In this document: positions 1-64,000 of the stretch, piece by piece | How the letters are laid out: each line of letters begins with the position of its first letter | Numbering within the stretch: position 1 is the stretch's first letter | DNA from: a virus | Lineage: Duplodnaviria; Heunggongvirae; Uroviricota; Caudoviricetes | IMG/VR virus record: IMGVR_UViG_3300031999_000001 | Span: 128,001-192,000 of that record | Reading direction: 5' to 3' (one strand) | DNA length: 64,000 nt | The notes under the pieces: model-generated | What the model was told of the DNA's origin: nothing | What the model saw: the letters and a program-made list of their open reading frames with translations, nothing else | Databases searched by the model: none | Program-made: the position numbers and the translations under genes

Positions 1-2
1 CT

Positions 3-1274
3 TGCTTTAATAATTCTAATATTTGCAAAATTTGCTTCCTGTTGTGCTGGTGTTTTAGCAATACTCATAAAAAAATGTGCCTTTTGTAATCTTTTAATAC
101 TACCACCAGTTTGATATGCTTCAACAAATTCTGCACCAAATCCAGAACGATTACTTTGAATTGCAGTCCATGCGGGTATATTAAAATCAGATGCAAGTGC
201 TTCAAATGACTTAATAATTACAAGTTCGGCTTCATTTCTATCTGGAGTTTTTTTATGCGATTCAAGACAATCAAGATAATCCAAAATAACAATATTAAAT
301 TTAAACCCCCATTTTTTCTGATATCTTATAATCCAATTACGAATATCTAACATTGTGGTATTTTCCTGACTGAACCTTTTAATAATAAGTCTACCCTTAC
401 CTTTTAAAATTTCGGCTTTTTCATGGATAATTTTATTAACTCTTTTATTTTCAGTTTCTTCATCCATTTTACTTAATGCAGATTTTGCCCAAATTGTATA
501 GTGTTTACGTTTAATCTGATCTTCAGTATCTTCAAATATTATTTGTAATACATTTTTTTCATGTTCATATGCAGTATTGGCAATTTTTGTAAGTAAAGTT
601 GTTTTTCCAGCACCGCTTGGACTTAGAATTAAACCTATCTCACCTCTTCCAAGACCACCACCAGTAACTGTATCAATAACTTCAACACCAGTTGAAATAG
701 TTTGTCTGAATTCTTTTCTTAATGCTGAGTCAATGCCTTCAATCACTTCCGTTCCATAATCTTCTTCATCACCAATATGTGAAATTTTCACAAGTTTTTC
801 ATCAATATCACCAAGTATATTCTTTTTCTTAATTTCACCATTTTTTACTTTTTCAATAATAAATTCAGCAAATTTTCGCCATTCCTGTTGTTTAATAAAT
901 TCATTTGTTGATTTTTGAACAATATCACCATCATGTAATAATTGTTTATTTAACACTCTTTCATTCCACAATATGATGTTTTTGATTACTGAAAATAAAG
1001 ATTCTTCTTCAATAATATTATTTGGTGTTTTATATTTATTAATTGCTTGATTTATGCTTTGATTTTGAAGATTTGGAACTTTTTCGTTTTCTTTAAAATA
1101 TTCAAGGATTATAATAAAAAGTCTTTTAAGATTGGGGTCATCAAAATATTCAATAGCTAAATTCGGTATTGTCTTTTCTGCAAATTCTGGTTCAACTAAT
1201 AATTGCCACATCAGGCGTTGTTGAAATTCAGGACCGAGATATGCAGTAAAAGTATTTTCAGGTGTTTCTGTCAT
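3..1274 (-). CDS. Replicative DNA helicase, DnaB/T4 gp41-like (3' end runs off the window; not in the ORF track)
   Basis: Translated by hand from ATG at 1274 (MTETPENTFTAYLGPEFQQ...). Walker A GLGRGEIGLILSPSGAGKTT, Walker B IVILDYLD, and the WTAIQSNRSG motif. Confidence 0.9.
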   Translation of the reverse strand, partial: MTETPENTFTAYLGPEFQQRLMWQLLVEPEFAEKTIPNLAIEYFDDPNLKRLFIIILEYFKENEKVPNLQNQSINQAINKYKTPNNIIEEESLFSVIKNIILWNERVLNKQLLHDGDIVQKSTNEFIKQQEWRKFAEFIIEKVKNGEIKKKNILGDIDEKLVKISHIGDEEDYGTEVIEGIDSALRKEFRQTISTGVEVIDTVTGGGLGRGEIGLILSPSGAGKTTLLTKIANTAYEHEKNVLQIIFEDTEDQIKRKHYTIWAKSALSKMDEETENKRVNKIIHEKAEILKGKGRLIIKRFSQENTTMLDIRNWIIRYQKKWGFKFNIVILDYLDCLESHKKTPDRNEAELVIIKSFEALASDFNIPAWTAIQSNRSGFGAEFVEAYQTGGSIKRLQKAHFFMSIAKTPAQQEANFANIRIIKA

Positions 1275-1351
1275 TTTAAAATATATGTATAAAAAAAGTT
1301 ATTATAAAATTGTTTATAATAACTTTAGTATTATTTATAAATAATTTCTAT

Positions 1352-1954
1352 TTAATTTTTTCTTATTCTCTTTAACATTTCATTTCTTTTCGCAGTAGAG
1401 AATTCTCTGATTTGATTAATTGACAATCCTTTGATGTTAATCAAATCATAGTCATCCCACATATTTTTAATGTCATTTCTTTTTATTTGATAAAATATCG
1501 TATCGGCAATTTCAACAACAACATCTGTTAAATCAACCGACCATCTGGCAACAGGATTAAAACCATCTACATAAAATAATCTTTCAACAATTGGTTTATC
1601 ATTAATATAAAAACCAATTTTACATTCAACACCACGAATAACTTTTTCTTCAATTTGTTGTACTATTGGTTGTGGATTATAACGCATATCTGTTCTATAA
1701 TGCTGCGGATATGTGTTAATCATTTTTTGATGATACTGAAACAAATCCAAATCCGCATTAATTTCTGTTTCATAATTTCTTTTAGAAAGAATTTTTTGTA
1801 ATCTGATAATTGCTTTTGGAAGAATATCCCTGATATCAATTGAATATCTTGTAAATGGATTAAATTGATCTGCATCAAAAACTTTCTCAACTAATAAAAT
1901 GTTTTCCTGATACAATGAAAATTTAAACACGTTGCTATATTCCTTTTCACTCAT
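1352..1954 (-). CDS. Hypothetical protein in replication module
   Basis: 200-aa ORF co-oriented with neighbours; no motif recognised. Confidence 0.6.
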   Translation of the reverse strand: MSEKEYSNVFKFSLYQENILLVEKVFDADQFNPFTRYSIDIRDILPKAIIRLQKILSKRNYETEINADLDLFQYHQKMINTYPQHYRTDMRYNPQPIVQQIEEKVIRGVECKIGFYINDKPIVERLFYVDGFNPVARWSVDLTDVVVEIADTIFYQIKRNDIKNMWDDYDLINIKGLSINQIREFSTAKRNEMLKRIRKN

Positions 1955-1986
1955 TTTATTGTAATTTAAATTATTAATAACTATGA

Positions 1987-2018
1987 CAAATATAAAGAGA
2001 ATCTCTCAAAAATGAAAG
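1987..2018 (-). promoter_or_regulatory. Bacteroidota-type promoter (TTTC-N19-TATATTTG)
   Basis: TAnnTTTG -7 element upstream of the ATG at 1954; the -33 element is imperfect. Confidence 0.5.
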
Positions 2019-2024
2019 ATTTTT

Positions 2025-3077
2025 TTATAAACTATTCTTATTATTTTTCTGAAATTCTGTGAGTAATTGCTTTTCGTTCATTATAACAGTATAAAACGGT
2101 TCTACATATTGAACAAATGTACTTCCATATACAGTTAAAAATTCATCTTTAATCATCATATCATATAAATTTTTACTTCCTCTCTTTTCTGGAGATAATG
2201 GCAATTCTAATTCCCTTAATTCTTCAACTGCCTGTTCATTAAGCAATGGTTCTCTTAAATTAATTAATTGATAATTGGTTTTTAATCTATTAATATTTTG
2301 TAATAAATTATTAAGAACCTTAAATGGTTTTTTCTTTTCGGCAATTCGTTGTTTATTTATTTCATTTGCTTTTTTACATATTTCCCTAACCGTTAAATGT
2401 TTATATTTTAATTCGGGAAAATGTTTTAATAATGTTTTATCTTTTATACCATCAATTCCTTTAATATTATCTGAAACATCACCAGCAATAATTTTCATAA
2501 CCAATGCATTTGAATAATGATGATTAAAATACATTAAATAATTTGTTTTATTTACTGGTTGGTCAATATTAGGAAATAATATTATCATATTTAAATCCAA
2601 TAATTGTGCAAAATCTCTATCGTTTGAATATATGAAAAGTTCCTCCTTATTATTATATTTCAAACAATAAGCTGCAATTAAATCATCTGCTTCAACATCA
2701 TCTACTTCAATCTGTCTTAAAAATAATTCTTCGGCATATTCTCGTATTCTCACTCTTTGTTTTAAAATAGATTCTTCCTTTTCCTTTTCCCTGCGAATTT
2801 CAGCAGCCGTTAATTCAATTCTTCCATACCATTTTTTATTTTTACGATTAGCTTTATATTCTTTATCAATATGATAACGTTGAACACCGCCTCCCTCACC
2901 GTCCCAGACTAATATTACCTTGTTTACCATATGTTCTTTAATTAATTTACGAACTGTTGTCATGAAAGCATACAAACCACCAATATATCCATACTTATTA
3001 GTATATGCGTCTTTTGCTCCATGAAATGAACGTTGCAAAAGATTAGAAGAATCTACTAATAAAGTTCTGATTTTCAT
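2025..3077 (-). CDS. 5'-3' exonuclease / flap endonuclease (T4 RNase H, Pol I N-terminal-like)
   Basis: LLVDSSNL, VWDG, YKANR, EADDLIA, SNDRDFAQL and GDVSDNIKGIDGI (H3TH) motifs. Confidence 0.92.
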   Translation of the reverse strand: MKIRTLLVDSSNLLQRSFHGAKDAYTNKYGYIGGLYAFMTTVRKLIKEHMVNKVILVWDGEGGGVQRYHIDKEYKANRKNKKWYGRIELTAAEIRREKEKEESILKQRVRIREYAEELFLRQIEVDDVEADDLIAAYCLKYNNKEELFIYSNDRDFAQLLDLNMIILFPNIDQPVNKTNYLMYFNHHYSNALVMKIIAGDVSDNIKGIDGIKDKTLLKHFPELKYKHLTVREICKKANEINKQRIAEKKKPFKVLNNLLQNINRLKTNYQLINLREPLLNEQAVEELRELELPLSPEKRGSKNLYDMMIKDEFLTVYGSTFVQYVEPFYTVIMNEKQLLTEFQKNNKNSL

Positions 3078-4195
3078 TATTCCCGAATATCTTCATTTCT
3101 TTCAATCAAATCATCTGCATATGAAACATTACCATTTGCATCAACACTTCTGGTTTTTGTTTCAATATCTTCTGCATTCACATCTTCACCAAAAAGATTA
3201 CGAAAATACAGAATATTTTTCTTTTTATATGCATCAAGTTCATCTGGAGATACAAATCCATGTGGCGTTGATATAATTGTACCTTCCATTGAAATGCCAC
3301 CAAGTGGTCCGTCAATATGATTCTTAGCAATATTAACTTTTGCTTCAATACCATAAGCAACTTCACGTTTTTTACTTGTTGCCGTAACTCTTTTAGTTCC
3401 ATGAGTTAAAATACCACCAAAATTATAAATAAGTCTTGACCCAAAATAAAATGTTTCTCCACCTTTATGTTTTATAACTTTATTCATTGAATCATACCAT
3501 ATTTTTTGTACTGCAATTATTGTATTGGTATAAGGTTTTGTGATTTTTCTACTACTTGGAATTATATTGTTAAGCATTGACATAAATGATTTCTCATATG
3601 TACCAGCATTCCACATATTATTATCACTGTCATTTTTTTCCAATGCGTTAATTGTTTTAATACAATTTAATGTGCCAATTGAATCTATTGCAAATACTAA
3701 TTCATATGGTAAATTACCTGCATTTTGTTCAGCCAAAAAGAAATAAATACATTTTGCAAGGTCTTCAATTGCTGCTTCATTTCTATCTTTATCTTGTATT
3801 TTTCCAAACTTTTCGAGCAAATATTCATTATCAATTAAAATGTGATTAGCATTCCAATCAAACCCCATTAATTCCAATCTATCTTTACCTAAATTATTTT
3901 CAATATCAATTATGACTGGTAAAAGACCCATTTTTTGTGCATTTACAATACCTTCACACAAAGCAGTTGATTTACCAGTATTAGTATATCCACGACAGAG
4001 ATTAACATATCCCTTGGCAAATCCGGGCAAGCCAGTTGCTTTTTCCAATGCATCATCACACTTAATCCATTGTAATGGTTTATCTGGAACATCTTCACCA
4101 CCAATTTTTCTTTTATAATTATCTAATGAAAATTCTTTTTTTGGTATCGGTTTTCTTACTTTATCGTTTAAAGGAACTTCATTTTCTTTTGCCAT
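3077..4195 (-). CDS. RecA/UvsX-like recombinase
   Basis: Walker A RGYTNTGKST, IIDIEN, Walker B FAIDSIG, HKGGE and AKNH motifs. Confidence 0.85.
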   Translation of the reverse strand: MAKENEVPLNDKVRKPIPKKEFSLDNYKRKIGGEDVPDKPLQWIKCDDALEKATGLPGFAKGYVNLCRGYTNTGKSTALCEGIVNAQKMGLLPVIIDIENNLGKDRLELMGFDWNANHILIDNEYLLEKFGKIQDKDRNEAAIEDLAKCIYFFLAEQNAGNLPYELVFAIDSIGTLNCIKTINALEKNDSDNNMWNAGTYEKSFMSMLNNIIPSSRKITKPYTNTIIAVQKIWYDSMNKVIKHKGGETFYFGSRLIYNFGGILTHGTKRVTATSKKREVAYGIEAKVNIAKNHIDGPLGGISMEGTIISTPHGFVSPDELDAYKKKNILYFRNLFGEDVNAEDIETKTRSVDANGNVSYADDLIERNEDIRE

Positions 4196-4222
4196 AATAT
4201 ATTAAATTTATTAAAATACTAT

Positions 4223-4252
4223 AAAGGGGGAATTTTCACTCCCCCTTTTTTA
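4223..4252. terminator. Intrinsic terminator hairpin, possibly bidirectional
   Basis: AAAGGGGGA-loop-TCCCCCTTT followed by a T run, between the SSB and RecA genes. Confidence 0.7.
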
Positions 4253-4292
4253 TTTTATGATTTTTAAAATAACTAATTGATTATTAATTACA

Positions 4293-5528
4293 TCAGAATG
4301 GTAAATCATCATACTCATTTGATGATGGTGCATCTTGAGTTTCATTAGCATCTACTGGTGCTGTTTCATTTGAATCTTCATTTAATGCTTCCTGACCAAG
4401 ATTCATTGCATCTTCCTTATATGTACCAACATTTTCTTTAGTAATATTAGTAATATTTACACTTGGATATTCTTCATCTGTTAAATCAGAAGCCTGTTCA
4501 AATTCTTCTTCACCATCAGCATCAAGATTACGGGTACGAGTATTTGCAAGTTCTTCCAAATCAGGACGACCCGGAAACACCCAATGTTTATTATTTGAAT
4601 CCGTATCATCCCAATAAGGATTAGTACCTTTTACCACCATATCCAAAAATTCATATGGTGTAATATTTGGTGCTTTCTTGGGTAAGAAAACATCTCTCCA
4701 TATAATATCATCATCAAGCCATTGTCTCATAACAATTGGGTCGGCGTGAAGCGGAGATTTACCACGAAATGAAATAGCAGAAATTGTTTTATAAACATGA
4801 CCATTGAATTCAGTATCTGCCATTGTGATATTTAAATCAGTACCATTTTTTGCATCTGCAAAATCTGCCTGATGAACAGTCATATATTCTTCCAAAATAG
4901 GAAGAATTTTATCAAGCGTACCTTGATTTCTGAAATTATGTTTAAATCTCCAGAATTTAACACCATCTTTTTCAGCACCTTTATCAATTCCACGAACAAT
5001 ATAGAATTTTTTTGCTTCCCACTTATTTGCTTCTATAAAAATTTCTTTATTTTTTTCATAGATTTTTTTCTGCATATCATTCATGTTTTCTTTTTTTACC
5101 CCTTTTAATGAGGGGTCTTGTTGTGCAAGCAATTTTTTTGCCTTAACACACAATGGACATGGAGATGGTATCATAATTGAAGCACCATTAGTATCCAATA
5201 TTGGTTTACCATTCACATCCAATTTTTTTACCTTTGGGTCATTGTGAGCGGGACAATAAATAACAGTTCCATGTTTTTTCTTACCACCACTTATATTTGT
5301 GATAACAACATGAAAAAATGCTTCTTCAATGTGTTTTTTCCCCGATTTTGGAGGAAGAATTCTAAAAGTTTCTTTGGTTTTGCGAGGAACAAAATACTTT
5401 GCTAAAATTTCCTCACTTGTTTTACGTCTTGTTTGAGTTTGTTTTTTCTGATAATCAGAAAACATCTTTTTTAGGTCTGACAAATCACCGCCTTGGGCGT
5501 TTGTCTGATTTACATTTTGATTTTCCAT
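4293..5528 (-). CDS. Single-stranded DNA-binding protein, T4 gp32-like
   Basis: FRILPP, CPAH...CPLC Zn ligands, GTDLNIT and an acidic tail ending DDLPF; adjacent to the recombinase. Confidence 0.82.
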   Translation of the reverse strand: MENQNVNQTNAQGGDLSDLKKMFSDYQKKQTQTRRKTSEEILAKYFVPRKTKETFRILPPKSGKKHIEEAFFHVVITNISGGKKKHGTVIYCPAHNDPKVKKLDVNGKPILDTNGASIMIPSPCPLCVKAKKLLAQQDPSLKGVKKENMNDMQKKIYEKNKEIFIEANKWEAKKFYIVRGIDKGAEKDGVKFWRFKHNFRNQGTLDKILPILEEYMTVHQADFADAKNGTDLNITMADTEFNGHVYKTISAISFRGKSPLHADPIVMRQWLDDDIIWRDVFLPKKAPNITPYEFLDMVVKGTNPYWDDTDSNNKHWVFPGRPDLEELANTRTRNLDADGEEEFEQASDLTDEEYPSVNITNITKENVGTYKEDAMNLGQEALNEDSNETAPVDANETQDAPSSNEYDDLPF

Positions 5529-5578
5529 TTTAAAAAATTTACAATAAATTTATTTTTTCAATTATTAAAATTGTGCTA

Positions 5579-5610
5579 CAAATATAGCCTTCATTCAACA
5601 TAAATACAAG
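5579..5610 (-). promoter_or_regulatory. Bacteroidota-type promoter (CTTG-N20-TATATTTG) overlapping a GTATTTAT motif
   Basis: + strand CAAATATA at 5579-5586, CAAG at 5607-5610 and ATAAATAC at 5600-5607; upstream of the SSB gene. Confidence 0.6.
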
Positions 5611-5646
5611 GATTTTTAAAAATAAATTTCGATTTCTTTTTCAACA

Positions 5647-7083
5647 CTAAACATTTATTTTATCGTCAGAAACAACTGTAAATGAAAGAGTTTGTTTATT
5701 TTCATAATAATTACCATTTTTTAATCCAATCTGCAAGAAATAATCTTGAGGTATTAACCATGATGTATCAAGATTAAATTCATAACCAGTATTTGTTCTG
5801 TTTATTGAAGTAAATGGTATTACATCTATTTCATATTTTTTTGCATTTGTTGTAAATAAACGGTATTCAATATCTAAAGGTAAGAAATTATTTTGATTAG
5901 CATATAATTCTTTTATTGTTAATTTTATTTTTTTTATACTACCTGCTCTAACATTTTCTTTTTCACCAATTCCCCAGAAGTAAAAAAAATAATTATCAAA
6001 ATTCATCTGATATGATTGATTAAATGTATAATATTTATCTTCTGATATTAAATAAAATTCTCCCTCATATTGAGTTACTCTGCCGTTAATTGTTATTGAC
6101 CATACATCTTTAAATAAAACAGCATCTGGATATGTTTGAGAATCAACATTTAATGTTATTTTATAAATTCCTTTATTTACATTAATTATTGAATTACCGC
6201 TTATTGTTCCAATAAGATTGTCTTCATGATCAAATATTTCAACTTTATTTACAATAATGTTTTGTTGAAAACCACCAATATTTACATATAGGTATAAATC
6301 ATTATCTTTATCAAGATAGAAATAATTTCTATCATCAAGAATTGTATCATCAATTATTGTTTCAATATATGGTTCATAATAAGTATTGGTATGTTTTGTA
6401 TGAAATGCAACTGCTTGTCTAAATTCAGGTTCAAGTTCTTCATAAATATCTCTAAATTTAACGCCCAAACCAAATGAAGCACCCGTATATGCTGATGTTC
6501 CAGTATATCCTGTATCAAATAACCTTTGATTTATATAATCAGTAACATTAATTTCAAGATTTTCATTGCCTTTTTCGAATCTTTCTGTGCCAATAATTTG
6601 AGTTACACCACTAACATATGCACCAGCTACTGTCCAGCCACTTGTTGTTGTTCTTGCTGACCAATTTGACGCTTGTGGATATATTATCGGTTGTAAAGTA
6701 TCTACATATGGAAATTGTGCATCATTATATATAAAATCATAACCCGAACCTTCATCCCAATCTTCATTTATATTAAATATATCCAAATCAAAACTGGATG
6801 CTCTATCAATATTTAAACTATATGATTTTTTTCCAAGATATTCTGAAGCATAACTAATTGTATTGGTCATATGTAACACATGACTTACAATTCTATTGGG
6901 ATTAATAAAACCATCGTCAATCCTACTGCGTAAATCATCTAAATCAATATCAAATATAAACCTACTGACTTGCTTATTCAAAGTACCATAAGATATTTCA
7001 GTTACGGGGTTCTGTGAGTTATTCGTTAGATTACTTTCGATTAACGTAGTATTTTTTTTAAAATATGACCTGAAAATTGACAT
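5647..7083 (-). CDS. Probable virion structural protein (start probably MSIFRSYF at 7083)
   Basis: Aromatic/Asn/Thr-rich composition with TG/SG motifs; GTATTTAT motif 14 nt upstream of the ATG at 7083. Confidence 0.55.
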   Translation of the reverse strand: MSIFRSYFKKNTTLIESNLTNNSQNPVTEISYGTLNKQVSRFIFDIDLDDLRSRIDDGFINPNRIVSHVLHMTNTISYASEYLGKKSYSLNIDRASSFDLDIFNINEDWDEGSGYDFIYNDAQFPYVDTLQPIIYPQASNWSARTTTSGWTVAGAYVSGVTQIIGTERFEKGNENLEINVTDYINQRLFDTGYTGTSAYTGASFGLGVKFRDIYEELEPEFRQAVAFHTKHTNTYYEPYIETIIDDTILDDRNYFYLDKDNDLYLYVNIGGFQQNIIVNKVEIFDHEDNLIGTISGNSIINVNKGIYKITLNVDSQTYPDAVLFKDVWSITINGRVTQYEGEFYLISEDKYYTFNQSYQMNFDNYFFYFWGIGEKENVRAGSIKKIKLTIKELYANQNNFLPLDIEYRLFTTNAKKYEIDVIPFTSINRTNTGYEFNLDTSWLIPQDYFLQIGLKNGNYYENKQTLSFTVVSDDKINV

Positions 7084-7097
7084 GCTCTTATTTTTAT

Positions 7098-7105
7098 ATA
7101 AATAC
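7098..7105 (-). promoter_or_regulatory. Putative late-promoter motif GTATTTAT
   Basis: Recurrent motif just upstream of structural genes, on the coding strand. Confidence 0.6.
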
Positions 7106-7114
7106 CCAACAAAC

Positions 7115-7143
7115 AAAAAAGACTACAATTTAGTAGTCTTTTT
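7115..7143. terminator. Intrinsic terminator
   Basis: AAAAAAGACTAC-AATTTA-GTAGTCTTTTT inverted repeat downstream of the 831-aa gene. Confidence 0.75.
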
Positions 7144-7176
7144 ATTATTAATATTATTTGATTTTATTTCTTTTCT

Positions 7177-9672
7177 TTAAACTGTTTCCACATTTTCATC
7201 AGTAAATTTTATACCACGTTGAGTTAATATTTTCTTTGCTTCTTCTTTAGACATTCCACCCATAACACCAGCCATAGCTCCGGGCATTCTTACAGTTTTC
7301 TTTGCAATTTGTATTTGATGCCATGTTGCTGGGTCACGTTGTTTTAATTCACTTTCTTTTGACTCACCAAGTTCATTTTCTTTTTTTTCTGGTTCATCTG
7401 TTGACATTTTCTTTGCAAATTCTGCTGGAGAACCCATATCTTTATCTGGATTACTTAAATCAGCTTCTTCATTGCCTTCAACTTCATCACCAACATTTTT
7501 TGGTTTATAACCAAGAAGCATATCTGTCATTTCTTTATCATCTTGTTTTTCAAAACTTTCTGGTGGAAAATCTTTTGCTAATTGTCTATCATTAAAACAA
7601 CCTGAAGGATTCATTGGGTCAGTACTACCTGCACCATATTTTTCAACATCAGCTTCCATTTTTTCAAGACGATCATAATAATTAGGGATTTCAGTCAGGT
7701 GATCCATTGTTATTTCTATTGCAATCATTGGGTTGTCAGTATGTTCCAATTCAACTTTCATGCCTTTTAATATTTGTTCTGGGTCGAATTCCAATGGTGA
7801 TTTTTCATCACCTAATCCACCTTGAAGCATTTCACCCGTTTCTTCTTTATCTTGTGCAAGTTGTGCAACTTCATCACCTTGTGGTTCTAATGACATACCA
7901 TCATCAGGTTTTTCTTCAGTATCTGCTGGTGGTTCATTATCTGTTTGATGTGCTATTTGATCATCTGGATTTGTGATCTCTGATTTATTATCTTCATCTG
8001 ACATTTTTTCTTCTTCATTAAAATCAAATTTTGTATCATAAGGTAACGGATGTTTATCTCCAGATTTTTCCAAATCTTGACCAATATCATGTTTAGCAAC
8101 TTTTTTTGCTCCCCATCCTTTCGGAGCAGCAGGTAAATTTGCAATATCTTCATCTCCATATACTTCTTCTTCATTCATTGTTAGTTCATCTATTTTTGAT
8201 AAATCATATTGCAAACCAATATAACCAATACTTGGATTCCATGACATTATATAACCATCTTTACGATATGTTTTATCAGCAGTTCCATGATTTTCTTCTT
8301 GTGAACCTTCATGTTCTCCGGGGTAATGCCATTGCTTCAAATATTCTAATGCAGCATCTTCACCTTCTCTATCAAGTCTTTCAAGTGCATCAAACGCTTC
8401 ATCACCTTGTAAAAATACAACATTTTCATATTTATCATGATCTGTTGATTCATTAGCACTTATTTTAACTTTTTTTATTCTTATTTTCTTTTTCTTTGGA
8501 TAATGTGTTTCTGGTTTAAATTCCTTACCAATAATATCTGGATAATCATTTGTTTTATTCGTATTTTCTAAAAACGGTTCAGCTTCTTTTGGAAATACTC
8601 TTCTTTTCTCAGGTGTTACGGGTTTTTCACCGATAAGTATATTAATTTCTCCCATCAACTCATTTATTGTTGGTGCATAATCAGGATTTCCTTTTCTTGT
8701 GATTATATTATCATATGCCTGCCAGATTATTTTTTTCTTTTTTTCATTTATTTTAGGAACGGGTTCATCATCAACTTCTTTAGTATCATCAGTTGTTATT
8801 TGTGGAACTGTTATGGGTTGTTGCTGTGTTGCTTGTTTAAAACGTGCCAATTCCTGATTTATGATATCATCTTCTTCTTTATCCCATTCATTCAAATCAG
8901 CAATAACACTTTTGCCCGTAATTCTTTCAACCTCTGCTTTTAATTCTTGACTTGTCGGTACATAATTAGAATTTGTATTTTTTGTAATTAAATTATCATA
9001 TGCTGTATTAATAATCTGATAAGCCTTTGGTTTTGTAACACGTTGATTATCAAATTCATCCATTTCATTAATATATTTTTCAAGTTCTTCTGCACTTACC
9101 CTTACATCTGGATTTGTTGGTTTTTCATCAGCATATGCTTTACCTGTTTGCATATTATCCCTACCACCACCAAATGGATATGAATCAATTTTTTGTATTG
9201 CTTCTTCATAAAGACTATCAACAGGTTCTTCTTCTTCAATATCAATATATTCGTCAATAATATCAAACAATTCATTATTATGCTGTGCATTAAATTGTTT
9301 TAATGCGTTTTCATCCATTTCAACACTATTTTCACTATTTGCATCATCAAATGTGAAACTCATCATTATAACATTATCTATTTTATAAACACCTTCTTGA
9401 TCTTGTTCGCTTGAAATTGTTTTAAACGTAAATGTTATATTATTTCCATTGTTGTCAACACATAATAATTCAATAAAATTTTCATTATCTTTTGTTTGTG
9501 TATTACTGTGTTTTACTTTAAGATTACCACTTTTAAGTTCAGTAAATGCAACTTCAAGTACACTTTGGGGATTATAATTTTGTCCAAATGCTTCATTTAA
9601 TTTAATTTTATTAACATTTTGAAACATTTCCAAAAATCTTTCCTTACTTCCTATTTGCTTATATATTTTCAT
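7177..9672 (-). CDS. Large acidic protein with DUF5661-like domain; probable head-internal protein
   Basis: FDPEQILKGMKVELEHTDNPMIAIEITMDHLTEIPNYYDRL resembles DUF5661; internal AYDN(L/I)IT repeat; N-terminal GSKERFLEMF...KLNE leader. Confidence 0.6.
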   Translation of the reverse strand: MKIYKQIGSKERFLEMFQNVNKIKLNEAFGQNYNPQSVLEVAFTELKSGNLKVKHSNTQTKDNENFIELLCVDNNGNNITFTFKTISSEQDQEGVYKIDNVIMMSFTFDDANSENSVEMDENALKQFNAQHNNELFDIIDEYIDIEEEEPVDSLYEEAIQKIDSYPFGGGRDNMQTGKAYADEKPTNPDVRVSAEELEKYINEMDEFDNQRVTKPKAYQIINTAYDNLITKNTNSNYVPTSQELKAEVERITGKSVIADLNEWDKEEDDIINQELARFKQATQQQPITVPQITTDDTKEVDDEPVPKINEKKKKIIWQAYDNIITRKGNPDYAPTINELMGEINILIGEKPVTPEKRRVFPKEAEPFLENTNKTNDYPDIIGKEFKPETHYPKKKKIRIKKVKISANESTDHDKYENVVFLQGDEAFDALERLDREGEDAALEYLKQWHYPGEHEGSQEENHGTADKTYRKDGYIMSWNPSIGYIGLQYDLSKIDELTMNEEEVYGDEDIANLPAAPKGWGAKKVAKHDIGQDLEKSGDKHPLPYDTKFDFNEEEKMSDEDNKSEITNPDDQIAHQTDNEPPADTEEKPDDGMSLEPQGDEVAQLAQDKEETGEMLQGGLGDEKSPLEFDPEQILKGMKVELEHTDNPMIAIEITMDHLTEIPNYYDRLEKMEADVEKYGAGSTDPMNPSGCFNDRQLAKDFPPESFEKQDDKEMTDMLLGYKPKNVGDEVEGNEEADLSNPDKDMGSPAEFAKKMSTDEPEKKENELGESKESELKQRDPATWHQIQIAKKTVRMPGAMAGVMGGMSKEEAKKILTQRGIKFTDENVETV

Positions 9673-9684
9673 ATCTATTTATTT

Positions 9685-10131
9685 TTATTCAAAAATTATT
9701 GGATTCGTCTTACCGAATTCTCTTAAAAAAACACCAGCAAGTGCATTTGCTTCATTTTCATGTTCACTGCCAGTATTGTTTGAATTCGATGTTAATTTAC
9801 CCTCTTTATATTGCTTGTGATGTATTAATTCATGTGCTAATGTTCTTAATATGTCTGCTAAATTTCTATTTACTGCAACCACTCTTAATTCATTTGTTTC
9901 TGGTGTATATTTACCAAATGATTTCATATTTTCAGCTTCTTTATCATCATATGAAATTTTTATATCTGGCATTTTATCACCTAAATTAAGCTGTTTATCG
10001 GCATATTCAACAAATTTGTTAATAACCTCATTTTTCTTTTCAACAGGAAGTACCTGTTCATTAAGATTATTAACTTTTTTCATCATTTCAAAAAGCCTTT
10101 CTTTTGAACCATATGAATAAAATATTTTCAT
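9685..10131 (-). CDS. HExxH zinc metallopeptidase-like protein (IrrE/ImmA-like) with shared leader
   Basis: LRTLAHELIHHKQ with downstream ENEANALAG; leader GSKERLFEMMKKVNNLNE. Confidence 0.7.
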   Translation of the reverse strand: MKIFYSYGSKERLFEMMKKVNNLNEQVLPVEKKNEVINKFVEYADKQLNLGDKMPDIKISYDDKEAENMKSFGKYTPETNELRVVAVNRNLADILRTLAHELIHHKQYKEGKLTSNSNNTGSEHENEANALAGVFLREFGKTNPIIFE

Positions 10132-10133
10132 AA

Positions 10134-10673
10134 TTAACTTTCTGGTTCTCTACCCCTTAAATAAGGTGCTTCACTATCGTTTCCTGATTGATTTTTTGGT
10201 GTTTCTTGATTCCAAATTTCTTTTGCTTTATTATAAAAAGATTTTTCATCGCCAAAATTTTCACCAATTACTGGAAATGCACCCATTTTTTCAACAAGAT
10301 CAAAATCTTCAAGATGTTGAAGTTCTTCTGAACTCAACATTCCATCATAATCAGTTAAATCGCCATAATTATAAGCAATAGCATCTTTATAACCGGGTTT
10401 ACCTGTCACTACATTATAATTAATCTGTAATCTTTCATATAATGCGTGCCAATCAATTGAATTAAAATTACCAATACCTTGTTTATATTGTGGTCCGTCA
10501 TCACGTTCTGGTTCATCTTGTGGGTCAAAAGCATCAGGTTGATACTCTGTTCCCATTGGTTCACCTGCATCGTTTTTTACGGTATTCCAACCTTCATTCA
10601 ATTTTGGTTTAAATGTCGGGTCTATTTTTTGCATAACCTCAAAAAGTCTTTGTTTATTGTCTTTTTTAACCAT
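10134..10673 (-). CDS. Hypothetical acidic protein with shared leader (start probably MVKKDNKQRLFE at 10673)
   Basis: Leader KKDNKQRLFEVMQKIDPTFKPKLNE; this ATG lies directly after the upstream stop codon. Confidence 0.6.
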   Translation of the reverse strand: MVKKDNKQRLFEVMQKIDPTFKPKLNEGWNTVKNDAGEPMGTEYQPDAFDPQDEPERDDGPQYKQGIGNFNSIDWHALYERLQINYNVVTGKPGYKDAIAYNYGDLTDYDGMLSSEELQHLEDFDLVEKMGAFPVIGENFGDEKSFYNKAKEIWNQETPKNQSGNDSEAPYLRGREPES

Positions 10674-10674
10674 T

Positions 10675-11400
10675 TTATACAATTTCATTAAAACTATCTT
10701 GGACATCTATTTTTGATTTTTGCGGTAAATCATCAAAATCAGCAACAAACGTACCATCAGGTAATTTGTTTATGCCCTTTTCCATTTCTTTATTTCTTTT
10801 TTCATTAAACCAATTTCCTGACCAAAAATCATTTAAATTAAAATAATATGGATAAGAAACATTAGTTTTGCTCATAAGTTTTTCAGAATTGGTTGGTTCA
10901 CGAACTTCTTCAACATCAGCATTTAATGTATCTAATTTTGCATTTAATCCCTGAACAGTACTATCCAAACTTTCTAATTTATCATGAATACTTTTCATGG
11001 CTTCGATATTATGTTTAATAATATCATTTTGAATATCATCAACTTGTTGTTCTGGCTCTGCTGATGGCATTGGTGCACCCATACCCATAGGGTCGGTTGC
11101 TGTCATATCTACAGGTGCTCCATTTGTTTTTGTATCACCAGTTTTATCAAATGCTGGTATAGGAGCATCCATACCAATAGGTTGATCATTCGAAGGTGCT
11201 GGGGGCACTTCACCGCCACCCGGTTTTTCAGCATCTTCTTGATCACCAGCTTCATTAGTTAACGGAGGAACATCATCATATTCCTCGCCATCATTTACTA
11301 ATGGGCGATATTTGGGAGATTCGTTGATTATATAATCAACACGATGTTTAATCTTTCTTAAATGTTCTTTAGAAAGATTATTTTTCTTATCATTTTTCAT
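10675..11400 (-). CDS. Acidic Pro-rich/coiled-coil protein, possible head scaffold or internal protein
   Basis: IINE and LTNE sites, a low-complexity linker, a heptad segment and a YPY motif. Confidence 0.5.
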   Translation of the reverse strand: MKNDKKNNLSKEHLRKIKHRVDYIINESPKYRPLVNDGEEYDDVPPLTNEAGDQEDAEKPGGGEVPPAPSNDQPIGMDAPIPAFDKTGDTKTNGAPVDMTATDPMGMGAPMPSAEPEQQVDDIQNDIIKHNIEAMKSIHDKLESLDSTVQGLNAKLDTLNADVEEVREPTNSEKLMSKTNVSYPYYFNLNDFWSGNWFNEKRNKEMEKGINKLPDGTFVADFDDLPQKSKIDVQDSFNEIV

Positions 11401-11415
11401 TGTTAATGAATGTTA

Positions 11416-11607
11416 TTAATACCACTCTCTAAGTAATAGTTTTCCGTCCTTTGTTATATAAACTTTATCAACACGCTCGATAAGTCCTTCTCTTTCATCG
11501 AGAACAACTTTTTTTGCGTTTTCTTTTTTTGCTTTTTCTGCTAATTCTTCTTCAGTTTCAGGAGTTTCAACAAAATTTTCAAGTGCTTTTTCTACATTGT
11601 CTTCCAT
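11416..11607 (-). CDS. Small hypothetical protein heading a late operon
   Basis: 63-aa ORF preceded by tandem GTATTTAT motifs. Confidence 0.55.
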   Translation of the reverse strand: MEDNVEKALENFVETPETEEELAEKAKKENAKKVVLDEREGLIERVDKVYITKDGKLLLREWY

Positions 11608-11627
11608 AGCGTTATAATTTATTTAAT

Positions 11628-11646
11628 ATAAATACTCAATAAATAC
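11628..11646 (-). promoter_or_regulatory. Two tandem GTATTTAT motifs
   Basis: + strand ATAAATAC at 11628-11635 and 11639-11646. Confidence 0.6.
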
Positions 11647-11714
11647 ATAAATATTATTTAGAAGCTGATAATCTTTTTCTATTTCCAATACCACCAATTT
11701 TTGTTTTTATTAAA

Positions 11715-12350
11715 TTATTTTGTCAGAATGACAACCATATATCTTTTAAGATACGAAAAATTTGGAAAGATTTTATATTGATTAAGATACATCTGCCCAT
11801 CCATATCATTTATATAAACAGCAGAACGTATAGAAATTTCTTCTTTTATTTCATCAATATTGAATTTAAAAAGGGAATACATATTTAAATTTACACCAAT
11901 AATTTTATTTTCCGATAATACATAAATCATTTCATTTTTAAAATTATATGTAACATCAATTTGTTTGGGAATAACATCCATTAATCCTTGTATATCGGCA
12001 ATTTGAAAAAAAACTGGGTCTAAATTAACATATAAATATTTTGGTTGAAAATAAAATTGCGGTGCTAAATTTACAAAACTTTCAACACCTTTAACATGTG
12101 AAGATTTACTTTCTTCAAAATTAAATTCCCAATACAATTCATTAGTTACAATTTTCTTATGAAGAATATCTGCATGTTGTATTAATTCATTATTTGAATT
12201 ACATGCTTTCATGAATGACCATCCAACATATAATGTTGGCAATGTTTTGTCGAGTTTTCGATATTCTGTTAATTCATTAATATAATTAACATACTCAACT
12301 TTTGTGTGATTTACCAGTTCCTTTTCATAAATAATGTTAGCAATTTTCAT
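11715..12350 (-). CDS. Hypothetical protein
   Basis: 211-aa ORF (LPTLYVGW); no family recognised. Confidence 0.55.
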   Translation of the reverse strand: MKIANIIYEKELVNHTKVEYVNYINELTEYRKLDKTLPTLYVGWSFMKACNSNNELIQHADILHKKIVTNELYWEFNFEESKSSHVKGVESFVNLAPQFYFQPKYLYVNLDPVFFQIADIQGLMDVIPKQIDVTYNFKNEMIYVLSENKIIGVNLNMYSLFKFNIDEIKEEISIRSAVYINDMDGQMYLNQYKIFPNFSYLKRYMVVILTK

Positions 12351-12606
12351 ATTGTGCTTTATAGTTATTCACATTTTCTCCAAATACTTTAATAATGGTT
12401 TTCAAGTCTTCAACTGAATCTGGACTAAAATAAAATGCTGCACCCATTAAAAAAATATTATGGTCACTAAAATAATTCACCAAGCATGGAAATTTAAACC
12501 CATAAATATCCTTTTCTGTTATTTCAAGTACGTAATGCTCAATATCCACATTATATTTGAATCCTAATTCAGTTAATTCCTCTTTTGTTGGTTTATATTT
12601 TTTCAT
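12337..12606 (-). CDS. Hypothetical protein (start probably MKKYKPT)
   Basis: Short ORF overlapping the next gene. Confidence 0.5.
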   Translation of the reverse strand: MKKYKPTKEELTELGFKYNVDIEHYVLEITEKDIYGFKFPCLVNYFSDHNIFLMGAAFYFSPDSVEDLKTIIKVFGENVNNYKAQYENC

Positions 12607-12653
12607 TATTAAACATAAATACTTCATCCACAACTTTTAACACCATATTCATA

Positions 12654-12941
12654 TTAAAGTTCCTCAATCCTTTTACTTTTATCGTCAATCAATAAATCAT
12701 ATGCTGGTTTTTGTCTCATAATTACATCATGAAACTTACAACCCCAATCAATTAATTGTTGTGCGGTTAACTCTGTCCAATTTATGCCAGTATTTTGTCC
12801 TCTGGCTGACCAATAAATTATTATATTACCCTCATCGTAAAGTTTATTAATTTTTGCAATATTCTTTGGAATTGGCTTTGCATTATCGTAACCCCCAACA
12901 GTCGTACATATTGTACCGTCTATGTCACAGTATATCAACAT
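12654..12941 (-). CDS. Small HAD-superfamily phosphatase (capsule-biosynthesis phosphatase-like)
   Basis: DIDGT motif I, WSARG motif II, KP and IDDK motifs. Confidence 0.82.
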   Translation of the reverse strand: MLIYCDIDGTICTTVGGYDNAKPIPKNIAKINKLYDEGNIIIYWSARGQNTGINWTELTAQQLIDWGCKFHDVIMRQKPAYDLLIDDKSKRIEEL

Positions 12942-12953
12942 ATTCTAATTGTT

Positions 12954-13733
12954 TTACTTAATTTTTTTTAAATCAACAATAACCACACCTCTTTGAGTTA
13001 CCACCCAAGAAGCACATTTATTTGCAAATCGTATTGCTTCACAAATATCATTATTTTCCATGAATTTTGCAACAAGTGCTGCAAGAAAAGTATCACCAGC
13101 ACCACTTAAATCCCTGACATTATGTTCATTTTCAATTGAAAATTTTTCAATTTTAATTTCACCATCATCATTATAATTTAACATTGCACCATCTTTACCT
13201 AATGTTATAATAATATCATTTGGAAATTCATATGTTAAATATTCTTTATTTTCATTATATTCTTTTTCATTAATTTTTATATATTTGATATTAAATGCCC
13301 ATTTTCCAATTATTTTTTTTGTATCCATAAATATTAAAGGATGATTTTCTGCAATATATATAATATCATCATGACTTAAAAATCCTTTATTATAATCGGA
13401 AATTATAATTGCAACATATTGATTAAAATCAATTCCTTTCAATTCTTTTGCCCTTAATGGTTTAATTTTATCATTTTCGTCAACCCTAAGTAACATTTGG
13501 TTTGAAACTTCATCAACATATCTCATTTTTACTGGTCTGATATCATTTGTAAAAATATCACAATGAACACCTAATGCTTTGAGATTTTCATAAACATTTA
13601 TTGCCATTCCACCATTACCAGTTGTTCTTAAGGGAAGAAAAATTGGTACGGGTGCTTCGGGACTTAATTTATCACATATTCCATATCTGAACACATCCTC
13701 ACAACTATCGCCAATTACTAATACTTTTTTCAT
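12954..13733 (-). CDS. PfkB-family sugar kinase, RfaE/HldE kinase-domain-like (heptose-7-phosphate kinase)
   Basis: VLVIGD, SPEAPVP, ISDYNKG and DLSGAGDTFLA motifs. Confidence 0.85.
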   Translation of the reverse strand: MKKVLVIGDSCEDVFRYGICDKLSPEAPVPIFLPLRTTGNGGMAINVYENLKALGVHCDIFTNDIRPVKMRYVDEVSNQMLLRVDENDKIKPLRAKELKGIDFNQYVAIIISDYNKGFLSHDDIIYIAENHPLIFMDTKKIIGKWAFNIKYIKINEKEYNENKEYLTYEFPNDIIITLGKDGAMLNYNDDGEIKIEKFSIENEHNVRDLSGAGDTFLAALVAKFMENNDICEAIRFANKCASWVVTQRGVVIVDLKKIK

Positions 13734-15208
13734 TTCTTATTATATTTCTTTAATGCTATTAATTGTTTTTTAATGTTTGATATTTCATAATCGGTTTCAA
13801 GCATTTTATTTAATGGTTTTTCCATACTAAATTCATTGATTTTTACTGATTTTTTATATACTTTTCTTATTGTTCTTAATAAATCACATTTATGTAAACC
13901 TTTAACACCAATTTGTGTAATAACATCAGAATTATCCCAATTTAACATTATTTTTTCGGCAATTTTACACCAAAACAATGTTGTAATACCATTCCAATAA
14001 TAATTAACATAACCATTCACTTCTTCTTTTTCATCAACACTTAAAAACCAATCCAATAAAGATTTATTTGAATTTAATTCATGCCCAATTATTGATGTTC
14101 TAATGATTTTGGTGTTCTTAAAATTATCAACAATTATTTTAGATATCTTAGCTTTACTTTTACCATAATCATCATTAGCATCACGTTCATCGGTTTTTTT
14201 ATATTTTTCTGGATATGGAATGTCTCCAGAAAATTCACAATCTGTTGAAGGATGAAGAACTTTTTTTCCGATAGATTCTAAAAATATTGGTAAATCAACA
14301 TTAATTTTATCATAATCTTCTGATTTGTATTTTTTTTGCGGTATTGCACCAATACAATTTATAATAAAATCAACATTACAATTAATTATAAAATCTTTAA
14401 ATTCATTTGAATCCCATCTAAAATCACAGACATATACGATATATCTATTATTAAAATATTTATATACCATATTACCAAGCATTCCATTATGTCCCAATAT
14501 CAGTAATTTTATACCTTCTTTTAATTTAAGTAATTCACGTTTTATTTTTGACATGTTTCTTATAATTCCATTCAGATTTTTACTTGTTACTGAATCATTA
14601 TGTCTTCTTTTATAAGATAGAAATTCTGGTACGCCATCAAATGGTATGTTATAAATTGTTGATTTTATCATCCAATAATAATCTTCTGAAAATTTTAAAT
14701 GTTCAGGAAATGGAAAATTTTTATAAACATATTTCGGAATGAAAATACCCGTAAATCCAATTCGTGATTTACACCAAATCGTTTCCTCAAATTTTTCAGA
14801 ACTCATTTTTTTTGTTTCTCTCTTTTTTGTAATATTATTATCTTTATCAATTATCCATGCATTATTATATAAAACAGATTTTGGAAATTTTTGCGCATAT
14901 TCTATTTTTATTTTTAATAAATCTTTATCAAAATAATCATCTGCAGGACACCAACACCAATAATCTCCATTACTTTCATCAAAACTTTTATTTATGATAA
15001 CACCAACATTATCTTGTTTATCTAATTTAAAAATTTTAACCCTTTTATCATTTTCATATTCTTTAATTATATTTAATGAATCATCGGTGCTGCCATCATC
15101 ATAAATGAGATATTCAAAATCCGTATAACTTTGATTTAAAACACTTTCTATTGCTTGCGCAATATATGAAGCATTGTTGTAATTAGATGTAAAAACCGAT
15201 ATTTTCAT
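13730..15208 (-). CDS. Fusion of a GT2 glycosyltransferase and an RmlD-like NDP-4-keto-6-deoxysugar reductase
   Basis: N-half: YNNASYI, DDGSTD, ADDY, EDY. C-half: ILGHNGMLG, NCIG, STDCEFSG, YGKSK, RTSIIG. Confidence 0.85.
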   Translation of the reverse strand: MKISVFTSNYNNASYIAQAIESVLNQSYTDFEYLIYDDGSTDDSLNIIKEYENDKRVKIFKLDKQDNVGVIINKSFDESNGDYWCWCPADDYFDKDLLKIKIEYAQKFPKSVLYNNAWIIDKDNNITKKRETKKMSSEKFEETIWCKSRIGFTGIFIPKYVYKNFPFPEHLKFSEDYYWMIKSTIYNIPFDGVPEFLSYKRRHNDSVTSKNLNGIIRNMSKIKRELLKLKEGIKLLILGHNGMLGNMVYKYFNNRYIVYVCDFRWDSNEFKDFIINCNVDFIINCIGAIPQKKYKSEDYDKINVDLPIFLESIGKKVLHPSTDCEFSGDIPYPEKYKKTDERDANDDYGKSKAKISKIIVDNFKNTKIIRTSIIGHELNSNKSLLDWFLSVDEKEEVNGYVNYYWNGITTLFWCKIAEKIMLNWDNSDVITQIGVKGLHKCDLLRTIRKVYKKSVKINEFSMEKPLNKMLETDYEISNIKKQLIALKKYNKK

Positions 15209-15210
15209 AT

Positions 15211-15879
15211 TTATTTATTTATTAATTTTAAATTATATTTACTTACATTAAAATCAGACCTACTACCTAATAATTTGGTCATATGAATATTATCACCATG
15301 TATTGTCAAAAGCACATTTAAATTATCTATTTTTATTCCTTTAATGAAAATTCCAATACTACCATGTGATTTTGAATATGGTATACATTTATATTCATCT
15401 TTTTTTTCCATAACTGAAATAAAACCACTTGTACCTGTTGCATTCCATGTTTTTTTTCCTTTTGTTATTATATTAATCATATCCATTTTTTTTATATCAT
15501 AATAAAATGGAAATTCTGTTTCAATTATAGATTTATGAAGATTTTCAACAAAATCATTACCCAAACAATTATCACTATCAATTCTTGTTGTTAAAACATA
15601 TTCTTCATCAATAAGTTCCAGTAATTTCGGTAATATTTCTTTAAGAATTTTATTTGCTCCTGATGATTCAAGCAATAATTGATATTCATTACTAATTTTA
15701 CCCACAGGTTCATATCCCCATAAAGTAACGAACTTAAAATTTTTATTAGTTTGCACTTCAATTGATGACCTTAATGTATTATTTAAAATATTAATTCTAT
15801 TATTAAGCCAGACTTCATCTTTTGATTGTGGAAGCCATTTAATATTAACTCTACTAACAATTAAATGTGTAAATTTCAT
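15211..15879 (-). CDS. Putative rhamnosyltransferase-like GT-A protein
   Basis: SIEVQTNKNF, TTRIDSDN and IHGDN motifs. Confidence 0.6.
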   Translation of the reverse strand: MKFTHLIVSRVNIKWLPQSKDEVWLNNRINILNNTLRSSIEVQTNKNFKFVTLWGYEPVGKISNEYQLLLESSGANKILKEILPKLLELIDEEYVLTTRIDSDNCLGNDFVENLHKSIIETEFPFYYDIKKMDMINIITKGKKTWNATGTSGFISVMEKKDEYKCIPYSKSHGSIGIFIKGIKIDNLNVLLTIHGDNIHMTKLLGSRSDFNVSKYNLKLINK

Positions 15880-15882
15880 ATT

Positions 15883-16884
15883 TTACTTTATTAAAAAACC
15901 ACCCTCAAATAATAATTCACGTAAATAATTTTTATCCTTTATATTATCTGCCGATGAAAATGTTTTAAAATTTACTTTTTTATGATTATTTAAGTACGTA
16001 TATTCTTTATTTATTTTTATTGATGGTAATATAATATAATAATTTTCATAAAATTTATATGAATTCACTGATTCGTGTTCAGATATTAATATTTCATGTA
16101 CTTTCTCACCCTCTCTAATGCCAATCTCTTCAATTTTTGTATCTGAATTTCCATAATATTCAATCAACACCTTTGCTAAATCACTAATATAAAATGATGG
16201 CATATTCATTACAAAAGTTTCACCACCAATGCTATGTTCAGCAGCTTCAAATAATAAAAAAATTGCTTGAGATAATGTAAGAAAAAATCTGGTCATTGTC
16301 TTATCAGTAATTGTTACTTTATTTTGTGTTTTAATTTGATTAATAAAATGTGGAACAACACTACCATTTGAACCCAAAACATTACCACCCCTAATACAAA
16401 CAAAATCAGTATTATTTGTTAAATTATTTGCCTGAATTGTAAGTTTTTCACCAACCGATTTTGTCATTCCATATAAATTCGTTGGTGAAACCGCTTTATC
16501 TGTTGAAATATCAACAAACTTTTTAACTCCATACTTAATAGCAGAATTAATTAAATTTATTGTTCCAATAATATTAGTTTTTATTGCTTCTTGTGGTTGA
16601 TTTTCACAAACAGGAACATGTTTTAATGCTGCGAGATGAAAAACATAATTAATATTTTTATGATTAAATAATCTATCAACAGCATCCGCATCACGAACAT
16701 CACCAATAATATATTCAATTTTATTATTATTAAATTTTCTCAGCATGTTTACTTGTGCAAGTTCACCACGAGAATATATAATTATTTTTTTTGGGTCTTT
16801 CTCCAAAAGTTGTAATGTTAATTCATTTCCCCATGAACCCGAACCACCATCAATTAAAATTATTTTGTTTTCAAACATAATCAT
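15883..16884 (-). CDS. UDP-GlcNAc 4,6-dehydratase (FnlA/CapE-PseB family)
   Basis: GGSGSWG, GDVRD, HLAALKHVP, STDKAV, YGMTK, GNVLGSNGSV, MTRF and GIREGEK motifs. Confidence 0.9.
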   Translation of the reverse strand: MIMFENKIILIDGGSGSWGNELTLQLLEKDPKKIIIYSRGELAQVNMLRKFNNNKIEYIIGDVRDADAVDRLFNHKNINYVFHLAALKHVPVCENQPQEAIKTNIIGTINLINSAIKYGVKKFVDISTDKAVSPTNLYGMTKSVGEKLTIQANNLTNNTDFVCIRGGNVLGSNGSVVPHFINQIKTQNKVTITDKTMTRFFLTLSQAIFLLFEAAEHSIGGETFVMNMPSFYISDLAKVLIEYYGNSDTKIEEIGIREGEKVHEILISEHESVNSYKFYENYYIILPSIKINKEYTYLNNHKKVNFKTFSSADNIKDKNYLRELLFEGGFLIK

Positions 16885-17513
16885 TTATTAATTTTTATCA
16901 TTCTTATTATTTTAAATGACTCAGCATATTCCAAATTAGATGAAAAACCACGAATATTTGAATAACTCATTAATAGTTCTTTTGGTCTAAATTTTCTTAC
17001 TTGTGATTTATGTAATTTATATGCATTTATTTTATTTTCAATATCAATTTCTTCAAAATAATTTGGTTGAAATTCATTTTCACCCCAAAGTAAATATTGT
17101 TCAACCTCATAAACAAACACATTTGGTACAAAATAATTTAAATCATGTGGTCTTAATGCAACAATACAAGCATCATAAACTTCTTTATGATCTTGATTGT
17201 ATGAAAAATTTGGAATAAAAATTTCATTTGGTTTTAATTCATTAATAATATCAGTAATTTCATTAATTATCATTTCTTTTTTATAATTATTTACTTGATT
17301 AGTACCTATTCGATATTCAAAATTTAAAAATTTCGATACTGCATCAACTTCTTTAATTCTTTCATCTCTTCTCACAACATGAAATAAATCAATACCTAAA
17401 TAATAAACAAAAGAACAATTATTATTTTTTCTATTATTTAAAATTCCAGCACAACCCAATACTTCATCATCACAATGTGGTGATATTATTAATGTTTTAT
17501 ATGTCTTTTTCAT
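16881..17513 (-). CDS. PIG-L/LmbE-family N-deacetylase
   Basis: SPHCDDEVLG, NQDH, HKSQ and YAESF motifs. Confidence 0.87.
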   Translation of the reverse strand: MKKTYKTLIISPHCDDEVLGCAGILNNRKNNNCSFVYYLGIDLFHVVRRDERIKEVDAVSKFLNFEYRIGTNQVNNYKKEMIINEITDIINELKPNEIFIPNFSYNQDHKEVYDACIVALRPHDLNYFVPNVFVYEVEQYLLWGENEFQPNYFEEIDIENKINAYKLHKSQVRKFRPKELLMSYSNIRGFSSNLEYAESFKIIRMIKINK

Positions 17514-18162
17514 ATTCAATAATTTTTAATATAATTTTTCCAGTTTTACAATTAATATAACATTCTGGATATGGTTTTTGTAACGAACGTACTTTATTAT
17601 AAAAATATTCAGCATCGTTATTTAAAAAATCTTCTGGTTTTATTTCAGAATTATTTGGCTTTAAACGTTTGTATGTTGTAGCTTCTTCCTTATTTTGTTT
17701 TATCCATAATATTGAATCATTCTTATAATTTTCAATAAAATCTTTTGTTCCTATAATACCAAAATTTTCTATTTTTTTTAATATTATATCTAAATATCCG
17801 TTTAATTCAAAATCAACCTGATAATATATATCACCATCATCTAATCCCTTTTCCATTTTAAATATTGTAACTGCTGAAAATTTTTCCCCTGCAATTATTT
17901 GATTTTGTATTGGTGTTCCGCCTCTATATTTGGGTAATTTTGATGGATGTAAACATAAACAAATATAAGAATCAACAATTTTCTGAGACACCATCCAACT
18001 CCAACCATAAAAAAATATAACATCTGGATTTATTATATTAATAAAATCAATTGTACATAATTTTTTATTTGTAATAAGTATATATTCATCTTCCAATGAA
18101 GATATTTCCTTAAAAATATTAATTGCCCAATCTCTATATGCAAAAAATAAAAATCTTTTCAT
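17497..18162 (-). CDS. Formyltransferase (Fmt-like; probable sugar N-formyltransferase)
   Basis: LHPSKLPKYRGGTP and MEKGLDDGDI motifs. Confidence 0.87.
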   Translation of the reverse strand: MKRFLFFAYRDWAINIFKEISSLEDEYILITNKKLCTIDFINIINPDVIFFYGWSWMVSQKIVDSYICLCLHPSKLPKYRGGTPIQNQIIAGEKFSAVTIFKMEKGLDDGDIYYQVDFELNGYLDIILKKIENFGIIGTKDFIENYKNDSILWIKQNKEEATTYKRLKPNNSEIKPEDFLNNDAEYFYNKVRSLQKPYPECYINCKTGKIILKIIEYEKDI

Positions 18163-18920
18163 ATTTTTTTATGTTTTTCACCTTCCTGAAAATGATACAC
18201 AATAGAATCATTTGAATTTATATGTTTTACACCAATTGAATTTAGTCTAACAAAAAATTCAGTATCACCAGTTCTTGATATTATATTATATTTTCCATTA
18301 TGTAAATTTCCTTCTGGATAATATCCAACCTTTTCAATAATATCTTTATATAGCATTATTGGCATAAAAAGATTTCCAATTGAAATACTATCATTTTTTA
18401 TTTCATTTACTTTTTTTAGAAACGCTTCTTCGTTAAAATTTTTTATTGTTTGTCCAAAATCATAATGTTCACAAACAGATAAATTAATTGGATTGGTAAA
18501 TCTATGATGAGGCTGTATTATTTTTGAGGAAACCACAACTTCACGTGTTAATCTCTTTTTTAAATTAACTAACCAATCTGGTGAAAATGCATTATCGCTA
18601 TTAATCAACATTATTATTGGATTATTAGACATTCTAATACCATAATTATATCCAGCATATACTCTACTTATATATTCTGGATATGCAAATCCCATATTAA
18701 ATAATTCTTGTTCTGTACGCTTAATATTATTATTTATAAAATGTGGATAATTTTTTTCTTTTAGAAGTTTTAATACATCATCAGTTGCATCATTAGCAAC
18801 AAAATAAAATTCTGCTTCATCGCAATTAAGTTCAGGTGTGTGTTTTATGAGATTATTATATACAAACTCGGCATATTCAACAGATTGATATATTAATGAT
18901 ATGATTGATATTTTTTCCAT
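18159..18920 (-). CDS. GT2-like glycosyltransferase
   Basis: ISIISLIY, INSDN, WLVNL, VGYYPE and VYHFQ motifs. Confidence 0.7.
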   Translation of the reverse strand: MEKISIISLIYQSVEYAEFVYNNLIKHTPELNCDEAEFYFVANDATDDVLKLLKEKNYPHFINNNIKRTEQELFNMGFAYPEYISRVYAGYNYGIRMSNNPIIMLINSDNAFSPDWLVNLKKRLTREVVVSSKIIQPHHRFTNPINLSVCEHYDFGQTIKNFNEEAFLKKVNEIKNDSISIGNLFMPIMLYKDIIEKVGYYPEGNLHNGKYNIISRTGDTEFFVRLNSIGVKHINSNDSIVYHFQEGEKHKKI

Positions 18921-18924
18921 AATT

Positions 18925-19608
18925 TTATTTCTTTGGTATTAACATTATTGAACATCTTGGCACATAATGAACTTTAGTATTATATAAAATTTTATTATTA
19001 ATTTTATCATTTTTTTTCATTAATTGACATATATACATATCTGGTAGATCAGTCATATATTCAACATCATATTTATCAAGAATATTATTATAATAATATA
19101 ATTGTTCCGAATATGTTTTTTTATTAAAATCAAACCAGTCATGAATAAAAATACATTTACTATGATTAATTAAATTTAAAAAATTTTCATTTATGAATTT
19201 TGCCATTTTGGTAGAATGTTCACAATCAATCAAGAACATATCAAATTCGTTATTTTTAATAAACTTTTGAATTACATCATATTGTTCATAAAGATTAATT
19301 TTTTCATATTTTATATCATAAAATATTGGTTGTAATGCAAAACTTGTGCGTTTAATTCCTAAACTATCAATAAATTTACTTGAACTTCCAGCACCGAATT
19401 CAACAACATTTGTTATATTATTTTCAAATATAAACCTTTTTAATATAAATAAATCAAATGGATTTATGCCGAAATTTTGTCCGATTAATTTTACAATATC
19501 ATCTAATCTATATTCATCAATAAAATTAAAAATCTTATTGAAAATATTCTGATAATTATATTTATAATTATTTGAATTTGATATTATTATTCCCCATTCA
19601 TCTCCCAT
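18925..19608 (-). CDS. Class I SAM-dependent methyltransferase
   Basis: VVEFGAGSSS, FLIDCEH and FIHD motifs. Confidence 0.7.
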   Translation of the reverse strand: MGDEWGIIISNSNNYKYNYQNIFNKIFNFIDEYRLDDIVKLIGQNFGINPFDLFILKRFIFENNITNVVEFGAGSSSKFIDSLGIKRTSFALQPIFYDIKYEKINLYEQYDVIQKFIKNNEFDMFLIDCEHSTKMAKFINENFLNLINHSKCIFIHDWFDFNKKTYSEQLYYYNNILDKYDVEYMTDLPDMYICQLMKKNDKINNKILYNTKVHYVPRCSIMLIPKK

Positions 19609-19609
19609 T

Positions 19610-20443
19610 TTACATATTATTTATATAATTTTCCCATAAAATTTTGCCCGTATATCTGTCCCATTGTTTTTCGAAAATAACATCTCTTGGATTATCACCC
19701 GCTTCAAAATCTTTTTCAATATTTAAAATTTTTCTTTGTTTAAGATTACATGCCATTCCTTCATATTCAATAATATAATAGGGTCTTAAAAGACTGACAG
19801 ATAATTGAAAATCAGCACAATTCATCAATTCTACCATTTTTTGTTGATTTATTAATACGTGTTGTTGACCATATCCATTAAAATCACCCTTATTTGGATA
19901 CCAAACAATAATCCAATAAATGCTCGGATTCTCATTTGCATATTTTTGAACATGTTGAAATCCTTTCATTGGATGTGTTGTTCCACACCAAAAACCAATT
20001 TCTTTATTTAATGGAACACCATATTTTAATTTTAAATTATATTTTTCTTCATCTGAATACGATTTAAATAAATCAGTATTAACACAAATAGGTAATATAT
20101 CAACTTTACCATACGGTTCATAAAATGGTACTGCAAATTTTGATGATACAACTCTTCTGTTGGCTGCTTTTGCAGTTTGATATGTTACATTAATAACACC
20201 ATCCCAATGATTAACATTAAAAACTTCTTTCATTTCAGGATATAATTCCCAACATAAAGCAATTACATTTGCTGGCATTGCATTTAACGGTCCTGCAGTT
20301 GAATATCTTAAAACAGTATCATTTTCATTATATTGTAAAGGAAGTTTAAATGATGTGTTTTCAAAAACTTTTTCAAACCACACCCAAAATGTTTCTTCTC
20401 CATATGCACATTTTAATCCATGTATTGGTGATAAATATATCAT
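19610..20443 (-). CDS. GT-B (GT4-like) glycosyltransferase
   Basis: VNTDLF, HPMKG, LMNCAD and YEGMACN motifs. Confidence 0.7.
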   Translation of the reverse strand: MIYLSPIHGLKCAYGEETFWVWFEKVFENTSFKLPLQYNENDTVLRYSTAGPLNAMPANVIALCWELYPEMKEVFNVNHWDGVINVTYQTAKAANRRVVSSKFAVPFYEPYGKVDILPICVNTDLFKSYSDEEKYNLKLKYGVPLNKEIGFWCGTTHPMKGFQHVQKYANENPSIYWIIVWYPNKGDFNGYGQQHVLINQQKMVELMNCADFQLSVSLLRPYYIIEYEGMACNLKQRKILNIEKDFEAGDNPRDVIFEKQWDRYTGKILWENYINNM

Positions 20444-20979
20444 TTTTTTAAAAATTTTAATGTTCTTCTATCATTATCCCTACAAACAATTGTAATTCCA
20501 GCAACTCCAATTGGAAGTGTGATTAAATTTAATTCTGGATGATTTTCTTTAATCCAATCATGCATTTTATATGAATCACTACAATACATTTGTTCTAAAT
20601 ACTTTTCTTCAAATGGGTCTGTATCATGAAGAAGAATAATACCATGAATATTTAAACATTTTAACGAATTTTCAAAATCTCTTTTCACTTGTTCAAAACG
20701 ATGATCAGCATCAATAAAAATAATATCAGCATATCCAATAAAATCTTTAAAAAACTCATCAGTTGTTTTTAAATGAAACTCAAAATTTCTAAAAAGTAAT
20801 TTATCATCAATATCAACACCAATACACCTTTTAGAATATTTAGTAATTTCCTTAATGTTTAATCCTTGTAACACACCCAATTCCAAATAAGTTTCACATC
20901 CGGTTAATTCAACAATTTTAGATATTAACGTTGGATGTAATTCAAATTTACTATAATTATATGCAAATCTGTTTATCAT
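20440..20979 (-). CDS. SAM methyltransferase (Methyltransf_24-like)
   Basis: YLELGV, IFIDADH and GIILLHD motifs. Confidence 0.82.
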   Translation of the reverse strand: MINRFAYNYSKFELHPTLISKIVELTGCETYLELGVLQGLNIKEITKYSKRCIGVDIDDKLLFRNFEFHLKTTDEFFKDFIGYADIIFIDADHRFEQVKRDFENSLKCLNIHGIILLHDTDPFEEKYLEQMYCSDSYKMHDWIKENHPELNLITLPIGVAGITIVCRDNDRRTLKFLKK

Positions 20980-21018
20980 ATTTTTCCAATTAATATATTA
21001 ATTAAACAATAATTTTTA

Positions 21019-21879
21019 TTAAGGATTAATATTTTTATTTTTTAATAAATTTCCTAACACATTGTTTGGTAAATTCGTTAAACCACCATTAGTTTCTTGT
21101 AAAAATTTTCCAGATAATGCACAACCACCATACCAATGAATGCCAATTGTATTTGTGGTAATTTTTGGTTTTGCTCCATTGTATATCTCCGTTTTATTTG
21201 CTGCACCCATTGAATAAACAGCATCATCACCAATATCTGCCACAGAAGAAATTTTATTAATTAATTGTAATGTTCGATAATTTTTATTCCACAACAATGA
21301 ACCAATTGTCTGATACATTTTTTTATTATATACTCTTTTTGCTTCTTCAATTAATATTTTATAAAAATCATTATTTCCTGCACTCATAAGAAATCCAATA
21401 GAATGTCCATGCGGTGAAATACAAACAAATGTTTCAATATTTTTATTATTTTCTATGTTCACCGTTAAGCAATTAATTGGTCTAAAATAAAGAATATCCA
21501 TATCAGACCATACTCCACCAATCGTTGATAAAATTTCAAGTCTTATAAAATCCGATTTATGTACTTCAGATACATCATTACTAAATCCATAATTATTAAA
21601 GTCAGTTGGAATCATTTCTATTGGCAAGTTTTTTAGTTCTTCTATGTAATCATCACACGAAAATTCTTGTTCTTGTTCTTTGGTATTCCAAGTAACAATA
21701 GTTTTTGATGGATATTTAGGATACCAAAACATAACTTTCCATTCTGGATTTTTTAACATAAATGAACGTATGGTCATAAATCTGAGATACGAAAATATTC
21801 CAGTACCCCAATAAATATGAAAAATTTTTGGAACTTTTAAATGCCATACATTATTTAATGAGTTAATATATTGTTCCAT
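21019..21879 (-). CDS. GT32 (DxD, Och1-like) glycosyltransferase
   Basis: VPKIFHIYW, SDFIRL, GGVWSDMD and GIHWY motifs. Confidence 0.82.
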   Translation of the reverse strand: MEQYINSLNNVWHLKVPKIFHIYWGTGIFSYLRFMTIRSFMLKNPEWKVMFWYPKYPSKTIVTWNTKEQEQEFSCDDYIEELKNLPIEMIPTDFNNYGFSNDVSEVHKSDFIRLEILSTIGGVWSDMDILYFRPINCLTVNIENNKNIETFVCISPHGHSIGFLMSAGNNDFYKILIEEAKRVYNKKMYQTIGSLLWNKNYRTLQLINKISSVADIGDDAVYSMGAANKTEIYNGAKPKITTNTIGIHWYGGCALSGKFLQETNGGLTNLPNNVLGNLLKNKNINP

Positions 21880-21880
21880 T

Positions 21881-22534
21881 TTAATATATATATGTTAATT
21901 CCATATAATTAATTAAATTTTTATTTTTATACTCTATAATATATGGTAGTATTGCCATATTTAATGCGGTATATCCTTTATCAATTTTTGTTCGTACCAT
22001 TAAACCCGTCCATGATGATGGAGATTTAAGAAAATATTTAATAAATCCATTAACATTAATTAAATTATAATCATAAAATGGAATCCCCGCATATTGACAA
22101 TCATGATATAAAATCAAATCAAATTTATCATAAAGAGCATTAATTGATAGTGTTCTACATGCTGTAAATTGATCAACAAACAATAGATTTGGTTTTAATT
22201 CTGGAATAACTAAATTATGATAATAATTAAAAATTTCAAATTTTTTATCATCGGATAATTCTTTAAGATGTGTAAATATTTTAACTTCATTTAAGTCATG
22301 ATAAATTACATCAATATTTTTATATTTATTTCTAATGTGGTCAATCCATTCCTTATCACTTTCAACACCTAATAATTTGGTTTTATAATTAAGAAAAACG
22401 GGTGTTGAATTATCTCCGATTCCTAATTCAAGTACAAATGCTGGTGTATACAATTCCATTACCGCTTTTATTATTGGTTGATGTGTTGACCATTCATAAC
22501 CATTATTGATATTCATATTACTTTTATTTTCCAA
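21881..22534 (-). CDS. Putative SAM methyltransferase
   Basis: STHQP, VLELGIGDNST, LLFVD and LYHD motifs. Confidence 0.65.
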   Translation of the reverse strand: MENKSNMNINNGYEWSTHQPIIKAVMELYTPAFVLELGIGDNSTPVFLNYKTKLLGVESDKEWIDHIRNKYKNIDVIYHDLNEVKIFTHLKELSDDKKFEIFNYYHNLVIPELKPNLLFVDQFTACRTLSINALYDKFDLILYHDCQYAGIPFYDYNLINVNGFIKYFLKSPSSWTGLMVRTKIDKGYTALNMAILPYIIEYKNKNLINYMELTYIY

Positions 22535-23591
22535 TTAATATATTAATTACTGTATCTGAAACATTTTCAACCAAATAATCATTAGGTACATACCATTTAT
22601 TTCCTCTATTAATTGCCGAATAAAATGCTTCAACAATATTTTCCGTCTTAATACCACACAATATATTTGAACCACACTCGATTGTTTCTTGTCTTTCAGT
22701 ACTTTCTCTTATTGTTAATGTTGGTACACCAAAAATACAACATTCTTCCTGTACAGTTCCACTATCAGAAATAACACACATTGCATTTTTTTCTAATTTA
22801 ATAAAATCAAAAAACCCTAATGGATGTGAAACAAGTATATTTTTATTTAAAATAATATTAAATTTTTCAAGTTTATTTTTTGTTCTTGGATGTAATGAAA
22901 AAACAACACAATAATTTTCCGAAATTTCATTAATTGCATTAATTATGCTTTTTAAGGATTCTTTATTATCAACATTTTCTGTTCTATGTGCTGTTACCAA
23001 CACAAATTTACCATCTTCTAAATTCCACTCATGCATTATAACGCTTTTATTAATATCATTCTCAAACTTATTTAATACTTCAAATATTGGATTACCAATT
23101 TTAAACACATAATTTTTATGATGTCCTTCATTTAAAAGATTTTGTTTGCTGTTTTCAGTATATGGTAAATTATATTTGGAAATACTATCAATAATTCTTC
23201 TATTTGCTTCTTCTGGTAATCTTTCATCATAACACCTATTTCCAGCTTCCATATGATATACTGGAATTTTATATTTTTCGGCAACAATTGATAATAATCC
23301 CGAATTTGTATCTCCCAATGTTAATATCTTATCTGGTTTTTCGACTTTCAATACTTTTTCAAATTCTAATATTGCATTTCCTAAAAAATCACCAAATGAC
23401 TGACTTTCTTTTTCAAAATAATAATTAGGTTTTCTTATTTTCATTTCATCAAAAAATCTACCACTTAAATTATAATCATAATTTTGATTTGTATATATTA
23501 AGACATGATTAACCAACATATTTAATTTTTCAATTATTATGCTTAACCTAATTAATTCAGGTCTTGTTCCAGTTATTGTTAATATTTTCAT
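22524..23591 (-). CDS. UDP-N-acetylhexosamine 2-epimerase, FnlC/WbjD/CapG-type
   Basis: GTRPELIRLS, NQNYDY, LGDTNS, HMEAGNRC, EEANRR and SDSGTVQEE motifs. Confidence 0.9.
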   Translation of the reverse strand: MKILTITGTRPELIRLSIIIEKLNMLVNHVLIYTNQNYDYNLSGRFFDEMKIRKPNYYFEKESQSFGDFLGNAILEFEKVLKVEKPDKILTLGDTNSGLLSIVAEKYKIPVYHMEAGNRCYDERLPEEANRRIIDSISKYNLPYTENSKQNLLNEGHHKNYVFKIGNPIFEVLNKFENDINKSVIMHEWNLEDGKFVLVTAHRTENVDNKESLKSIINAINEISENYCVVFSLHPRTKNKLEKFNIILNKNILVSHPLGFFDFIKLEKNAMCVISDSGTVQEECCIFGVPTLTIRESTERQETIECGSNILCGIKTENIVEAFYSAINRGNKWYVPNDYLVENVSDTVINILIGK

Positions 23592-24379
23592 TAAATAATA
23601 ATTTTATTTGGATTTGCTTTAATTATATTTTCTTTTGCTGTTGTTTCTGCATATAAATTATGATTAATATTTCTCAGTTTATTAGAATTTTTATTATTAT
23701 ATGAAAATTGTTCGTGTGTTTGATGAATTACCACAACACTATCAACAAACACAACATTCATTTTTTTTCTTCTTACTCTTTCTAAAAATTCAACATCATC
23801 CCTTTCAATACCATATGCATATCTTTCATCAAAACCATTTAATTCAATTAAATCTTCTTTTGTAATTGCGGTACAAAAATTTATTGCTGCAGGTCTAAAT
23901 ATTCTATGAGCATACCATTGACCATCATTATTATCATTAATATTAATTTTAATTAATTTATTGATTTCAAAAGAATAATTATTATTCCAATTAATTTTTT
24001 TTAGGACATTTACAACATTTTTATTTATTACTGAATACACCAAATATTTATTTTTTTCAATATTGTTAATAACGTGTTGAAAAACATCATCATAATGAAA
24101 ACATTCAGGATTTTGTAATATAAAAATATCACCAGAACAATAACCAAAAGCAATATTAAATGGAATACATGGATTTGTATGTTTTTTATTTTCTTTATCA
24201 ATTCGAATTGTTTTTAAAAACTTAAATTGTTTTTCCAAATCATCAATTCTATGTTCATCATCACTCCCATCATCAACAATAATTACCTCAAAATCTTTAT
24301 ATACACTCTTATTTATACTATGAAGCGTATTAATTAAATGTTGTTTTCGATTATAATATGCCATTGCTACTGATATCAT
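23591..24379 (-). CDS. GT2 glycosyltransferase
   Basis: YYNR, VDDGS, QNPEC, NGFDERY and DDVEF motifs. Confidence 0.82.
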   Translation of the reverse strand: MISVAMAYYNRKQHLINTLHSINKSVYKDFEVIIVDDGSDDEHRIDDLEKQFKFLKTIRIDKENKKHTNPCIPFNIAFGYCSGDIFILQNPECFHYDDVFQHVINNIEKNKYLVYSVINKNVVNVLKKINWNNNYSFEINKLIKININDNNDGQWYAHRIFRPAAINFCTAITKEDLIELNGFDERYAYGIERDDVEFLERVRRKKMNVVFVDSVVVIHQTHEQFSYNNKNSNKLRNINHNLYAETTAKENIIKANPNKIII

Positions 24380-24390
24380 TAAATATTTTT

Positions 24391-25266
24391 TTAGTTAAAA
24401 TAATTTTTACATAATTTACAAAAAAGATAATTATAATTTAAATAATTATTATGATTTAATAAATTATTAAATTTTTGCGCCACACCGCCACCAGCATACC
24501 AATGATATCCAATTGCATTTTCAGGAAAATCAGTAATATTTATTGCACAATTCTGATGAAAACAATCACCAATATTTTTATTATTATAATGATATACTAC
24601 ATCCATTGGTAAATTAAAAAATTTTAAATGTGGATATTTTTCAATTGCAAACGGTAAAATTTTTTGCCCATAACAACCATATGATTTATATAAATCATAT
24701 ACATTTAAAACACCATATGCTTGATATGCATAATGTTTTTCAAATTTAAATGTATTATAAAAAATATCTTTAAAAAAATCGTTTTCGGATGTAGATGCCA
24801 TTAAGCCAATTGATATATATTTGGTTTGACAAATAACAACATTAATATTTTCTTTATTCCATTGATTATATAATTCATCTATTGGTTTAAAAAATAAAAT
24901 ATCCATATCTGAATATATTCCCCCATTTTTATACAACTGATACCATTTAAATAAATTACTTTTTCCAGATGGTGTAATGTTTTTAAATCTATTAAGTTCA
25001 ACTTCTTCAGTATTCCATTTTATTATATTAATATTTAATTCTTTTATTTTTGAAAAATAATCTAAACCTTCATAAAACCAAAAATCCTGTCTACGTCCTG
25101 CTTTAATAAAATCAGGAGTTAATTCAGGAGTTAAAACAGTTTTTTCATTACAATATAAATCCATTTGCCAATCTGGATTCATTTTTCTAAATGAAAATAA
25201 GGTCATATATCTCATCCAAGACAATTTATCATTTTCCCAATAAAAAAATATTCGTTTGGGTATCAT
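24391..25266 (-). CDS. GT32 glycosyltransferase (paralog of 21019-21879)
   Basis: IPKRIFFYW, GGIYSDMD and GYHWYAG motifs. Confidence 0.82.
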   Translation of the reverse strand: MIPKRIFFYWENDKLSWMRYMTLFSFRKMNPDWQMDLYCNEKTVLTPELTPDFIKAGRRQDFWFYEGLDYFSKIKELNINIIKWNTEEVELNRFKNITPSGKSNLFKWYQLYKNGGIYSDMDILFFKPIDELYNQWNKENINVVICQTKYISIGLMASTSENDFFKDIFYNTFKFEKHYAYQAYGVLNVYDLYKSYGCYGQKILPFAIEKYPHLKFFNLPMDVVYHYNNKNIGDCFHQNCAINITDFPENAIGYHWYAGGGVAQKFNNLLNHNNYLNYNYLFCKLCKNYFN

Positions 25267-25841
25267 AGTTTATTTATTTTTCTTGCTAAATACCAATTCC
25301 ATTTTTTATTTATTTTCATAATTTCAAAACCAACATTTTCTAAAAGCAATAATGATGTTTTTGTTAATTCAATCCAATCAGGATTTTTTCTATCATGAAA
25401 ACTAATTGTTATTTGATCAATATTTTTAAAATCTTTTATATCCAAACTATGTAATAACGGATATTCAGCACCCTCAATATTAATTTTTAATATTGAAATC
25501 TGATTAATATTATATAATTTACAAAAATTTTTCCAAGAAAGTACAGGAAATTCGATACCGTCTTTATTATTAAGAAAAACCGATGAAGAAAATCCAATAT
25601 CTTTTATAAGTGTTTTACCATCAAATGCACCAATCAATCCCTTAAATAATTCAACACCAATAATTTCATTTTCAAATGGGTCAACACCAATAATTCTTTT
25701 TTTTCCAATAAAAAAAGAAGACCAATCCCAATTTAAGCATCCAATATCAATAACACATCCATTGTGTTCAAAAACTCTTGAATCAATTGTTGAATAATCA
25801 CGTCCCTTTATGGTTTGAATTAAAGTGTTTTTATTTTCCAT
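25263..25841 (-). CDS. FkbM-family methyltransferase
   Basis: VIDIGC, LKINIEGAE and ISFH motifs. Confidence 0.8.
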   Translation of the reverse strand: MENKNTLIQTIKGRDYSTIDSRVFEHNGCVIDIGCLNWDWSSFFIGKKRIIGVDPFENEIIGVELFKGLIGAFDGKTLIKDIGFSSSVFLNNKDGIEFPVLSWKNFCKLYNINQISILKINIEGAEYPLLHSLDIKDFKNIDQITISFHDRKNPDWIELTKTSLLLLENVGFEIMKINKKWNWYLARKINKL

Positions 25842-25859
25842 TATTTATAAAATAATTTT

Positions 25860-26444
25860 TTATATAGTTTTTATTTTTTTTAGAATTAACAAAACGCCCT
25901 TCCATCCATTATCTATATTAAATTCTTTATTAATTAAGAAATATTTTAAAATAGCTTCTTTTATTGGAATAATATTTTCGGTATCAAACACTTCATATTT
26001 TCCTGCACGCTGTATTGCTAATTCCAGAAAAAAAACACCATTGGGTTTTAATATTCGATTAGTCTCTTTTAAAAAAACATCTAAGTACAATACATGATCA
26101 ATGGCATTGCAAAAAGCAAAATCAAATATATAATCAGGAAATTTTAATTGATGGAAATCACCATATAAAACATGTTCATTTTTTTCCCCCGGTTCAATAT
26201 CAATACCAATGGCAAGTGCATTTAATTTTTTAAATGCACGAACCTCCCCACCCAATCTGGCAGCAAGACAAATTATACTTTTTTCTTTAAAATCAAACAA
26301 ATTTTTATATCTATCTAACACAATTTGTTCATAACGTTTATCATTTCTTATAATTTCCTTCAAATGAGTATGTAATTTATCTGATTGATGTTCTATATAA
26401 CTCTCATAATTTAAATATTCTCTCTTTTTTATATTGTCTGTCAT
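25860..26444 (-). CDS. SAM methyltransferase (type 11-like)
   Basis: CLAARLGGEV, GIDI, GDFH and RILKPNG motifs. Confidence 0.8.
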   Translation of the reverse strand: MTDNIKKREYLNYESYIEHQSDKLHTHLKEIIRNDKRYEQIVLDRYKNLFDFKEKSIICLAARLGGEVRAFKKLNALAIGIDIEPGEKNEHVLYGDFHQLKFPDYIFDFAFCNAIDHVLYLDVFLKETNRILKPNGVFFLELAIQRAGKYEVFDTENIIPIKEAILKYFLINKEFNIDNGWKGVLLILKKIKTI

Positions 26445-26483
26445 TAATATTATTTTAAAACACCTTTTATTTTATAATTTTAA

Positions 26484-27038
26484 CTAAAATTTAAAAACAT
26501 ATATTATTCGTCTGCGATTTGTATGATTAACTAAAAGAATTTTTTTTGGCATTATATTGTTAGTCCACTTTCTTATTATTTCATCATCAATATTATGATG
26601 ATTCAAATCATTTGGTGAATTCCATTTATATGGAAACGATAAAATTGCATTTTTACTTATTCTCATAATTTCATTAAAGACTTTACTTTGTTTTTTATTT
26701 TCAAAATGTTCAAATACCTGCAATGCCACAAAAACATCATAATATTTATCAGATATGTTCCAAGGTAAAGATGTAGCATCTTGAATATAATTTTTATTTT
26801 TTAAATTTTTGGTGTCAATATATTCTAATTGTAAATCCATATTATCACTAATATTTGTTAAATTAATTTTATATGCTCCAAGTTCAAGAATTGTTTGGGG
26901 ATTAAGTTTTCTAATTTCGTTAATTACAGGATACATATATTTCCATCGACCCGACCATGAATTATTCCAATAATCATCATTTAATAGATTCATTTTATTT
27001 ATTAACGATGTTCTACATAAATATTTAATATTCAACAT
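26484..27038 (-). CDS. SAM methyltransferase
   Basis: ILELGA, DATSLPW and YDVFVALQVFEH motifs. Confidence 0.75.
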   Translation of the reverse strand: MLNIKYLCRTSLINKMNLLNDDYWNNSWSGRWKYMYPVINEIRKLNPQTILELGAYKINLTNISDNMDLQLEYIDTKNLKNKNYIQDATSLPWNISDKYYDVFVALQVFEHFENKKQSKVFNEIMRISKNAILSFPYKWNSPNDLNHHNIDDEIIRKWTNNIMPKKILLVNHTNRRRIIYVFKF

Positions 27039-27952
27039 ATGTATTTACTATTTTATTTATTTTAATGCTTTGATTATTACCAATTAATTTCTTATATTCT
27101 TTTCTTATTTCAGAATTTGCCCCAAATAAAATATTTTGAGTTAAACTATCTTGATGCATTCGTCTGTAAAATAATGGTTTGTTTATTAATTTTTCCTTTA
27201 TTATAGATAAACCCCTTTTTAATAATTCGGTGTCTGCAGCACACATCCAAGATTCATATCCACCCAATTTATTATATAATGATAATTTAAATAATCCAAC
27301 ACCATGTGGATATCTGATAAAATTTATGTTTTTTTGAATAACATTTTTAATTAGTATTAAATATTTAAATCTAATAATATTATAATTATCAACAAAATAC
27401 ATTATTTCATTAATCATTTCTGGTTTCATAATATCATCACCATCAAAACGAATAATATTCTCATTTTTTATAATATCCAATAACGTGTTTGATGTAATAT
27501 ATGTGCCCATGTTATTATCCATCATAAATATCCTAAGATTTCTATATTTATGTTTGATTTCAAGCAATTTATTTAATGTGTCCTGACAAGCATCGACACC
27601 CACCAATACCTCAAAATTATTATTATTAATAAAATATGTCTGATTTTCAATTGAATTTAAAGTTTCTTCAATATACTTTTGTGTTTGATATGCTGATATT
27701 ATTATTGATATTGGTTTTTTATTTTCTAAAATTGGAAGACATCCGTTGTCCATAATACCTAATCTTCGTTCATTACGACCAAACAAATTAAGATTAATTT
27801 GTTTTTTATTCTCATCACCATGAATTCTTAACTTATCTCTTTCATTCATTAATTTAATTATTTTATTTTTTTTTTTCAATAAAAACAAGTTGCCGATGTC
27901 TTAATTCGATTCTTTTTTTTACTTCATTAATGCTTATTTTTTGTTTTTTCAT
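27025..27952 (-). CDS. GT2 glycosyltransferase; ATG at 27952 is out of frame across an A11 tract (main frame 27025-27888)
   Basis: ISIIISAY, RFDGDD, GGY, ADTE and YRRMH motifs; see finding on the homopolymer. Confidence 0.75.
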
Positions 27953-27960
27953 TCTAAAAA

Positions 27961-28668
27961 TCAATATTTCATAACATTATAATTAATGTTTTGTCGTGAA
28001 CTAAAATATTTGGGGTATTTTTTTAATTGTAAATTCAAATTTAATTCAGGAAATGCATCAATATGCACAACACGATAATTTTCAATTTTTTTTAATAAAT
28101 ATCCATTTTCTCTTATTCTTTTATTTAATTCAAAATCCCAAAAAATTTTTGTATTGGGTTCGGTAATCCAGAAATTAATTTTATCAACAATGCTTCTTCT
28201 ATGCATATTTACACAAGTTGCTTTATCAACATCACCAAAAACAATTCCATTATATTCTTGTTTATTACGAATTTCCAATACATTCCAAACACCATTCCTT
28301 TTTAACATTAATTGACCAATTTGTGGAAAATTATCCATTATTTCAACCATTTTTTTTAAAAAATGCGGTGTTATTGGTGGACAATCATTATCCCATTGCA
28401 TTGTATATTCACAATCTTCATCGAGATTTTCATAACCGAGCTTAGTACCACCAAAATCACCAAGATTTTCATTAGAATATATTGGTTTGATTTTATAATA
28501 GCTTTCTTTTACTAAAGATTTTATCCATTGTCCAGTACCATCTGTTGATGCTTGATCAATTACCATCATTTTATAATTATCATATCCAGCCAAACGATCA
28601 ATTTCACGAATTGTTAATGTTGTATATTCAAGACGATTAAATGCCCTAATTATTATATTAACTTTCAT
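27961..28668 (-). CDS. GT2 glycosyltransferase
   Basis: IIIRAFNR, IDQASTDGT, NLG and WDND motifs. Confidence 0.8.
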   Translation of the reverse strand: MKVNIIIRAFNRLEYTTLTIREIDRLAGYDNYKMMVIDQASTDGTGQWIKSLVKESYYKIKPIYSNENLGDFGGTKLGYENLDEDCEYTMQWDNDCPPITPHFLKKMVEIMDNFPQIGQLMLKRNGVWNVLEIRNKQEYNGIVFGDVDKATCVNMHRRSIVDKINFWITEPNTKIFWDFELNKRIRENGYLLKKIENYRVVHIDAFPELNLNLQLKKYPKYFSSRQNINYNVMKY

Positions 28669-28680
28669 TTTCTTTTTATA

Positions 28681-29367
28681 TTAAAAATTATTCACCAAAC
28701 CTTGATTATAATCAACATATCCACCACCAACATCACTATATCCTGCTTTTGGTTTCACTAATGTTGGTAAAAAAACATATGCTTTATATATATTATGACT
28801 TTGTAATAATGGCTGTAATATATCTGCTGGCTCTTTCCATATTTTTAATCTTTCTAAAAAATCAACAAAAATATTACTATTATAACCCAAAGCATATGCA
28901 CATTGTGTCCATTTGGTTTTAATTAATTCATAATCAAAAGTATTGTAATTTTGTTTTGTTATTTTAATTGTTTTGTCTCCCGTTATCATTTCAAAACTAC
29001 CCCAATCAAATTGGTTATTTCCACCCAAATACAATAAATTCCAATTATCGGGTAAATATTCAATTTTTTTCCAAAATCTTTCATTTATATTATCATTTAA
29101 ATGAACATCATCCTCAAAAATCAATATACTTTTATATTTTTTTAATATTGCATCTTCGAAAATTTTAATATTTGTTAATAAATTACCATATGCACCAGCA
29201 TGTCGATTTAAACCGGGTTGAAAAATATCTTTTCCGTTAATTGCTTCAAATCTTTCAACCGTTAAAAAATGTTTTAGAAATTCTTTGCTCATTTCTTCCC
29301 ATCTATCAGTTCTGTGTGTTAGATTCAAACAATAAATATGATCAAAAAAATTATTAAGTGTTTTCAT
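28681..29367 (-). CDS. GT25 glycosyltransferase
   Basis: CLNL..RTDR, RFEAING, LIFEDD and LLYLG motifs. Confidence 0.82.
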   Translation of the reverse strand: MKTLNNFFDHIYCLNLTHRTDRWEEMSKEFLKHFLTVERFEAINGKDIFQPGLNRHAGAYGNLLTNIKIFEDAILKKYKSILIFEDDVHLNDNINERFWKKIEYLPDNWNLLYLGGNNQFDWGSFEMITGDKTIKITKQNYNTFDYELIKTKWTQCAYALGYNSNIFVDFLERLKIWKEPADILQPLLQSHNIYKAYVFLPTLVKPKAGYSDVGGGYVDYNQGLVNNF

Positions 29368-29379
29368 ATTTATATATAG

Positions 29380-30018
29380 CTACAAATTATGTTTTTTTCT
29401 AATTGCCATTATTGCATCTATTTCACTGTTTGTATTAGAAGTGATGCCTTCGTCTATATAATATGCAAAAAACTCATTATTTTGCACCGCAACTCCCTTA
29501 TCACCATTTTTTAGCATAGTTAGCCAAAGGTCATAATCTTGAAGCCGTTTTAAATTTTCATCAAATCTTGGAAATTTTTCTCTGCGAATTAATGACATTG
29601 TTGAAATATAATTTGTTACTTTTAGTCTTTCGACATTAAATGGTATTGTTGGTATTATAAAATTTTGTTTCAGTGGATGATTAACACTATCAACAACAAT
29701 TCCAATATACCCGCTATAAGCATATGCTGCATTTAAATTTTTATTTAATGCATCCAATAATTTTTCAAGATAATTTTTTGGTAAAAGTATATCATTATCA
29801 CAAAAAAATACAAATTGTTGTGTTGATCTATCAAAACCATTATTTCTTTTTTTTGGTGCACCACCTAAATCATCATTAATAATTATTTCAATTGGCTGAT
29901 TTGCCTCAATTAAAGGAAATACATAATTTTCAAAAAAATCTTTTCTCAACTTATCTCTTGTTGTTGGAATTATTACAGATATTGGTAATCCATCATTATA
30001 TTTTATAATATCAATCAT
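29380..30018 (-). CDS. GT2 glycosyltransferase
   Basis: ISVIIPT, FCDND and FDENLKRLQDYDLWL motifs. Confidence 0.82.
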   Translation of the reverse strand: MIDIIKYNDGLPISVIIPTTRDKLRKDFFENYVFPLIEANQPIEIIINDDLGGAPKKRNNGFDRSTQQFVFFCDNDILLPKNYLEKLLDALNKNLNAAYAYSGYIGIVVDSVNHPLKQNFIIPTIPFNVERLKVTNYISTMSLIRREKFPRFDENLKRLQDYDLWLTMLKNGDKGVAVQNNEFFAYYIDEGITSNTNSEIDAIMAIRKKHNL

Positions 30019-30559
30019 TTTTCCACATTTTATTTCTAATTATTCTTGAAATGCTTATTTCAGACACACCATATTTTCTCGCAAGAAATTGATAACCATC
30101 TTTTTTCAATATGTTGTTAAATTTAAACATACGAATTTCTTGTACTTGAATATTATTTAATTTAGCATTTATATTATTTTCACCACACATATTTAGACCA
30201 TTTAAATGCCCCTCGACTTTTCTGGCAAGATTATAAATTTTATTGCTGAAATATTTAAAATAATAATCCAAATATTGTTGTTCAACATCATGTAATTGAT
30301 TTTTATCAAAAATTTGAACAATTATTGAAAACATAAAATTCTGCGAACCATATTTATTCCAAGCATGCTGTAAATAAATATTATAATGCTTATTATTATT
30401 TAATAAATGTATATGATGACTCCAACGATTTTTATAATCATAAGCACTGCCAATATAAAACTTACCATCTACCAAATTTAATATTTGATATATTGAACGT
30501 GGACTTGCTTCAAAATAATCAGGAAAATCATTTTTTATTCTAATTGCATTAGATTTCAT
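30011..30559 (-). mobile_element. Free-standing GIY-YIG homing endonuclease with C-terminal HTH
   Basis: SIYQILN...FYIGSA...RW..H, LQHAWNKYG; C-terminal GENNINAKL...LARKYGVS. Confidence 0.85.
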
Positions 30560-31254
30560 TCTTCATACGTAATTGGCAATTCATCTTTATATTTTTCAAC
30601 AAATTGTTGTCTGTTTTTTTCCCATTCTTCATTTGTTGCACCCACAGATTCATGTAGTATTCTTATATCTGTTATAACACCAATATTACAACCCTCAAGG
30701 TAATTATTAAAAACCATCGGAATTTCATAAAAATGAAACCCTTTAAATTCTTCATCAAACTTATGCTCAATATTATTACAATCAACAGCCATAAATAATC
30801 CATCAATTAATATTACTGGTTTAATATATCCTTTTCTTGGTGGTGCATATTCACTTACCCATGTTGAAATGCCATTGGTGTGCTCTACGACTCCATACAT
30901 TTTAGTTCTGTCAGTCCACCAGCAACCATTATCGGCAAGATATGTTGTACCAGCTACGCCAATTATTGAAAAATTCGAATAATTGAATTTATTAAGCAAT
31001 ATTTTACCCCAATTAGATGTTTTTATGGTTATGTCTGGATGAGAAAACACCATAATTACATTATCTCCGTTATGTTCAGCAATTGCTCTATTATAAACTT
31101 CAGAAAGTGAATATTGGTTATAATTAACATAACACACAACATCATAATTTACGCCAATTGTTTTATGAATATGATTAATAAATTCATTATTTTTTTCATC
31201 ACCTAAATGTGAAGAAAATACAACAACTATTTTATTTTTTAAATTTTTTTTCAT
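30556..31254 (-). CDS. Glycosyltransferase (Glyco_tranf_2_5-like)
   Basis: SLSEVYN, FSHPDI, IIGVAG, IDGLFM, FDE and FHFYE motifs. Confidence 0.8.
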   Translation of the reverse strand: MKKNLKNKIVVVFSSHLGDEKNNEFINHIHKTIGVNYDVVCYVNYNQYSLSEVYNRAIAEHNGDNVIMVFSHPDITIKTSNWGKILLNKFNYSNFSIIGVAGTTYLADNGCWWTDRTKMYGVVEHTNGISTWVSEYAPPRKGYIKPVILIDGLFMAVDCNNIEHKFDEEFKGFHFYEIPMVFNNYLEGCNIGVITDIRILHESVGATNEEWEKNRQQFVEKYKDELPITYEE

Positions 31255-31259
31255 AATTA

Positions 31260-31424
31260 TTATTTACATCTGCAAAAATTTTGAAAACCAGCATAATTTA
31301 AATCATAAGGACTTACGTTTTTTGGCATTATTTTTAATCCACAACAAGGACATTCATTTGTAAATCCACCAACTTCATTCAAATCATAAGGATTTATGTG
31401 TTTTGGTTTTTTTCTATATTTCAT
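31260..31424 (-). CDS. 54-aa Cys-rich protein (not in ORF track)
   Basis: MKYRKKPKHINPYDLNEVGGFTNECPCCGLKIMPKNVSPYDLNYAGFQNFCRCK; tightly packed between neighbours. Confidence 0.55.
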   Translation of the reverse strand: MKYRKKPKHINPYDLNEVGGFTNECPCCGLKIMPKNVSPYDLNYAGFQNFCRCK

Positions 31425-31429
31425 TTTAA

Positions 31430-31588
31430 TTAAATGTCAAATGGAATATTCATTTTATTAGGGTCGATTTCCATATTTTGAAGGAAATGTTCTTTTTCTC
31501 TTTCAAGTTTTTCCATTTCTTCTTTAAACTTTTTACTTTTAAGAAAATTTTTAATTTTCCCTTTTGTTCGCAATGTTAATTTTTTCAT
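31430..31588 (-). CDS. 52-aa basic protein (not in ORF track)
   Basis: MKKLTLRTKGKIKNFLKSKKF...MNIPFDI; TAATG-type overlap with the upstream ORF. Confidence 0.5.
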   Translation of the reverse strand: MKKLTLRTKGKIKNFLKSKKFKEEMEKLEREKEHFLQNMEIDPNKMNIPFDI

Positions 31589-31683
31589 TATTTTGTAATT
31601 ACTTCAACAACAATAATAAAAACAACAATAATAACAATTGTTAAACCAATAACAAACCAATCCCAAAAATCATCCTTTTTCAT
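31588..31683 (-). CDS. 31-aa single-TM peptide (not in ORF track)
   Basis: MKKDDFWDWFVIGLTIVIIVVFIIVVEVITK; its stop overlaps the next start. Confidence 0.5.
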   Translation of the reverse strand: MKKDDFWDWFVIGLTIVIIVVFIIVVEVITK

Positions 31684-31825
31684 TTTTTTCCTGAATTATA
31701 TATTTTTTACCTTTAAATACTTTTTCAAATTCTTCACGCTCATGATTTTTTCTACGTTCTTCATCTTGTTTTATTCTCATAGCTTCTTTTTCCCAATAAC
31801 TATAATATTCTTCAAAAGTTGGCAT
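31670..31825 (-). CDS. 51-aa charged protein (not in ORF track)
   Basis: MPTFEEYYSYWEKEAMRIKQDEERR...; first ORF after the promoter at 31868. Confidence 0.5.
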   Translation of the reverse strand: MPTFEEYYSYWEKEAMRIKQDEERRKNHEREEFEKVFKGKKYIIQEKNEKG

Positions 31826-31867
31826 ATTTATTTTTTTATTAATTTAATAAAATAATTTTTACAATCG

Positions 31868-31899
31868 CAAACCTAATAAAATTAAATTAAAATGTCAAG
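31868..31899 (-). promoter_or_regulatory. Bacteroidota-type promoter (CTTG-N20-TAGGTTTG) heading the small ORFs and the glycan island
   Basis: + strand CAAACCTA at 31868-31875 and CAAG at 31896-31899. Confidence 0.65.
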
Positions 31900-31901
31900 G
31901 A

Positions 31902-32216
31902 TTATTGTTTTTTGTATGCAATTAATAATGCTTCATAATCCGCTTTGACTTTTGTGAGTGGAAATGGTATTCTTATTAATGCACCATCAGGTATATCAAA
32001 TTCTGATACATAATTACCATTTGCATATAAAATAAGAAAATCATAAAATGGATTTCCATAATACTTTTGTGATAATTTATCCATTCTGCTAAATTCAGAA
32101 TTCCAATACTCATATTTATCACTTGAATTTACAGGTAATTTAACAAACGGCATTGAATCTGTTGTTCCATCACCATTTTTTAATATTGAATATCTATTAT
32201 AATCTATATATGGCAT
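31902..32216 (-). CDS. Baseplate wedge / LysM-like protein (gp53/gpX-like)
   Basis: RMDKLSQKYYGNP...ILYAN...IPDGALIRIP pattern. Confidence 0.7.
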   Translation of the reverse strand: MPYIDYNRYSILKNGDGTTDSMPFVKLPVNSSDKYEYWNSEFSRMDKLSQKYYGNPFYDFLILYANGNYVSEFDIPDGALIRIPFPLTKVKADYEALLIAYKKQ

Positions 32217-32230
32217 AATTATTATTTTAT

Positions 32231-35200
32231 TTATTCGAATGATTCTACTTTACCCAAACCCACCTTGGTTTCATATGCTGCAAGCAAATTCTTTTGTTCT
32301 GTTGTTAATATACCATCAATATAACTTTTTTGATCATCAGCAACTTTTGAAGGTAATTTATACATACCACTATTACTAAATGTAGAATTTGCATAATAAT
32401 TAAATGATACTGCATTCTGCAGAGCATCGATAGGTCCTTTCAACGACTGACCACCAATTATTTTTATTTGTAACGTAACTTTAGCAATCATTGGCTGCAT
32501 ACCAAAACCCTCTGGGTTCATATCCCATGTGGTTTCATTATAATCAATTGTAACATTTTCAATAATTATTTTTGTATAGAAAAAATCCCCAATTCTTAAA
32601 ATACAAATAGGTTGACGACCAAAAACAGAATTTTTTGCCCTTAATATACCATTATTATCAACAGTTGTAGTATTTCTTATAGCTGAACCCTGTCTTGTAC
32701 ATTGCTGTAAAAAAGTTAATCTTTTATGAAAATCTTCTGGTGTTTGTGAATGAAATACAGGATAATAATAATTACCACCAACTGATTGAAATCCATGAAG
32801 AATTCCAGTATCACCAGCACCATTTTCATCAACACTTCCTCTTTCCTGATATATGCAAGAATTATTTTGTTTTTTTAATTCTCTAATTTTTGTTCTAATT
32901 GCATTAAGTTCTATTGTTATATTTTCAATTGTTGTTATGTCATCAGATGATAATTCTGGTTTTTTTGATTCTGATTTTCTTTCATTTTTTCTAATTTCAA
33001 TCAGAGAATATCTTTCATTTTTAGTATCTTCTTCAGGAATTGCTGCTGCAGTTGCATTACTATCGCTTGCTTTTTCATCACCAGTACTTGCCGTTACGTC
33101 ATAAGTAACTTCAATTCCCAATTCATTAATATTTTTACTAAACATTGCTTCCAGTCTTTTTTCAACTAAAATTTTTGTAGCATCTGCTCTTCTTTTACCC
33201 AACGCCAAATTATATTCACTACCTTCTATCTTATCTTTTGCATTTGCTTCAGTATATAATTTAGATGCACCACCAACAATATAAACACTATATAATGGTC
33301 TATTTTTTTCATCATTAAAAAATCTAAAAAGTTCGTTATTTAATTTAGAATTACCAAATTCATCATTTAATCCAACTTGATTATATTGTGAAAAATTTGC
33401 TGGTAATAATGAGGGATTAAGTATCCAAATAGTTTTACCTAAAATTGTTCCATTATCTGTAAGACCAGTTATAAAAAATATGTCTCTATTTAAATGATAA
33501 CACGTAAAATCACCACCAGATGCACATCCATCATATATTTCATAATGATATTTTATATATAAATCATCAATAATGGTATTAAGATTATCTCCTATTCTTG
33601 GAATATCATTTGGAAATGCTATTCTTATTGAAGATGGAGCAATATTTTCAGGTTCAACAATTTCCATACTTCCTTTAATATCTTCAATTTGTTTTAAAAG
33701 TGCAGTTTCTCTTGCTTCATAATTTTCAACCGAAACAAATTTATCAACATAATTATCACCACCAAATGCAAAAAATTCAGCAATTTCTCTTTGTTTATCA
33801 ATACCTTTATAATTTTTTAAATGTTGTGGATAATCAACAAGCAATGTAAAGGTAATTGTTGCACTTCTTTCTGAATTTATATAATTATACATTGGTTCAT
33901 TTCTACCAACCATAACAGTTGGTTCAAATTTAGCTGTTGCTGTTTCATTTAACTCTAAATTATATGGAGGAAACCACATAATTCGTCCATTGAACGGTCC
34001 GACTTCACACGCTGAAATTGGTGAACCATATTCATCATCAATAATACCATAAGCACCTTTACTTATAACTCTAACAGCAAGATTTTCAATTGAAAACATT
34101 AAATTTTTATTATCAATATTTCCAGTTTTTTTATTTATTGTGGGATGAATACGTGGCAATACTGTATTATAAATTACCGAATTTTCATTTCCACCATAAA
34201 CTTTATTACCATTAAATCTAATTGCTTTTGCAAATCTATCATATTGATCTAATACCGAATGTTGACGAATACCCCTTTTACCTGAAATTTGAGCATCCTG
34301 CGCATATTTACTATTATTTGCTTTCCATAAACCAGCACCATTAAAACCAACTAAATTATTATTGCGTGTAAATGCTTTTCTTGTAATATCAACAACAGCA
34401 CCTTCGGTTGCATTTAATAAATTTCTGGTATATTCCAATAAACCACTTCTTAAATTAAACGGATTAAAATATGATAAATCACCAGAAATATTATTATTAC
34501 CAACATTAATATCATCACCACGAAATTGTTTTATTTTTTCAGTTGCTTCTGGTGAAATACCATCACGACCCCAAATAAGTTTATTTTCAATATTATTATT
34601 AGTAAATTCAAGAGTACTACTAATCCAATCATTTTCCAATTCACTATTAAATGCTGAAATAAATGTTTTATTTGTTGTTCCCAAATAAAATTTAATAAAA
34701 TCATTATCTGGTGCATATTCTGAAGAATATGTTTCATCAATAATTAATGAATTAATCATATTTTTATTTGCATCAATAATTGAATTTGATTTTAATAAAC
34801 TAATATTAAATATTGTATAGGGATTAAAAATTTTATTATTAAAATCAAAAAACTTTTTATCATCCTTACCACTACCAATTTTTTTATCTTTACCACCTAA
34901 TATAACACTTCTACTAAAAATTTCTGTATCAGCCTTTTCAGCATAATCATAAAAAGTTTTATCGGTATTATTTTTTCCTTGTTTAAATATATTTTTATTA
35001 ATTGCTGAATATAAAAAACCTAATTGTCCCGTACCAGTATTTTTAATAAAATCACTATTACTTGGGTCTTTACTAAATGGATAATCTTTTATTGGATATG
35101 TATAAAATATTTTATCAAGAAAATTTTCAAATATTATATCATCAGCTTTCTTCGTAATTCTCATATCGTTATATAAAGTAAAAAGTTTAGTATTTTTATT

Positions 35201-35554
35201 TTTATCAAATAAATTACTAACTTTAATAACTGGAAATGTTTGCTGTGCAAGATGCGACATTGAATTTAATGCAAACTGTTTACCTAACATAATAAGACCA
35301 ACTTCTGTTAATGGTGTTGGTGTTGTTATAAGTCTACCATAAACAGTATTTTTAAGATTATATGATTTAAATGGTGTAATTCCAGCAATAATACTATTAA
35401 TAGCACCAACAACTTTATCTACACTTCTTGCATTCTGAAGAGGATATTCAACATCGGGAGTATATAAATTACGTGAATATAAAACATTTCTAATATTATT
35501 TGAATTTGTTAATAACCTTGAAGTAGTAATACCATTAATATTATCCGATGCCAT
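32231..35554 (-). CDS. Large baseplate hub / tube-initiator-like protein with inserted OmpA/Pal-like domain
   Basis: FPPY, VGRNEPMYNY, PICILRIGDFF and WDMNPEG..QPM tube-like motifs; EYNLALGKRRA; lies between the tape measure and LysM-like genes. Confidence 0.6.
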   Translation of the reverse strand: MASDNINGITTSRLLTNSNNIRNVLYSRNLYTPDVEYPLQNARSVDKVVGAINSIIAGITPFKSYNLKNTVYGRLITTPTPLTEVGLIMLGKQFALNSMSHLAQQTFPVIKVSNLFDKNKNTKLFTLYNDMRITKKADDIIFENFLDKIFYTYPIKDYPFSKDPSNSDFIKNTGTGQLGFLYSAINKNIFKQGKNNTDKTFYDYAEKADTEIFSRSVILGGKDKKIGSGKDDKKFFDFNNKIFNPYTIFNISLLKSNSIIDANKNMINSLIIDETYSSEYAPDNDFIKFYLGTTNKTFISAFNSELENDWISSTLEFTNNNIENKLIWGRDGISPEATEKIKQFRGDDINVGNNNISGDLSYFNPFNLRSGLLEYTRNLLNATEGAVVDITRKAFTRNNNLVGFNGAGLWKANNSKYAQDAQISGKRGIRQHSVLDQYDRFAKAIRFNGNKVYGGNENSVIYNTVLPRIHPTINKKTGNIDNKNLMFSIENLAVRVISKGAYGIIDDEYGSPISACEVGPFNGRIMWFPPYNLELNETATAKFEPTVMVGRNEPMYNYINSERSATITFTLLVDYPQHLKNYKGIDKQREIAEFFAFGGDNYVDKFVSVENYEARETALLKQIEDIKGSMEIVEPENIAPSSIRIAFPNDIPRIGDNLNTIIDDLYIKYHYEIYDGCASGGDFTCYHLNRDIFFITGLTDNGTILGKTIWILNPSLLPANFSQYNQVGLNDEFGNSKLNNELFRFFNDEKNRPLYSVYIVGGASKLYTEANAKDKIEGSEYNLALGKRRADATKILVEKRLEAMFSKNINELGIEVTYDVTASTGDEKASDSNATAAAIPEEDTKNERYSLIEIRKNERKSESKKPELSSDDITTIENITIELNAIRTKIRELKKQNNSCIYQERGSVDENGAGDTGILHGFQSVGGNYYYPVFHSQTPEDFHKRLTFLQQCTRQGSAIRNTTTVDNNGILRAKNSVFGRQPICILRIGDFFYTKIIIENVTIDYNETTWDMNPEGFGMQPMIAKVTLQIKIIGGQSLKGPIDALQNAVSFNYYANSTFSNSGMYKLPSKVADDQKSYIDGILTTEQKNLLAAYETKVGLGKVESFE

Positions 35555-35569
35555 TAATATTTATTTTTT

Positions 35570-35577
35570 ATAAATAC
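35570..35577 (-). promoter_or_regulatory. GTATTTAT late motif
   Basis: 15 nt upstream of the ATG at 35554. Confidence 0.6.
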
Positions 35578-35770
35578 TTGCAAATTAAATTTATTAATTC
35601 TAATTTTACCTTGGGAAAATATACCCTTTTCAATATAAAATTTTATATTATTATATAAAATAATTATTGGGTGATAAGTTAAATGAAAAAAAATAAATAA
35701 AAAAATAAATAAAAAATTTAATAATTTCTTTTAAATTAAGTAATTAAAATATATCTTTGAATAAATAATG

Positions 35771-35884
35771 AAATTTCGGAGAAATTTAAATATAGTTATC
35801 CTATAAAACAAGTTTTGATTAAATTCGAAGAAATTAATCACAAATCATTGTAAATTTGTTTTTTGTTTCGAAGAAACGAAGAAA
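35771..35884. repeat. Three hairpins with C-GNA-G triloops (TTC-GRA-GAA repeat) in a ~420-bp non-coding region
   Basis: AAATTTC-GGA-GAAATTT; TGATTAAATTC-GAA-GAAATTAATCA; GTTTC-GAA-GAAAC; plus one extra CGAAGAAA. Confidence 0.6.
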
Positions 35885-35906
35885 GAGTTTTTGGAAAAAA
35901 ACTTGT

Positions 35907-35938
35907 CAAAGTTACAATATTTTAAATTAGAAAACAAG
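35907..35938 (-). promoter_or_regulatory. Bacteroidota-type promoter (CTTG-N20-TAACTTTG) pointing into the non-coding hairpin region
   Basis: + strand CAAAGTTA at 35907-35914 and CAAG at 35935-35938. Confidence 0.55.
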
Positions 35939-35976
35939 TGTTTTTAATTTATGTTGAAAAATAAATATTAATTTTA

Positions 35977-38469
35977 TTATACTGCTTGACCTGTTCTTGC
36001 ACGTTCTGTTTTTTGAATTGCAGCATTAACATTATAAGTTTTTTGCATAAATTTTTGACCATCAATATTTAATGTAATATCATTTACAACAGCTAAACGT
36101 TTATCAGCAAATTCTACTTTTAATGGAGTTTTCATAAGATTAGCTAAATCACTTAACATACTACCGCCTTTAATATTCATATTTGATATAGATGCAATTG
36201 CATTTTCTACAGCAATAAAATCATTTTTACTTCCAGATAGAACAGTTTTAATATTATTAAATGCTAAACCTATTTTTTCAATACCTTCTGAATGTTTTGT
36301 CATTCTTGCCAGTGAATTATTAAAAGCAAACATAGATACAATACCACCAGCACCCATTGCTAATGTAATTGCACCAACACCAGCAGCAACACCAAGTAAT
36401 TGTTTTCCAGCACCAGTACCAGATTCATTCATTTTTCCAATGCCTTCAGCCATTTTACCAATACCAACTGTTGCTAATCTAATACCAAAACCAATACCAA
36501 CTATGGCAGCACCTACTGCTAATATTGGTATTGCTGCTCCAGCAGATGCTGTTCCAACTGCAGCTAATCCAATTGCTGCAAGTGGAAAAGTAATTGCAAG
36601 TGTTTTTGCAATACTTGCTAATGATTTTGCTTGTTCAGGTGTTAATTTAGCCATTGAATCAGCAAGTTTACTAATTCCTTGTGCTGCAAACATAATACCA
36701 GCACCAGTACCAGCCATTGCTGCACCAATACCAGCACCAGTACCAAGTGCTTTCATTCCTTTACCTTTTGCAAGTGCACCAGCACCAATACCTTTACGTT
36801 GTTCAAATAAACCACTTCCGCTTTCAGCAGTTTTTTTAAGAGTAGTAATACCTTTACCACGACCTAAAATACTTGGTAATGAACCAATTAAACCACCTAC
36901 TACTTTTTGAAGTCCCAAAGTAATAGTTTTCCACATTACACCAGCACCAATAAATAATGCAATTACTTTTATCCAACCAGCAGGTCCTTTGGTAATTGCT
37001 TCAGTGAATTTAATTATATATGGTCGTGCCCAAACTAATACACTATTTACTGATTTAAGTATAGGTAATAATGCGGTTTTTAATTCCGCAATTGTTGCTT
37101 TAAATGCTTCATCAAATGTTTGTGCAGATTTTGCACGTTCTTCTAACAATATATGTTCTTTAGTAAAAGCATTTGCTTGTGTTTTTGTTAAACTGGTAAT
37201 ATCTTTCATTTGACCAGCAAGTTGAACTTCAAATCTACCAGTTTCTTTATTAAATATAGCTGCACCTTCAATTAATTCTTTTTCTTTATCACTTAAACCC
37301 ATACCACCCATTTGTTGACGCATTCTTTGTATTTCTGCTTGTCTTTCAGCCATTTCAGTTAATGCACCTGTTTCCATTCCAAGAGATTTAGCTACTGCAG
37401 CAATTCTATCTCGATCAGCAGGACTTATGAATTTTTCAAATACTGTTTTTCCAGCACTATCAGTTACTTTTCTAAATGAAACAACACCTTTAGTCATATC
37501 AGCAATTTTTTCAGTAAATTTAGCTGGATCATTACGAGATAAGAATAACATTTGAAATGGGTCAGTTTTTGCAAATTCACCACCCATAATTTGTAGATTT
37601 GCAGCTAAATCAATAGCACCTTCAAGAGTTTTTGCAATATCAGCAGCATTAAGTGCCTGACTTATATCAATTCTAAACTTTTCAGCATACATTGCCATTT
37701 GTGCAAAACCTTTAACACCTTGTTGAAAAGTATAAGTATTTAATCTTTTAAAATTATCATTAACGTTTTTAAGAACTTTTGTTGTATTAACACCCATTCT
37801 TTCTGATGTATCAACAACACCTTGAACATAATTCATTGTAGCTTTTGCATCAAAACCCATTAATTCAAATTGTGCACCAAGTTTTGTTGCCTGTTCAATG
37901 CCAAGTCCAGTACCTTTACCAATTGCAGTAATATCTTTAACCATATCCGCAGATAAAACACGTGCCCTGCCAGTTTCATCAGCATAGCCACCCATAATTG
38001 TTCCAATATCTTCAAGGCTACCACCCAATCTTGCCACAAATCCAGCAGATTGTTCGAATGATGTTCGCATTAATTCAGCTTTAGTACCTGACATTCCAAG
38101 ACTAAGAATTGTACTTTTTATTATTTTATCGGATTGCATTAAATATTGCCATCCAATTTTTAATTGATTATTAAAATAACCTAAAACACCAAGTAATGCA
38201 CGTCTTGTTTTTTGTTCTTTAGTTAACTCAACATTAATGTTTTGTTGTGTTTTTTCAAGTTCTTTTAATATTTTTTCTTCTTCATCAGATAAATCATTAC
38301 CTTTAGTTTTTAATTCATTAATTAATTTCTGATTATTAGTATTAATTTCTGATTGTCTTGCTCTGGCAGTATCATAATCTGTAACAGCAATAGAAAGTTG
38401 TTTTTCTTGCTCAAGCAATCTATTTAATTCTCTAAGTTGTTCTATTATTTTTTTATTATCATCAGCCAT
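35977..38469 (-). CDS. Tail tape measure protein
   Basis: 830 aa, Ala/Gly-rich and helical with hydrophobic segments; follows the tail chaperone. Confidence 0.8.
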   Translation of the reverse strand: MADDNKKIIEQLRELNRLLEQEKQLSIAVTDYDTARARQSEINTNNQKLINELKTKGNDLSDEEEKILKELEKTQQNINVELTKEQKTRRALLGVLGYFNNQLKIGWQYLMQSDKIIKSTILSLGMSGTKAELMRTSFEQSAGFVARLGGSLEDIGTIMGGYADETGRARVLSADMVKDITAIGKGTGLGIEQATKLGAQFELMGFDAKATMNYVQGVVDTSERMGVNTTKVLKNVNDNFKRLNTYTFQQGVKGFAQMAMYAEKFRIDISQALNAADIAKTLEGAIDLAANLQIMGGEFAKTDPFQMLFLSRNDPAKFTEKIADMTKGVVSFRKVTDSAGKTVFEKFISPADRDRIAAVAKSLGMETGALTEMAERQAEIQRMRQQMGGMGLSDKEKELIEGAAIFNKETGRFEVQLAGQMKDITSLTKTQANAFTKEHILLEERAKSAQTFDEAFKATIAELKTALLPILKSVNSVLVWARPYIIKFTEAITKGPAGWIKVIALFIGAGVMWKTITLGLQKVVGGLIGSLPSILGRGKGITTLKKTAESGSGLFEQRKGIGAGALAKGKGMKALGTGAGIGAAMAGTGAGIMFAAQGISKLADSMAKLTPEQAKSLASIAKTLAITFPLAAIGLAAVGTASAGAAIPILAVGAAIVGIGFGIRLATVGIGKMAEGIGKMNESGTGAGKQLLGVAAGVGAITLAMGAGGIVSMFAFNNSLARMTKHSEGIEKIGLAFNNIKTVLSGSKNDFIAVENAIASISNMNIKGGSMLSDLANLMKTPLKVEFADKRLAVVNDITLNIDGQKFMQKTYNVNAAIQKTERARTGQAV

Positions 38470-38489
38470 AATAAAATATTATATTTAAT

Positions 38490-38497
38490 ATAAATAC
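38490..38497 (-). promoter_or_regulatory. GTATTTAT late motif
   Basis: 20 nt upstream of the tape measure ATG. Confidence 0.6.
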
Positions 38498-38512
38498 AAA
38501 AGACAGTGTTTT

Positions 38513-38731
38513 TTATTTTCTTGATTTAAAATTAAATTTACTTTGTGCTTGTTCTTGTAACTTTTTAATTTCATCATTTTCTCTTTCAAGTAAAAATAAA
38601 AAATGTCGTCTGCGATATATTGGTAGATTTTCTATATAATCTGCTTGAAACTTAGCATGTTTGGTCAATATATATATTTCTTCATTGACCATTTTTTTAT
38701 ACTCACCTGCTAAGTGCTTGGGAAAAAAAAA
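38513..38731 (-). CDS. -1 frame extension of the tail chaperone (gp51-like/gpGT-like); alternatively a 59-aa ORF from ATG 38692
   Basis: FPKHLAGEYKKMVNEEIYILTKHAKFQADYIENLPIYRRRHFLFLLEREN..., open from the T9 slippery run to TAA at 38513. Confidence 0.65.
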   Translation of the reverse strand, partial: FFFPKHLAGEYKKMVNEEIYILTKHAKFQADYIENLPIYRRRHFLFLLERENDEIKKLQEQAQSKFNFKSRK

Positions 38732-39627
38732 TCTAAGCCGAGTGTTAAATAAGCATCAAATTTATAACCATCTTTAGTAGTAAATTCATATTTCATATCA
38801 ACATCAGGACTAACATCCATTATTTTTCTGCGAATAGTAAGTGCATCCAGAGCTGGCATTGCATCAACAAATTTATCAATATATAATCTGTCGGTTTTTT
38901 CATTAATTGCAATAATATGTGCTTTTAATTTCATTGTACTATATTGACTAAAATCCTCACCATATGCTTCTTTAATTGATTCGGCTTTTTTAAATAAAAG
39001 ATTATCATCACCAGAACTAATTAATTTAAAAGTAATTATTTTTTTACGCATTGGTAATTCAACTTTAAAAAAACCTAATTCATCGGGTAATTCTTTAACT
39101 TCTTTATATTTAAGTTTTAATAAATCAACTTTAGTTGGAAAAGCAACACCAGTCCTTGGATCACTTACTTGTACACTATATTCCGGACCATAACTTGAAG
39201 TACGAAGAAATAAAATAATAGCATTTCTATCACCAGCTAATAAATCTTCAACAACAACGCCTTGTGTTTTAATTTTTCTTTTTAATAAAATATCTAAAAT
39301 AATACCACTATCAAGTAATGATGGTGTAGTAAGCATGTCTTCATCTCTCGATGTCATATATTCAACATTAACTTCAGATAATCCATTTAGATAAAATAAA
39401 CCTTTTGATGGTAATTTAATAATTTCATATGATGTCATTAAATCAGGGTCTGTTTCTCTTAACATTGTTTTTTCAAATTCCTGCGGATTAAAATGAGTTG
39501 GTTTTGGTATTGCATTAGCACTTATAATTGGATTATTTTTTCCAGTAATATTACCAGTTCCTTCTTTATATTTTTTTAATATATCAGAAATTTTTTCTTT
39601 TGGTGGTAATTGTTCTTCTTGTCCCAT
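38710..39627 (-). CDS. Baseplate hub assembly / tail assembly chaperone (T4 gp26-like)
   Basis: LPSKGLFY, MTSRDED, GDRNAIILFLR..SYG motifs; ends LDFFFPST. Confidence 0.72.
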   Translation of the reverse strand: MGQEEQLPPKEKISDILKKYKEGTGNITGKNNPIISANAIPKPTHFNPQEFEKTMLRETDPDLMTSYEIIKLPSKGLFYLNGLSEVNVEYMTSRDEDMLTTPSLLDSGIILDILLKRKIKTQGVVVEDLLAGDRNAIILFLRTSSYGPEYSVQVSDPRTGVAFPTKVDLLKLKYKEVKELPDELGFFKVELPMRKKIITFKLISSGDDNLLFKKAESIKEAYGEDFSQYSTMKLKAHIIAINEKTDRLYIDKFVDAMPALDALTIRRKIMDVSPDVDMKYEFTTKDGYKFDAYLTLGLDFFFPST

Positions 39628-39664
39628 TTTTTATAAATTTTTATATTTTATTATTGTTTTTTTA

Positions 39665-39672
39665 ATAAATAC
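39665..39672 (-). promoter_or_regulatory. GTATTTAT late motif
   Basis: Upstream of the ATG at 39627. Confidence 0.55.
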
Positions 39673-39783
39673 TATAAAAAAAATTTTATTTAATTCAAGA
39701 TTTTTATTTTAAACTCGTATTAATATATATGGTTGATAATATTTTATATACTTACTCTTTTTTAATGTAAAAATTTAAATAAA

Positions 39784-40071
39784 ATGATGGAAAAAAATTT
39801 AATAATTGTAATTTATGTTGGTGTTGCTGGTGTTAGAAGTGAAGATATTCCTCATTTTGTAGAAAAAATAACAAAAAAAATTGCACCATCAACATTTGAA
39901 GGTGAATTAATTATTATTCCAACACAATCACTTGATACTAAAATTGAATGTATTAATCCTAAATATATTACAAACGAAGAATTAATTAAGGAACACACAG
40001 AAATGGTGAAAAATTTAAAAGAACAACTTCAATTTAGATTAGATATTTTAAAAGATAAAAATAATGAATAA
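39784..40071 (+). CDS. Hypothetical protein
   Basis: 95-aa ORF heading a + strand operon. Confidence 0.55.
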   Translation: MMEKNLIIVIYVGVAGVRSEDIPHFVEKITKKIAPSTFEGELIIIPTQSLDTKIECINPKYITNEELIKEHTEMVKNLKEQLQFRLDILKDKNNE

Positions 40072-40813
40072 ATTAAAAATAGGAATTGATATTAATGAAG
40101 TATTAAGAGCCAAGTGGCTTCAGTTTGATAAATTTTATGTACAGGAATTCGGAGAAGAAGGTGTTCCTAAAGAACAACCATATGTTTATGATTTTTTTAA
40201 TACTTATAAGTGGAATGACAGGGTGGAAATCATTAAAGAATTAAAAGAACCAGAAGATATGCCAGATGATATTAATCCAATTCATTATAAAATTGATGAA
40301 AATACTGGCGAAGCAAATGCAGATATTTTTTTATTTAAAAAAAATGAAGAAATTAAATTAAGTGCAAAGGAAGTATATAATCGTTTTATGTATGAAGACT
40401 TTACATTCGAAATTTTCGGTAGTGCATCAATGATGTATAAAAACATGGACCTTCATGTTAATAAGTTCATTGAAAAATATAAAAATACTGTAGATTTTAT
40501 TATTTTTTCAAAGGAAAATCAATTCAGTGTGCCATCAACACTATTTTTCTTAAGTAAAATAAGAAGTAGATTCAATAACTATCGTTTTGTTGAAAACAAT
40601 GGGGAAATCTGGGATAATGTTGATGTATTCATAACAACAGACCCGGAATTTCTACAATTAATTCCTGAAGGAAAATGGGTAATTAAATTAAAAAGACCAT
40701 ATAATGAAAATTTAGGTAATGATTCAATCATTTCTGTACTTCAATTACATGATTTATTTGAAAATGAAGAATTTGAAAAATTAATAAATTATATAAAACC
40801 AATAATAAAATGA
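40064..40813 (+). CDS. HAD-like 5'(3')-nucleotidase-fold protein with degenerate DxD
   Basis: IGIDINEVLR at the N-terminus and KRPYN near the C-terminus. Confidence 0.55.
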   Translation: MNKLKIGIDINEVLRAKWLQFDKFYVQEFGEEGVPKEQPYVYDFFNTYKWNDRVEIIKELKEPEDMPDDINPIHYKIDENTGEANADIFLFKKNEEIKLSAKEVYNRFMYEDFTFEIFGSASMMYKNMDLHVNKFIEKYKNTVDFIIFSKENQFSVPSTLFFLSKIRSRFNNYRFVENNGEIWDNVDVFITTDPEFLQLIPEGKWVIKLKRPYNENLGNDSIISVLQLHDLFENEEFEKLINYIKPIIK

Positions 40814-42018
40814 GTGAAGAACTATTAAATAATGAAGCACAAAAAGCTGAATTAGAAAAAATTGAAAAGATTAAAATATCTTTAGATAAACTTGTAAATA
40901 AGAAATCAAAATTCTTATTCTGTATGCCAGAATCTCAAAGTCCTGTTGCAAGTATATATGAAATTTATTTTCATGCAACAATTGTAAAAAATATGGGTTA
41001 TGATGTTTTTATTTTAGTTGAAAAGGGCGACTATGTTGTACCAACTTGGATTGAAAAAGAACTTACAAATCATAAATTTATTTCAATGAGTGATCCAAAA
41101 TTAACGGTAGGTCCTGAAGACATTATGATTATTCCTGAAATATATTCAAATGTAATGGAACAAACAAAAAATTTACCTTGTGTTAGAATTGGCTTACTTC
41201 AATCTGTTGATTACATGATAAATGCTTTAATTCCGGGAACTGATTGGAAATCTTTTGGTATTAATGATATAATTACAACATCATTAACACTTAAAGAATG
41301 GATTGAAACATTTTATGGTAAAAATAAATTTAATATTAAAACATATAATGTGGGCATTCCCGAATATTTTGAAAAATCAAAAATACCACAAAAACCAATA
41401 GTGTCTATTATTGGTAGAAATGCTAACGAAATTTCAAAACTCGTAAAATTATTTTTTAACAGATTTCCACAATATAGTTGGATAACATTTGACCCTATGC
41501 TTACTAAAAGTAAACCACCACAAGCAATGAGAAGGGTTGATTTTGCAAAAAGATTACAAGGTAATTTTGCTGCAGTTTGGATTGACAGAATAGCATCATT
41601 TGGCACTTTTCCTCTTGAGTGTATGAAATCAGGTGTTGTTCCAATTTCTTTAAAACCCGATATTATACCAGAATATATACTTGAAAGAGATGAAAACGGC
41701 ACTGTTATTAAAATTATTGAAAATGCTGGTGTTTGGGCAAATAATTTTTATGATCTACCAATACTCATTGGTGAAATAATAATTAAATTTTTAGACGATA
41801 ATATTATTCCTGAATTATATGAATCAATGGAAAAAATTGCATCTAAATATACACAGGAAATATCTGAAAATAAATTAACTGAAATTTATCAGGAATTTAT
41901 TACTGAAAGAATTAATTTATTTCAAAGTGTGCTTCAATCTACACAATTATCTCTAAGCACACCAATACCAACTGAACCCCAACAACAAATTAATTTTACA
42001 GAACCACCAGTTGCATAA
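40810..42018 (+). CDS. GT-B glycosyltransferase-like protein
   Basis: MIIPEIY, LLQS and SFGTFPLECMKSG motifs. Confidence 0.7.
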   Translation: MSEELLNNEAQKAELEKIEKIKISLDKLVNKKSKFLFCMPESQSPVASIYEIYFHATIVKNMGYDVFILVEKGDYVVPTWIEKELTNHKFISMSDPKLTVGPEDIMIIPEIYSNVMEQTKNLPCVRIGLLQSVDYMINALIPGTDWKSFGINDIITTSLTLKEWIETFYGKNKFNIKTYNVGIPEYFEKSKIPQKPIVSIIGRNANEISKLVKLFFNRFPQYSWITFDPMLTKSKPPQAMRRVDFAKRLQGNFAAVWIDRIASFGTFPLECMKSGVVPISLKPDIIPEYILERDENGTVIKIIENAGVWANNFYDLPILIGEIIIKFLDDNIIPELYESMEKIASKYTQEISENKLTEIYQEFITERINLFQSVLQSTQLSLSTPIPTEPQQQINFTEPPVA

Positions 42019-42050
42019 TAAAAATAAGTTTAAAATAAAAAAATATAAAA

Positions 42051-42863
42051 ATGAATATTTCAATAATAATTCCAATAATTGAGTGTGACGATAAAGTTAC
42101 GCCTTTATTAACAAAAGCAGTAGAATCAATAGTAAAACAAGAAAATGTCGATTCGTTACCAACAATTTATATTGTATTTCCAAATGTAATTGAAGCCAGT
42201 GTTGTTGGATTTAGAGATTCAATGATACGTCTATATCAAGATAAATTAAGTTTTGTTTTAATTAAAAATGATAACAAAACAGATTATCAATCACAAGTTA
42301 ATTTGGGTGTTGATACAATAACTACCGATTATTTCTCAGTACTTGAATTTGATGATGAATATAGTACAACATATTTTAGAAATGCTCTTAAATATGTTGA
42401 AACATATCCAGAAATTGATGTATTTCTGATAATGATGATTGAGGTTAATGATAAAAATGAAGGAATTAAACTAACAAACGAAATCATTTGGTCACAACAA
42501 TTTGTTGGCGAAAATGGTGAAATGGGTTATTTAAATACATCAGCATTAAAACAATACACAGATTTTAAATTGTCAGGTGCAATTATTAAAAAATCAGAAT
42601 TCATAAATCTTGGTAGATATAAATCAAATATTAAATTGACTTTTATGTATGAGTTTTTGCTTAGAGCATTAAATAATGCATGTAAGGTATTTTCAATTCC
42701 AAAAATTGGTTATAAACATCTTGTAACCAGAGAAGGAAGTTTATTTGATATATATCAAAAAACAATGCCAATTGATGAAAGGAAATTTTGGTTTGAAATT
42801 GCAACAAAAGAAGCAAATTTTCCAACCGACAGAGTAATTGATATATCAATATTACAAAAATAA
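42051..42863 (+). CDS. GT2 glycosyltransferase-like protein
   Basis: ISIIIPI, QVNLGV, LEFDD and GYKH motifs. Confidence 0.72.
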   Translation: MNISIIIPIIECDDKVTPLLTKAVESIVKQENVDSLPTIYIVFPNVIEASVVGFRDSMIRLYQDKLSFVLIKNDNKTDYQSQVNLGVDTITTDYFSVLEFDDEYSTTYFRNALKYVETYPEIDVFLIMMIEVNDKNEGIKLTNEIIWSQQFVGENGEMGYLNTSALKQYTDFKLSGAIIKKSEFINLGRYKSNIKLTFMYEFLLRALNNACKVFSIPKIGYKHLVTREGSLFDIYQKTMPIDERKFWFEIATKEANFPTDRVIDISILQK

Positions 42864-42886
42864 TTAATATTTTTTGATTATGAAAA

Positions 42887-43756
42887 ATGAAAGAAAATGA
42901 AGAAAACGAACCCTATTTTGCGGAAAGGGAAGAACAAGCAGTTATAAATTACATTAATTCAAATTCTTTAGAAGAAAAAAATAGAATTTATAATGAAATT
43001 TTAATTGAACCTTTTCGAAAAATGATACAATCAATATTAAGACGATATCCAATACATATTGGAAATTATAATATTCAAGAAGTAGAATCTAATGCTCTTA
43101 CTCATTTAATTGAACATATGGTTAAATATAGACCATTTATTATTGAATATAATAAAAATGATACTCCAAAATGGATTAAATCAAATATTTATAAGTATTT
43201 TCATATTGAAGAAGCTAATGAAAAATTAAAATCTTTAATTGAAGAAGGTAATAATAATTATAATTATAGAATATTTAATTCCAAATCATTCAGTTATTGT
43301 CAAACAATAATTCGAAATCATTATAAAGATCATAGTAAAAAAAGTTATACTGAAAAAAAAATTAATTTATCTTTTGATGATTATGTTGATGAAATTAATG
43401 AAAATATTGAATATTCATATGAAATTGAAATGGAAACCCAACATCAATTTGAACAATTAATTAATACTGTTGTTGAAAAAATTGAAGATAAAATTGATAA
43501 TGACCTCATAATGAAGAAAAATGAGATTATTGTTGGTGATGCAATTGTAAATGTTTTAAAAAATTGGCATGTATTATTTATGGAAGAGAGTCCTAAAGGC
43601 AAATATAATAAAAGAGTGACTAATAAATTTGCAAAAAATAAAATTTTACTTTTTTTGAAAGAACAAACAGGATTATCAACAAAAGAAATACGAATTGCAA
43701 TAAAACCATTTAAAGAAATATATTTTATTGAAAAAATTGATTATCTTGATGAATAA
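42887..43756 (+). CDS. Phage sigma factor, T4 gp55 (late)-like
   Basis: N-terminal YF..EE.AV..Y and region-2-like KY(RP)...KSFSYCQTIIRN. Confidence 0.62.
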   Translation: MKENEENEPYFAEREEQAVINYINSNSLEEKNRIYNEILIEPFRKMIQSILRRYPIHIGNYNIQEVESNALTHLIEHMVKYRPFIIEYNKNDTPKWIKSNIYKYFHIEEANEKLKSLIEEGNNNYNYRIFNSKSFSYCQTIIRNHYKDHSKKSYTEKKINLSFDDYVDEINENIEYSYEIEMETQHQFEQLINTVVEKIEDKIDNDLIMKKNEIIVGDAIVNVLKNWHVLFMEESPKGKYNKRVTNKFAKNKILLFLKEQTGLSTKEIRIAIKPFKEIYFIEKIDYLDE

Positions 43757-44243
43757 AGTATATCAAACTATTGTAGATAGAAGACATGGCAATTGCACAC
43801 AAGCTGCAATTGCAAGTTTATTTGAATTACCACTTGAAGCCGTACCTAATTTTAATTCATTTGGACAGAAATGGTTTGAAGTATTCTATAAATTTATTCG
43901 TGAGCAAGGATATGAATATGATGGTTGCCTTTATAATTATAATCAATGGCGTATAATTAACAAAAGAGAGGGCAAACCAATGGCTAAACTAAGAAATAGA
44001 TTACATAAAATAAAGAATATGTATGGTGTTAAAGATTATTTTTATGCCAGTGTTTATTCTCCAAAATATTATGACTCAAATGATAAACCACCAGTAACAC
44101 ATGCAGTTATTATTGATAAAAATTTTAATATTGTACATGATGTTAATCCCGAAAATATTAATATTATTAATTATCCAGAAGCAAAAGGGTTAAAATATAA
44201 TGGAATTCTGGATATTTATATGATAAATCCTATTTCCAAATAA
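43749..44243 (+). CDS. Hypothetical protein with possible papain-like Cys/His pair
   Basis: QT...GNCTQAAIASL, THAVII and HDVNP motifs. Confidence 0.45.
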   Translation: MNKVYQTIVDRRHGNCTQAAIASLFELPLEAVPNFNSFGQKWFEVFYKFIREQGYEYDGCLYNYNQWRIINKREGKPMAKLRNRLHKIKNMYGVKDYFYASVYSPKYYDSNDKPPVTHAVIIDKNFNIVHDVNPENINIINYPEAKGLKYNGILDIYMINPISK

Positions 44244-44246
44244 CAC

Positions 44247-44254
44247 GTATTTAT
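44247..44254 (+). promoter_or_regulatory. GTATTTAT late motif
   Basis: On the + strand ahead of the + strand structural operon. Confidence 0.55.
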
Positions 44255-44335
44255 ATGTACTAAAACTATAAAATGAAATTAAGTCGTGTATTAGTAAAAT
44301 TATAAATAATAGAAAAAGAATTAAAATTTATTAAG

Positions 44336-44716
44336 ATGTGCCCCCGTCCAACCAGAAAAAAACTAAAATTTGATGAAGATAGTGTAAATAAATTACTTCA
44401 GGAAATTTATGATGAATCATGTAATGTTAAAGCAAAAATCATTCGCCTATTTACAAAATGGGAATTAAAAGTAAAAGAAGGCGGTGAAATTGCTGCAATT
44501 GGTGATCAGATTGTTAAACTTATTGCTGCAGAAGCAAAAAATCAAGATCAAAAAATTATGCTTCTTAAATATTTAAAGGAAGTTGTATTTGAAAAGAAAA
44601 CAAATCCTGATGATACCCCAGAAGAAAGCGGTAATGTAACAACCGAAAGAAGAAATCAATTATTACATATGGTTCAAGAAGAAATTGATAAAAAAGAAAG
44701 GAATAAAAAAGAATAA
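44336..44716 (+). CDS. Hypothetical protein
   Basis: 126-aa helical ORF. Confidence 0.55.
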   Translation: MCPRPTRKKLKFDEDSVNKLLQEIYDESCNVKAKIIRLFTKWELKVKEGGEIAAIGDQIVKLIAAEAKNQDQKIMLLKYLKEVVFEKKTNPDDTPEESGNVTTERRNQLLHMVQEEIDKKERNKKE

Positions 44717-46017
44717 TGAGTTTAAGTGATGATAAAAAAAATATATTTACTACTATTGGTGCATATACTTCTTTAAAACAAGAAAGGAATTTGCCCGATA
44801 CGACCAATTTATTTTCATCAATTAATAATAAAAAAGATGTTGTACCCTTTTTACTTGATATTCTTAAAACTGTTGTTGGTACTGATGCCTTAAAACAACT
44901 TACTGGTCAATTATTTACTGATTTTATTGATAATGTTGAACCAAAAATAAAAGCAGCATTAAACAAACAAATGATTCAATATAACGCAGGTGATGAACTT
45001 CCAACATGCTTTATAACAGGAATTTTAGTACCAGTAAAAGATATTGATATATTTGGTAAATTAAAAACAAATCCAAATTCGGCAGAAGGTAGTTTATTAT
45101 ATGGTTCAACAATTAATTTTGATAAGATTGCTTATCAGGCAATTTTAAATGCTGGAACAGATACTTCATATTATAATTTATATATTAATTATAATGAAGC
45201 AACAGATAGTTTCATTTTTAAACCAAAACTTGATATTGTACCAAATCCAACAATTGGAGAATGGCTTGGAAATTTCATTAACGATACTGTTATTATTAAT
45301 AAAAAAGAATTTTTAAGCAACGTAATGAATGCTATTTATGGTAGTATTACAACAAATCAAAATAAAACTGTTGAACAAATATATAATGAATTACAAATAA
45401 GCAAATTAATTGAACAATTAATTGATGATAATGATAGTTTTGAAATAACACAAAATGAATTTGATGCATTACTACAACAAGCACAAGCATTGATTAATGG
45501 TGTTATTTACTATGATATGGGGTGTGGTGTTATTGGAGCTACGTTACCATTAAGTGGTATGACTAAATTAATTTCAGAAATATCTGGTTCAACAGATTCT
45601 TTTGTTGTTGGAAATGCTATTGAAGCAACAATTAATGAAAGTACTGCTGATGTGCAAGAAACTGCAGCAGAAAATAAACAAACAATAAAAGACGGATTTT
45701 TTCAGAGACTAATAAAAATAATTCAACAAATGTTGGCACAACTAATGACAACATCACCACAAATTCGAGCACTTCTTGCAATAATAAGTGCTTTTGAAAA
45801 TAATGGCATTGTTCAAATTGGAAATCCAAAAGATGATCTGAAAAAATTTAAAATATTTTTAAAATGTATAATAAAAGAAGCAACAAAAATGATAAATGAA
45901 TTTATTTTTAATCTTGTGATTACATTTTTGGTTGCATTGCTTGCACCAATAATAAAAAAAATAATCAGAGAAAAAATTAATCAATACACAGATATTATTA
46001 AGAGTTTAATTATTTAA
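44716..46017 (+). CDS. Hypothetical protein, probably virion-associated
   Basis: 433-aa ORF in the same operon as the baseplate spike. Confidence 0.5.
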   Translation: MSLSDDKKNIFTTIGAYTSLKQERNLPDTTNLFSSINNKKDVVPFLLDILKTVVGTDALKQLTGQLFTDFIDNVEPKIKAALNKQMIQYNAGDELPTCFITGILVPVKDIDIFGKLKTNPNSAEGSLLYGSTINFDKIAYQAILNAGTDTSYYNLYINYNEATDSFIFKPKLDIVPNPTIGEWLGNFINDTVIINKKEFLSNVMNAIYGSITTNQNKTVEQIYNELQISKLIEQLIDDNDSFEITQNEFDALLQQAQALINGVIYYDMGCGVIGATLPLSGMTKLISEISGSTDSFVVGNAIEATINESTADVQETAAENKQTIKDGFFQRLIKIIQQMLAQLMTTSPQIRALLAIISAFENNGIVQIGNPKDDLKKFKIFLKCIIKEATKMINEFIFNLVITFLVALLAPIIKKIIREKINQYTDIIKSLII

Positions 46018-46021
46018 AATC

Positions 46022-46219
46022 ATGATAGTAGATCAAAAATTAAATAAACAATTTGTGGGTATTTATCTTATTGATGGGGATATTGATGGTACACAACTTG
46101 CAACAACAATTAAACCAAATTGGTTCAGAATATTGATAACCAAATGGTTTTTGGGTTGGAAATGGATAAGTATAAAAAAATTAAAAATTGAACAAGAAAC
46201 ACAAAAATTAAAAAAATAA
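46022..46219 (+). CDS. Small hypothetical protein
   Basis: KPNWFR...FLGWKW; tight packing. Confidence 0.5.
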   Translation: MIVDQKLNKQFVGIYLIDGDIDGTQLATTIKPNWFRILITKWFLGWKWISIKKLKIEQETQKLKK

Positions 46220-46220
46220 A

Positions 46221-46628
46221 ATGGCTATTGATTTTAATAATATTGATGCTATTGTTGCTGGATTTAATAAAATATTAAAACTCTCTACAATTGGTGGTCC
46301 ACCACCAGTTCCAGTACCACTCATATTAGTTGGTGTAATGAAACGACCCGGATTATCACCAATAAAGATTGCTTCACGTATTATTGCCAGAAAAAGTGAA
46401 GCAGGATTACCCGTTGGTACATTACCATCAGGTGGTGTTTCCCCTGATGAAATTATGGAAAGAATTAGAATTGAAGAAATTGTAAAAGCACTTCAACAAG
46501 ATGCTGTAATTACAGTTGCAATTCCACCCGGAATTACAATAACTGCAGCAGGTATTTCACCAACAGGACCTGTTTCGGTGTTTGGTTCAACAATATATTA
46601 TGCTAAAGGATATGGAGTTATACAATAA
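46221..46628 (+). CDS. Hypothetical protein, possibly spike-associated
   Basis: Pro/Gly-rich C-terminus (IPPGITITAAG); upstream of the spike gene. Confidence 0.5.
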   Translation: MAIDFNNIDAIVAGFNKILKLSTIGGPPPVPVPLILVGVMKRPGLSPIKIASRIIARKSEAGLPVGTLPSGGVSPDEIMERIRIEEIVKALQQDAVITVAIPPGITITAAGISPTGPVSVFGSTIYYAKGYGVIQ

Positions 46629-46834
46629 TGGAAGATTTATCAAAATATACACCAACAGAATTGTTAAAATTAATTAATGATGTTAAAATAAAACATGAGA
46701 TATTAAGACAAGAAATTATTAATCATACTCTTGAAGTCGATGAACTTGAAAGAATAATTAATGAAAAATTAGAAATTTTAACCGAATTCGAAAAAAATTA
46801 TGTTGTATTAATTGAAGAAATGAATAAGAAATAA
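46628..46834 (+). CDS. Small coiled-coil protein
   Basis: 68-aa ORF with TAATG overlaps at both ends. Confidence 0.5.
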   Translation: MEDLSKYTPTELLKLINDVKIKHEILRQEIINHTLEVDELERIINEKLEILTEFEKNYVVLIEEMNKK

Positions 46835-47724
46835 TGTCATTTGATAAACCCATATTACATAAAAGTAATCCATATAAACCTGTTGGACAAACAGATATTG
46901 TAACCAGAACAATATATTATGGTGAAGTAACTTCTATTGAAGACCCAACTGATGGTGGAAGAATAAAAACAAGAATTGCTGGATTAGATAATAGAACAGC
47001 AAATATTGACTTACCTTGGTGTTATCCATTAATGCCAAAATTTTTTCATGTTTATCCACAAGTTGGTGAAATGGTTAGAATTTTTATTGAAGATATTAAA
47101 TATCCAGAAAGAAGCAGATTTTGGCTTGGTAGTATTATATCACAACCACATAAAATCGGATTTGATTCAACATATACCGCATTATCAACAACAAATATGA
47201 CACTCATAGTACCAGAACCTGCACCAACAACATTTCCCGATGCAGATGGTATATATCCCTTAAAAACAGATGTGGCAATTATTGGTAAGGTAAATACTGA
47301 TATTATTTTACGTATAAATGAAGTGCATATTAGAGCTGGTAAACATGAAAATGATAATGTTTTAAAATTAAATGTTAAAAATCCTGCAGAAATAAGTCTT
47401 ATTTATGAACAAAAAAAAGAAAGTGATACATATTATACTAATACTATTATAACAAGTGATAAAATTGCTTTAATTTCACATTCGGGAATCCCACAATTTA
47501 AAGCAGTAAGATTAGAATCAAAAGACAGGGAAAGAATATTTAAAGAAGGTCATCCAGTTGCAAGGGGAGATGTTTTGGTTGAAGCATTAAATATTATTCG
47601 TAATGCATTAATTAATCATATTCATGGATATTTAAATCTTCCTGCAGATAAAAATGCAATTATTAATAATTTAGAAAAAATTAATTTTGAGTCAATTTTA
47701 CAAAAAAACATTGTAACAAATTAA
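46834..47724 (+). CDS. Baseplate central spike (gp5/gpV OB-fold)
   Basis: GEVTSIEDPTDGGRIKTRI, LPWCYPL, PQVGEMV and a C-terminal HIH metal-binding tip. Confidence 0.8.
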   Translation: MSFDKPILHKSNPYKPVGQTDIVTRTIYYGEVTSIEDPTDGGRIKTRIAGLDNRTANIDLPWCYPLMPKFFHVYPQVGEMVRIFIEDIKYPERSRFWLGSIISQPHKIGFDSTYTALSTTNMTLIVPEPAPTTFPDADGIYPLKTDVAIIGKVNTDIILRINEVHIRAGKHENDNVLKLNVKNPAEISLIYEQKKESDTYYTNTIITSDKIALISHSGIPQFKAVRLESKDRERIFKEGHPVARGDVLVEALNIIRNALINHIHGYLNLPADKNAIINNLEKINFESILQKNIVTN

Positions 47725-47746
47725 TATTTATATATCTTTGTTATTA

Positions 47747-48538
47747 ATGGATTCAAAATTATCAATACCCAGCGAATTATTTACAACATTTAATGATATT
47801 ACGTTTTATGATGAACCACATAAATATTTTCTTAATAATAAAGAACTGATTTCAGTAACAACTTTAATACATAAATATCAAGAAGAATTTCAAGAAGATT
47901 ATTGGTCAAACTATAAAAGTGAGCAATTTCATATTAGTCAGAAAGAGATTTTAAGGGCATGGAATTTCATTAACAAGAAAGGGATTATAAAAGGGTCAGC
48001 TATTCACGATTATGCCCAGAATCTCTTTGAAAATAAGAAATTTGAGTATCCGAGTGACATAATAGTTAAAGAATTTGGTTTTGACCCTGTAATTAATGAA
48101 TATAATATTACAAAAAAACATGTTGATAAGTTTTATAATGATGTTCACGGTAAATTAATACCAATTCGAACAGAAATGATTGTTTATGATAAAGAATCAT
48201 TAATTGGTGGAATGCTTGATATATTATTTTATAACATAAAAGCAAAGGAATTTCAGATTTGGGATAATAAAACCAACAAAGATTTTACATTTGAAATGAA
48301 AAGCAGACATTTACTTAATGAATTATATGTGTTAGAAGATTGTGATTTGGAATTATATTCATTACAACTTGGTTTATATAAATATATTATTGAAAAAAAT
48401 ATTTCAATAAAACTTGGTAAATCATATATTATTTGGTTTTCACATAATAATTCAACATATCAAATTATCGAAGCAAAAAATAGATCATATTATGTTGATA
48501 TTATTGTAAAAAACAGAATTAATGAATTACAAACATAA
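47747..48538 (+). CDS. PD-(D/E)XK exonuclease
   Basis: SVTTLI, GSAIH, GMLDIL, WDNKT and YSLQLGLY motifs. Confidence 0.8.
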   Translation: MDSKLSIPSELFTTFNDITFYDEPHKYFLNNKELISVTTLIHKYQEEFQEDYWSNYKSEQFHISQKEILRAWNFINKKGIIKGSAIHDYAQNLFENKKFEYPSDIIVKEFGFDPVINEYNITKKHVDKFYNDVHGKLIPIRTEMIVYDKESLIGGMLDILFYNIKAKEFQIWDNKTNKDFTFEMKSRHLLNELYVLEDCDLELYSLQLGLYKYIIEKNISIKLGKSYIIWFSHNNSTYQIIEAKNRSYYVDIIVKNRINELQT

Positions 48539-48584
48539 TATATTTGTCCAAAACAATTTATTTTGACTCCTTTTTTTAATTTGA

Positions 48585-49076
48585 TTACAGGTTCAAAATA
48601 CATCTCCACGGTTGAATTTCTAAAACTATGTTTGTTAATTCATCATTCGTATAATCATTGTCTTGAAAATCAATTGATGTAATCATACATTGTTCCAAAA
48701 ACCATTTTTCAACTTCAATGCCAACCGGGTCTAATGCTTTTAATAAAATGTTTTTAGCATATCCTGCTTTATAACCCATACGACCAGTAAGTGATTCAGC
48801 ATGTAAACGAACCCATTCCATAAGTTGTTGTGATGTTGATGGACCTATCGGGTCAAGAAATGTAATTTGCATTGTATCCCAAACATATCTTCCAGCAACA
48901 TAATTTTGTTCGTTCATAAACATAATCGGAACTGAATTTATTTTTAATGATGGTCTTTTAAATTTTTGAACTTTCCAAACTTCAATGCCTAATTCATCAG
49001 CAAATTCAGCAAAGAATCTATTAACTCTTTTTGGTTCATATTCGAACGGAATCCCACGAATCATTTCCCCTGCCAT
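48585..49076 (-). CDS. Tail tube protein (gp19-like)
   Basis: EPKRVNRF, WDTMQITFLDPI and EWVR motifs; directly downstream of the sheath gene. Confidence 0.85.
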   Translation of the reverse strand: MAGEMIRGIPFEYEPKRVNRFFAEFADELGIEVWKVQKFKRPSLKINSVPIMFMNEQNYVAGRYVWDTMQITFLDPIGPSTSQQLMEWVRLHAESLTGRMGYKAGYAKNILLKALDPVGIEVEKWFLEQCMITSIDFQDNDYTNDELTNIVLEIQPWRCILNL

Positions 49077-49101
49077 AATATTTATTATTAAATAATGTTA
49101 T

Positions 49102-49132
49102 TCTTTGTAATATATTATCTTTGTAATATATT
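49102..49132. repeat. 16-bp-period tandem duplication TCTTTGTAATATATT in the tube-gene leader
   Basis: Copies at 49102-49116 and 49118-49132. Confidence 0.6.
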
Positions 49133-49137
49133 TTTAT

Positions 49138-49145
49138 ATAAATAC
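49138..49145 (-). promoter_or_regulatory. GTATTTAT late motif
   Basis: Upstream of the tail tube gene. Confidence 0.6.
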
Positions 49146-49221
49146 TGTGTATTATAAAAAATATTAATAAAAAGAAACTAATTGATTATTTTACCATAAA
49201 TAATAAATCTGGATATAAAAC

Positions 49222-49259
49222 AAAAAAAAGCCACTAAAAATAAATTTAATGGCTTTTTT
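49222..49259. terminator. Intrinsic terminator after the sheath gene
   Basis: AAAAAAGCCA...TGGCTTTTTT inverted repeat. Confidence 0.65.
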
Positions 49260-49270
49260 AAAAATTTTAA

Positions 49271-51997
49271 TTATGCACCAACATCGGCAAATGATGCACC
49301 AGTGGGTGTAATTGTAAATGTAATACCAATAAATTCAAGAGCACGTGTTGGTTTTAAGAATAATTCACCATACAATTCGTTTCTATCCATTGATTCTGTA
49401 CTATTATTACTATCGTCCATTTTTATTCTGAACTCATATAAACCTCTTTCTCTTTTAATACTATCAAGTATTGGAGTTGCTTTTTGTAAGAATTGGTCAA
49501 TAGTTGTTTGATCGTTCTGGTCAAATACAAGTCTGATTGCAATATTTGCAATAAGTACTTTAATCTGAAGTAATAATCTTCGAACATTGATTCTGTCAAG
49601 AGCACTTTCTTTAACCTGAAGTGTTTTTTGTCCGAATATTGCTGTTCCCGCATCTGCAAAATCAGCCATTGGGTTAATTCTTCCAGCATATAACACATCA
49701 CGAGCATCTTGTGATAATTTATATTTTGATTTTCTTGCATCAGTTACACCACGTTGTAAACCAGCAGGTGCAAACCAAGGAAATTTTGTATTATCAGTAA
49801 ATGCCATTGCTTTTACAACTTCACCAGTTGGTGGAAGATAAACATTTACATTATTCTGTGTATCTCTTATTTGAATCCAAGGAAAATATGTGCAAGAATA
49901 GCTGCTATCAATATCTGCTGTGTCAAGTAAATCAACAACATCCTCTGCATTAATAACATCAGTTTTTGCTTCACCAACAACCTGTGGCATTCCGATATCT
50001 GGAGAATCAATAATATATAATGTATCGGTTCTTTCTGTTTCAATCATTTCAATAGTATCTTGAATTAAAATATTTTGGTCGCTCCAATTAATACCCGGAG
50101 TTGCAAAAAGATTAATTGTTATTTCTTCAGGATTTGCAAATGTATTAATTGCAGTTTCCCATGCTTGGAAATCATTTAATGGTGTAACATTAGGGGCAAC
50201 ACCGTCATAAATTCCGCCTTGACGATATGAATCACCATATGAACGTACAATTCTATGAACATCCCATCCATCAAAACCACCTGCAGGAACTAATGTGAAC
50301 TTTCTTGAATTTAATTCATAATATGAATTTGTTGGGTCAGCAATATCACTAACTGTTTGGAATCGACTCTCACCAACTTCAAATTGAAATCCATTATATG
50401 TTCCAGTTGCACCAGAATCCATATGAAATCCTTTTGTATTAACAAAACCACCATACCCAATAAAATTAAAGAAGTTTTGATTAACGCCACTTCCAAGTAA
50501 GGTACTGTCAGCACTATTATATCCCTTTTCAGAAATACCCAAATATACTTTTCTAATTTTTTCTGTTGATGTATAACTTGTTTTATAGAAAATTTTTGGT
50601 GCAACACCAGTAAATCCACTATACTGATTAAATAAATATCCTTCAAAACCTGCAGGAAATACATCTGGTGCAAGTTCGGGCGCAAGTTCAATCATTATAT
50701 ATTTGCTTTGAAGATCATATTCACCATTAGTTGTGCCAATACGTTGTGCAATATAACCAGTTGTGCCTTTTATCATATTACATCTTGAGAAAGTTTCTAA
50801 TACTTTTACATTGTTATCAGTATCATTAAAATCACGAACCACAACATCAAATTCTAATGATTCTGGATTAATATTAGCAATACTGATTTTAATTTCTTGA
50901 TTTGCAGCATCACCATCAGAAATACTGATAAATTTAAACAATTTATCTACAGTACTACCTTTTATTTGTGATACAACCCAAGGTGTTTCGGGTGTTCTAA
51001 ATGCAACACCACCTGCTGCTGGTCTATAATCGGTGAATACATTGGTATTACAATTAAGCAATGTTGAATTAATACCATAACCAATACCATCAGCATCTAA
51101 TTTTTTAATTAAATCTGGATAAACTGCCTGAACCCATATTTTATTGCTCTTATCTTTTGGTTCAAAACCAATTACATTTGGTAAGAAATTACTTGAATTT
51201 GGATTTAATGATGCGGTATATGTTTCTACTGATGTACCAGATAATGCAACCAATTTAAATTGTCCAAATAAATCACCACTACCAATAACCGTTGTATTTG
51301 CTGAAACAGGTAATGTGAGATTAGTTGTCCAGAATTCTGTATCAGGTGCTGCATTTACAATATCAGATACAGTTGCTCTGCTTCTAACAACAGCAAGCAC
51401 CATATTTTCATATTCAGTAAGTGAAGTACCCGTTAATACAGTTACAAGATCAGTAACAGTACCGCCAGTAAGAGTTATTGTTGTTGCAGTAAATTCATGT
51501 AAATAACCTTCAAAATCAGTAGTATTTATTTTAGTATATCCACTAAATGCACTACCAGTATCACCAGTAATATATAGTGCAACACCTAAATACATACCAT
51601 TAGTAAATGACACACCAGTATATATACTTGATGTTGATCTACCAGTTGTTGCTGGGTCAACACCAGCACTTAATGTAAGTGCCCATGCTGTTCCTGCTTC
51701 ATATCCCGATAAACCCAATACTCTGGTCACCCATAATTGATTTGTTTCGTCTAAATATGCATTTCCAACATAAGGTAATTGATATTGAAGTAAACCACTT
51801 GAAAATCTTTTTGCACTTTGTGCACCAAATCTTTGTGCAAATTGTGTTTTATCCTGAACAAAAACAGGTTCAAATGCAGGACCTTTTAATGTTTCACCAA
51901 CCAATCCTAAAGTTGTTATACCCACATTACGTGTTACAAAAGTTAAATCACGTTCTTTAAATTTCGCCCCCGGAGAGGTAAATACAAATTCTGCCAT
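49271..51997 (-). CDS. Contractile tail sheath protein (gp18-like)
   Basis: FTSPG, KGPAFEP, PWFAPAGLQRG, FGQKTLQ, LDRINVRRLL and KPTRALEFI motifs. Confidence 0.95.
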   Translation of the reverse strand: MAEFVFTSPGAKFKERDLTFVTRNVGITTLGLVGETLKGPAFEPVFVQDKTQFAQRFGAQSAKRFSSGLLQYQLPYVGNAYLDETNQLWVTRVLGLSGYEAGTAWALTLSAGVDPATTGRSTSSIYTGVSFTNGMYLGVALYITGDTGSAFSGYTKINTTDFEGYLHEFTATTITLTGGTVTDLVTVLTGTSLTEYENMVLAVVRSRATVSDIVNAAPDTEFWTTNLTLPVSANTTVIGSGDLFGQFKLVALSGTSVETYTASLNPNSSNFLPNVIGFEPKDKSNKIWVQAVYPDLIKKLDADGIGYGINSTLLNCNTNVFTDYRPAAGGVAFRTPETPWVVSQIKGSTVDKLFKFISISDGDAANQEIKISIANINPESLEFDVVVRDFNDTDNNVKVLETFSRCNMIKGTTGYIAQRIGTTNGEYDLQSKYIMIELAPELAPDVFPAGFEGYLFNQYSGFTGVAPKIFYKTSYTSTEKIRKVYLGISEKGYNSADSTLLGSGVNQNFFNFIGYGGFVNTKGFHMDSGATGTYNGFQFEVGESRFQTVSDIADPTNSYYELNSRKFTLVPAGGFDGWDVHRIVRSYGDSYRQGGIYDGVAPNVTPLNDFQAWETAINTFANPEEITINLFATPGINWSDQNILIQDTIEMIETERTDTLYIIDSPDIGMPQVVGEAKTDVINAEDVVDLLDTADIDSSYSCTYFPWIQIRDTQNNVNVYLPPTGEVVKAMAFTDNTKFPWFAPAGLQRGVTDARKSKYKLSQDARDVLYAGRINPMADFADAGTAIFGQKTLQVKESALDRINVRRLLLQIKVLIANIAIRLVFDQNDQTTIDQFLQKATPILDSIKRERGLYEFRIKMDDSNNSTESMDRNELYGELFLKPTRALEFIGITFTITPTGASFADVGA

Positions 51998-52061
51998 TTT
52001 AATTAATTATTAATGTTTTTATTTATTATTTTCTGCTATTAGCTTTCGCCACATTTTTTTA

Positions 52062-52069
52062 ATAAATAC
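52062..52069 (-). promoter_or_regulatory. GTATTTAT late motif
   Basis: Upstream of the sheath gene. Confidence 0.55.
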
Positions 52070-52277
52070 TAAAAAATAATGCAAAAGGTATTTCTTTTTA
52101 ATTATTATCATACTGTATTTCTTGTTCATAAATTCAAATTTTTATCTTTTTTATTTTTTTTATCTCAGATTTTTAAGATTTTTTAATTTTTTACTTTAAA
52201 TTCTCTCAAATTTTTATAAAAAAATATTTTACTTTTTTTGAAAATATTTTTTTATTGATAAGGAATTCTTAATATTA

Positions 52278-52285
52278 GTATTTAT
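52278..52285 (+). promoter_or_regulatory. GTATTTAT late motif
   Basis: 16 nt upstream of the probable ATG at 52302; divergent from the sheath motif. Confidence 0.55.
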
Positions 52286-52301
52286 GAAAAAGATATTTTT
52301 T

Positions 52302-54428
52302 ATGAACAAATCACAACGAATTCGATTAGATGTTAATGCATTAAATGAAGATAAACATATAAAAGTTCAACTTGAACAAAATGTTAATACTCTTGAATTT
52401 TTATCAATGAGTATTGATATAAAAGATGTGTATCAGGATTTTAATGCAGATTATGGTGTTTTGGTTGGAAGAGTTATTGCTAATGGTGGTATTGGTATTC
52501 CAAATGCCAAAATAAGCATATTTATACCACTTACAGACGAAGATACTGAAAACAGTGAAATATATAGCATTTATCCATATAAAACGCTAAGAGACAAGAA
52601 TAATGAGGGAAAAAGATATAATTTATTACCACGAGTCGGAAAAAAAGACTTAATGACAGGAATTATTTCACCAAAACAACCATTTGGTTCATTTCCAATT
52701 AAAGAAGAAATTGTAACAAATGAACCATTTTTAAATGTCTATAAAAAATATTATAAATATACGGCATTAACCAATAATGCAGGTGATTATATGATTTTTG
52801 GTGTGCCAATTGGAACACAAACAGTTCATTTAAGTGTTGATATTACCGATATTGGTAAATATAGTATGACACCAGCAGCAATGGTTACAAATCTTGGATA
52901 TTCTCCAAATTTATTTACCGATAATAACACAAAAATAAAGCCAAGTAATGATTTGAATGATTTACCACATATTGAAACACAAGAAATTAGTGTTGATATT
53001 ATGCCATTCTGGGGAGATACCGAAAATTTCACAATTGGTATAACACGTCAGGATTTTAGAATTAGGTCTGTTCTCACCAACACATTTGTGCTTTTTGGAA
53101 GCGTGTTTACTGATGGTAACAATACCATGTGGAGTGCTGAGTATACAACTGAAGAGAGAATCAGCGAGTATTTCAGAGCCAGCCATCCATCACAGACATT
53201 GCATGGGGTCTACAATAAACGGATTGGAATAGTTACAGAAAAAATTTATTATTATCCAGCAAATATTAGTGATACTGAAATCGATACGGGTCAGGCTAAA
53301 AATGATGGTAGTGATATGAAACTTCTGGATAAAAGCGAGTATTCTGTATATAAACGTGATGGTGATTTCGTGGTTATTGTTAGTTGTAATAGAAATAAAA
53401 TCATTACCAATGAATTGGGAAACCCCGTACCTGTGGATAATAATAGTGTTGAGGGAATATTTACAAAATTCAGGGGATTTATAACATTAGAACTCAGTAA
53501 AGAAATTGTTTCATTAGATTTTAGCACAAATGTAGGTCAGAATGTTGATATTGTACCACTAAGATATAAACTAAAATTTCCACAATACGCCAATCAAAAT
53601 CAGGGATTTGAGCCACCTGATGAATCAAGTGGTGTTGACTCCACCAGAACCAATAATTGGAGAAAACAACATAAGGTTTTTGAAGGTGGAAAATATTATA
53701 GTGTTGCTAAGTTTCACGGAATTACTTTCAATAATTGGGGAGGTAATGATAACCAGCAAACTGATAGTAATGGATTTTTTATAAAGGACACACATAATAA
53801 TCTCACTTGTGATGATCGTAATAATAATGTTGGTATTTTAGTAACAGAAACTGATGGGATTTATCCCAATGGCAATTATCAGTTTCCAAGTAATGGTGTA
53901 ACAACAGGTTCGTTAAATGCGTTTGGTGCTGCATGGTTAAATCTAACAGTTCATCTTCCACAAGTGGGAAAGTCAATAGATGGTTGGGAAAAAATGGATT
54001 ATGTAAGAACGAATGACAACTTCAGTCATCAAAAAAGAGAAAATGATAACAGATATAATTATTTAAACGGTTATTATGTGGGGGATAATCAACAAATAAT
54101 TGCTGCACAGCAATTTAATACAAAATGGTTTGCTCGTTCTGATGTACATTGGACTGATATTATTGAAGTTCCAGTCACAGATATAATTGCAATGAAAGCT
54201 CTTGATACAAAAGGATTCACAAACTCAAATATACCAACAGTAACAGGTATTGAATATCGTAATGGTGACTATAAACCTTCAAATTGGACAGTAACTGTAG
54301 CAGCACCATTAAATGGTCAGAAGAAGAATGGTATTCCTACTGCTAATAGTGATGCAACTAAATATTTTTACAAGGGATGGGGTCCGTCCGATTGTATTAA
54401 ATATTTGGAAGAACTCGGAATAATATAA
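52302..54428 (+). CDS. Virion/baseplate protein with variable C-terminal region (candidate receptor-binding protein)
   Basis: ADYGVLVGRV..NGG.GIPNAKISIF and TNNAGDYMIFGVPIG (carboxypeptidase-regulatory-like sandwich); GC content rises after ~53040. Confidence 0.55.
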   Translation: MNKSQRIRLDVNALNEDKHIKVQLEQNVNTLEFLSMSIDIKDVYQDFNADYGVLVGRVIANGGIGIPNAKISIFIPLTDEDTENSEIYSIYPYKTLRDKNNEGKRYNLLPRVGKKDLMTGIISPKQPFGSFPIKEEIVTNEPFLNVYKKYYKYTALTNNAGDYMIFGVPIGTQTVHLSVDITDIGKYSMTPAAMVTNLGYSPNLFTDNNTKIKPSNDLNDLPHIETQEISVDIMPFWGDTENFTIGITRQDFRIRSVLTNTFVLFGSVFTDGNNTMWSAEYTTEERISEYFRASHPSQTLHGVYNKRIGIVTEKIYYYPANISDTEIDTGQAKNDGSDMKLLDKSEYSVYKRDGDFVVIVSCNRNKIITNELGNPVPVDNNSVEGIFTKFRGFITLELSKEIVSLDFSTNVGQNVDIVPLRYKLKFPQYANQNQGFEPPDESSGVDSTRTNNWRKQHKVFEGGKYYSVAKFHGITFNNWGGNDNQQTDSNGFFIKDTHNNLTCDDRNNNVGILVTETDGIYPNGNYQFPSNGVTTGSLNAFGAAWLNLTVHLPQVGKSIDGWEKMDYVRTNDNFSHQKRENDNRYNYLNGYYVGDNQQIIAAQQFNTKWFARSDVHWTDIIEVPVTDIIAMKALDTKGFTNSNIPTVTGIEYRNGDYKPSNWTVTVAAPLNGQKKNGIPTANSDATKYFYKGWGPSDCIKYLEELGII

Positions 54429-54433
54429 AAAAA

Positions 54434-54456
54434 AACCCTCTCGATTTGAGAGGGTT
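54434..54456. terminator. Terminator between convergent genes
   Basis: AACCCTCTC-GATTT-GAGAGGGTT preceded by an A run. Confidence 0.75.
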
Positions 54457-54460
54457 AGTT

Positions 54461-54934
54461 TTATTTTTGTAGAGTATAAACCCCATTATCAGGCAGGTAA
54501 ACACCCCCCATGTTTGCATCAGTTAATTTCAATACGAGTATTTTATTTGCCCTGTCAAAACTCTCCACATCAAACTTACACACAAAAATTCCACCATTCT
54601 TCAATACAAGTTTCCCAGCATTCCTATCATAATCCACCGTATTACCATATGTTTCTAATGATGTACACTCACTATCCAATGTCCATTCAGAACCAATATT
54701 GAGTGATATGAGCATTAAATCACCAGCCAAGACATCACCATTGGTGGAAACTGAAAGTTCGGAACACTCATAATACGTTTTATCGTAATCATATTGTGTG
54801 GAAATCCATATACCCTGTAGTTCATCAAGAGTAATTGCTCCATCAGTAACAATAGGGTCATCATCTTTTTCACAATTGGTGCTTATAAGAACCATTGCAA
54901 ACATTAGTGCGAATAAATAAATTACTTTTTTCAT
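54461..54934 (-). CDS. Bacteroidota-type lipoprotein, lipocalin-like
   Basis: Signal peptide MKKVIYLFALMFAMVLISTN-C followed by EKDDD; LQGIW motif; C-terminal YTLQK. Confidence 0.72.
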   Translation of the reverse strand: MKKVIYLFALMFAMVLISTNCEKDDDPIVTDGAITLDELQGIWISTQYDYDKTYYECSELSVSTNGDVLAGDLMLISLNIGSEWTLDSECTSLETYGNTVDYDRNAGKLVLKNGGIFVCKFDVESFDRANKILVLKLTDANMGGVYLPDNGVYTLQK

Positions 54935-54967
54935 TTTTTCTATTTTTTAGTTAAACATATCTTATTA

Positions 54968-54993
54968 TACGAATTAAATTTAAAAATGTTACA
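54968..54993 (-). promoter_or_regulatory. Possible ECF-sigma-type promoter (TGTAAC-N16-CGTA)
   Basis: Minus strand reads TGTAACATTTTTAAATTTAATTCGTATAAT upstream of the lipoprotein gene. Confidence 0.4.
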
Positions 54994-55015
54994 AAAAACA
55001 TAAAATATTTTTAAG

Positions 55016-55023
55016 GTATTTAT
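55016..55023 (+). promoter_or_regulatory. GTATTTAT late motif
   Basis: 15 nt upstream of the GTG at 55039. Confidence 0.6.
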
Positions 55024-55038
55024 AGTAAACAACAAAAA

Positions 55039-56202
55039 GTGGAAATATTACTCAATAGTCTTAAAAATATTAATTCTGTTAATACTGATATGTTTGAAAA
55101 AGTTGAATTACTTAATGAACCAGCATTAATTAATGAGTATGATATTCGTAATGTGCTTAGTGTCACCGAAATATTTGATGCAGAAAGAGAAGCAAATGAA
55201 ATTTATAGAATTTATGGTAAAATTGAATATATATCATTATTAAATGGATTAAAATCACAATATATTCAATTTGAAGACTTTTTTTCACCACAAACAACAG
55301 GAAATTATAAAAACATATTAAATTCTTTTGATTTTTATTTAGTTAAGGCAGGAACAGGATATACACAAATTATTAGTGGTGGTAGTACCATATTATGGAC
55401 AAGATATTTTGAAGTAATTGCAACTCCAAGTGAATTTGATATCTATCCTATTGGATTTTCAAACAATGTTTATGGAGAACAAGCATATGGATTTAATTTT
55501 AATATTGATATTAATGTTGCAAATTTTCTTGATAATTTTAGATTTCCAGCAACTGAATTATTTTTATATGCACAATATAAACCAACAACAATTCCAAATC
55601 CGATTGAAATACTTTCTGGCACAATATGGTCACCAACAGGAAATGATACCCAATTTCCATTTGAACCAATATATTTAAATATAGGTGATTATGTTAAATC
55701 ATTTTTTGATGTAAAAATTGGTGATTTAATTGAATATTCTAAATCAAATTTTTTACAAATACAACACACACCACAAACATTTCGCATACAAACACCATAT
55801 AATGAAGGTCGTTTGATATGGAAATATAATCCATTTATTCCATTTAGACTTAGATATTTCGCAAATGAATTAAATAAAGAAAATATTAGTGGTACATCAT
55901 ACGAACAAACATCTTCAATACCATATTATGCAACAGAATATCCCCTTGGTACTGGAAACTATGTTTGGAGAAACATTTTATCACAGGGATATATTGACCC
56001 ATTAACTGGTATTGGTGTTGATTATCCGTTTATTAATAAAAGAAGATATTTATTTTCAAATATAGTTTTTGATGTAATTCCAGATTTAAATGATAATCAA
56101 ACACTTGAAGCATTTAAAGAAATATGGTTTAGTCGATATTCAACAAAAATAAATGTTACGCCAATGGGTGATATTAATAACATAGGAAAACCATGTCAAT
56201 AA
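55039..56202 (+). CDS. Probable virion structural protein
   Basis: FDAERE..YRIYGKI, WRNIL and GVDYPFIN motifs; late motif upstream. Confidence 0.55.
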   Translation: MEILLNSLKNINSVNTDMFEKVELLNEPALINEYDIRNVLSVTEIFDAEREANEIYRIYGKIEYISLLNGLKSQYIQFEDFFSPQTTGNYKNILNSFDFYLVKAGTGYTQIISGGSTILWTRYFEVIATPSEFDIYPIGFSNNVYGEQAYGFNFNIDINVANFLDNFRFPATELFLYAQYKPTTIPNPIEILSGTIWSPTGNDTQFPFEPIYLNIGDYVKSFFDVKIGDLIEYSKSNFLQIQHTPQTFRIQTPYNEGRLIWKYNPFIPFRLRYFANELNKENISGTSYEQTSSIPYYATEYPLGTGNYVWRNILSQGYIDPLTGIGVDYPFINKRRYLFSNIVFDVIPDLNDNQTLEAFKEIWFSRYSTKINVTPMGDINNIGKPCQ

Positions 56203-57029
56203 TTAAAGAAAGGGTAAGATTTAATAGCAATTTAATTGGAATTAGTGGTAATACAAATATTATTACTGGTAATACAATAAATTTCAAATTTTCTTTGGGA
56301 TTAAAAGATAATTTTATTGGATATCAGCAAGAAATTGATAGTTTAACATCATTTACTACAATTGATTTGGTAAATCCTGTTGTTGATGAAGAAAAAAGAA
56401 AATTTAAATTAAATCCATTACCTGATTCAACAATAACACTTCAATTTAAATTTTATAGCGGAACATCATCTCCCCCATATCAAACTTCATTTAAAAATGC
56501 GGGTTTTACTGATAATGAAATTAATCAAAATAATTTTAATTTACTTAATAGTTTTTTTATTTTGGATTTTTATAATACATATGATATTAATACACAAATA
56601 AAAATATTTACAACATATTTAACGAAAAAAGGAGCAACACCCATATATTCAATTAATGCAAATATTAATAATCAATTATATTATTGGTATGTTCCAATAT
56701 CATATATGACAGGTACAACTGCTATTGGTTATGTTAAATTTAGTTTTTTTAATGCAAAAACTGGAAAATTAACATTATTTTATAATGAAAACAATATTAC
56801 ACCAGAAACCGCAGAAAAATTATTTTTCAAAGTTGAATTAAATCAGGTTAATAAAACTTGGAAGTTTTTAACTTCACAATATCCAATAATAAATGCAAAA
56901 GAATTTATTAATAGTACTCAATACATTAATAGAATTAATAATACTTATGATAAATTTGATAATTTAAGTCAAACATATCCAACGGGAAATACATTTAATT
57001 ATTTAGAAGGTAATTATTTTACAACATAA
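56193..57029 (+). CDS. Probable virion structural protein
   Basis: NSFFILDFY and FFNAKTG motifs; SG/TG-rich. Confidence 0.55.
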   Translation: MSIIKERVRFNSNLIGISGNTNIITGNTINFKFSLGLKDNFIGYQQEIDSLTSFTTIDLVNPVVDEEKRKFKLNPLPDSTITLQFKFYSGTSSPPYQTSFKNAGFTDNEINQNNFNLLNSFFILDFYNTYDINTQIKIFTTYLTKKGATPIYSINANINNQLYYWYVPISYMTGTTAIGYVKFSFFNAKTGKLTLFYNENNITPETAEKLFFKVELNQVNKTWKFLTSQYPIINAKEFINSTQYINRINNTYDKFDNLSQTYPTGNTFNYLEGNYFTT

Positions 57030-57778
57030 CCAATTCTTGGTCTTCTTGTGGTTTTAACAATTTCAAATTCTTTTTCATCTTGAATAAAACCAAGAATTTT
57101 TAAAGCATATTTTGATACAAAAAATCTATCACCATCAATATTTTCAATTGGATTTGCTTCAGCAAATCCTTCAAAAAGTAATGGAAGTGGATTTCCTTTA
57201 ATAACAATATATTCCTGACGTGATGCAAAATTTTTAAGCACTTGCTCATCATAAAGATTAACATCAACTCTATATTTGGTAAATAAAGCAACTTCATATA
57301 TCAAATCAACATTTGTTGGTTCTGGCATTCTAAATTGAAGATATATTACTTCACCATTATCCAATATCGGAACATTCATATATCTGAACTTACGTGGTTG
57401 TGGAATACGATATTTAGTACCAAGTCTTGTACCAATCCGTTTATCAATACGTCTGACTGTAATATATGGTGTTGGAACGTTTTTATCATTATCCATAAAT
57501 TTCCAAGTCTTACTGAATTCACCCCATCTGTCATTGTCCAAATAGAATGTTGGAACAATTTTATTATCAATTATAGCTTTCATGCCATCACGATTTACAT
57601 AATTAAAAACTGCTTGGTCTAAATCCTCAAGTAAGATTGTTCTTGGAAGATATTTGGTTTTTGAATCAGTTAAACGCATTAATTCTTCAATCCTATCCAA
57701 ACCATATTTAAGATATTCAGTACCAATTTTAGGTGGATTAGTATCAAGTGTTAGTTTTGTTTTCTTTGGAAATGACAT
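57014..57778 (-). CDS. Tail terminator / tail completion protein (gp15-like)
   Basis: LEDLDQAV, PYITVRR and PTNVDLIYEV motifs; structural context. Confidence 0.55.
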   Translation of the reverse strand: MSFPKKTKLTLDTNPPKIGTEYLKYGLDRIEELMRLTDSKTKYLPRTILLEDLDQAVFNYVNRDGMKAIIDNKIVPTFYLDNDRWGEFSKTWKFMDNDKNVPTPYITVRRIDKRIGTRLGTKYRIPQPRKFRYMNVPILDNGEVIYLQFRMPEPTNVDLIYEVALFTKYRVDVNLYDEQVLKNFASRQEYIVIKGNPLPLLFEGFAEANPIENIDGDRFFVSKYALKILGFIQDEKEFEIVKTTRRPRIGYVVK

Positions 57779-57792
57779 TTGAACTTTTTTAT

Positions 57793-57800
57793 ATAAATAC
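57793..57800 (-). promoter_or_regulatory. GTATTTAT late motif
   Basis: 14 nt upstream of the ATG at 57778. Confidence 0.6.
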
Positions 57801-57888
57801 TTATGTGTTATTTATATTTACTATAAATGATGTGTATTTATTTGGTAAAGATTGTTTAATACCTCTAAGAATATTGTTATATTATTAA

Positions 57889-58227
57889 ATGATAATAGTA
57901 AGACCCAAAATATTAAAATTTTTATCTGATGATAATGTAATTAGAGCAATAGCTATATTTCCCTTTATAATATTAGCTACGGAAAGTGATCGTAATTGCT
58001 TATGGTTGATTAACCATGAATCAATACATCTCAGACAACAAATTGAATTATTAATAATACCGTTTTATATTTGGTATTTTTTGGAAAATATTATCCGACA
58101 AATTATTTATAAAGATAAGGTAAAAGCATATAGAAATATAAGTTTTGAAAAAGAAGCTAACTATAATGAGCATAATTTATCTTATTTAAAAAAAAGAAAA
58201 CTATTTTCATTCATAAAATATTATTAA
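57889..58227 (+). CDS. Small HExxH membrane-associated protein
   Basis: INHESIHLRQQIEL, a hydrophobic stretch and AYRNISFEKEA. Confidence 0.65.
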   Translation: MIIVRPKILKFLSDDNVIRAIAIFPFIILATESDRNCLWLINHESIHLRQQIELLIIPFYIWYFLENIIRQIIYKDKVKAYRNISFEKEANYNEHNLSYLKKRKLFSFIKYY

Positions 58228-58243
58228 TAAAATTTAAAATTTC

Positions 58244-58274
58244 TTTGAATTTAATATTAAATTTATTAGATTTG
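58244..58274 (+). promoter_or_regulatory. Consensus Bacteroidota promoter TTTG-N19-TAGATTTG
   Basis: Exact -33/-7 match, 17 nt upstream of the ATG at 58292. Confidence 0.75.
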
Positions 58275-58291
58275 TCAATCAAATCATTAAA

Positions 58292-58657
58292 ATGTTAATT
58301 GAACGCAAAGAAATTTTAAATGAAGATAGTAGTATTGGGTATATAGAATCAGTATTTGAATCAGATAATGTTCTTAAATCCACATATTTTCCCAACAATC
58401 AAAGACTTTACATAGCATTTAGTCGTGGTGATACATATTCATATGGTAATGTTGATTTAGAAACATATGAAGAATTTGAAAATGCCGAATCACAAGGTAA
58501 ATTTTTTTATAAACATTTCAATAAAAATAAAAAATACCCGTATCGTAAAGAATTCACTTTATATCCTAATGAAGTAATAGAATTAAAAGAAATTGTAGAA
58601 ACAAAAAAATTATCTCAATTTGAGAAAGATCAAATAACAAAAGAGGAATATGAATAA
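58292..58657 (+). CDS. KTSC-domain protein
   Basis: ESDNV..S.Y...LYIAF..G.TYSY..V...AESQGKFF pattern. Confidence 0.78.
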   Translation: MLIERKEILNEDSSIGYIESVFESDNVLKSTYFPNNQRLYIAFSRGDTYSYGNVDLETYEEFENAESQGKFFYKHFNKNKKYPYRKEFTLYPNEVIELKEIVETKKLSQFEKDQITKEEYE

Positions 58658-59189
58658 CGAAGAAAATAAAAATTTGGAATTGGAATCATCTGTATATGAC
58701 CCAAACACAATTACATTTTCATTTAACAATCCACCAGAAGAAATATTAAGAATTAACAAAGAAGGTTTTTTTTGGAAGGGTAAATTAATTGAAGAAGATA
58801 AAGAAATTTATTTAAGATTTAAAGAATGGCTTGATAAAGCACATGCTTTAGAAGTAAAATCTGAACCAGAAAATTTAAATAATATTAAGGAAGATAAAAA
58901 TGTAATTGAATTACTTAAAGAAGCATTAAAATTTTATGCAGATGAAAATAATTATGTTGATAATCATAGTGTACATTATGAATTATTTTCACTTATTGAA
59001 ATGGATAAAGGTTCACAAGCCAGATTTGCACTTAAAATAACAAAGGAATTATCTGAAAGAAATCAAAAAATAGAAGAAGATTTTGTAAAAAATCTAAAAA
59101 CCTCAATTGTAAATTATGAAACTCCTGAATATATGTTAAAAATAATTGAAGAATTTAGAAAAATAAACATTAATGATAAAAACATTTAA
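58650..59189 (+). CDS. Hypothetical protein
   Basis: 179-aa ORF containing ALKFYADENNY. Confidence 0.55.
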   Translation: MNNEENKNLELESSVYDPNTITFSFNNPPEEILRINKEGFFWKGKLIEEDKEIYLRFKEWLDKAHALEVKSEPENLNNIKEDKNVIELLKEALKFYADENNYVDNHSVHYELFSLIEMDKGSQARFALKITKELSERNQKIEEDFVKNLKTSIVNYETPEYMLKIIEEFRKININDKNI

Positions 59190-59547
59190 TGAATATCAAA
59201 AAGAAGCAAATTTTTTGAAAATATCTATGGATAAATTCATGGAATTACATCCCCATACACCTGATGATGTGAAATTATTACTTGCACTTACTTATGATGG
59301 TTTGGGTATGGGTGAAGCTGGTGAAGTACAGGGTAAAATAAAAAAAGTAATTAGGGATAATGGTGGTATTATTACCAAAGAACATATTGAAGCGATAAAA
59401 GGTGAATTATCAGATATTTTGTGGTATATTGCATCAATGTGTGATACACTCGGTATTAAAATGGAAGATATTGCAACATATAATATTAATAAATTAAAAT
59501 CTCGTAAAAACAGAGGTGTGTTAAGTGGAAATGGAGACAATAGATAA
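59173..59547 (+). CDS. MazG-like nucleotide pyrophosphohydrolase
   Basis: FNEYQ, GEAGEV, ELSDILWY and GNGDNR motifs. Confidence 0.87.
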   Translation: MIKTFNEYQKEANFLKISMDKFMELHPHTPDDVKLLLALTYDGLGMGEAGEVQGKIKKVIRDNGGIITKEHIEAIKGELSDILWYIASMCDTLGIKMEDIATYNINKLKSRKNRGVLSGNGDNR

Positions 59548-59642
59548 TTGGAGATTTTTTGGGGCACTTTCAAATCTTCAACCATTAGAAGCAAAAGAAA
59601 ATTTATATAAAAATAATAGATATAAAAATTAAAATCAAAATT

Positions 59643-59846
59643 ATGAAAGGTGGAACTGGAATCAAGAGCAGAAGAGATCGTGCTAAAAAAATGCTTGAAG
59701 CACAACTTCAAAGAGGCACTAAACCTGAAAAAATTAATGGTAAAACAACAGCTAATATAATACCATTGACAGAATTTGACAGGAAACGTATCAATAAAGA
59801 AATTGACATATTAAATAATCCCAAAAAGAAAACATCAACAACATAA
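59643..59846 (+). CDS. Small basic hypothetical protein
   Basis: 67-aa ORF with an A-rich start context. Confidence 0.5.
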   Translation: MKGGTGIKSRRDRAKKMLEAQLQRGTKPEKINGKTTANIIPLTEFDRKRINKEIDILNNPKKKTSTT

Positions 59847-60022
59847 TGGAAAAAATAATTACAATAAGAAATTTATTTGTGTGTTATAAAAACATTGATA
59901 ATTATTTACCACAAGAAATTCTGGATTTAGTATGTGGTAACAGATTTTATGATAAAAAATACATGAAAATCAAGGAATTTTTCAAAAATTATATAATTCA
60001 GAAAATGATTATAACAACATGA
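59846..60022 (+). CDS. 58-aa hypothetical protein (not in ORF track)
   Basis: MEKIITIRNLFVCYK...; TAATG and ATGA overlaps with both neighbours. Confidence 0.5.
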   Translation: MEKIITIRNLFVCYKNIDNYLPQEILDLVCGNRFYDKKYMKIKEFFKNYIIQKMIITT

Positions 60023-60681
60023 AACTAATTAAACCATATTATAAAATTTTAACATCAATTAACGGTGAAGAAATATTAAAAACAATTGAAATGGTAGCAA
60101 GAACTTGTTATAAATCTGAAGACAAAATAACTGAAGATTCTGCAAAAAAAATAGTTCAATCTCTTATATCAAAAGGTCATGAAGCAATGATTGAATTTTT
60201 TGATATAACAGTTAAATTTGTTTGTGATAGGGGGGTTTCACACGAGATTGTAAGACATAGAATTGCAAGTTATGCACAGGAAAGTACACGCTACAATAAT
60301 TACTCGAAAGATAAATTTGACAATCAACTTACCTTTATTATACCTTGTTGGATTAAGGATATTGAAGAAGGAGAATATAAATCTATGGAAAGTTATTTAA
60401 TAATGAAAGGAGCAGATCAATGGTTTCAATCAATGTTTTCTGCTGAAGCAACATATAACTATTTAATAGAAAATGGATGGCAGCCACAACAAGCACGTTC
60501 AGTACTTCCAAATTCTCTAAAAACCGAAATTAATGTAAAAATGAATTTAAGAGAATGGAAACATTTTTTTAAATTAAGAACGTCATCAGCAGCACATCCT
60601 CAAATGAGAGAAATTGCAATACCATTATTAGATGAATTCAAAAATAAAATACCAATTATTTTTGATGATATTAATTGTTAA
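60019..60681 (+). CDS. thyX: FAD-dependent thymidylate synthase
   Basis: ThyX signature RHRIASYAQESTRY, plus ARSVLP and AHPQMR. Confidence 0.95.
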   Translation: MKLIKPYYKILTSINGEEILKTIEMVARTCYKSEDKITEDSAKKIVQSLISKGHEAMIEFFDITVKFVCDRGVSHEIVRHRIASYAQESTRYNNYSKDKFDNQLTFIIPCWIKDIEEGEYKSMESYLIMKGADQWFQSMFSAEATYNYLIENGWQPQQARSVLPNSLKTEINVKMNLREWKHFFKLRTSSAAHPQMREIAIPLLDEFKNKIPIIFDDINC

Positions 60682-60689
60682 TTAATTGA

Positions 60690-60926
60690 ATGGTAATATT
60701 ATATATATTGATAATATTATTAATTGTAATAATTCTGTTTCTTGCTCTGACATTATATTATTTTACAAAAAAAAGTATATATATTTCAGATAAAGAAAAA
60801 GAATTTATTGTATTTGTTATTGATATATTTGTACAATATGGTGATGAATTAGGAATTCAATCAAAAGACCAACATGAAAAAATTGTTAAAGAGCTTGAAA
60901 AAATAAAAAAGAAACATTTTAGTTAA
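60690..60926 (+). CDS. Small N-terminally anchored membrane protein
   Basis: Long hydrophobic N-terminus. Confidence 0.55.
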   Translation: MVILYILIILLIVIILFLALTLYYFTKKSIYISDKEKEFIVFVIDIFVQYGDELGIQSKDQHEKIVKELEKIKKKHFS

Positions 60927-60963
60927 TAAAATGTTTTATAATTAAACATACGAATTCCAACAA

Positions 60964-60988
60964 TAAAAGGGGGTTTAACCCCCTTTTA
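60964..60988. terminator. Bidirectional intrinsic terminator
   Basis: TAAAAGGGGGTT-T-AACCCCCTTTTA between convergent genes. Confidence 0.8.
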
Positions 60989-61027
60989 TATTGTGGATAA
61001 ACATAAATTTATTTATTGCCCAAAATC

Positions 61028-61168
61028 TTAGAATACTAAGTTTTGTACCGCTAAATTACGTACTAATATTGCTGCAAGAGCTGCTGTGATTGCTGCACCA
61101 TTTGCATATCCAGTTTCGTTAATACCTGTTCTAAGCCAGAGTTTATAAGTTTTCTTTGTTAACAACAT
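61028..61168 (-). CDS. 46-aa Ala-rich protein with its own late motif (not in ORF track)
   Basis: MLLTKKTYKLWLRTGINETGYANGAAITAALAAILVRNLAVQNLVF. Confidence 0.6.
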   Translation of the reverse strand: MLLTKKTYKLWLRTGINETGYANGAAITAALAAILVRNLAVQNLVF

Positions 61169-61204
61169 GGTTTCTTTTTTTTATGTAATTAATGTTATTT
61201 TAAT

Positions 61205-61212
61205 ATAAATAC
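61205..61212 (-). promoter_or_regulatory. GTATTTAT late motif
   Basis: Upstream of the 46-aa ORF. Confidence 0.55.
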
Positions 61213-61252
61213 TAAGAATAATAAGAATGTTCTTAATTAAAATAATTTTTAT

Positions 61253-61804
61253 TTAATTTCCTTTTGTTTCGTTTAAAAATGGAACAACATCCTCTTTTAC
61301 TGGCACACCAGTTACTCGTTTCCAATATGATTTAAATCCACCAATCGTTTTATTTGTAGTATCTGTTACATTATTAGCACTTTCAACTTCATAATATCTG
61401 TTTTTTTGACCACTAATATTATATTCAATAACATCACCACGGTCAATTTCTATTTGTTTTTCTTCCAGTTCTTTAAGATAAACACCAAATATAATATTTC
61501 CACTATCATCACGTGCAATACCACCCTGATATCCACCATAATTTTCCTGTTTACCATCTTCAACTGTAATCATTACACTAATTCTAATTGGTAACATGTA
61601 TTTTTTGTCTTTTGTTTTTGCCTGACCATATAAATTATGTGATTTTGTTTCAATTAAATTGATTTTATGCAAAATAATTTCTTGAGCATTATCTGTTTGT
61701 AAAAAATTTCTACCGTACATCACATCTAATTCAAAAGAATTTTCTGTCATAAATAAACCCATTCTGTTATTTTCAAGGTCAATTATTTGTTTTTTCTTTT
61801 TCAT
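61253..61804 (-). CDS. Neck / head-closure protein (gp14-like)
   Basis: NLYGQA, IDRGDVI and YYEV motifs; downstream of the gp13-like gene. Confidence 0.6.
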   Translation of the reverse strand: MKKKKQIIDLENNRMGLFMTENSFELDVMYGRNFLQTDNAQEIILHKINLIETKSHNLYGQAKTKDKKYMLPIRISVMITVEDGKQENYGGYQGGIARDDSGNIIFGVYLKELEEKQIEIDRGDVIEYNISGQKNRYYEVESANNVTDTTNKTIGGFKSYWKRVTGVPVKEDVVPFLNETKGN

Positions 61805-62652
61805 TAATCAATTATTTTAAAGCCATCTGGTTCAAGTAAATTTACATCATTGGTAAATATTTGATATTGTTTGTCAATTACCCAATCTGGAACATTTGAT
61901 CTATCAATACCATTTTCAATATCTTTTTTTATTCTTTCTTTTGCAATTTCAGGACTAACACTAAATATTTTAGCAAAACCTTCAAATGGCATATCAACAT
62001 GAACTTTCATATAATCCATAAGCGATTTTCTATTTTTTGATTTAATATTTGTAGCATCAAAAATCACATCTTTACCAATATTTAGTACATCTGCAGTTTT
62101 TTTCATTGCCAATGCAAATACTTCATTATTTTTTGTTTGATCTGATATGTTTCCTGTTAATTCTTTTCTTATTTTATCTGGCGAAACAATAATAGTATTT
62201 GAATTTTGCATTGATTTAATCCACATAGATTTACCACTTCCTGAAATACCAACTGGAATAATTAATTTTGGTTTTTTTGTTTTTATTTCTTCTGCTATTT
62301 CAGTACCAATTTCATGTCCATTATCATCAAATTTATTTGGAAATTTTATTTTCCAATCAAAAAGTTTTTGCACGCCTTTATTATTTACAACCCCAATTTT
62401 TTCATCAATATTAATGTTTTTTCTAATTAATTTTTTCGCATCTTCTAATGTGAATTTTATAACACTTGGGTCACCATATTTTACACGATAATCGCATGTG
62501 TTGATACCATGTTGGTCTATTGATGTTACAAAACATTTACCATATCCACGTGATATTCGAAATATTGCCCATGTATTATCAATTGAATTTGAAAATTCTG
62601 GATTAAGTCTTTCCATCATTTCAAAAAGTCGTTGTTTGTTGTCTTTTTTCAT
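61804..62652 (-). CDS. P-loop kinase (AAA_33/PNK kinase-like) with shared N-terminal leader
   Basis: VGISGSGKS, SPDKIR, FDATN and R..VP..VI motifs; leader KKDNKQRLFEMM. Confidence 0.78.
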   Translation of the reverse strand: MKKDNKQRLFEMMERLNPEFSNSIDNTWAIFRISRGYGKCFVTSIDQHGINTCDYRVKYGDPSVIKFTLEDAKKLIRKNINIDEKIGVVNNKGVQKLFDWKIKFPNKFDDNGHEIGTEIAEEIKTKKPKLIIPVGISGSGKSMWIKSMQNSNTIIVSPDKIRKELTGNISDQTKNNEVFALAMKKTADVLNIGKDVIFDATNIKSKNRKSLMDYMKVHVDMPFEGFAKIFSVSPEIAKERIKKDIENGIDRSNVPDWVIDKQYQIFTNDVNLLEPDGFKIID

Positions 62653-62653
62653 A

Positions 62654-63772
62654 TTAAATTGCTATTATTGGGAACATTGGTGGTTGATAACCACGTTCTT
62701 TATTAACATTTTCAGCAATTTTAGCACGTTCTTCAGTAAAAGTAACCTGACTTAATTTATCTAATTGTTCTAATAATAATTTTTCAGTATCTTCTTTCAA
62801 TTTAGTGCCTTCTTCAAGCAAATGACGATAATCCATTGTTAATTGTTTTTCAGTAACACCAAGTTCACCACTATAGAAACCTCTAATACCACCAATTACA
62901 ATTTTTACTTGTGCAATAAGTAAATTACGAATTTGCTGATGTGCAACATCATTTATTTTGCTCCATTCTAATACTTTTGCTGGTGGGTCTGATGGTAATT
63001 TAATAACATCTGAATTTTCTTCTAAACATTTATCTCTACCTGTTTGATTAGTATCATAATACCAATACCAAACTTTTCTACCAGCATAATGTTTACCCCA
63101 CACACCTTGAATTTCATCACGAGAACCGGGTATTGGATACAAATGTAATAATTTTTCACCACTTGCCAAACCAGTAACACGATATGTTAATATTGATTGT
63201 AATACTCTTTGTTTCATTCTTCTATCCTGTGCAGATAATAGTGTTGAAAATGTTGGTTGTACATACATTGCGGGACGACCAAGATATGCCCATCCAACCA
63301 TACCGGGTGACCATGCATTCAATGCAAAGGGGTCAACCAAACCACCATCAATTTGTGGTGGTGTTTCCCACAATACTTCATTTATTTCACGACCCGCAGG
63401 AATTAAGTAATGTTGTGTACTTGCCTGAGTTACAATAAAATCACGTTTAAGTTCCCATCCAGTAGCAGCAGGTGCATTTGTTCCCAATCCTACTTGTCTT
63501 GAATATGCATATGTATAGGATTCCATATAAGTGTTTGATTTTGTAGTAAACGCCGATAAGAAATCGCTATTTTCTTTACTTAAACCTTCTAACCCAATCC
63601 ATTGCTGATGAATAAACCAATTATTTACTATTGATGAATAATCCTCAACAACCATTTCAAGATATGAATCCATCATTTCATCCTTTATTTCAAAAGGTCT
63701 TAATGGAAATCCCAATACATGTTTAACATGAAGGAATAATTTATTTTTATCAACTGTTGTTATTAGTGCCAT
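62654..63772 (-). CDS. Neck / head-tail adaptor protein (gp13-like)
   Basis: VKHVLGFP...EI.DE, LHLYPIP, IGGIRG.YSG and LTMDY..LLEEG motifs. Confidence 0.68.
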   Translation of the reverse strand: MALITTVDKNKLFLHVKHVLGFPLRPFEIKDEMMDSYLEMVVEDYSSIVNNWFIHQQWIGLEGLSKENSDFLSAFTTKSNTYMESYTYAYSRQVGLGTNAPAATGWELKRDFIVTQASTQHYLIPAGREINEVLWETPPQIDGGLVDPFALNAWSPGMVGWAYLGRPAMYVQPTFSTLLSAQDRRMKQRVLQSILTYRVTGLASGEKLLHLYPIPGSRDEIQGVWGKHYAGRKVWYWYYDTNQTGRDKCLEENSDVIKLPSDPPAKVLEWSKINDVAHQQIRNLLIAQVKIVIGGIRGFYSGELGVTEKQLTMDYRHLLEEGTKLKEDTEKLLLEQLDKLSQVTFTEERAKIAENVNKERGYQPPMFPIIAI

Positions 63773-63777
63773 ATATA

Positions 63778-63999
63778 TTAACTTCTACTTTGTGCTTTTT
63801 CACCAAAATAAACATATTTAAATTCAACGGGTTTTAGTAAATGATTACCTGCTGCAAGTTCATACACTCTACTAACAAACAATTTTCTTGTTGGAAATGG
63901 TGATGAATCTGTTCTTTGAGGTGGAAAAAATGGTTTAATTTCTTCAAAATCTGTTACAATTCTATAATTAGGAGGGTTTTTTAATCCTTCAATACCAGC
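63778..63999 (-). CDS. 3' end of a hypothetical protein (5' end outside the window)
   Basis: Open frame AGIEGLKNPPNYRIV...EKAQSRS* ending just before the gp13-like start. Confidence 0.5.
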   Translation of the reverse strand, partial: AGIEGLKNPPNYRIVTDFEEIKPFFPPQRTDSSPFPTRKLFVSRVYELAAGNHLLKPVEFKYVYFGEKAQSRS

Positions 64000-64000
64000 A

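What the first reader, a model, noticed from the sequence alone, without database searches (positions are those of the whole stretch)
7177..10673. Portable N-terminal leader shared by unrelated proteins: candidate capsid-targeting and processing signal
Seen in sequence: four proteins with unrelated bodies start with the same motif. They are MKIYKQIGSKERFLEMFQNVNKIKLNE (7177-9672), MKIFYSYGSKERLFEMMKKVNNLNE (HExxH peptidase), MVKKDNKQRLFEVMQKIDPTFKPKLNE (10134-10673) and, ~52 kb away, MKKDNKQRLFEMMERLNPEF (kinase, 61804-62652). 10675-11400 has a looser version (SKEHLRKIK...IINE). Established: T4 internal proteins use a short N-terminal capsid-targeting sequence, and T4 gp21-type prohead proteases cut after (L/I)xE. 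Inference: K(E/Q)R(L/F)(F/L)E(M/V) is a modular docking helix that loads diverse cargo into the prohead, and LNE is the removal site. This would be a plug-in system for packaging and injecting enzymes.
Basis: partly seen in the sequence, partly recalled or inferred. Interest (0 to 1): 0.85.

Follow-up and report, generated by a model that had tools for sequence, protein, structure and literature searches.

The report
Shared capsid-address leader on phage proteins
An uncultured giant T4-like phage starts at least five unrelated proteins with the same 25-27-residue peptide ending in the cutting motif of the T4-type head protease, most likely a larger version of T4's "load into the head, then clip" tag, though neither packaging nor cutting has been measured.

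Summary
In the 200-kb contig the motif K[EQ]R[LF][FL]E[MV] occurs four times in all six frames, always at an N-terminus. A fifth member straddles the window end. The 241-aa protein is not a member.

The contig is a 61%-complete fragment of an uncultured clade of 320-365 kb phages with a T4 Gp23-type capsid protein. Five complete relatives each carry 5-12 leader genes and a T4 gp21-type (Peptidase_S77) head protease.

A leader profile finds 431 protein clusters in 1.84 billion proteins, and 147 of the 149 top hits that the shorter leader profile re-detected begin at residues 1-12. The consensus is MKKD[SN]KQRLFEVMx[RK][LV]DKTFKPKLNE. Conservation falls from about 4.3 bits to about 1 right after LNE. 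Bodies fall into about 160 clusters.

The capsid protein has a conserved (I/L)(N/K)E at its expected propeptide cut. Internal leader copies in polyprotein-like relatives are bracketed by hydrophobic-x-Glu motifs.

Best reading (0.65): a T4-type capsid-targeting propeptide removed by the head protease. Packaging and cleavage are inferred only. The principle is known from T4, so this is a new variant. The scan has noted similar leaders in many other T4-like phage genomes.

The parts
9592..9672 (-). Leader of the 831-aa protein (residues 1-27, MKIYKQIGSKERFLEMFQNVNKIKLNE)
   Evidence: HMM E 2.6e-9. Orthologues in relatives keep it.
7177..9591 (-). Body of the 831-aa cargo protein: conserved N-domain, acidic low-complexity stretches, DUF5661 at residues 632-673
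   Evidence: PF18905, E 2.2e-10; structure match to DUF5661 only. Syntenic orthologues of 479-828 aa in relatives.
10057..10131 (-). Leader of the 148-aa peptidase (residues 1-25, ...GSKERLFEMMKKVNNLNE)
   Evidence: E 2.2e-10. AlphaFold gives pLDDT below 50 for residues 1-8 and 10-25, with a helix at 9-24.
9685..10056 (-). Body of the 148-aa protein: small HExxH zinc peptidase (M78/IrrE/SprT-like minimal zincin)
   Evidence: Peptidase_M78, 22.3 bits against a cut-off of 22; phrog_87 metallo-protease. Model pLDDT is about 90 from residue 30. Weak fold matches to Spartan/Wss1, selecase and IrrE.
10593..10673 (-). Leader of the 179-aa protein (residues 1-27, MVKKDNKQRLFEVMQKIDPTFKPKLNE), the copy closest to the clade consensus
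   Evidence: (E 3e-17)
10134..10592 (-). Body of the 179-aa cargo protein (GWN...NDAGEP type, acidic, no known family). It is an insertion between two conserved genes when compared with relatives.
   Evidence: no family. The same body type follows internal leaders in P0001, P0004 and P0006. Synteny.
62593..62652 (-). Leader of the 282-aa kinase (MKKDNKQRLFEMMERLNPEF), with no [LIVM]xE site after it
   Evidence: E 7e-14. AlphaFold gives pLDDT below 50 for residues 1-25, with a helix at 5-15.
61804..62592 (-). Body of the 282-aa protein: beta-rich N-domain (TWAIFRI type) plus a Pnkp-type polynucleotide 5'-kinase P-loop domain
   Evidence: AAA_33, E 1.9e-18; phrog_505 polynucleotide kinase; PDB 4gp7/4jst E 7e-12, Pnkp1 8e-6. 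Syntenic kinases occur with and without the leader.
63778..64000 (-). C-terminal part of the fifth leader protein (234 aa). Its leader lies just outside the window, at window-equivalent 64402-64482.
   Evidence: E 1e-12; L001:2778-3482:-
10675..11400 (-). 241-aa conserved syntenic protein. It is NOT a leader-family member but has its own about 27-residue N-terminus ending in a conserved I(N/S)E|SP(K/R)YRPLV. Possible separate protease substrate.
11628..11646 (-). Two GTATTTAT promoter-like motifs, 20 and 31 nt upstream of the first gene (11416-11607) of the operon 63 aa - 241 aa - 179 aa - 148 aa - 831 aa
   Evidence: The same motif lies 16 nt upstream of the 234-aa gene (window-equivalent 64499) and upstream of the sheath, tube and baseplate genes.

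Best explanation
The 25-27-residue leader is most likely a capsid-targeting propeptide of the T4 kind. Its conserved amphipathic segment (KQRLFEVMx[RK][LV]D) would dock the precursor onto the scaffolding core while the prohead assembles. The phage's gp21-type serine protease (Peptidase_S77) would then cut after the Glu of the terminal (L/I)NE. That frees the mature cargo inside the head, to leave with the DNA at the next infection.

Shown here:
- The tag is a portable, protein-level-conserved, almost always N-terminal module.
- Its conservation ends exactly at LNE.
- It is attached to more than 100 unrelated bodies.
- The clade has T4-type capsid and protease genes.
- The capsid protein keeps the same tripeptide type at its expected maturation cut.

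Inferred: docking, packaging, cleavage and injection.

In this window the cargo would be an HExxH zinc peptidase, a Pnkp-type polynucleotide kinase, a DUF5661-containing 831-aa protein and two proteins without known families. The kinase type has no cut site and may keep its tag.
For: - Position: 4 exact motif hits in the whole contig, all N-terminal. The HMM finds 5 members and nothing else.
- Relatives: 5-12 leader ORFs of 47-828 aa in each of 5 complete relatives, all N-terminal.
- Spread: 431 clusters in 1.84 billion proteins. 147 of the 149 top hits that the leader HMM re-detected have the leader at residues 1-12.
- Boundary: 253 of 281 leaders have [LIVM]xE within 28 residues after the core, 219 of them LNE, at a fixed spacing in 187. 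Information content is 4.05-4.32 bits at L-N-E, then 1.19, then below 0.9.
- Bodies: about 160 clusters among 267. They include Pfam families that occur independently elsewhere, namely AAA_33, M78 and DUF5661.
- Enzyme: Gp23-type capsid protein, E 6e-74. Peptidase_S77 lies about 2 kb upstream of the capsid gene in 5 of 5 complete relatives. T4 gp21 cuts after L/I-x-E and removes 10-19-residue capsid targeting sequences (PMC9026906, PMC3012670).
- Same cut type in the capsid protein: INE 71, LKE 3, LNE 2 of 76 homologues, in the stretch where T4 gp23 is cut at LTE|A.
- Internal leader copies: 16 of 20 have [LIVM]xE within 14 residues upstream (31% in random windows) and 17 of 20 have it downstream. 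Shuffled modules start right after LNE.
- AlphaFold: the leader is a low-confidence helix set apart from confidently folded bodies.
- Selection acts on the peptide: synonymous codon differences.
- Leader genes fill variable slots between conserved genes downstream of the capsid gene. This resembles the hypervariable internal-protein genes of T-even phages (PMC3012670).
Against: - There is no experimental datum. No cultured relative exists (best capsid identity 31-43%), and the leader is absent from 50,697 deposited phage records.
- The protease gene is not on this contig, which ends inside the scaffold gene.
- The leader is 25-27 residues, against 10-19 in T4.
- About 10% of leaders, including the kinase here, lack an [LIVM]xE site.
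- Syntenic kinases in two relatives lack the leader, so the tag is dispensable for that enzyme.
- LNE is a common tripeptide in this AT-rich proteome, so its mere presence is weak evidence. The weight lies in its fixed position and the conservation drop.
- The library representatives are related to each other, so the counts are not independent events.
- The GTATTTAT motif also precedes non-structural genes, so late timing is not established.
Confidence: 0.65

Rival explanations
1. The leader is a docking tag for some other common partner or destination, such as a tail or baseplate site, a cytoplasmic assembly, a chaperone or the membrane. It is retained on the mature protein, and LNE merely ends a helix-linker unit.
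For: - The kinase-type members and about 10% of leaders have no cut motif.
- Leader genes also lie far from the head genes and on both strands in complete relatives.
- The predicted helix is amphipathic but of low confidence.
Against: - The drop in conservation falls exactly after Glu, at a fixed distance.
- The capsid protein has the same tripeptide type at its cut position.
- Internal copies are bracketed by hydrophobic-x-Glu on both sides.
- There is no hydrophobic stretch for membrane targeting (sequence).
Confidence: 0.12
2. The leader is a removable propeptide, but the processing enzyme is not the head protease. It could be the co-conserved, itself leader-tagged HExxH peptidase (9685-10131) or a host protease. 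The tag would then serve as a zymogen or inhibitory segment rather than an address.
For: - The peptidase and the 831-aa gene form a conserved pair in all complete relatives examined.
- Minimal zincins such as selecase and jannalysin are known as zymogens (PDB titles).
Against: - Cleavage after Glu in L/I-x-E is the documented specificity of gp21-type proteases (PMC9026906), and the clade encodes one.
- The capsid protein shares the motif.
- Most bodies are not enzymes and have nothing to inhibit.
- In the model the leader does not pack on the peptidase domain.
Confidence: 0.08
3. The shared 5' end is kept mainly as a recombination handle or a translation-start element that lets cargo genes be swapped or expressed. 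The peptide itself has no function.
For: - Leader genes occupy variable slots within a conserved gene frame.
- Bodies are mosaics of shuffled modules.
Against: - Synonymous codons differ between copies while the residues are kept.
- Internal copies occur far from any start codon.
- Residue-level conservation holds across 431 clusters at 50% identity or less.
Confidence: 0.05

Closest known systems
Phage T4 capsid targeting sequence (CTS) of the internal proteins IPI, IPII, IPIII and Alt, removed by the gp21 prohead protease
   Same: - An N-terminal tag on otherwise unrelated proteins.
- The tag ends in L/I-x-E, the gp21 cut motif.
- The phage has Gp23-type capsid and Peptidase_S77 protease genes.
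- Cargo genes are diverse and variable between related phages.
- Enzymes are among the cargo: Alt in T4, a peptidase and a kinase here (PMC9026906, PMC3012670).
   Different: - The leader is 25-27 residues, not 10-19.
- I saw no obvious resemblance to the T4 CTS, but did not test this formally.
- There are 5-12 tagged genes per genome and 431 clusters overall, against a handful in T4.
- Some relatives carry a second, internal leader bracketed by cut motifs (polyprotein-like).
- Some members lack the cut site.
- Packaging and cleavage are untested here.
Propeptides of head and ejection proteins of giant phages phiKZ, 201phi2-1 and SPN3US, cut by diverged gp21 homologues
   Same: - Giant phages with many head-internal proteins processed C-terminal to Glu by a gp21-related protease.
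- Propeptides can contain several cut sites (PMC9026906).
   Different: - Those phages cut at S/A-x-E, whereas the motif here is (L/I)NE.
- The review read here (PMC9026906) does not mention a single shared leader sequence on their cargo.
- Their capsid and other genes belong to a different lineage.
Phage P1 DarB N-terminal packaging signal
   Same: An N-terminal stretch of about 30 residues is sufficient to direct a heterologous protein into the capsid (PMC9024508). The length is similar to the leader here.
   Different: - It was shown for one protein of a stepwise Dar system, not as a tag shared by many unrelated proteins.
- The passages read do not report a terminal L/I-x-E cut site.
- P1 is not a T4-type phage.
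MuF-domain polymorphic toxins of temperate phages (recalled from memory, Jamet et al. 2017; not checked here)
   Same: A conserved N-terminal head-associated module is fused to highly variable C-terminal effector domains that are presumed to travel in the capsid.
   Different: - The conserved part is a whole MuF head-morphogenesis domain of several hundred residues, not a 26-residue peptide.
- No protease removal is implied.

Membership tests
T4-type capsid targeting sequence / gp21-processed internal proteins | The tag sits at the extreme N-terminus of the precursor | tested here: met
   All 5 members in the contig, all hits in relatives, and 147 of the 149 top library hits re-detected by the leader HMM at residues 1-12. 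About 20 proteins carry an additional internal copy.
T4-type capsid targeting sequence / gp21-processed internal proteins | The tag ends in the gp21 cut motif L/I-x-E | tested here: met
   253 of 281 leaders have [LIVM]xE, 219 of them LNE and 12 INE, at a fixed spacing in 187. In the window this is met by the 831-, 148-, 179- and 234-aa proteins and not met by the 282-aa kinase.
T4-type capsid targeting sequence / gp21-processed internal proteins | The phage encodes a gp21-type (Peptidase_S77) prohead protease and a Gp23-type capsid protein | tested here: inconclusive
   Gp23 is on this contig, E 6e-74. Peptidase_S77 is absent from this 61%-complete contig but is present over the cut-off in 5 of 5 complete relatives, directly upstream of scaffold and capsid genes. 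The contig ends inside the scaffold gene.
T4-type capsid targeting sequence / gp21-processed internal proteins | Only the tag is conserved, and the mature parts are unrelated and variable between related phages | tested here: met
   Information content drops from 4.3 to 1.2 bits after E. There are about 160 body clusters. Leader genes occupy variable slots in a conserved gene frame.
T4-type capsid targeting sequence / gp21-processed internal proteins | Tag length of 10-19 residues (PMC9026906) | tested here: not met
   25-27 residues in the window. The clade consensus is 26.
T4-type capsid targeting sequence / gp21-processed internal proteins | The tag is sufficient to load a foreign protein into the head and is removed in mature virions | not testable with these tools
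   This needs a cultured phage or a reconstituted prohead/protease system. No cultured relative was found.
phiKZ-like giant-phage propeptides | Cleavage motif S/A-x-E (PMC9026906) | tested here: not met
   The residue at P3 is L, I, V or M in 253 of 281 leaders.
Peptidase_M78 / IrrE-ImmA-like zinc peptidase (148-aa cargo) | HExxH zinc site and a match to the family profile over its cut-off | tested here: met
   HELIH is present and invariant H100, E101, H104 in 9 homologues. PF06114 scores 22.3 bits against a cut-off of 22, which is marginal. phrog_87 scores 1.2e-7. Fold matches are only weak, E 0.02-0.6.
Pnkp-type polynucleotide 5'-kinase (282-aa cargo, C-domain) | P-loop kinase domain matching solved Pnkp kinase domains | tested here: met
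   The GISGSGKS P-loop is invariant. AAA_33 scores E 1.9e-18. PDB 4gp7/4jst score E 7e-12 and Pnkp1 4xrp 8e-6. Substrate was not tested.

The most novel reading that the evidence does not exclude
The leader is a universal address label for a large, fast-shuffling arsenal of proteins that this widespread clade of uncultured giant phages injects with its DNA. The arsenal would include polyproteins whose modules are cut apart at (L/I)NE and hydrophobic-x-Glu joints. If so, one 26-residue profile would list hundreds of candidate first-strike effectors (anti-defence proteins, RNA-repair kinases, regulatory peptidases) directly from metagenomes. The tag could also be reused to load foreign proteins into such capsids.
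Probability: 0.45. Interest if true: 0.7.

Novelty: new variant of a known kind. Interest (0 to 1): 0.55.

Why it matters
T4's capsid targeting sequence is the textbook case of a virus loading arbitrary proteins into its head and delivering them to the next cell. Its known natural cargo is only a handful of proteins.

Here the same logic appears scaled up, with one highly conserved 26-residue tag:
- 5-12 tagged genes per genome;
- 431 protein clusters in public data;
- enzymes among the cargo;
- polyprotein-like chains.

The phages are abundant uncultured giants for which almost nothing is known.

If the tag is confirmed, it gives a sequence-only way to find the proteins these phages send in with their DNA, which are prime candidates for anti-defence functions. 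It would also give a second, longer natural packaging tag for engineering. If it is refuted, the sharply bounded, portable leader still needs an explanation.

Tried and rejected
- Close DNA relatives among deposited phages: none.
- The leader among 50,697 deposited phage records by tblastn: only chance matches to lambda-like tail genes at E of 1 or more. No virion proteome can be borrowed.
- Peptidase_S77 in the window's own contig: not found. The contig is truncated.
- The 241-aa protein as a 'looser' member: rejected by the HMM and by profile-profile comparison.
- Function of the 234-aa and 831-aa bodies through the protein atlas: no usable hit beyond DUF5661.
- The neighbouring conserved genes (372 aa and 478 aa) against solved structures: nothing. 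Their roles stay unknown.
The environment and host of the leader-bearing contigs were not determined.
- The GTATTTAT motif as proof of late expression: it precedes both leader operons and many structural genes, but also non-structural genes. I do not claim timing.
- Not attempted: co-folding the leader with scaffold, capsid or protease (no multimer prediction is available here), and a formal dN/dS test.
Full report
**What is there**

The window is bases 128001-192000 of a 200,057-bp linear virus record with 28% G+C, estimated 61% complete.

The regex K[EQ]R[LF][FL]E[MV] matches four times in the six-frame translation of the window and of the whole contig. Each match follows a start Met directly.

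A fifth member (234 aa, MKTEINKQRLQEVMSIIDNEYRLIE) starts 482 bases past the window end. Only its C-terminal end is inside the window.

A profile of the five leaders scores them at E 3e-17 to 2.6e-9 against the contig's six frames. The next hit is E 0.086.

The copies use different synonymous codons for the conserved Ser, Lys, Arg, Leu, Glu and Val. So the peptide is under selection, not the DNA.

The five bodies have nothing in common:
- an 831-aa protein with a DUF5661 segment;
- a 148-aa HExxH peptidase;
- a 179-aa acidic protein with no known family;
- a 282-aa protein with a polynucleotide-kinase domain;
- a 234-aa protein with no known family.

It gets no HMM hit, and a profile-profile comparison aligns only five columns around (L/I)NE, probability 0.9%. 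It is a conserved syntenic gene with its own N-terminus of about 27 residues ending in I(N/S)E|SP(K/R)YRPLV.

**What phage this is**

The contig encodes a T4 Gp23-type major capsid protein (E 6e-74), a T4-type sheath, tube and baseplate protein, and a scaffold-like gene cut off by the contig end.

The capsid protein has 156 relatives at 74-89% identity (in the 80 loci kept) among IMG/VR contigs, many of 320-365 kb. No cultured relative is closer than 31-43% identity; the nearest are metagenomic huge phages, Flavobacterium phage immuto and Microcystis phage Mel-JY01.

All five complete relatives tested encode a Peptidase_S77 (T4 gp21) prohead protease over the Pfam cut-off. It lies directly upstream of scaffold and capsid genes. 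In the window's contig that position lies beyond the contig end.

**How widespread and how modular the leader is**

In loci around the capsid gene of relatives, the leader profile finds 28 ORFs, all at N-termini, with ORF lengths of 105-374 aa. Each complete relative has 5-12 leader ORFs of 47-828 aa.

Against 1.84 billion representative proteins, the profile finds 431 clusters at E of 0.001 or better. Of the top 150 hits, 149 were re-detected by the leader HMM, and 147 of those have the leader at residues 1-12.

The consensus is MKKD[SN]KQRLFEVMx[RK][LV]DKTFKPKLNE. Of 281 leaders, 253 have [LIVM]xE within 28 residues after the core. 219 of these are LNE, and 187 sit at one fixed spacing.

Column information content is 4.05, 4.14 and 4.32 bits at L, N and E. 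It falls to 1.19 at the next residue and stays below 0.9 after that.

The bodies fall into about 160 clusters at 60% mutual coverage among 267 proteins. Most have no Pfam family. Those that do carry AAA_33, M78 or DUF5661.

Downstream of the capsid gene, two conserved genes (372 aa and 183 aa) frame slots that hold different leader genes, or none, in different relatives. The kinase in that slot occurs with the leader in some phages and without it in two.

**Evidence that (L/I)NE is a cut site**

T4 gp21 cuts after L/I-x-E and removes the 10-19-residue capsid targeting sequences of the internal proteins (PMC9026906). The internal proteins of T-even phages are diverse, with only that sequence conserved (PMC3012670).

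In an alignment with T4 gp23, the capsid protein here has INE|S between the conserved FENQ helix and the RR motif. This is the stretch where T4 is cut at LTE|A. Among 76 homologues the site is INE in 71, LKE in 3 and LNE in 2.

About 20 library proteins carry a second, internal leader. 16 of these have [LIVM]xE within 14 residues upstream, against 31% of random windows in the same proteins. 17 have it downstream. These proteins are related to one another, so the counts are not independent.

In these chains, recurring modules (YDNYNYPAGAD..., WNFDKKKGE..., GGWNLPD...) begin right after LNE.

AlphaFold models were built from alignments of homologues. They give confident folded bodies: pLDDT about 90 from residue 30 of the peptidase, and 70-87 for the kinase domains. 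Leader residues 1-25 come out below 50, as a lone helix.

**Best reading**

The leader is most likely a capsid-targeting propeptide that docks cargo to the assembling core and is clipped at (L/I)NE by the head protease.

The shown steps are modularity, N-terminal position, the sharp boundary, protein-level selection, the T4-type head machinery of the clade, and the matching motif in the capsid protein. Docking, packaging, cleavage and injection are inferred.

Points against this reading:
- The leader is about twice as long as T4's.
- About a tenth of leaders, including the kinase here, lack a cut site.
- LNE is a common tripeptide in this proteome.
- The GTATTTAT promoter-like motif precedes both leader operons and many structural genes but also other genes, so late timing is not shown.
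- No virion data exist.

I put this reading at 0.65. The rivals are:
- a retained tag for another destination (0.12);
- processing by the leader-tagged HExxH peptidase or a host enzyme (0.08);
- a recombination or translation handle (0.05).

**The cargo in the window**

The 148-aa protein is a minimal HExxH zincin. Its M78 match is marginal, and its fold matches to Spartan/Wss1, selecase and IrrE are weak.

The C-domain of the 282-aa protein matches the kinase domain of bacterial Pnkp RNA-repair enzymes (E 7e-12). Its N-domain also occurs alone behind the leader in other phages.

The functions of the 831-, 179- and 234-aa proteins remain unknown.

**Comparison and novelty**

The principle is that of T4's CTS and internal proteins. 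It differs in these ways:
- tag length;
- no obvious sequence resemblance, though this was not formally tested;
- the number of tagged genes;
- internal, bracketed leader copies;
- members without a cut site.

No Pfam or PHROG family covers the leader. Two literature searches found no description of it.

The scan itself has noted leaders of this kind in many other T4-like phage genomes, including one that looks like a relative of this clade. Those are unchecked notes and do not count as independent evidence.

I class this as a new variant of a known kind.

Host and environment therefore remain undetermined.

Noticed in passing
L120:53-1981 (-) (G002, a 348,923-bp complete relative): The prohead protease gene is 642 aa instead of about 233. 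The two halves of the Peptidase_S77 match are separated by an insert of about 370 residues with a weak Intein_splicing hit (E 1.3e-4, below the cut-off). This is probably an intein inside the head protease.
   Followed up: partly
window 10675-11400 (-): A conserved syntenic 241-aa protein has its own N-terminus of about 27 residues, ending in I(N/S)E followed by a conserved SP(K/R)YRPLV, then a Pro/Gly/acidic stretch. It could be a separate protease substrate or a core protein of the head.
   Followed up: partly
library proteins P0001, P0004, P0006, P0015, P0016, P0034 (not in the window): These are polyprotein-like chains: leader, body, hydrophobic-x-Glu, second leader, LNE, second body. Short modules recur in different orders (YDNYNYPAGADADPNAPWNQ, WNFDKKKGE plus a Lys/Glu-rich stretch, IPVNxIAKVGGK).
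   Followed up: partly
whole contig; in the window e.g. 7098, 11628, 11639, 35570, 38490, 39665, 49138, 52062, 57793: GTATTTAT occurs 65 times. About 43 copies are intergenic and lie 11-80 nt upstream of a co-oriented gene, including the sheath, tube and baseplate genes and both leader operons, but also non-structural genes. It is a phage promoter-like element of unknown timing.
   Followed up: partly
L001:6316-8106 (-), 3.3 kb beyond the window end: One ORF joins a Mom-family domain (E 8.6e-23) to a GIY-YIG nuclease domain, directly downstream of the capsid gene. Relatives have it in variable length or lack it.
   Followed up: partly
L034 about 16609 (+) and L039 about 16070 (+): Syntenic kinases in two relatives lack the leader helix. 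One keeps only a remnant, M-I-E-N-F-K-P-K. These are natural with-and-without-tag pairs of the same enzyme.
   Followed up: no
L003:16150 (+), 150-aa ORF in the slot between the 372-aa and 183-aa genes: A different short N-terminus, MNNKLLNIINE|E, ends in INE after 11 residues. This may be a second, T4-length tag type in the same clade.
   Followed up: no
window 62654-63772 (-) and 61253-61804 (-): The 372-aa and 183-aa proteins that frame the variable leader-gene slots were found in most relatives examined (17 and 15 of 19 loci, some of which end before that position). They have no match in Pfam or PHROGs, and the 372-aa protein has none in the PDB. They are likely core virion or assembly proteins of unknown role.
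   Followed up: partly
L002:1145-2317 (-) (contig start): A 390-aa protein with an N-terminal membrane helix and an SPFH/Band 7 domain (E 3.7e-7) is encoded by the phage.
   Followed up: no

Follow-up and report, generated by a model that had tools for sequence, protein, structure and literature searches.

What does a phage do with an 18.6-kb island of sugar genes, and which molecule receives the glycan that these genes would build? The island lies at positions 12654–31254 of a 64,000-nucleotide stretch of phage DNA (the window), in an uncultured sediment jumbo phage of roughly 330–360 kb whose sequence comes from metagenomes alone. The contig under study, G000, is estimated to be 61% complete. 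The window carries phage markers (tail sheath, T4-type baseplate hub, DnaB and a UvsX-like recombinase), and the carrier is a T4-like jumbo phage, probably with a Bacteroidota host in sediment.

The ORF listing gives exactly 25 island genes, all on the minus strand like every feature described below, separated by −23 to +72 nt and mostly by 12 nt or less, in line with the roughly 25 tightly packed, co-oriented genes of the original prediction. Island GC content (0.23–0.26) is slightly under that of the flanks (0.27–0.30), as might be seen if a bacterial polysaccharide locus had been mis-joined to a phage contig. We consider the probability of such an artefact negligible: three unitigs from the probable source run cover 12320–32319 with zero mismatches at a depth of 23.1–24.5 and span both junctions, identical DNA pieces are present in two further sediment samples, and about 19 related, independent contigs have the same flanks and first gene. 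Strand, GC skew and packing likewise show no break between island and flanks. The mis-joined bacterial contig is thus rejected, and the even depth across both junctions, the coverage check proposed earlier, indicates a genuine phage assembly.

Comparison of island content among related phages, also proposed earlier, revealed a fixed position, a conserved first gene (GT2_5) and variable contents. The relatives' islands measure 9.6–11.2 kb (complete relatives have genomes of 328–363 kb), and the 72 proteins of these islands include GT2 (18), GT2_5 (7), TylF/FkbM/MT24, DegT, GDP-Man dehydratase and GNAT members. More distant relatives have a giant structural gene in the same slot, so the closeness of island and baseplate reflects a rearrangement breakpoint rather than an old functional linkage.

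Pfam and NCBIfam searches identified 12 glycosyltransferases: 10 GT-A enzymes, one marginal GT2 and one GT4-like enzyme. The first island gene, GT2_5 (30556–31254; PF13712, 1.5e-24), is a candidate priming enzyme conserved across the clade, with orthologues of 53–75% identity at the same position in every close relative, more than 120 metagenomic homologues, and Atlas clusters that contain viruses only. Its AF2 model (pLDDT 93) has a GT-A fold closest to majastridin (2qgi), and this predicted fold gives no pointer to the acceptor. Pfam also assigns GT2 enzymes at 29380–30018, 27961–28668 and 27025–27888, the first two shared with relatives G001, G004 and L006 at 60–77% identity, and a GT25 (28681–29367) whose homologues among GenBank phages all belong to huge uncultured ones. 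A GT32 (24391–25266) and a GT2 plus GT7C protein (23591–24379) have homologues in L002 at 41–43% identity; with a second GT32 at 21019–21879, the GT32/DXD enzymes show a weak TcdA_TcdB match. The GT4-like GT-B enzyme (19610–20443) has no Pfam match, and a profile of 43 homologues matches GT4/GT-B enzymes (6kih at 2.4e-16, MshA, BshA and WaaG), as does its AF2 model (pLDDT 96). The marginal GT2 (18159–18920) scores 23.2 bits against a 23.3-bit cut-off. Pfam and NCBIfam place a rhamnosyltransferase-like (Rhamno_transf-like) enzyme at 15211–15879 and, at 13730–15208, an N-terminal GT2 fused to an RmlD-like 4-reductase in the C-terminal half. Among the genomes compared, this fusion occurs here only; in other genomes, homologues of the reductase are joined to Polysacc_synt_2, Epimerase_2 or GT25.

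The island also encodes five or six SAM methyltransferases, namely two MT11 (26484–27038 and 25860–26444), an FkbM (25263–25841), an MT24 (20440–20979), a weak Pfam match to MT24 (18925–19608) and a predicted MT24/CmcI-like protein (21881–22534) recognized by Atlas structure only. A WecB-like non-hydrolysing UDP-HexNAc 2-epimerase (22524–23591; Epimerase_2, 1.8e-91) scores 268 bits against the TIGR00236 cut-off of 210, above the wecB cut-off. The PseB/FlaA1-like inverting UDP-GlcNAc 4,6-dehydratase (15883–16884; Polysacc_synt_2, 2.5e-98) reaches 313 bits with the PseB model and 241 bits with the FnlA model, each under its own cut-off; in alignment it keeps YxxxK and has Y where CapE and FnlA carry M. 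Genes for a formyltransferase (17497–18162) and a PIG-L de-N-acetylase (16881–17519) overlap by 23 nt. A PfkB sugar kinase (HldA/rfaE-domain-I-like; 12954–13733) and a 95-aa capless, phosphatase-like mini-HAD (12654–12941; motifs DxDGT...S...K...DD) form a conserved distal end, their orthologues closing the island in G001, G002, G004 and L002. These assignments bear out the predicted inventory of about 12 glycosyltransferases (GT2-like, two GT32 and GT25, here with one GT2 marginal), a GT4-like protein, about six methyltransferases, nucleotide-sugar enzymes, a deacetylase, a formyltransferase, a sugar kinase and a phosphatase.

Upstream, a candidate host-type (Bacteroidota sigma-A-like) promoter, CCTTGACA-N19-TAGGTTTG (31826..31901), lies 43 nt before the first of four small leader ORFs (51, 31, 52 and 54 aa, the second with one TM segment; 31260..31825) that separate it from GT2_5. 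As these ORFs are tightly packed, we infer that they belong to the island operon and form one transcription unit with the 25 genes. The genome has five CCTTG-N-TAnnTTTG sites, each with a gene starting 17–51 nt downstream on the same strand; apart from the island site, they stand before a Mre11/Rad50 fusion, a SNF2 helicase and two genes without assigned function. By its motif, the putative island promoter (CCTTG-N19-TAnnTTTG) is of a class common to replication, recombination and helicase genes. Structural genes are preceded by a late motif, GTATTTAT, a class that does not precede the island. With a putative promoter of its own, the island stands outside the late structural operon.

We found no TM segment in the 25 island proteins, whose highest 19-residue Kyte-Doolittle value is 1.56 against a threshold of 1.6, nor in the islands of six relatives. 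Wzx, Wzy_C, ABC2_membrane, Bac_transf and Glycos_transf_4 were not found in G000 or in three 100%-complete relatives (G001, G002 and G003), nor were PGT and WecA/MraY families, whereas positive controls matched in 10–14 reference genomes. Absence from three complete genomes covers the missing 39% of G000. Multi-TM proteins outside the island in G000 and G001 matched no Pfam family. The predicted lack of an exporter, initiating transferase and multi-TM enzyme therefore holds within the island and, by the flippase search beyond it, for the contig and its three complete relatives. What does not follow is the step from no phage membrane component to a cytoplasmic acceptor. Elongating transferases of bacterial O-antigen and capsule pathways are likewise soluble or peripheral, and the phage might borrow the undecaprenyl-phosphate carrier, the primer transferase and the flippase of its host.

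Phage virion proteins offered another line of evidence. The motif [ST]G.[ST], defined post hoc on G000, occurs 254 times in the genome, where shuffling within proteins predicts about 80. Sheath and fiber-like proteins hold the surplus, which is absent from the island enzymes (3 observed, 2.8 expected) and from T4 fibers. Uncorrected for kinship, all 10 genomes with at least three GT2 genes have motif-enriched sheaths, versus one of four with at most one. Over the whole genome, observed/expected is 3.2 and 2.6 for GT-rich genomes and 1.3 and 1.8 for GT-poor ones, which may be one clade. In G011, which carries a single GT2_5, no enrichment was seen. Enrichment of Φ-[S/T]-G-x-[S/T] in sheath and fiber proteins thus appears to track GT-rich genomes, which we treat as a lead only.

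Judged by its genes, the island is best explained as a self-contained cytoplasmic glycan factory. The PseB-like dehydratase would convert UDP-GlcNAc to a 4-keto-6-deoxy-L-hexosamine, the RmlD-like domain would reduce the 4-keto product, and the WecB-like enzyme would then epimerise at C2, giving UDP-2-acetamido-2,6-dideoxy-L-hexoses of the L-RhaNAc/L-QuiNAc type; the fused GT2 probably transfers the resulting sugar. Coupled deacetylase and formyltransferase could swap N-acetyl for N-formyl, and the kinase and mini-HAD may provide a sugar phosphate, kinase first and phosphatase second, as in heptose activation. GT2_5 would prime a conserved acceptor, the remaining 11 transferases would lengthen the heteroglycan, and the methyltransferases would O-methylate it.

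The original prediction named virion protein as the likeliest acceptor. We retain this as a best guess, with a probability of about 0.45, from analogy with Megavirinae and the motif correlation. Exposed parts of sheath and fiber-like proteins would be the acceptors, perhaps at Φ-[S/T]-G-x-[S/T] sites, and the product would most likely be a coat on tail proteins that varies from strain to strain as Megavirinae fibrils do. Fibril clusters of Megavirinae (Mimivirus, Megavirus, Moumouvirus and Tupanvirus) hold 6–33 clade-specific genes between conserved flanking genes, and Mg534–536 make L-RhaNAc and L-QuiNAc (PMC10117803). Like the island, they combine rare bacterial-type amino-sugar pathways, many soluble transferases and sugar methyltransferases. 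They differ in having eukaryotic hosts and chemically demonstrated virion glycans, while the island is known from genes alone, its phage infects a bacterium with its own lipid-linked glycan machinery, and we detected no orthology past common enzyme families. Virion glycosylation is favored by the complete soluble toolkit, the missing TM segments and membrane families, the multi-TM proteins outside any Pfam family, the Megavirinae-like pattern of fixed position and variable content, the virus-only GT2_5 clusters, and the motif excess with its enriched sheaths. Against it count the soluble elongating transferases equally typical of Und-PP-linked pathways, the replication/recombination rather than structural-gene promoter class, the breakpoint origin of baseplate proximity, the post hoc motif and possible single GT-poor clade, unenriched G011, and the uninformative GT2_5 fold. 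In addition, mycobacteriophages need few transferases for the purpose: in the account of Freeman et al. 2023 within PMC12619734, phage-encoded transferases glycosylate capsid and tail-tube proteins in the cytoplasm, drawing on host nucleotide sugars, in contrast to the island's 12 transferases, own sugar synthesis, formylation and methylation.

Instead, a WecA/WbaP-type enzyme of the host might do the priming, and the phage enzymes might work at the inner membrane face on undecaprenyl-phosphate-linked host intermediates, with a host flippase/ligase or ABC transporter exporting an altered O-antigen, capsule or protein-O-glycan. The changed cell surface could, for example, exclude other phages or stop progeny re-adsorption. 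We rate this as unlikely but second to virion glycosylation. GT2, GT25 ('LPS'), GT32 ('capsule'), WecB, PseB-like and FkbM are surface-polysaccharide-locus families, hypervariable content between conserved flanks is as much a hallmark of O-antigen loci, and early action would fit a host-type, non-late promoter. Yet the priming PGT, Wzx, Wzy/ligase, Wzm and GtrA/GtrC of O-antigen/capsule loci (Wzx/Wzy, ABC) and phage Gtr cassettes were looked for and are absent here; initiating transferase, flippase, polymerase, ligase and ABC-2 permease were found in 0 of 4 genomes, three of them complete. Host flippase and ligase would have to accept a glycan from about 12 foreign transferases, the most conserved enzyme sits in virus-only clusters, and the motif correlation would go unexplained. 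Host-surface modification has been proposed in print, and is the usual guess, for the 'LPS'/cell-wall clusters (22–24 sugar genes, up to 13 transferases) of cyanophages P-SSM2 (24 genes), S-SCSM1 and S-SCSM2R (22 genes, 13 GTs) (PMC1079782; PMC12801897). These are also T4-like myoviruses with large sugar-gene sets, but of another lineage and probable host, with weak similarity (dehydratase 30% identity over 46% of length); S-SCSM2R has an annotated exporter-like PgaA. The island has no exporter, and its genes form a single compact operon in a hypervariable locus of fixed position.

A different cytoplasmic product, such as an oligosaccharide, free or anchored to lipid, or sugars on a small molecule or on a non-virion protein (host targets or packaged internal proteins), seems improbable. 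Protein-glycosylating toxins are distant relatives of the GT32/DXD enzymes, MshA/BshA-type enzymes use small molecules, and sequence fixes no acceptor; however, the island has no PKS, NRPS or lipid-enzyme scaffold genes, and its transferase number and dedicated nucleotide-sugar synthesis suggest a polymer or long oligosaccharide. Phage DNA, the other acceptor originally proposed, is very improbable. Sugars on a modified base could block restriction enzymes and CRISPR, phage clusters, some adjoining structural genes, add mono- to trisaccharides (hexose, HexNAc, heptose) to 5hmC (bioRxiv 10.1101/2023.12.21.572611), and the island has a heptose-kinase-like PfkB gene. But C5 cytosine methylase was not found in G000–G003 nor TET/JBP dioxygenase in G000–G002 (sub-threshold matches only in G003), the relatives' ThyA-family protein passes the thymidylate-synthase equivalog model, and the island methyltransferases are of small-molecule/sugar types. 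To our knowledge, no DNA glycan needs anywhere near 12 transferases and six methyltransferases.

Among described phages, moraphages are likewise metagenomic, T4-related and jumbo; they come from aquatic samples, have predicted Bacteroidota hosts, four transferase orthogroups in their core genome and variable genomic islands that were noted and left unanalysed (PMC12619734). Their genomes reach at most 307 kb, below the island phage's complete relatives. One island gene stands apart from glycan synthesis: a GIY-YIG homing endonuclease (30011–30559; Pfam 5.5e-06), missing from the gene list of the original prediction, is a selfish insert with no glycan role and has a 71%-identical orthologue at the same place in G001.

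The 18.6-kb island at 12654–31254 comprises exactly 25 minus-strand open reading frames, overlapping or at most 72 nt apart. Pfam and NCBIfam searches identified ten clear GT-A glycosyltransferases (five GT2, the first island gene GT2_5 at 30556–31254, one GT25, two GT32 and one rhamnosyltransferase-like enzyme) and one further, marginal GT2 (18159–18920). A compact 277-aa enzyme (19610–20443) is GT-B/GT4-like: the profile of its 43 homologues, found by exhaustive search, matches sucrose-phosphate synthase, MshA, BshA and WaaG, and its AF2 model (pLDDT 96) fits the same folds. Among the methyltransferases, four are unambiguous (MT24, FkbM and two MT11) and one is weak, while a structure search of the Atlas revealed that a 217-aa protein (21881–22534), which carries a glycine-rich SAM motif, resembles MT24/CmcI sugar O-methyltransferases. 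Single-sequence PDB searches with GT2_5, the 217-aa protein and the marginal GT2 returned no match. Profile matches further identified a PseB/FlaA1-like dehydratase, a GT2 with an RmlD-like reductase domain fused at its C-terminal end, a PIG-L deacetylase and a formyltransferase in overlapping genes, a PfkB kinase closest to heptose-7-phosphate kinase and a GIY-YIG homing endonuclease, together with a WecB-like epimerase above its equivalog cut-off and a 95-aa protein in which inspection revealed four HAD motifs. The gene tally of the original prediction was correct, except that the homing endonuclease had been missed. Outside the island, another probable GT2 (42051–42863, plus strand) lies in a divergent block by the baseplate hub. 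Its score here is 22 bits, and its orthologue from the relative G001 reaches 28.5 bits, above the cut-off; the gene is also kept in a second relative, G003.

The source is a linear IMG/VR viral contig of 200,057 bp with 28% GC, estimated by CheckV to be 61% complete; the window covers its positions 128001–192000. It encodes a 908-aa tail sheath and a T4-type baseplate hub, as well as a DnaB-like helicase, a UvsX-like recombinase and an exonuclease. Its nearest deposited relatives, cyanophage sheaths and huge uncultured phages, are distant at 31–37% identity, and GenBank phages contain neither a DNA match to the island nor a protein match to the 1107-aa baseplate protein, GT2_5 or the GT4-like enzyme, placing the phage in an uncultured lineage. 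Three unitigs of the probable source run cover 12320–32319 with no mismatches at a depth of 23.1–24.5 and extend across both island borders. Identical island pieces occur at lower but even depth in two other sediment samples, and the order of the flanking genes recurs on about 19 contigs of other metagenomes. Together these observations rule out a mis-joined bacterial contig, the scenario that could have undone the original prediction. A freshwater sediment run (X4) yielded only a divergent relative, and we therefore draw no habitat claim from it.

The enzyme complement points to particular sugars. By alignment, the dehydratase keeps the SDR tyrosine as FlaA1 and PseB do, whereas CapE and FnlA carry methionine at this position (MxxxK); it also scores higher with the PseB model than with the FnlA model (241 bits on FnlA, cut-off 730). 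The sequence therefore identifies it as something other than a Cap/Fnl orthologue, and the Met-type dehydratase of the UDP-L-FucNAc pathway (CapE/F/G = FnlA/B/C) was not found. Nor does the island contain an aminotransferase or a NeuB-type synthase. The families present are those of an inverting 4,6-dehydratase, an RmlD-like 4-reductase and a non-hydrolysing 2-epimerase, which together would likely produce 2-acetamido-2,6-dideoxy-L-hexoses; the WbvB/R/D enzymes and Megavirus Mg534–536 make sugars of this proposed L-RhaNAc/L-QuiNAc type. Homologues of the reductase are elsewhere fused to Polysacc_synt_2, Epimerase_2 or GT25, supporting a pathway shared with the dehydratase and epimerase, although the epimerase could simply make UDP-ManNAc. 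The GT2–reductase fusion was found in this genome only, a pattern scan of IMG/VR having returned no relative of it. Because the only amine available to the formyltransferase is the one freed by the deacetylase, the pair suggests an exchange of N-acetyl for N-formyl groups. On rfaE_dom_I the PfkB kinase reaches 119 bits (cut-off 345), and the mini-HAD protein has the catalytic motifs, a combination reminiscent of ADP-heptose-type activation (HldA plus GmhB); no GmhA isomerase or nucleotidyltransferase was seen within the island.

None of the island proteins reaches the transmembrane threshold (highest hydrophobicity value 1.56), and in the islands of six relatives no protein clearly does so, with two values marginal. 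Since the source contig is incomplete, we extended the search to three relatives with a completeness rating of 100%, G001 (363 kb), G002 (328 kb) and G003 (349 kb), with reference genomes serving as positive controls. Initiating polyprenyl-phosphate transferases (PF02397, Bac_transf; PF00953, Glycos_transf_4) had no match in the source genome or these three relatives, while the same models matched 10 of 14 and 13 of 14 reference genomes, respectively. The Wzx flippase (PF01943, Polysacc_synt) was absent from all six genomes searched for it, and the ABC-2 permease Wzm (PF01061, ABC2_membrane), expected of an ABC-transporter-dependent polysaccharide locus, was absent from the source genome and the three complete relatives. 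The few multi-transmembrane proteins encoded outside the island in the source genome and G001 matched no Pfam family. These results bear out the original prediction that the island encodes no membrane or export parts, and extend it to complete genomes. The sole Wzy_C (PF04932) match, in a 475-aa protein of G002 orthologous to G000:C1:14318–15727 on the source contig, was judged spurious, as it scored 14 bits and the protein has just three transmembrane segments and a large soluble body. This protein of about 470 aa is itself conserved (also at L105:1926–3353) and matches no family; its soluble body is Cys-rich and lies between two N-terminal transmembrane segments and one at the C terminus. 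Near the island, the sole membrane-like element is a 31-aa ORF (31588–31683, minus strand) with one strongly hydrophobic segment, one of the four small leader ORFs that precede the island.

Comparison among related phages, as the original prediction had proposed, revealed a fixed position, a constant GT2_5 and otherwise changing content. In close relatives, defined by a 1107-aa protein at 45–60% identity, the order runs from the hub through the 830-aa, 1107-aa and 104-aa proteins to the island, which always opens with GT2_5 (53–75% identity) and closes, after a variable portion, with the PfkB and 95-aa genes, followed by a conserved run to the recombinase and helicase. Two more GT2 genes and the GIY-YIG gene are common to some relatives and the remainder varies by genome; the islands span 9.6–11.2 kb in relatives versus 18.6 kb here. 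A further relative, the 41-kb contig P0002, is 89% identical. Their 72 proteins include GT2 and GT2_5 transferases, MT24/FkbM/TylF methyltransferases, DegT aminotransferases, a GDP-mannose dehydratase, acetyltransferases, epimerases and homing endonucleases. The last are of three kinds, GIY-YIG, LAGLIDADG and HNH, scattered among the islands (L110, L111, L106, L109, L009 and L002), which suggests that they help island content to turn over. In distant relatives (about 30% identity) the slot instead holds one giant gene of 1880–2376 codons (L041:12904–18603, L043:13163–19276, L046:12651–19292 and others), whose orthologue in the close clade lies about 40 kb away (G001:C1:175540–180936). The island thus occupies a rearrangement breakpoint beside the baseplate block, not an ancient site within it. 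Distant relatives often carry transferase clusters at other genome sites.

A possible acceptor emerged from the phage's own proteins. The motif [S/T]-G-x-[S/T], in most cases following Y, L, V or I, has 254 occurrences genome-wide against about 80 expected from within-protein shuffles, an approximately threefold excess in a motif picked post hoc, after looking at this genome itself. The excess sits in the sheath (10 versus 2.2), in the products of 56193–57029 and 5647–7116, and in fibre-like proteins, encoded as a block upstream of the window, which reach 19–40 copies apiece and some of which also have T4-fibre-like H-x-H motifs; motif-rich regions comprise G000:C1:97225–121124 and 59093–66130 and, in the window, 49271–51997 in addition to the two just named. 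Baseplate proteins, island enzymes (3 versus 2.8) and T4 gp34, gp35 and gp37 show no excess. Across 14 related genomes, the sheath motif is enriched (z 2.4–7.5) in all ten with at least three GT2 genes and in one of the four with at most one, a genome 59% complete (Fisher p ~0.01, uncorrected, with GT-poor genomes that may form one clade). Genome-wide ratios are 3.2 here and 2.6 in G001, versus 1.3 in G011 (complete, no GT2) and 1.8 in G012 (complete, one GT2), although the motif-poor G011 nonetheless encodes a lone GT2_5. We regard this sequence association as a lead that raises the virion-protein reading somewhat. GT2_5 itself is a GT-A enzyme whose nearest structure is majastridin; its likeness to polypeptide GalNAc-transferases is a generic GT-A feature, and we discarded the fold as an acceptor clue.

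Remodelling of the host surface by the island glycan is a serious rival to this reading. The island draws on the enzyme families of O-antigen and capsule loci, where elongating transferases are soluble too, and host-surface modification is the standing hypothesis for cyanophage clusters (PMC1079782; PMC12801897). Set beside this, the initiating transferase, flippase and polymerase/ligase of a Wzx/Wzy-dependent locus were not found in the genomes searched, and no island protein reaches the transmembrane threshold, as the membrane proteins GtrA, GtrB and GtrC of a phage seroconversion cassette would be expected to. Phage DNA, the other acceptor that the original prediction had offered, lacks the prerequisites for sugar hypermodification. 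MT/5mYOX-dependent hypermodification takes a C5 methylase with a TET/JBP dioxygenase, or a dCMP/dUMP hydroxymethylase; the C5 cytosine methyltransferase family (PF00145) has no match in the source genome or the three complete relatives, the TET/JBP family (PF12851) has none in the source genome, G001 or G002, and the relatives' ThyA-family protein, with a TIGR03284 score of 257 bits (cut-off 108), is an ordinary thymidylate synthase. Known DNA glycans reach trisaccharides at most (bioRxiv 10.1101/2023.12.21.572611). What the island does share with giant-virus glycosylation clusters is a virus-encoded nucleotide-sugar pathway with many soluble transferases and sugar-modifying enzymes in one clade-variable cluster. 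We tentatively propose, at a probability of roughly 30%, a phage counterpart of giant-virus glycosylation: an autonomous, membrane-independent, cytoplasmic system that would build a long methylated, N-formylated heteroglycan on Φ-[S/T]-G-x-[S/T] sequons of sheath and fibre proteins, its fixed hypervariable locus giving each strain its own virion coat.

Reports of large sugar-gene clusters in big phages go back to 2005, and we know of no one who has shown their glycosylation target. Transferase clusters of unexplained function are documented in P-SSM2 (PMC1079782) and S-SCSM2R (PMC12801897), and a 2025 paper on aquatic jumbo 'moraphages' described four core transferase orthogroups and left the variable islands unstudied (PMC12619734). 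Several features are new: a hypervariable locus that is fixed in position and whose first gene encodes a conserved, virus-only transferase; the absence of membrane machinery from complete genomes; the deacetylase/formyltransferase pair and the reductase–transferase fusion; and, as a lead, the association between motif and transferases. This clade is an unusually clean case, combining complete genomes, a dozen transferases and full sugar-tailoring chemistry with no export or lipid-priming machinery, at one locus with gene content that changes from one close relative to the next. Were the virion the target, tailed phages could be placed alongside giant viruses as makers of complex glycan coats specific to each strain, with consequences for adsorption, stability, grazing and recognition by immune systems, and they would offer a source of soluble glyco-enzymes; were it the host envelope, the island would amount to a lytic phage's equivalent of seroconversion, far larger in scale. 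For either target, the conserved GT2_5 and the candidate sequon are concrete experimental handles.

Transcription signals set the island apart from the structural genes. Roughly 40 genes, among them all structural genes that can be recognised, carry the motif (A/T)GTATTTAT(A/T)AAAA 15–25 nt upstream (36 observed versus 2.7 expected). It occurs across the whole contig (for example at 35570–35577, 38490–38497 and 39665–39672) and nowhere within the island, and probably serves as this lineage's late promoter. The canonical T4 late promoter TATAAATA showed no enrichment before genes (13 of 96 sites). A rarer class, CCTTG-N19-TAnnTTTG, resembles Bacteroidota sigma-A promoters, and all five copies (31826–31901 and 5579–5611 in the window; G000:C1 51964–51996, 57178–57210 and 94882–94913) lie 17–51 nt upstream of a gene. 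One, at 31826–31901, precedes four small ORFs and the island; the other four precede a Mre11/Rad50 fusion, an intein-containing SNF2 helicase and two genes of no assigned function. This promoter class, together with start codons that lack Shine-Dalgarno sequences, points to a Bacteroidota host, and from these signals we infer that the island forms its own operon, transcribed by the host polymerase and not by the late machinery. Such timing fits every acceptor hypothesis. Scans of the island for sigma-70 promoters and terminators were at or below shuffle expectation. The SNF2-family helicase (G000:C1:92037–94862) is a 941-aa protein split by a Hint/LAGLIDADG intein. The fusion (G000:C1:48618–51947) combines, in one 1109-aa polypeptide, an Mre11-like phosphoesterase and a Rad50-like ATPase that has a zinc hook; in T4 the two are separate proteins, gp47 and gp46.
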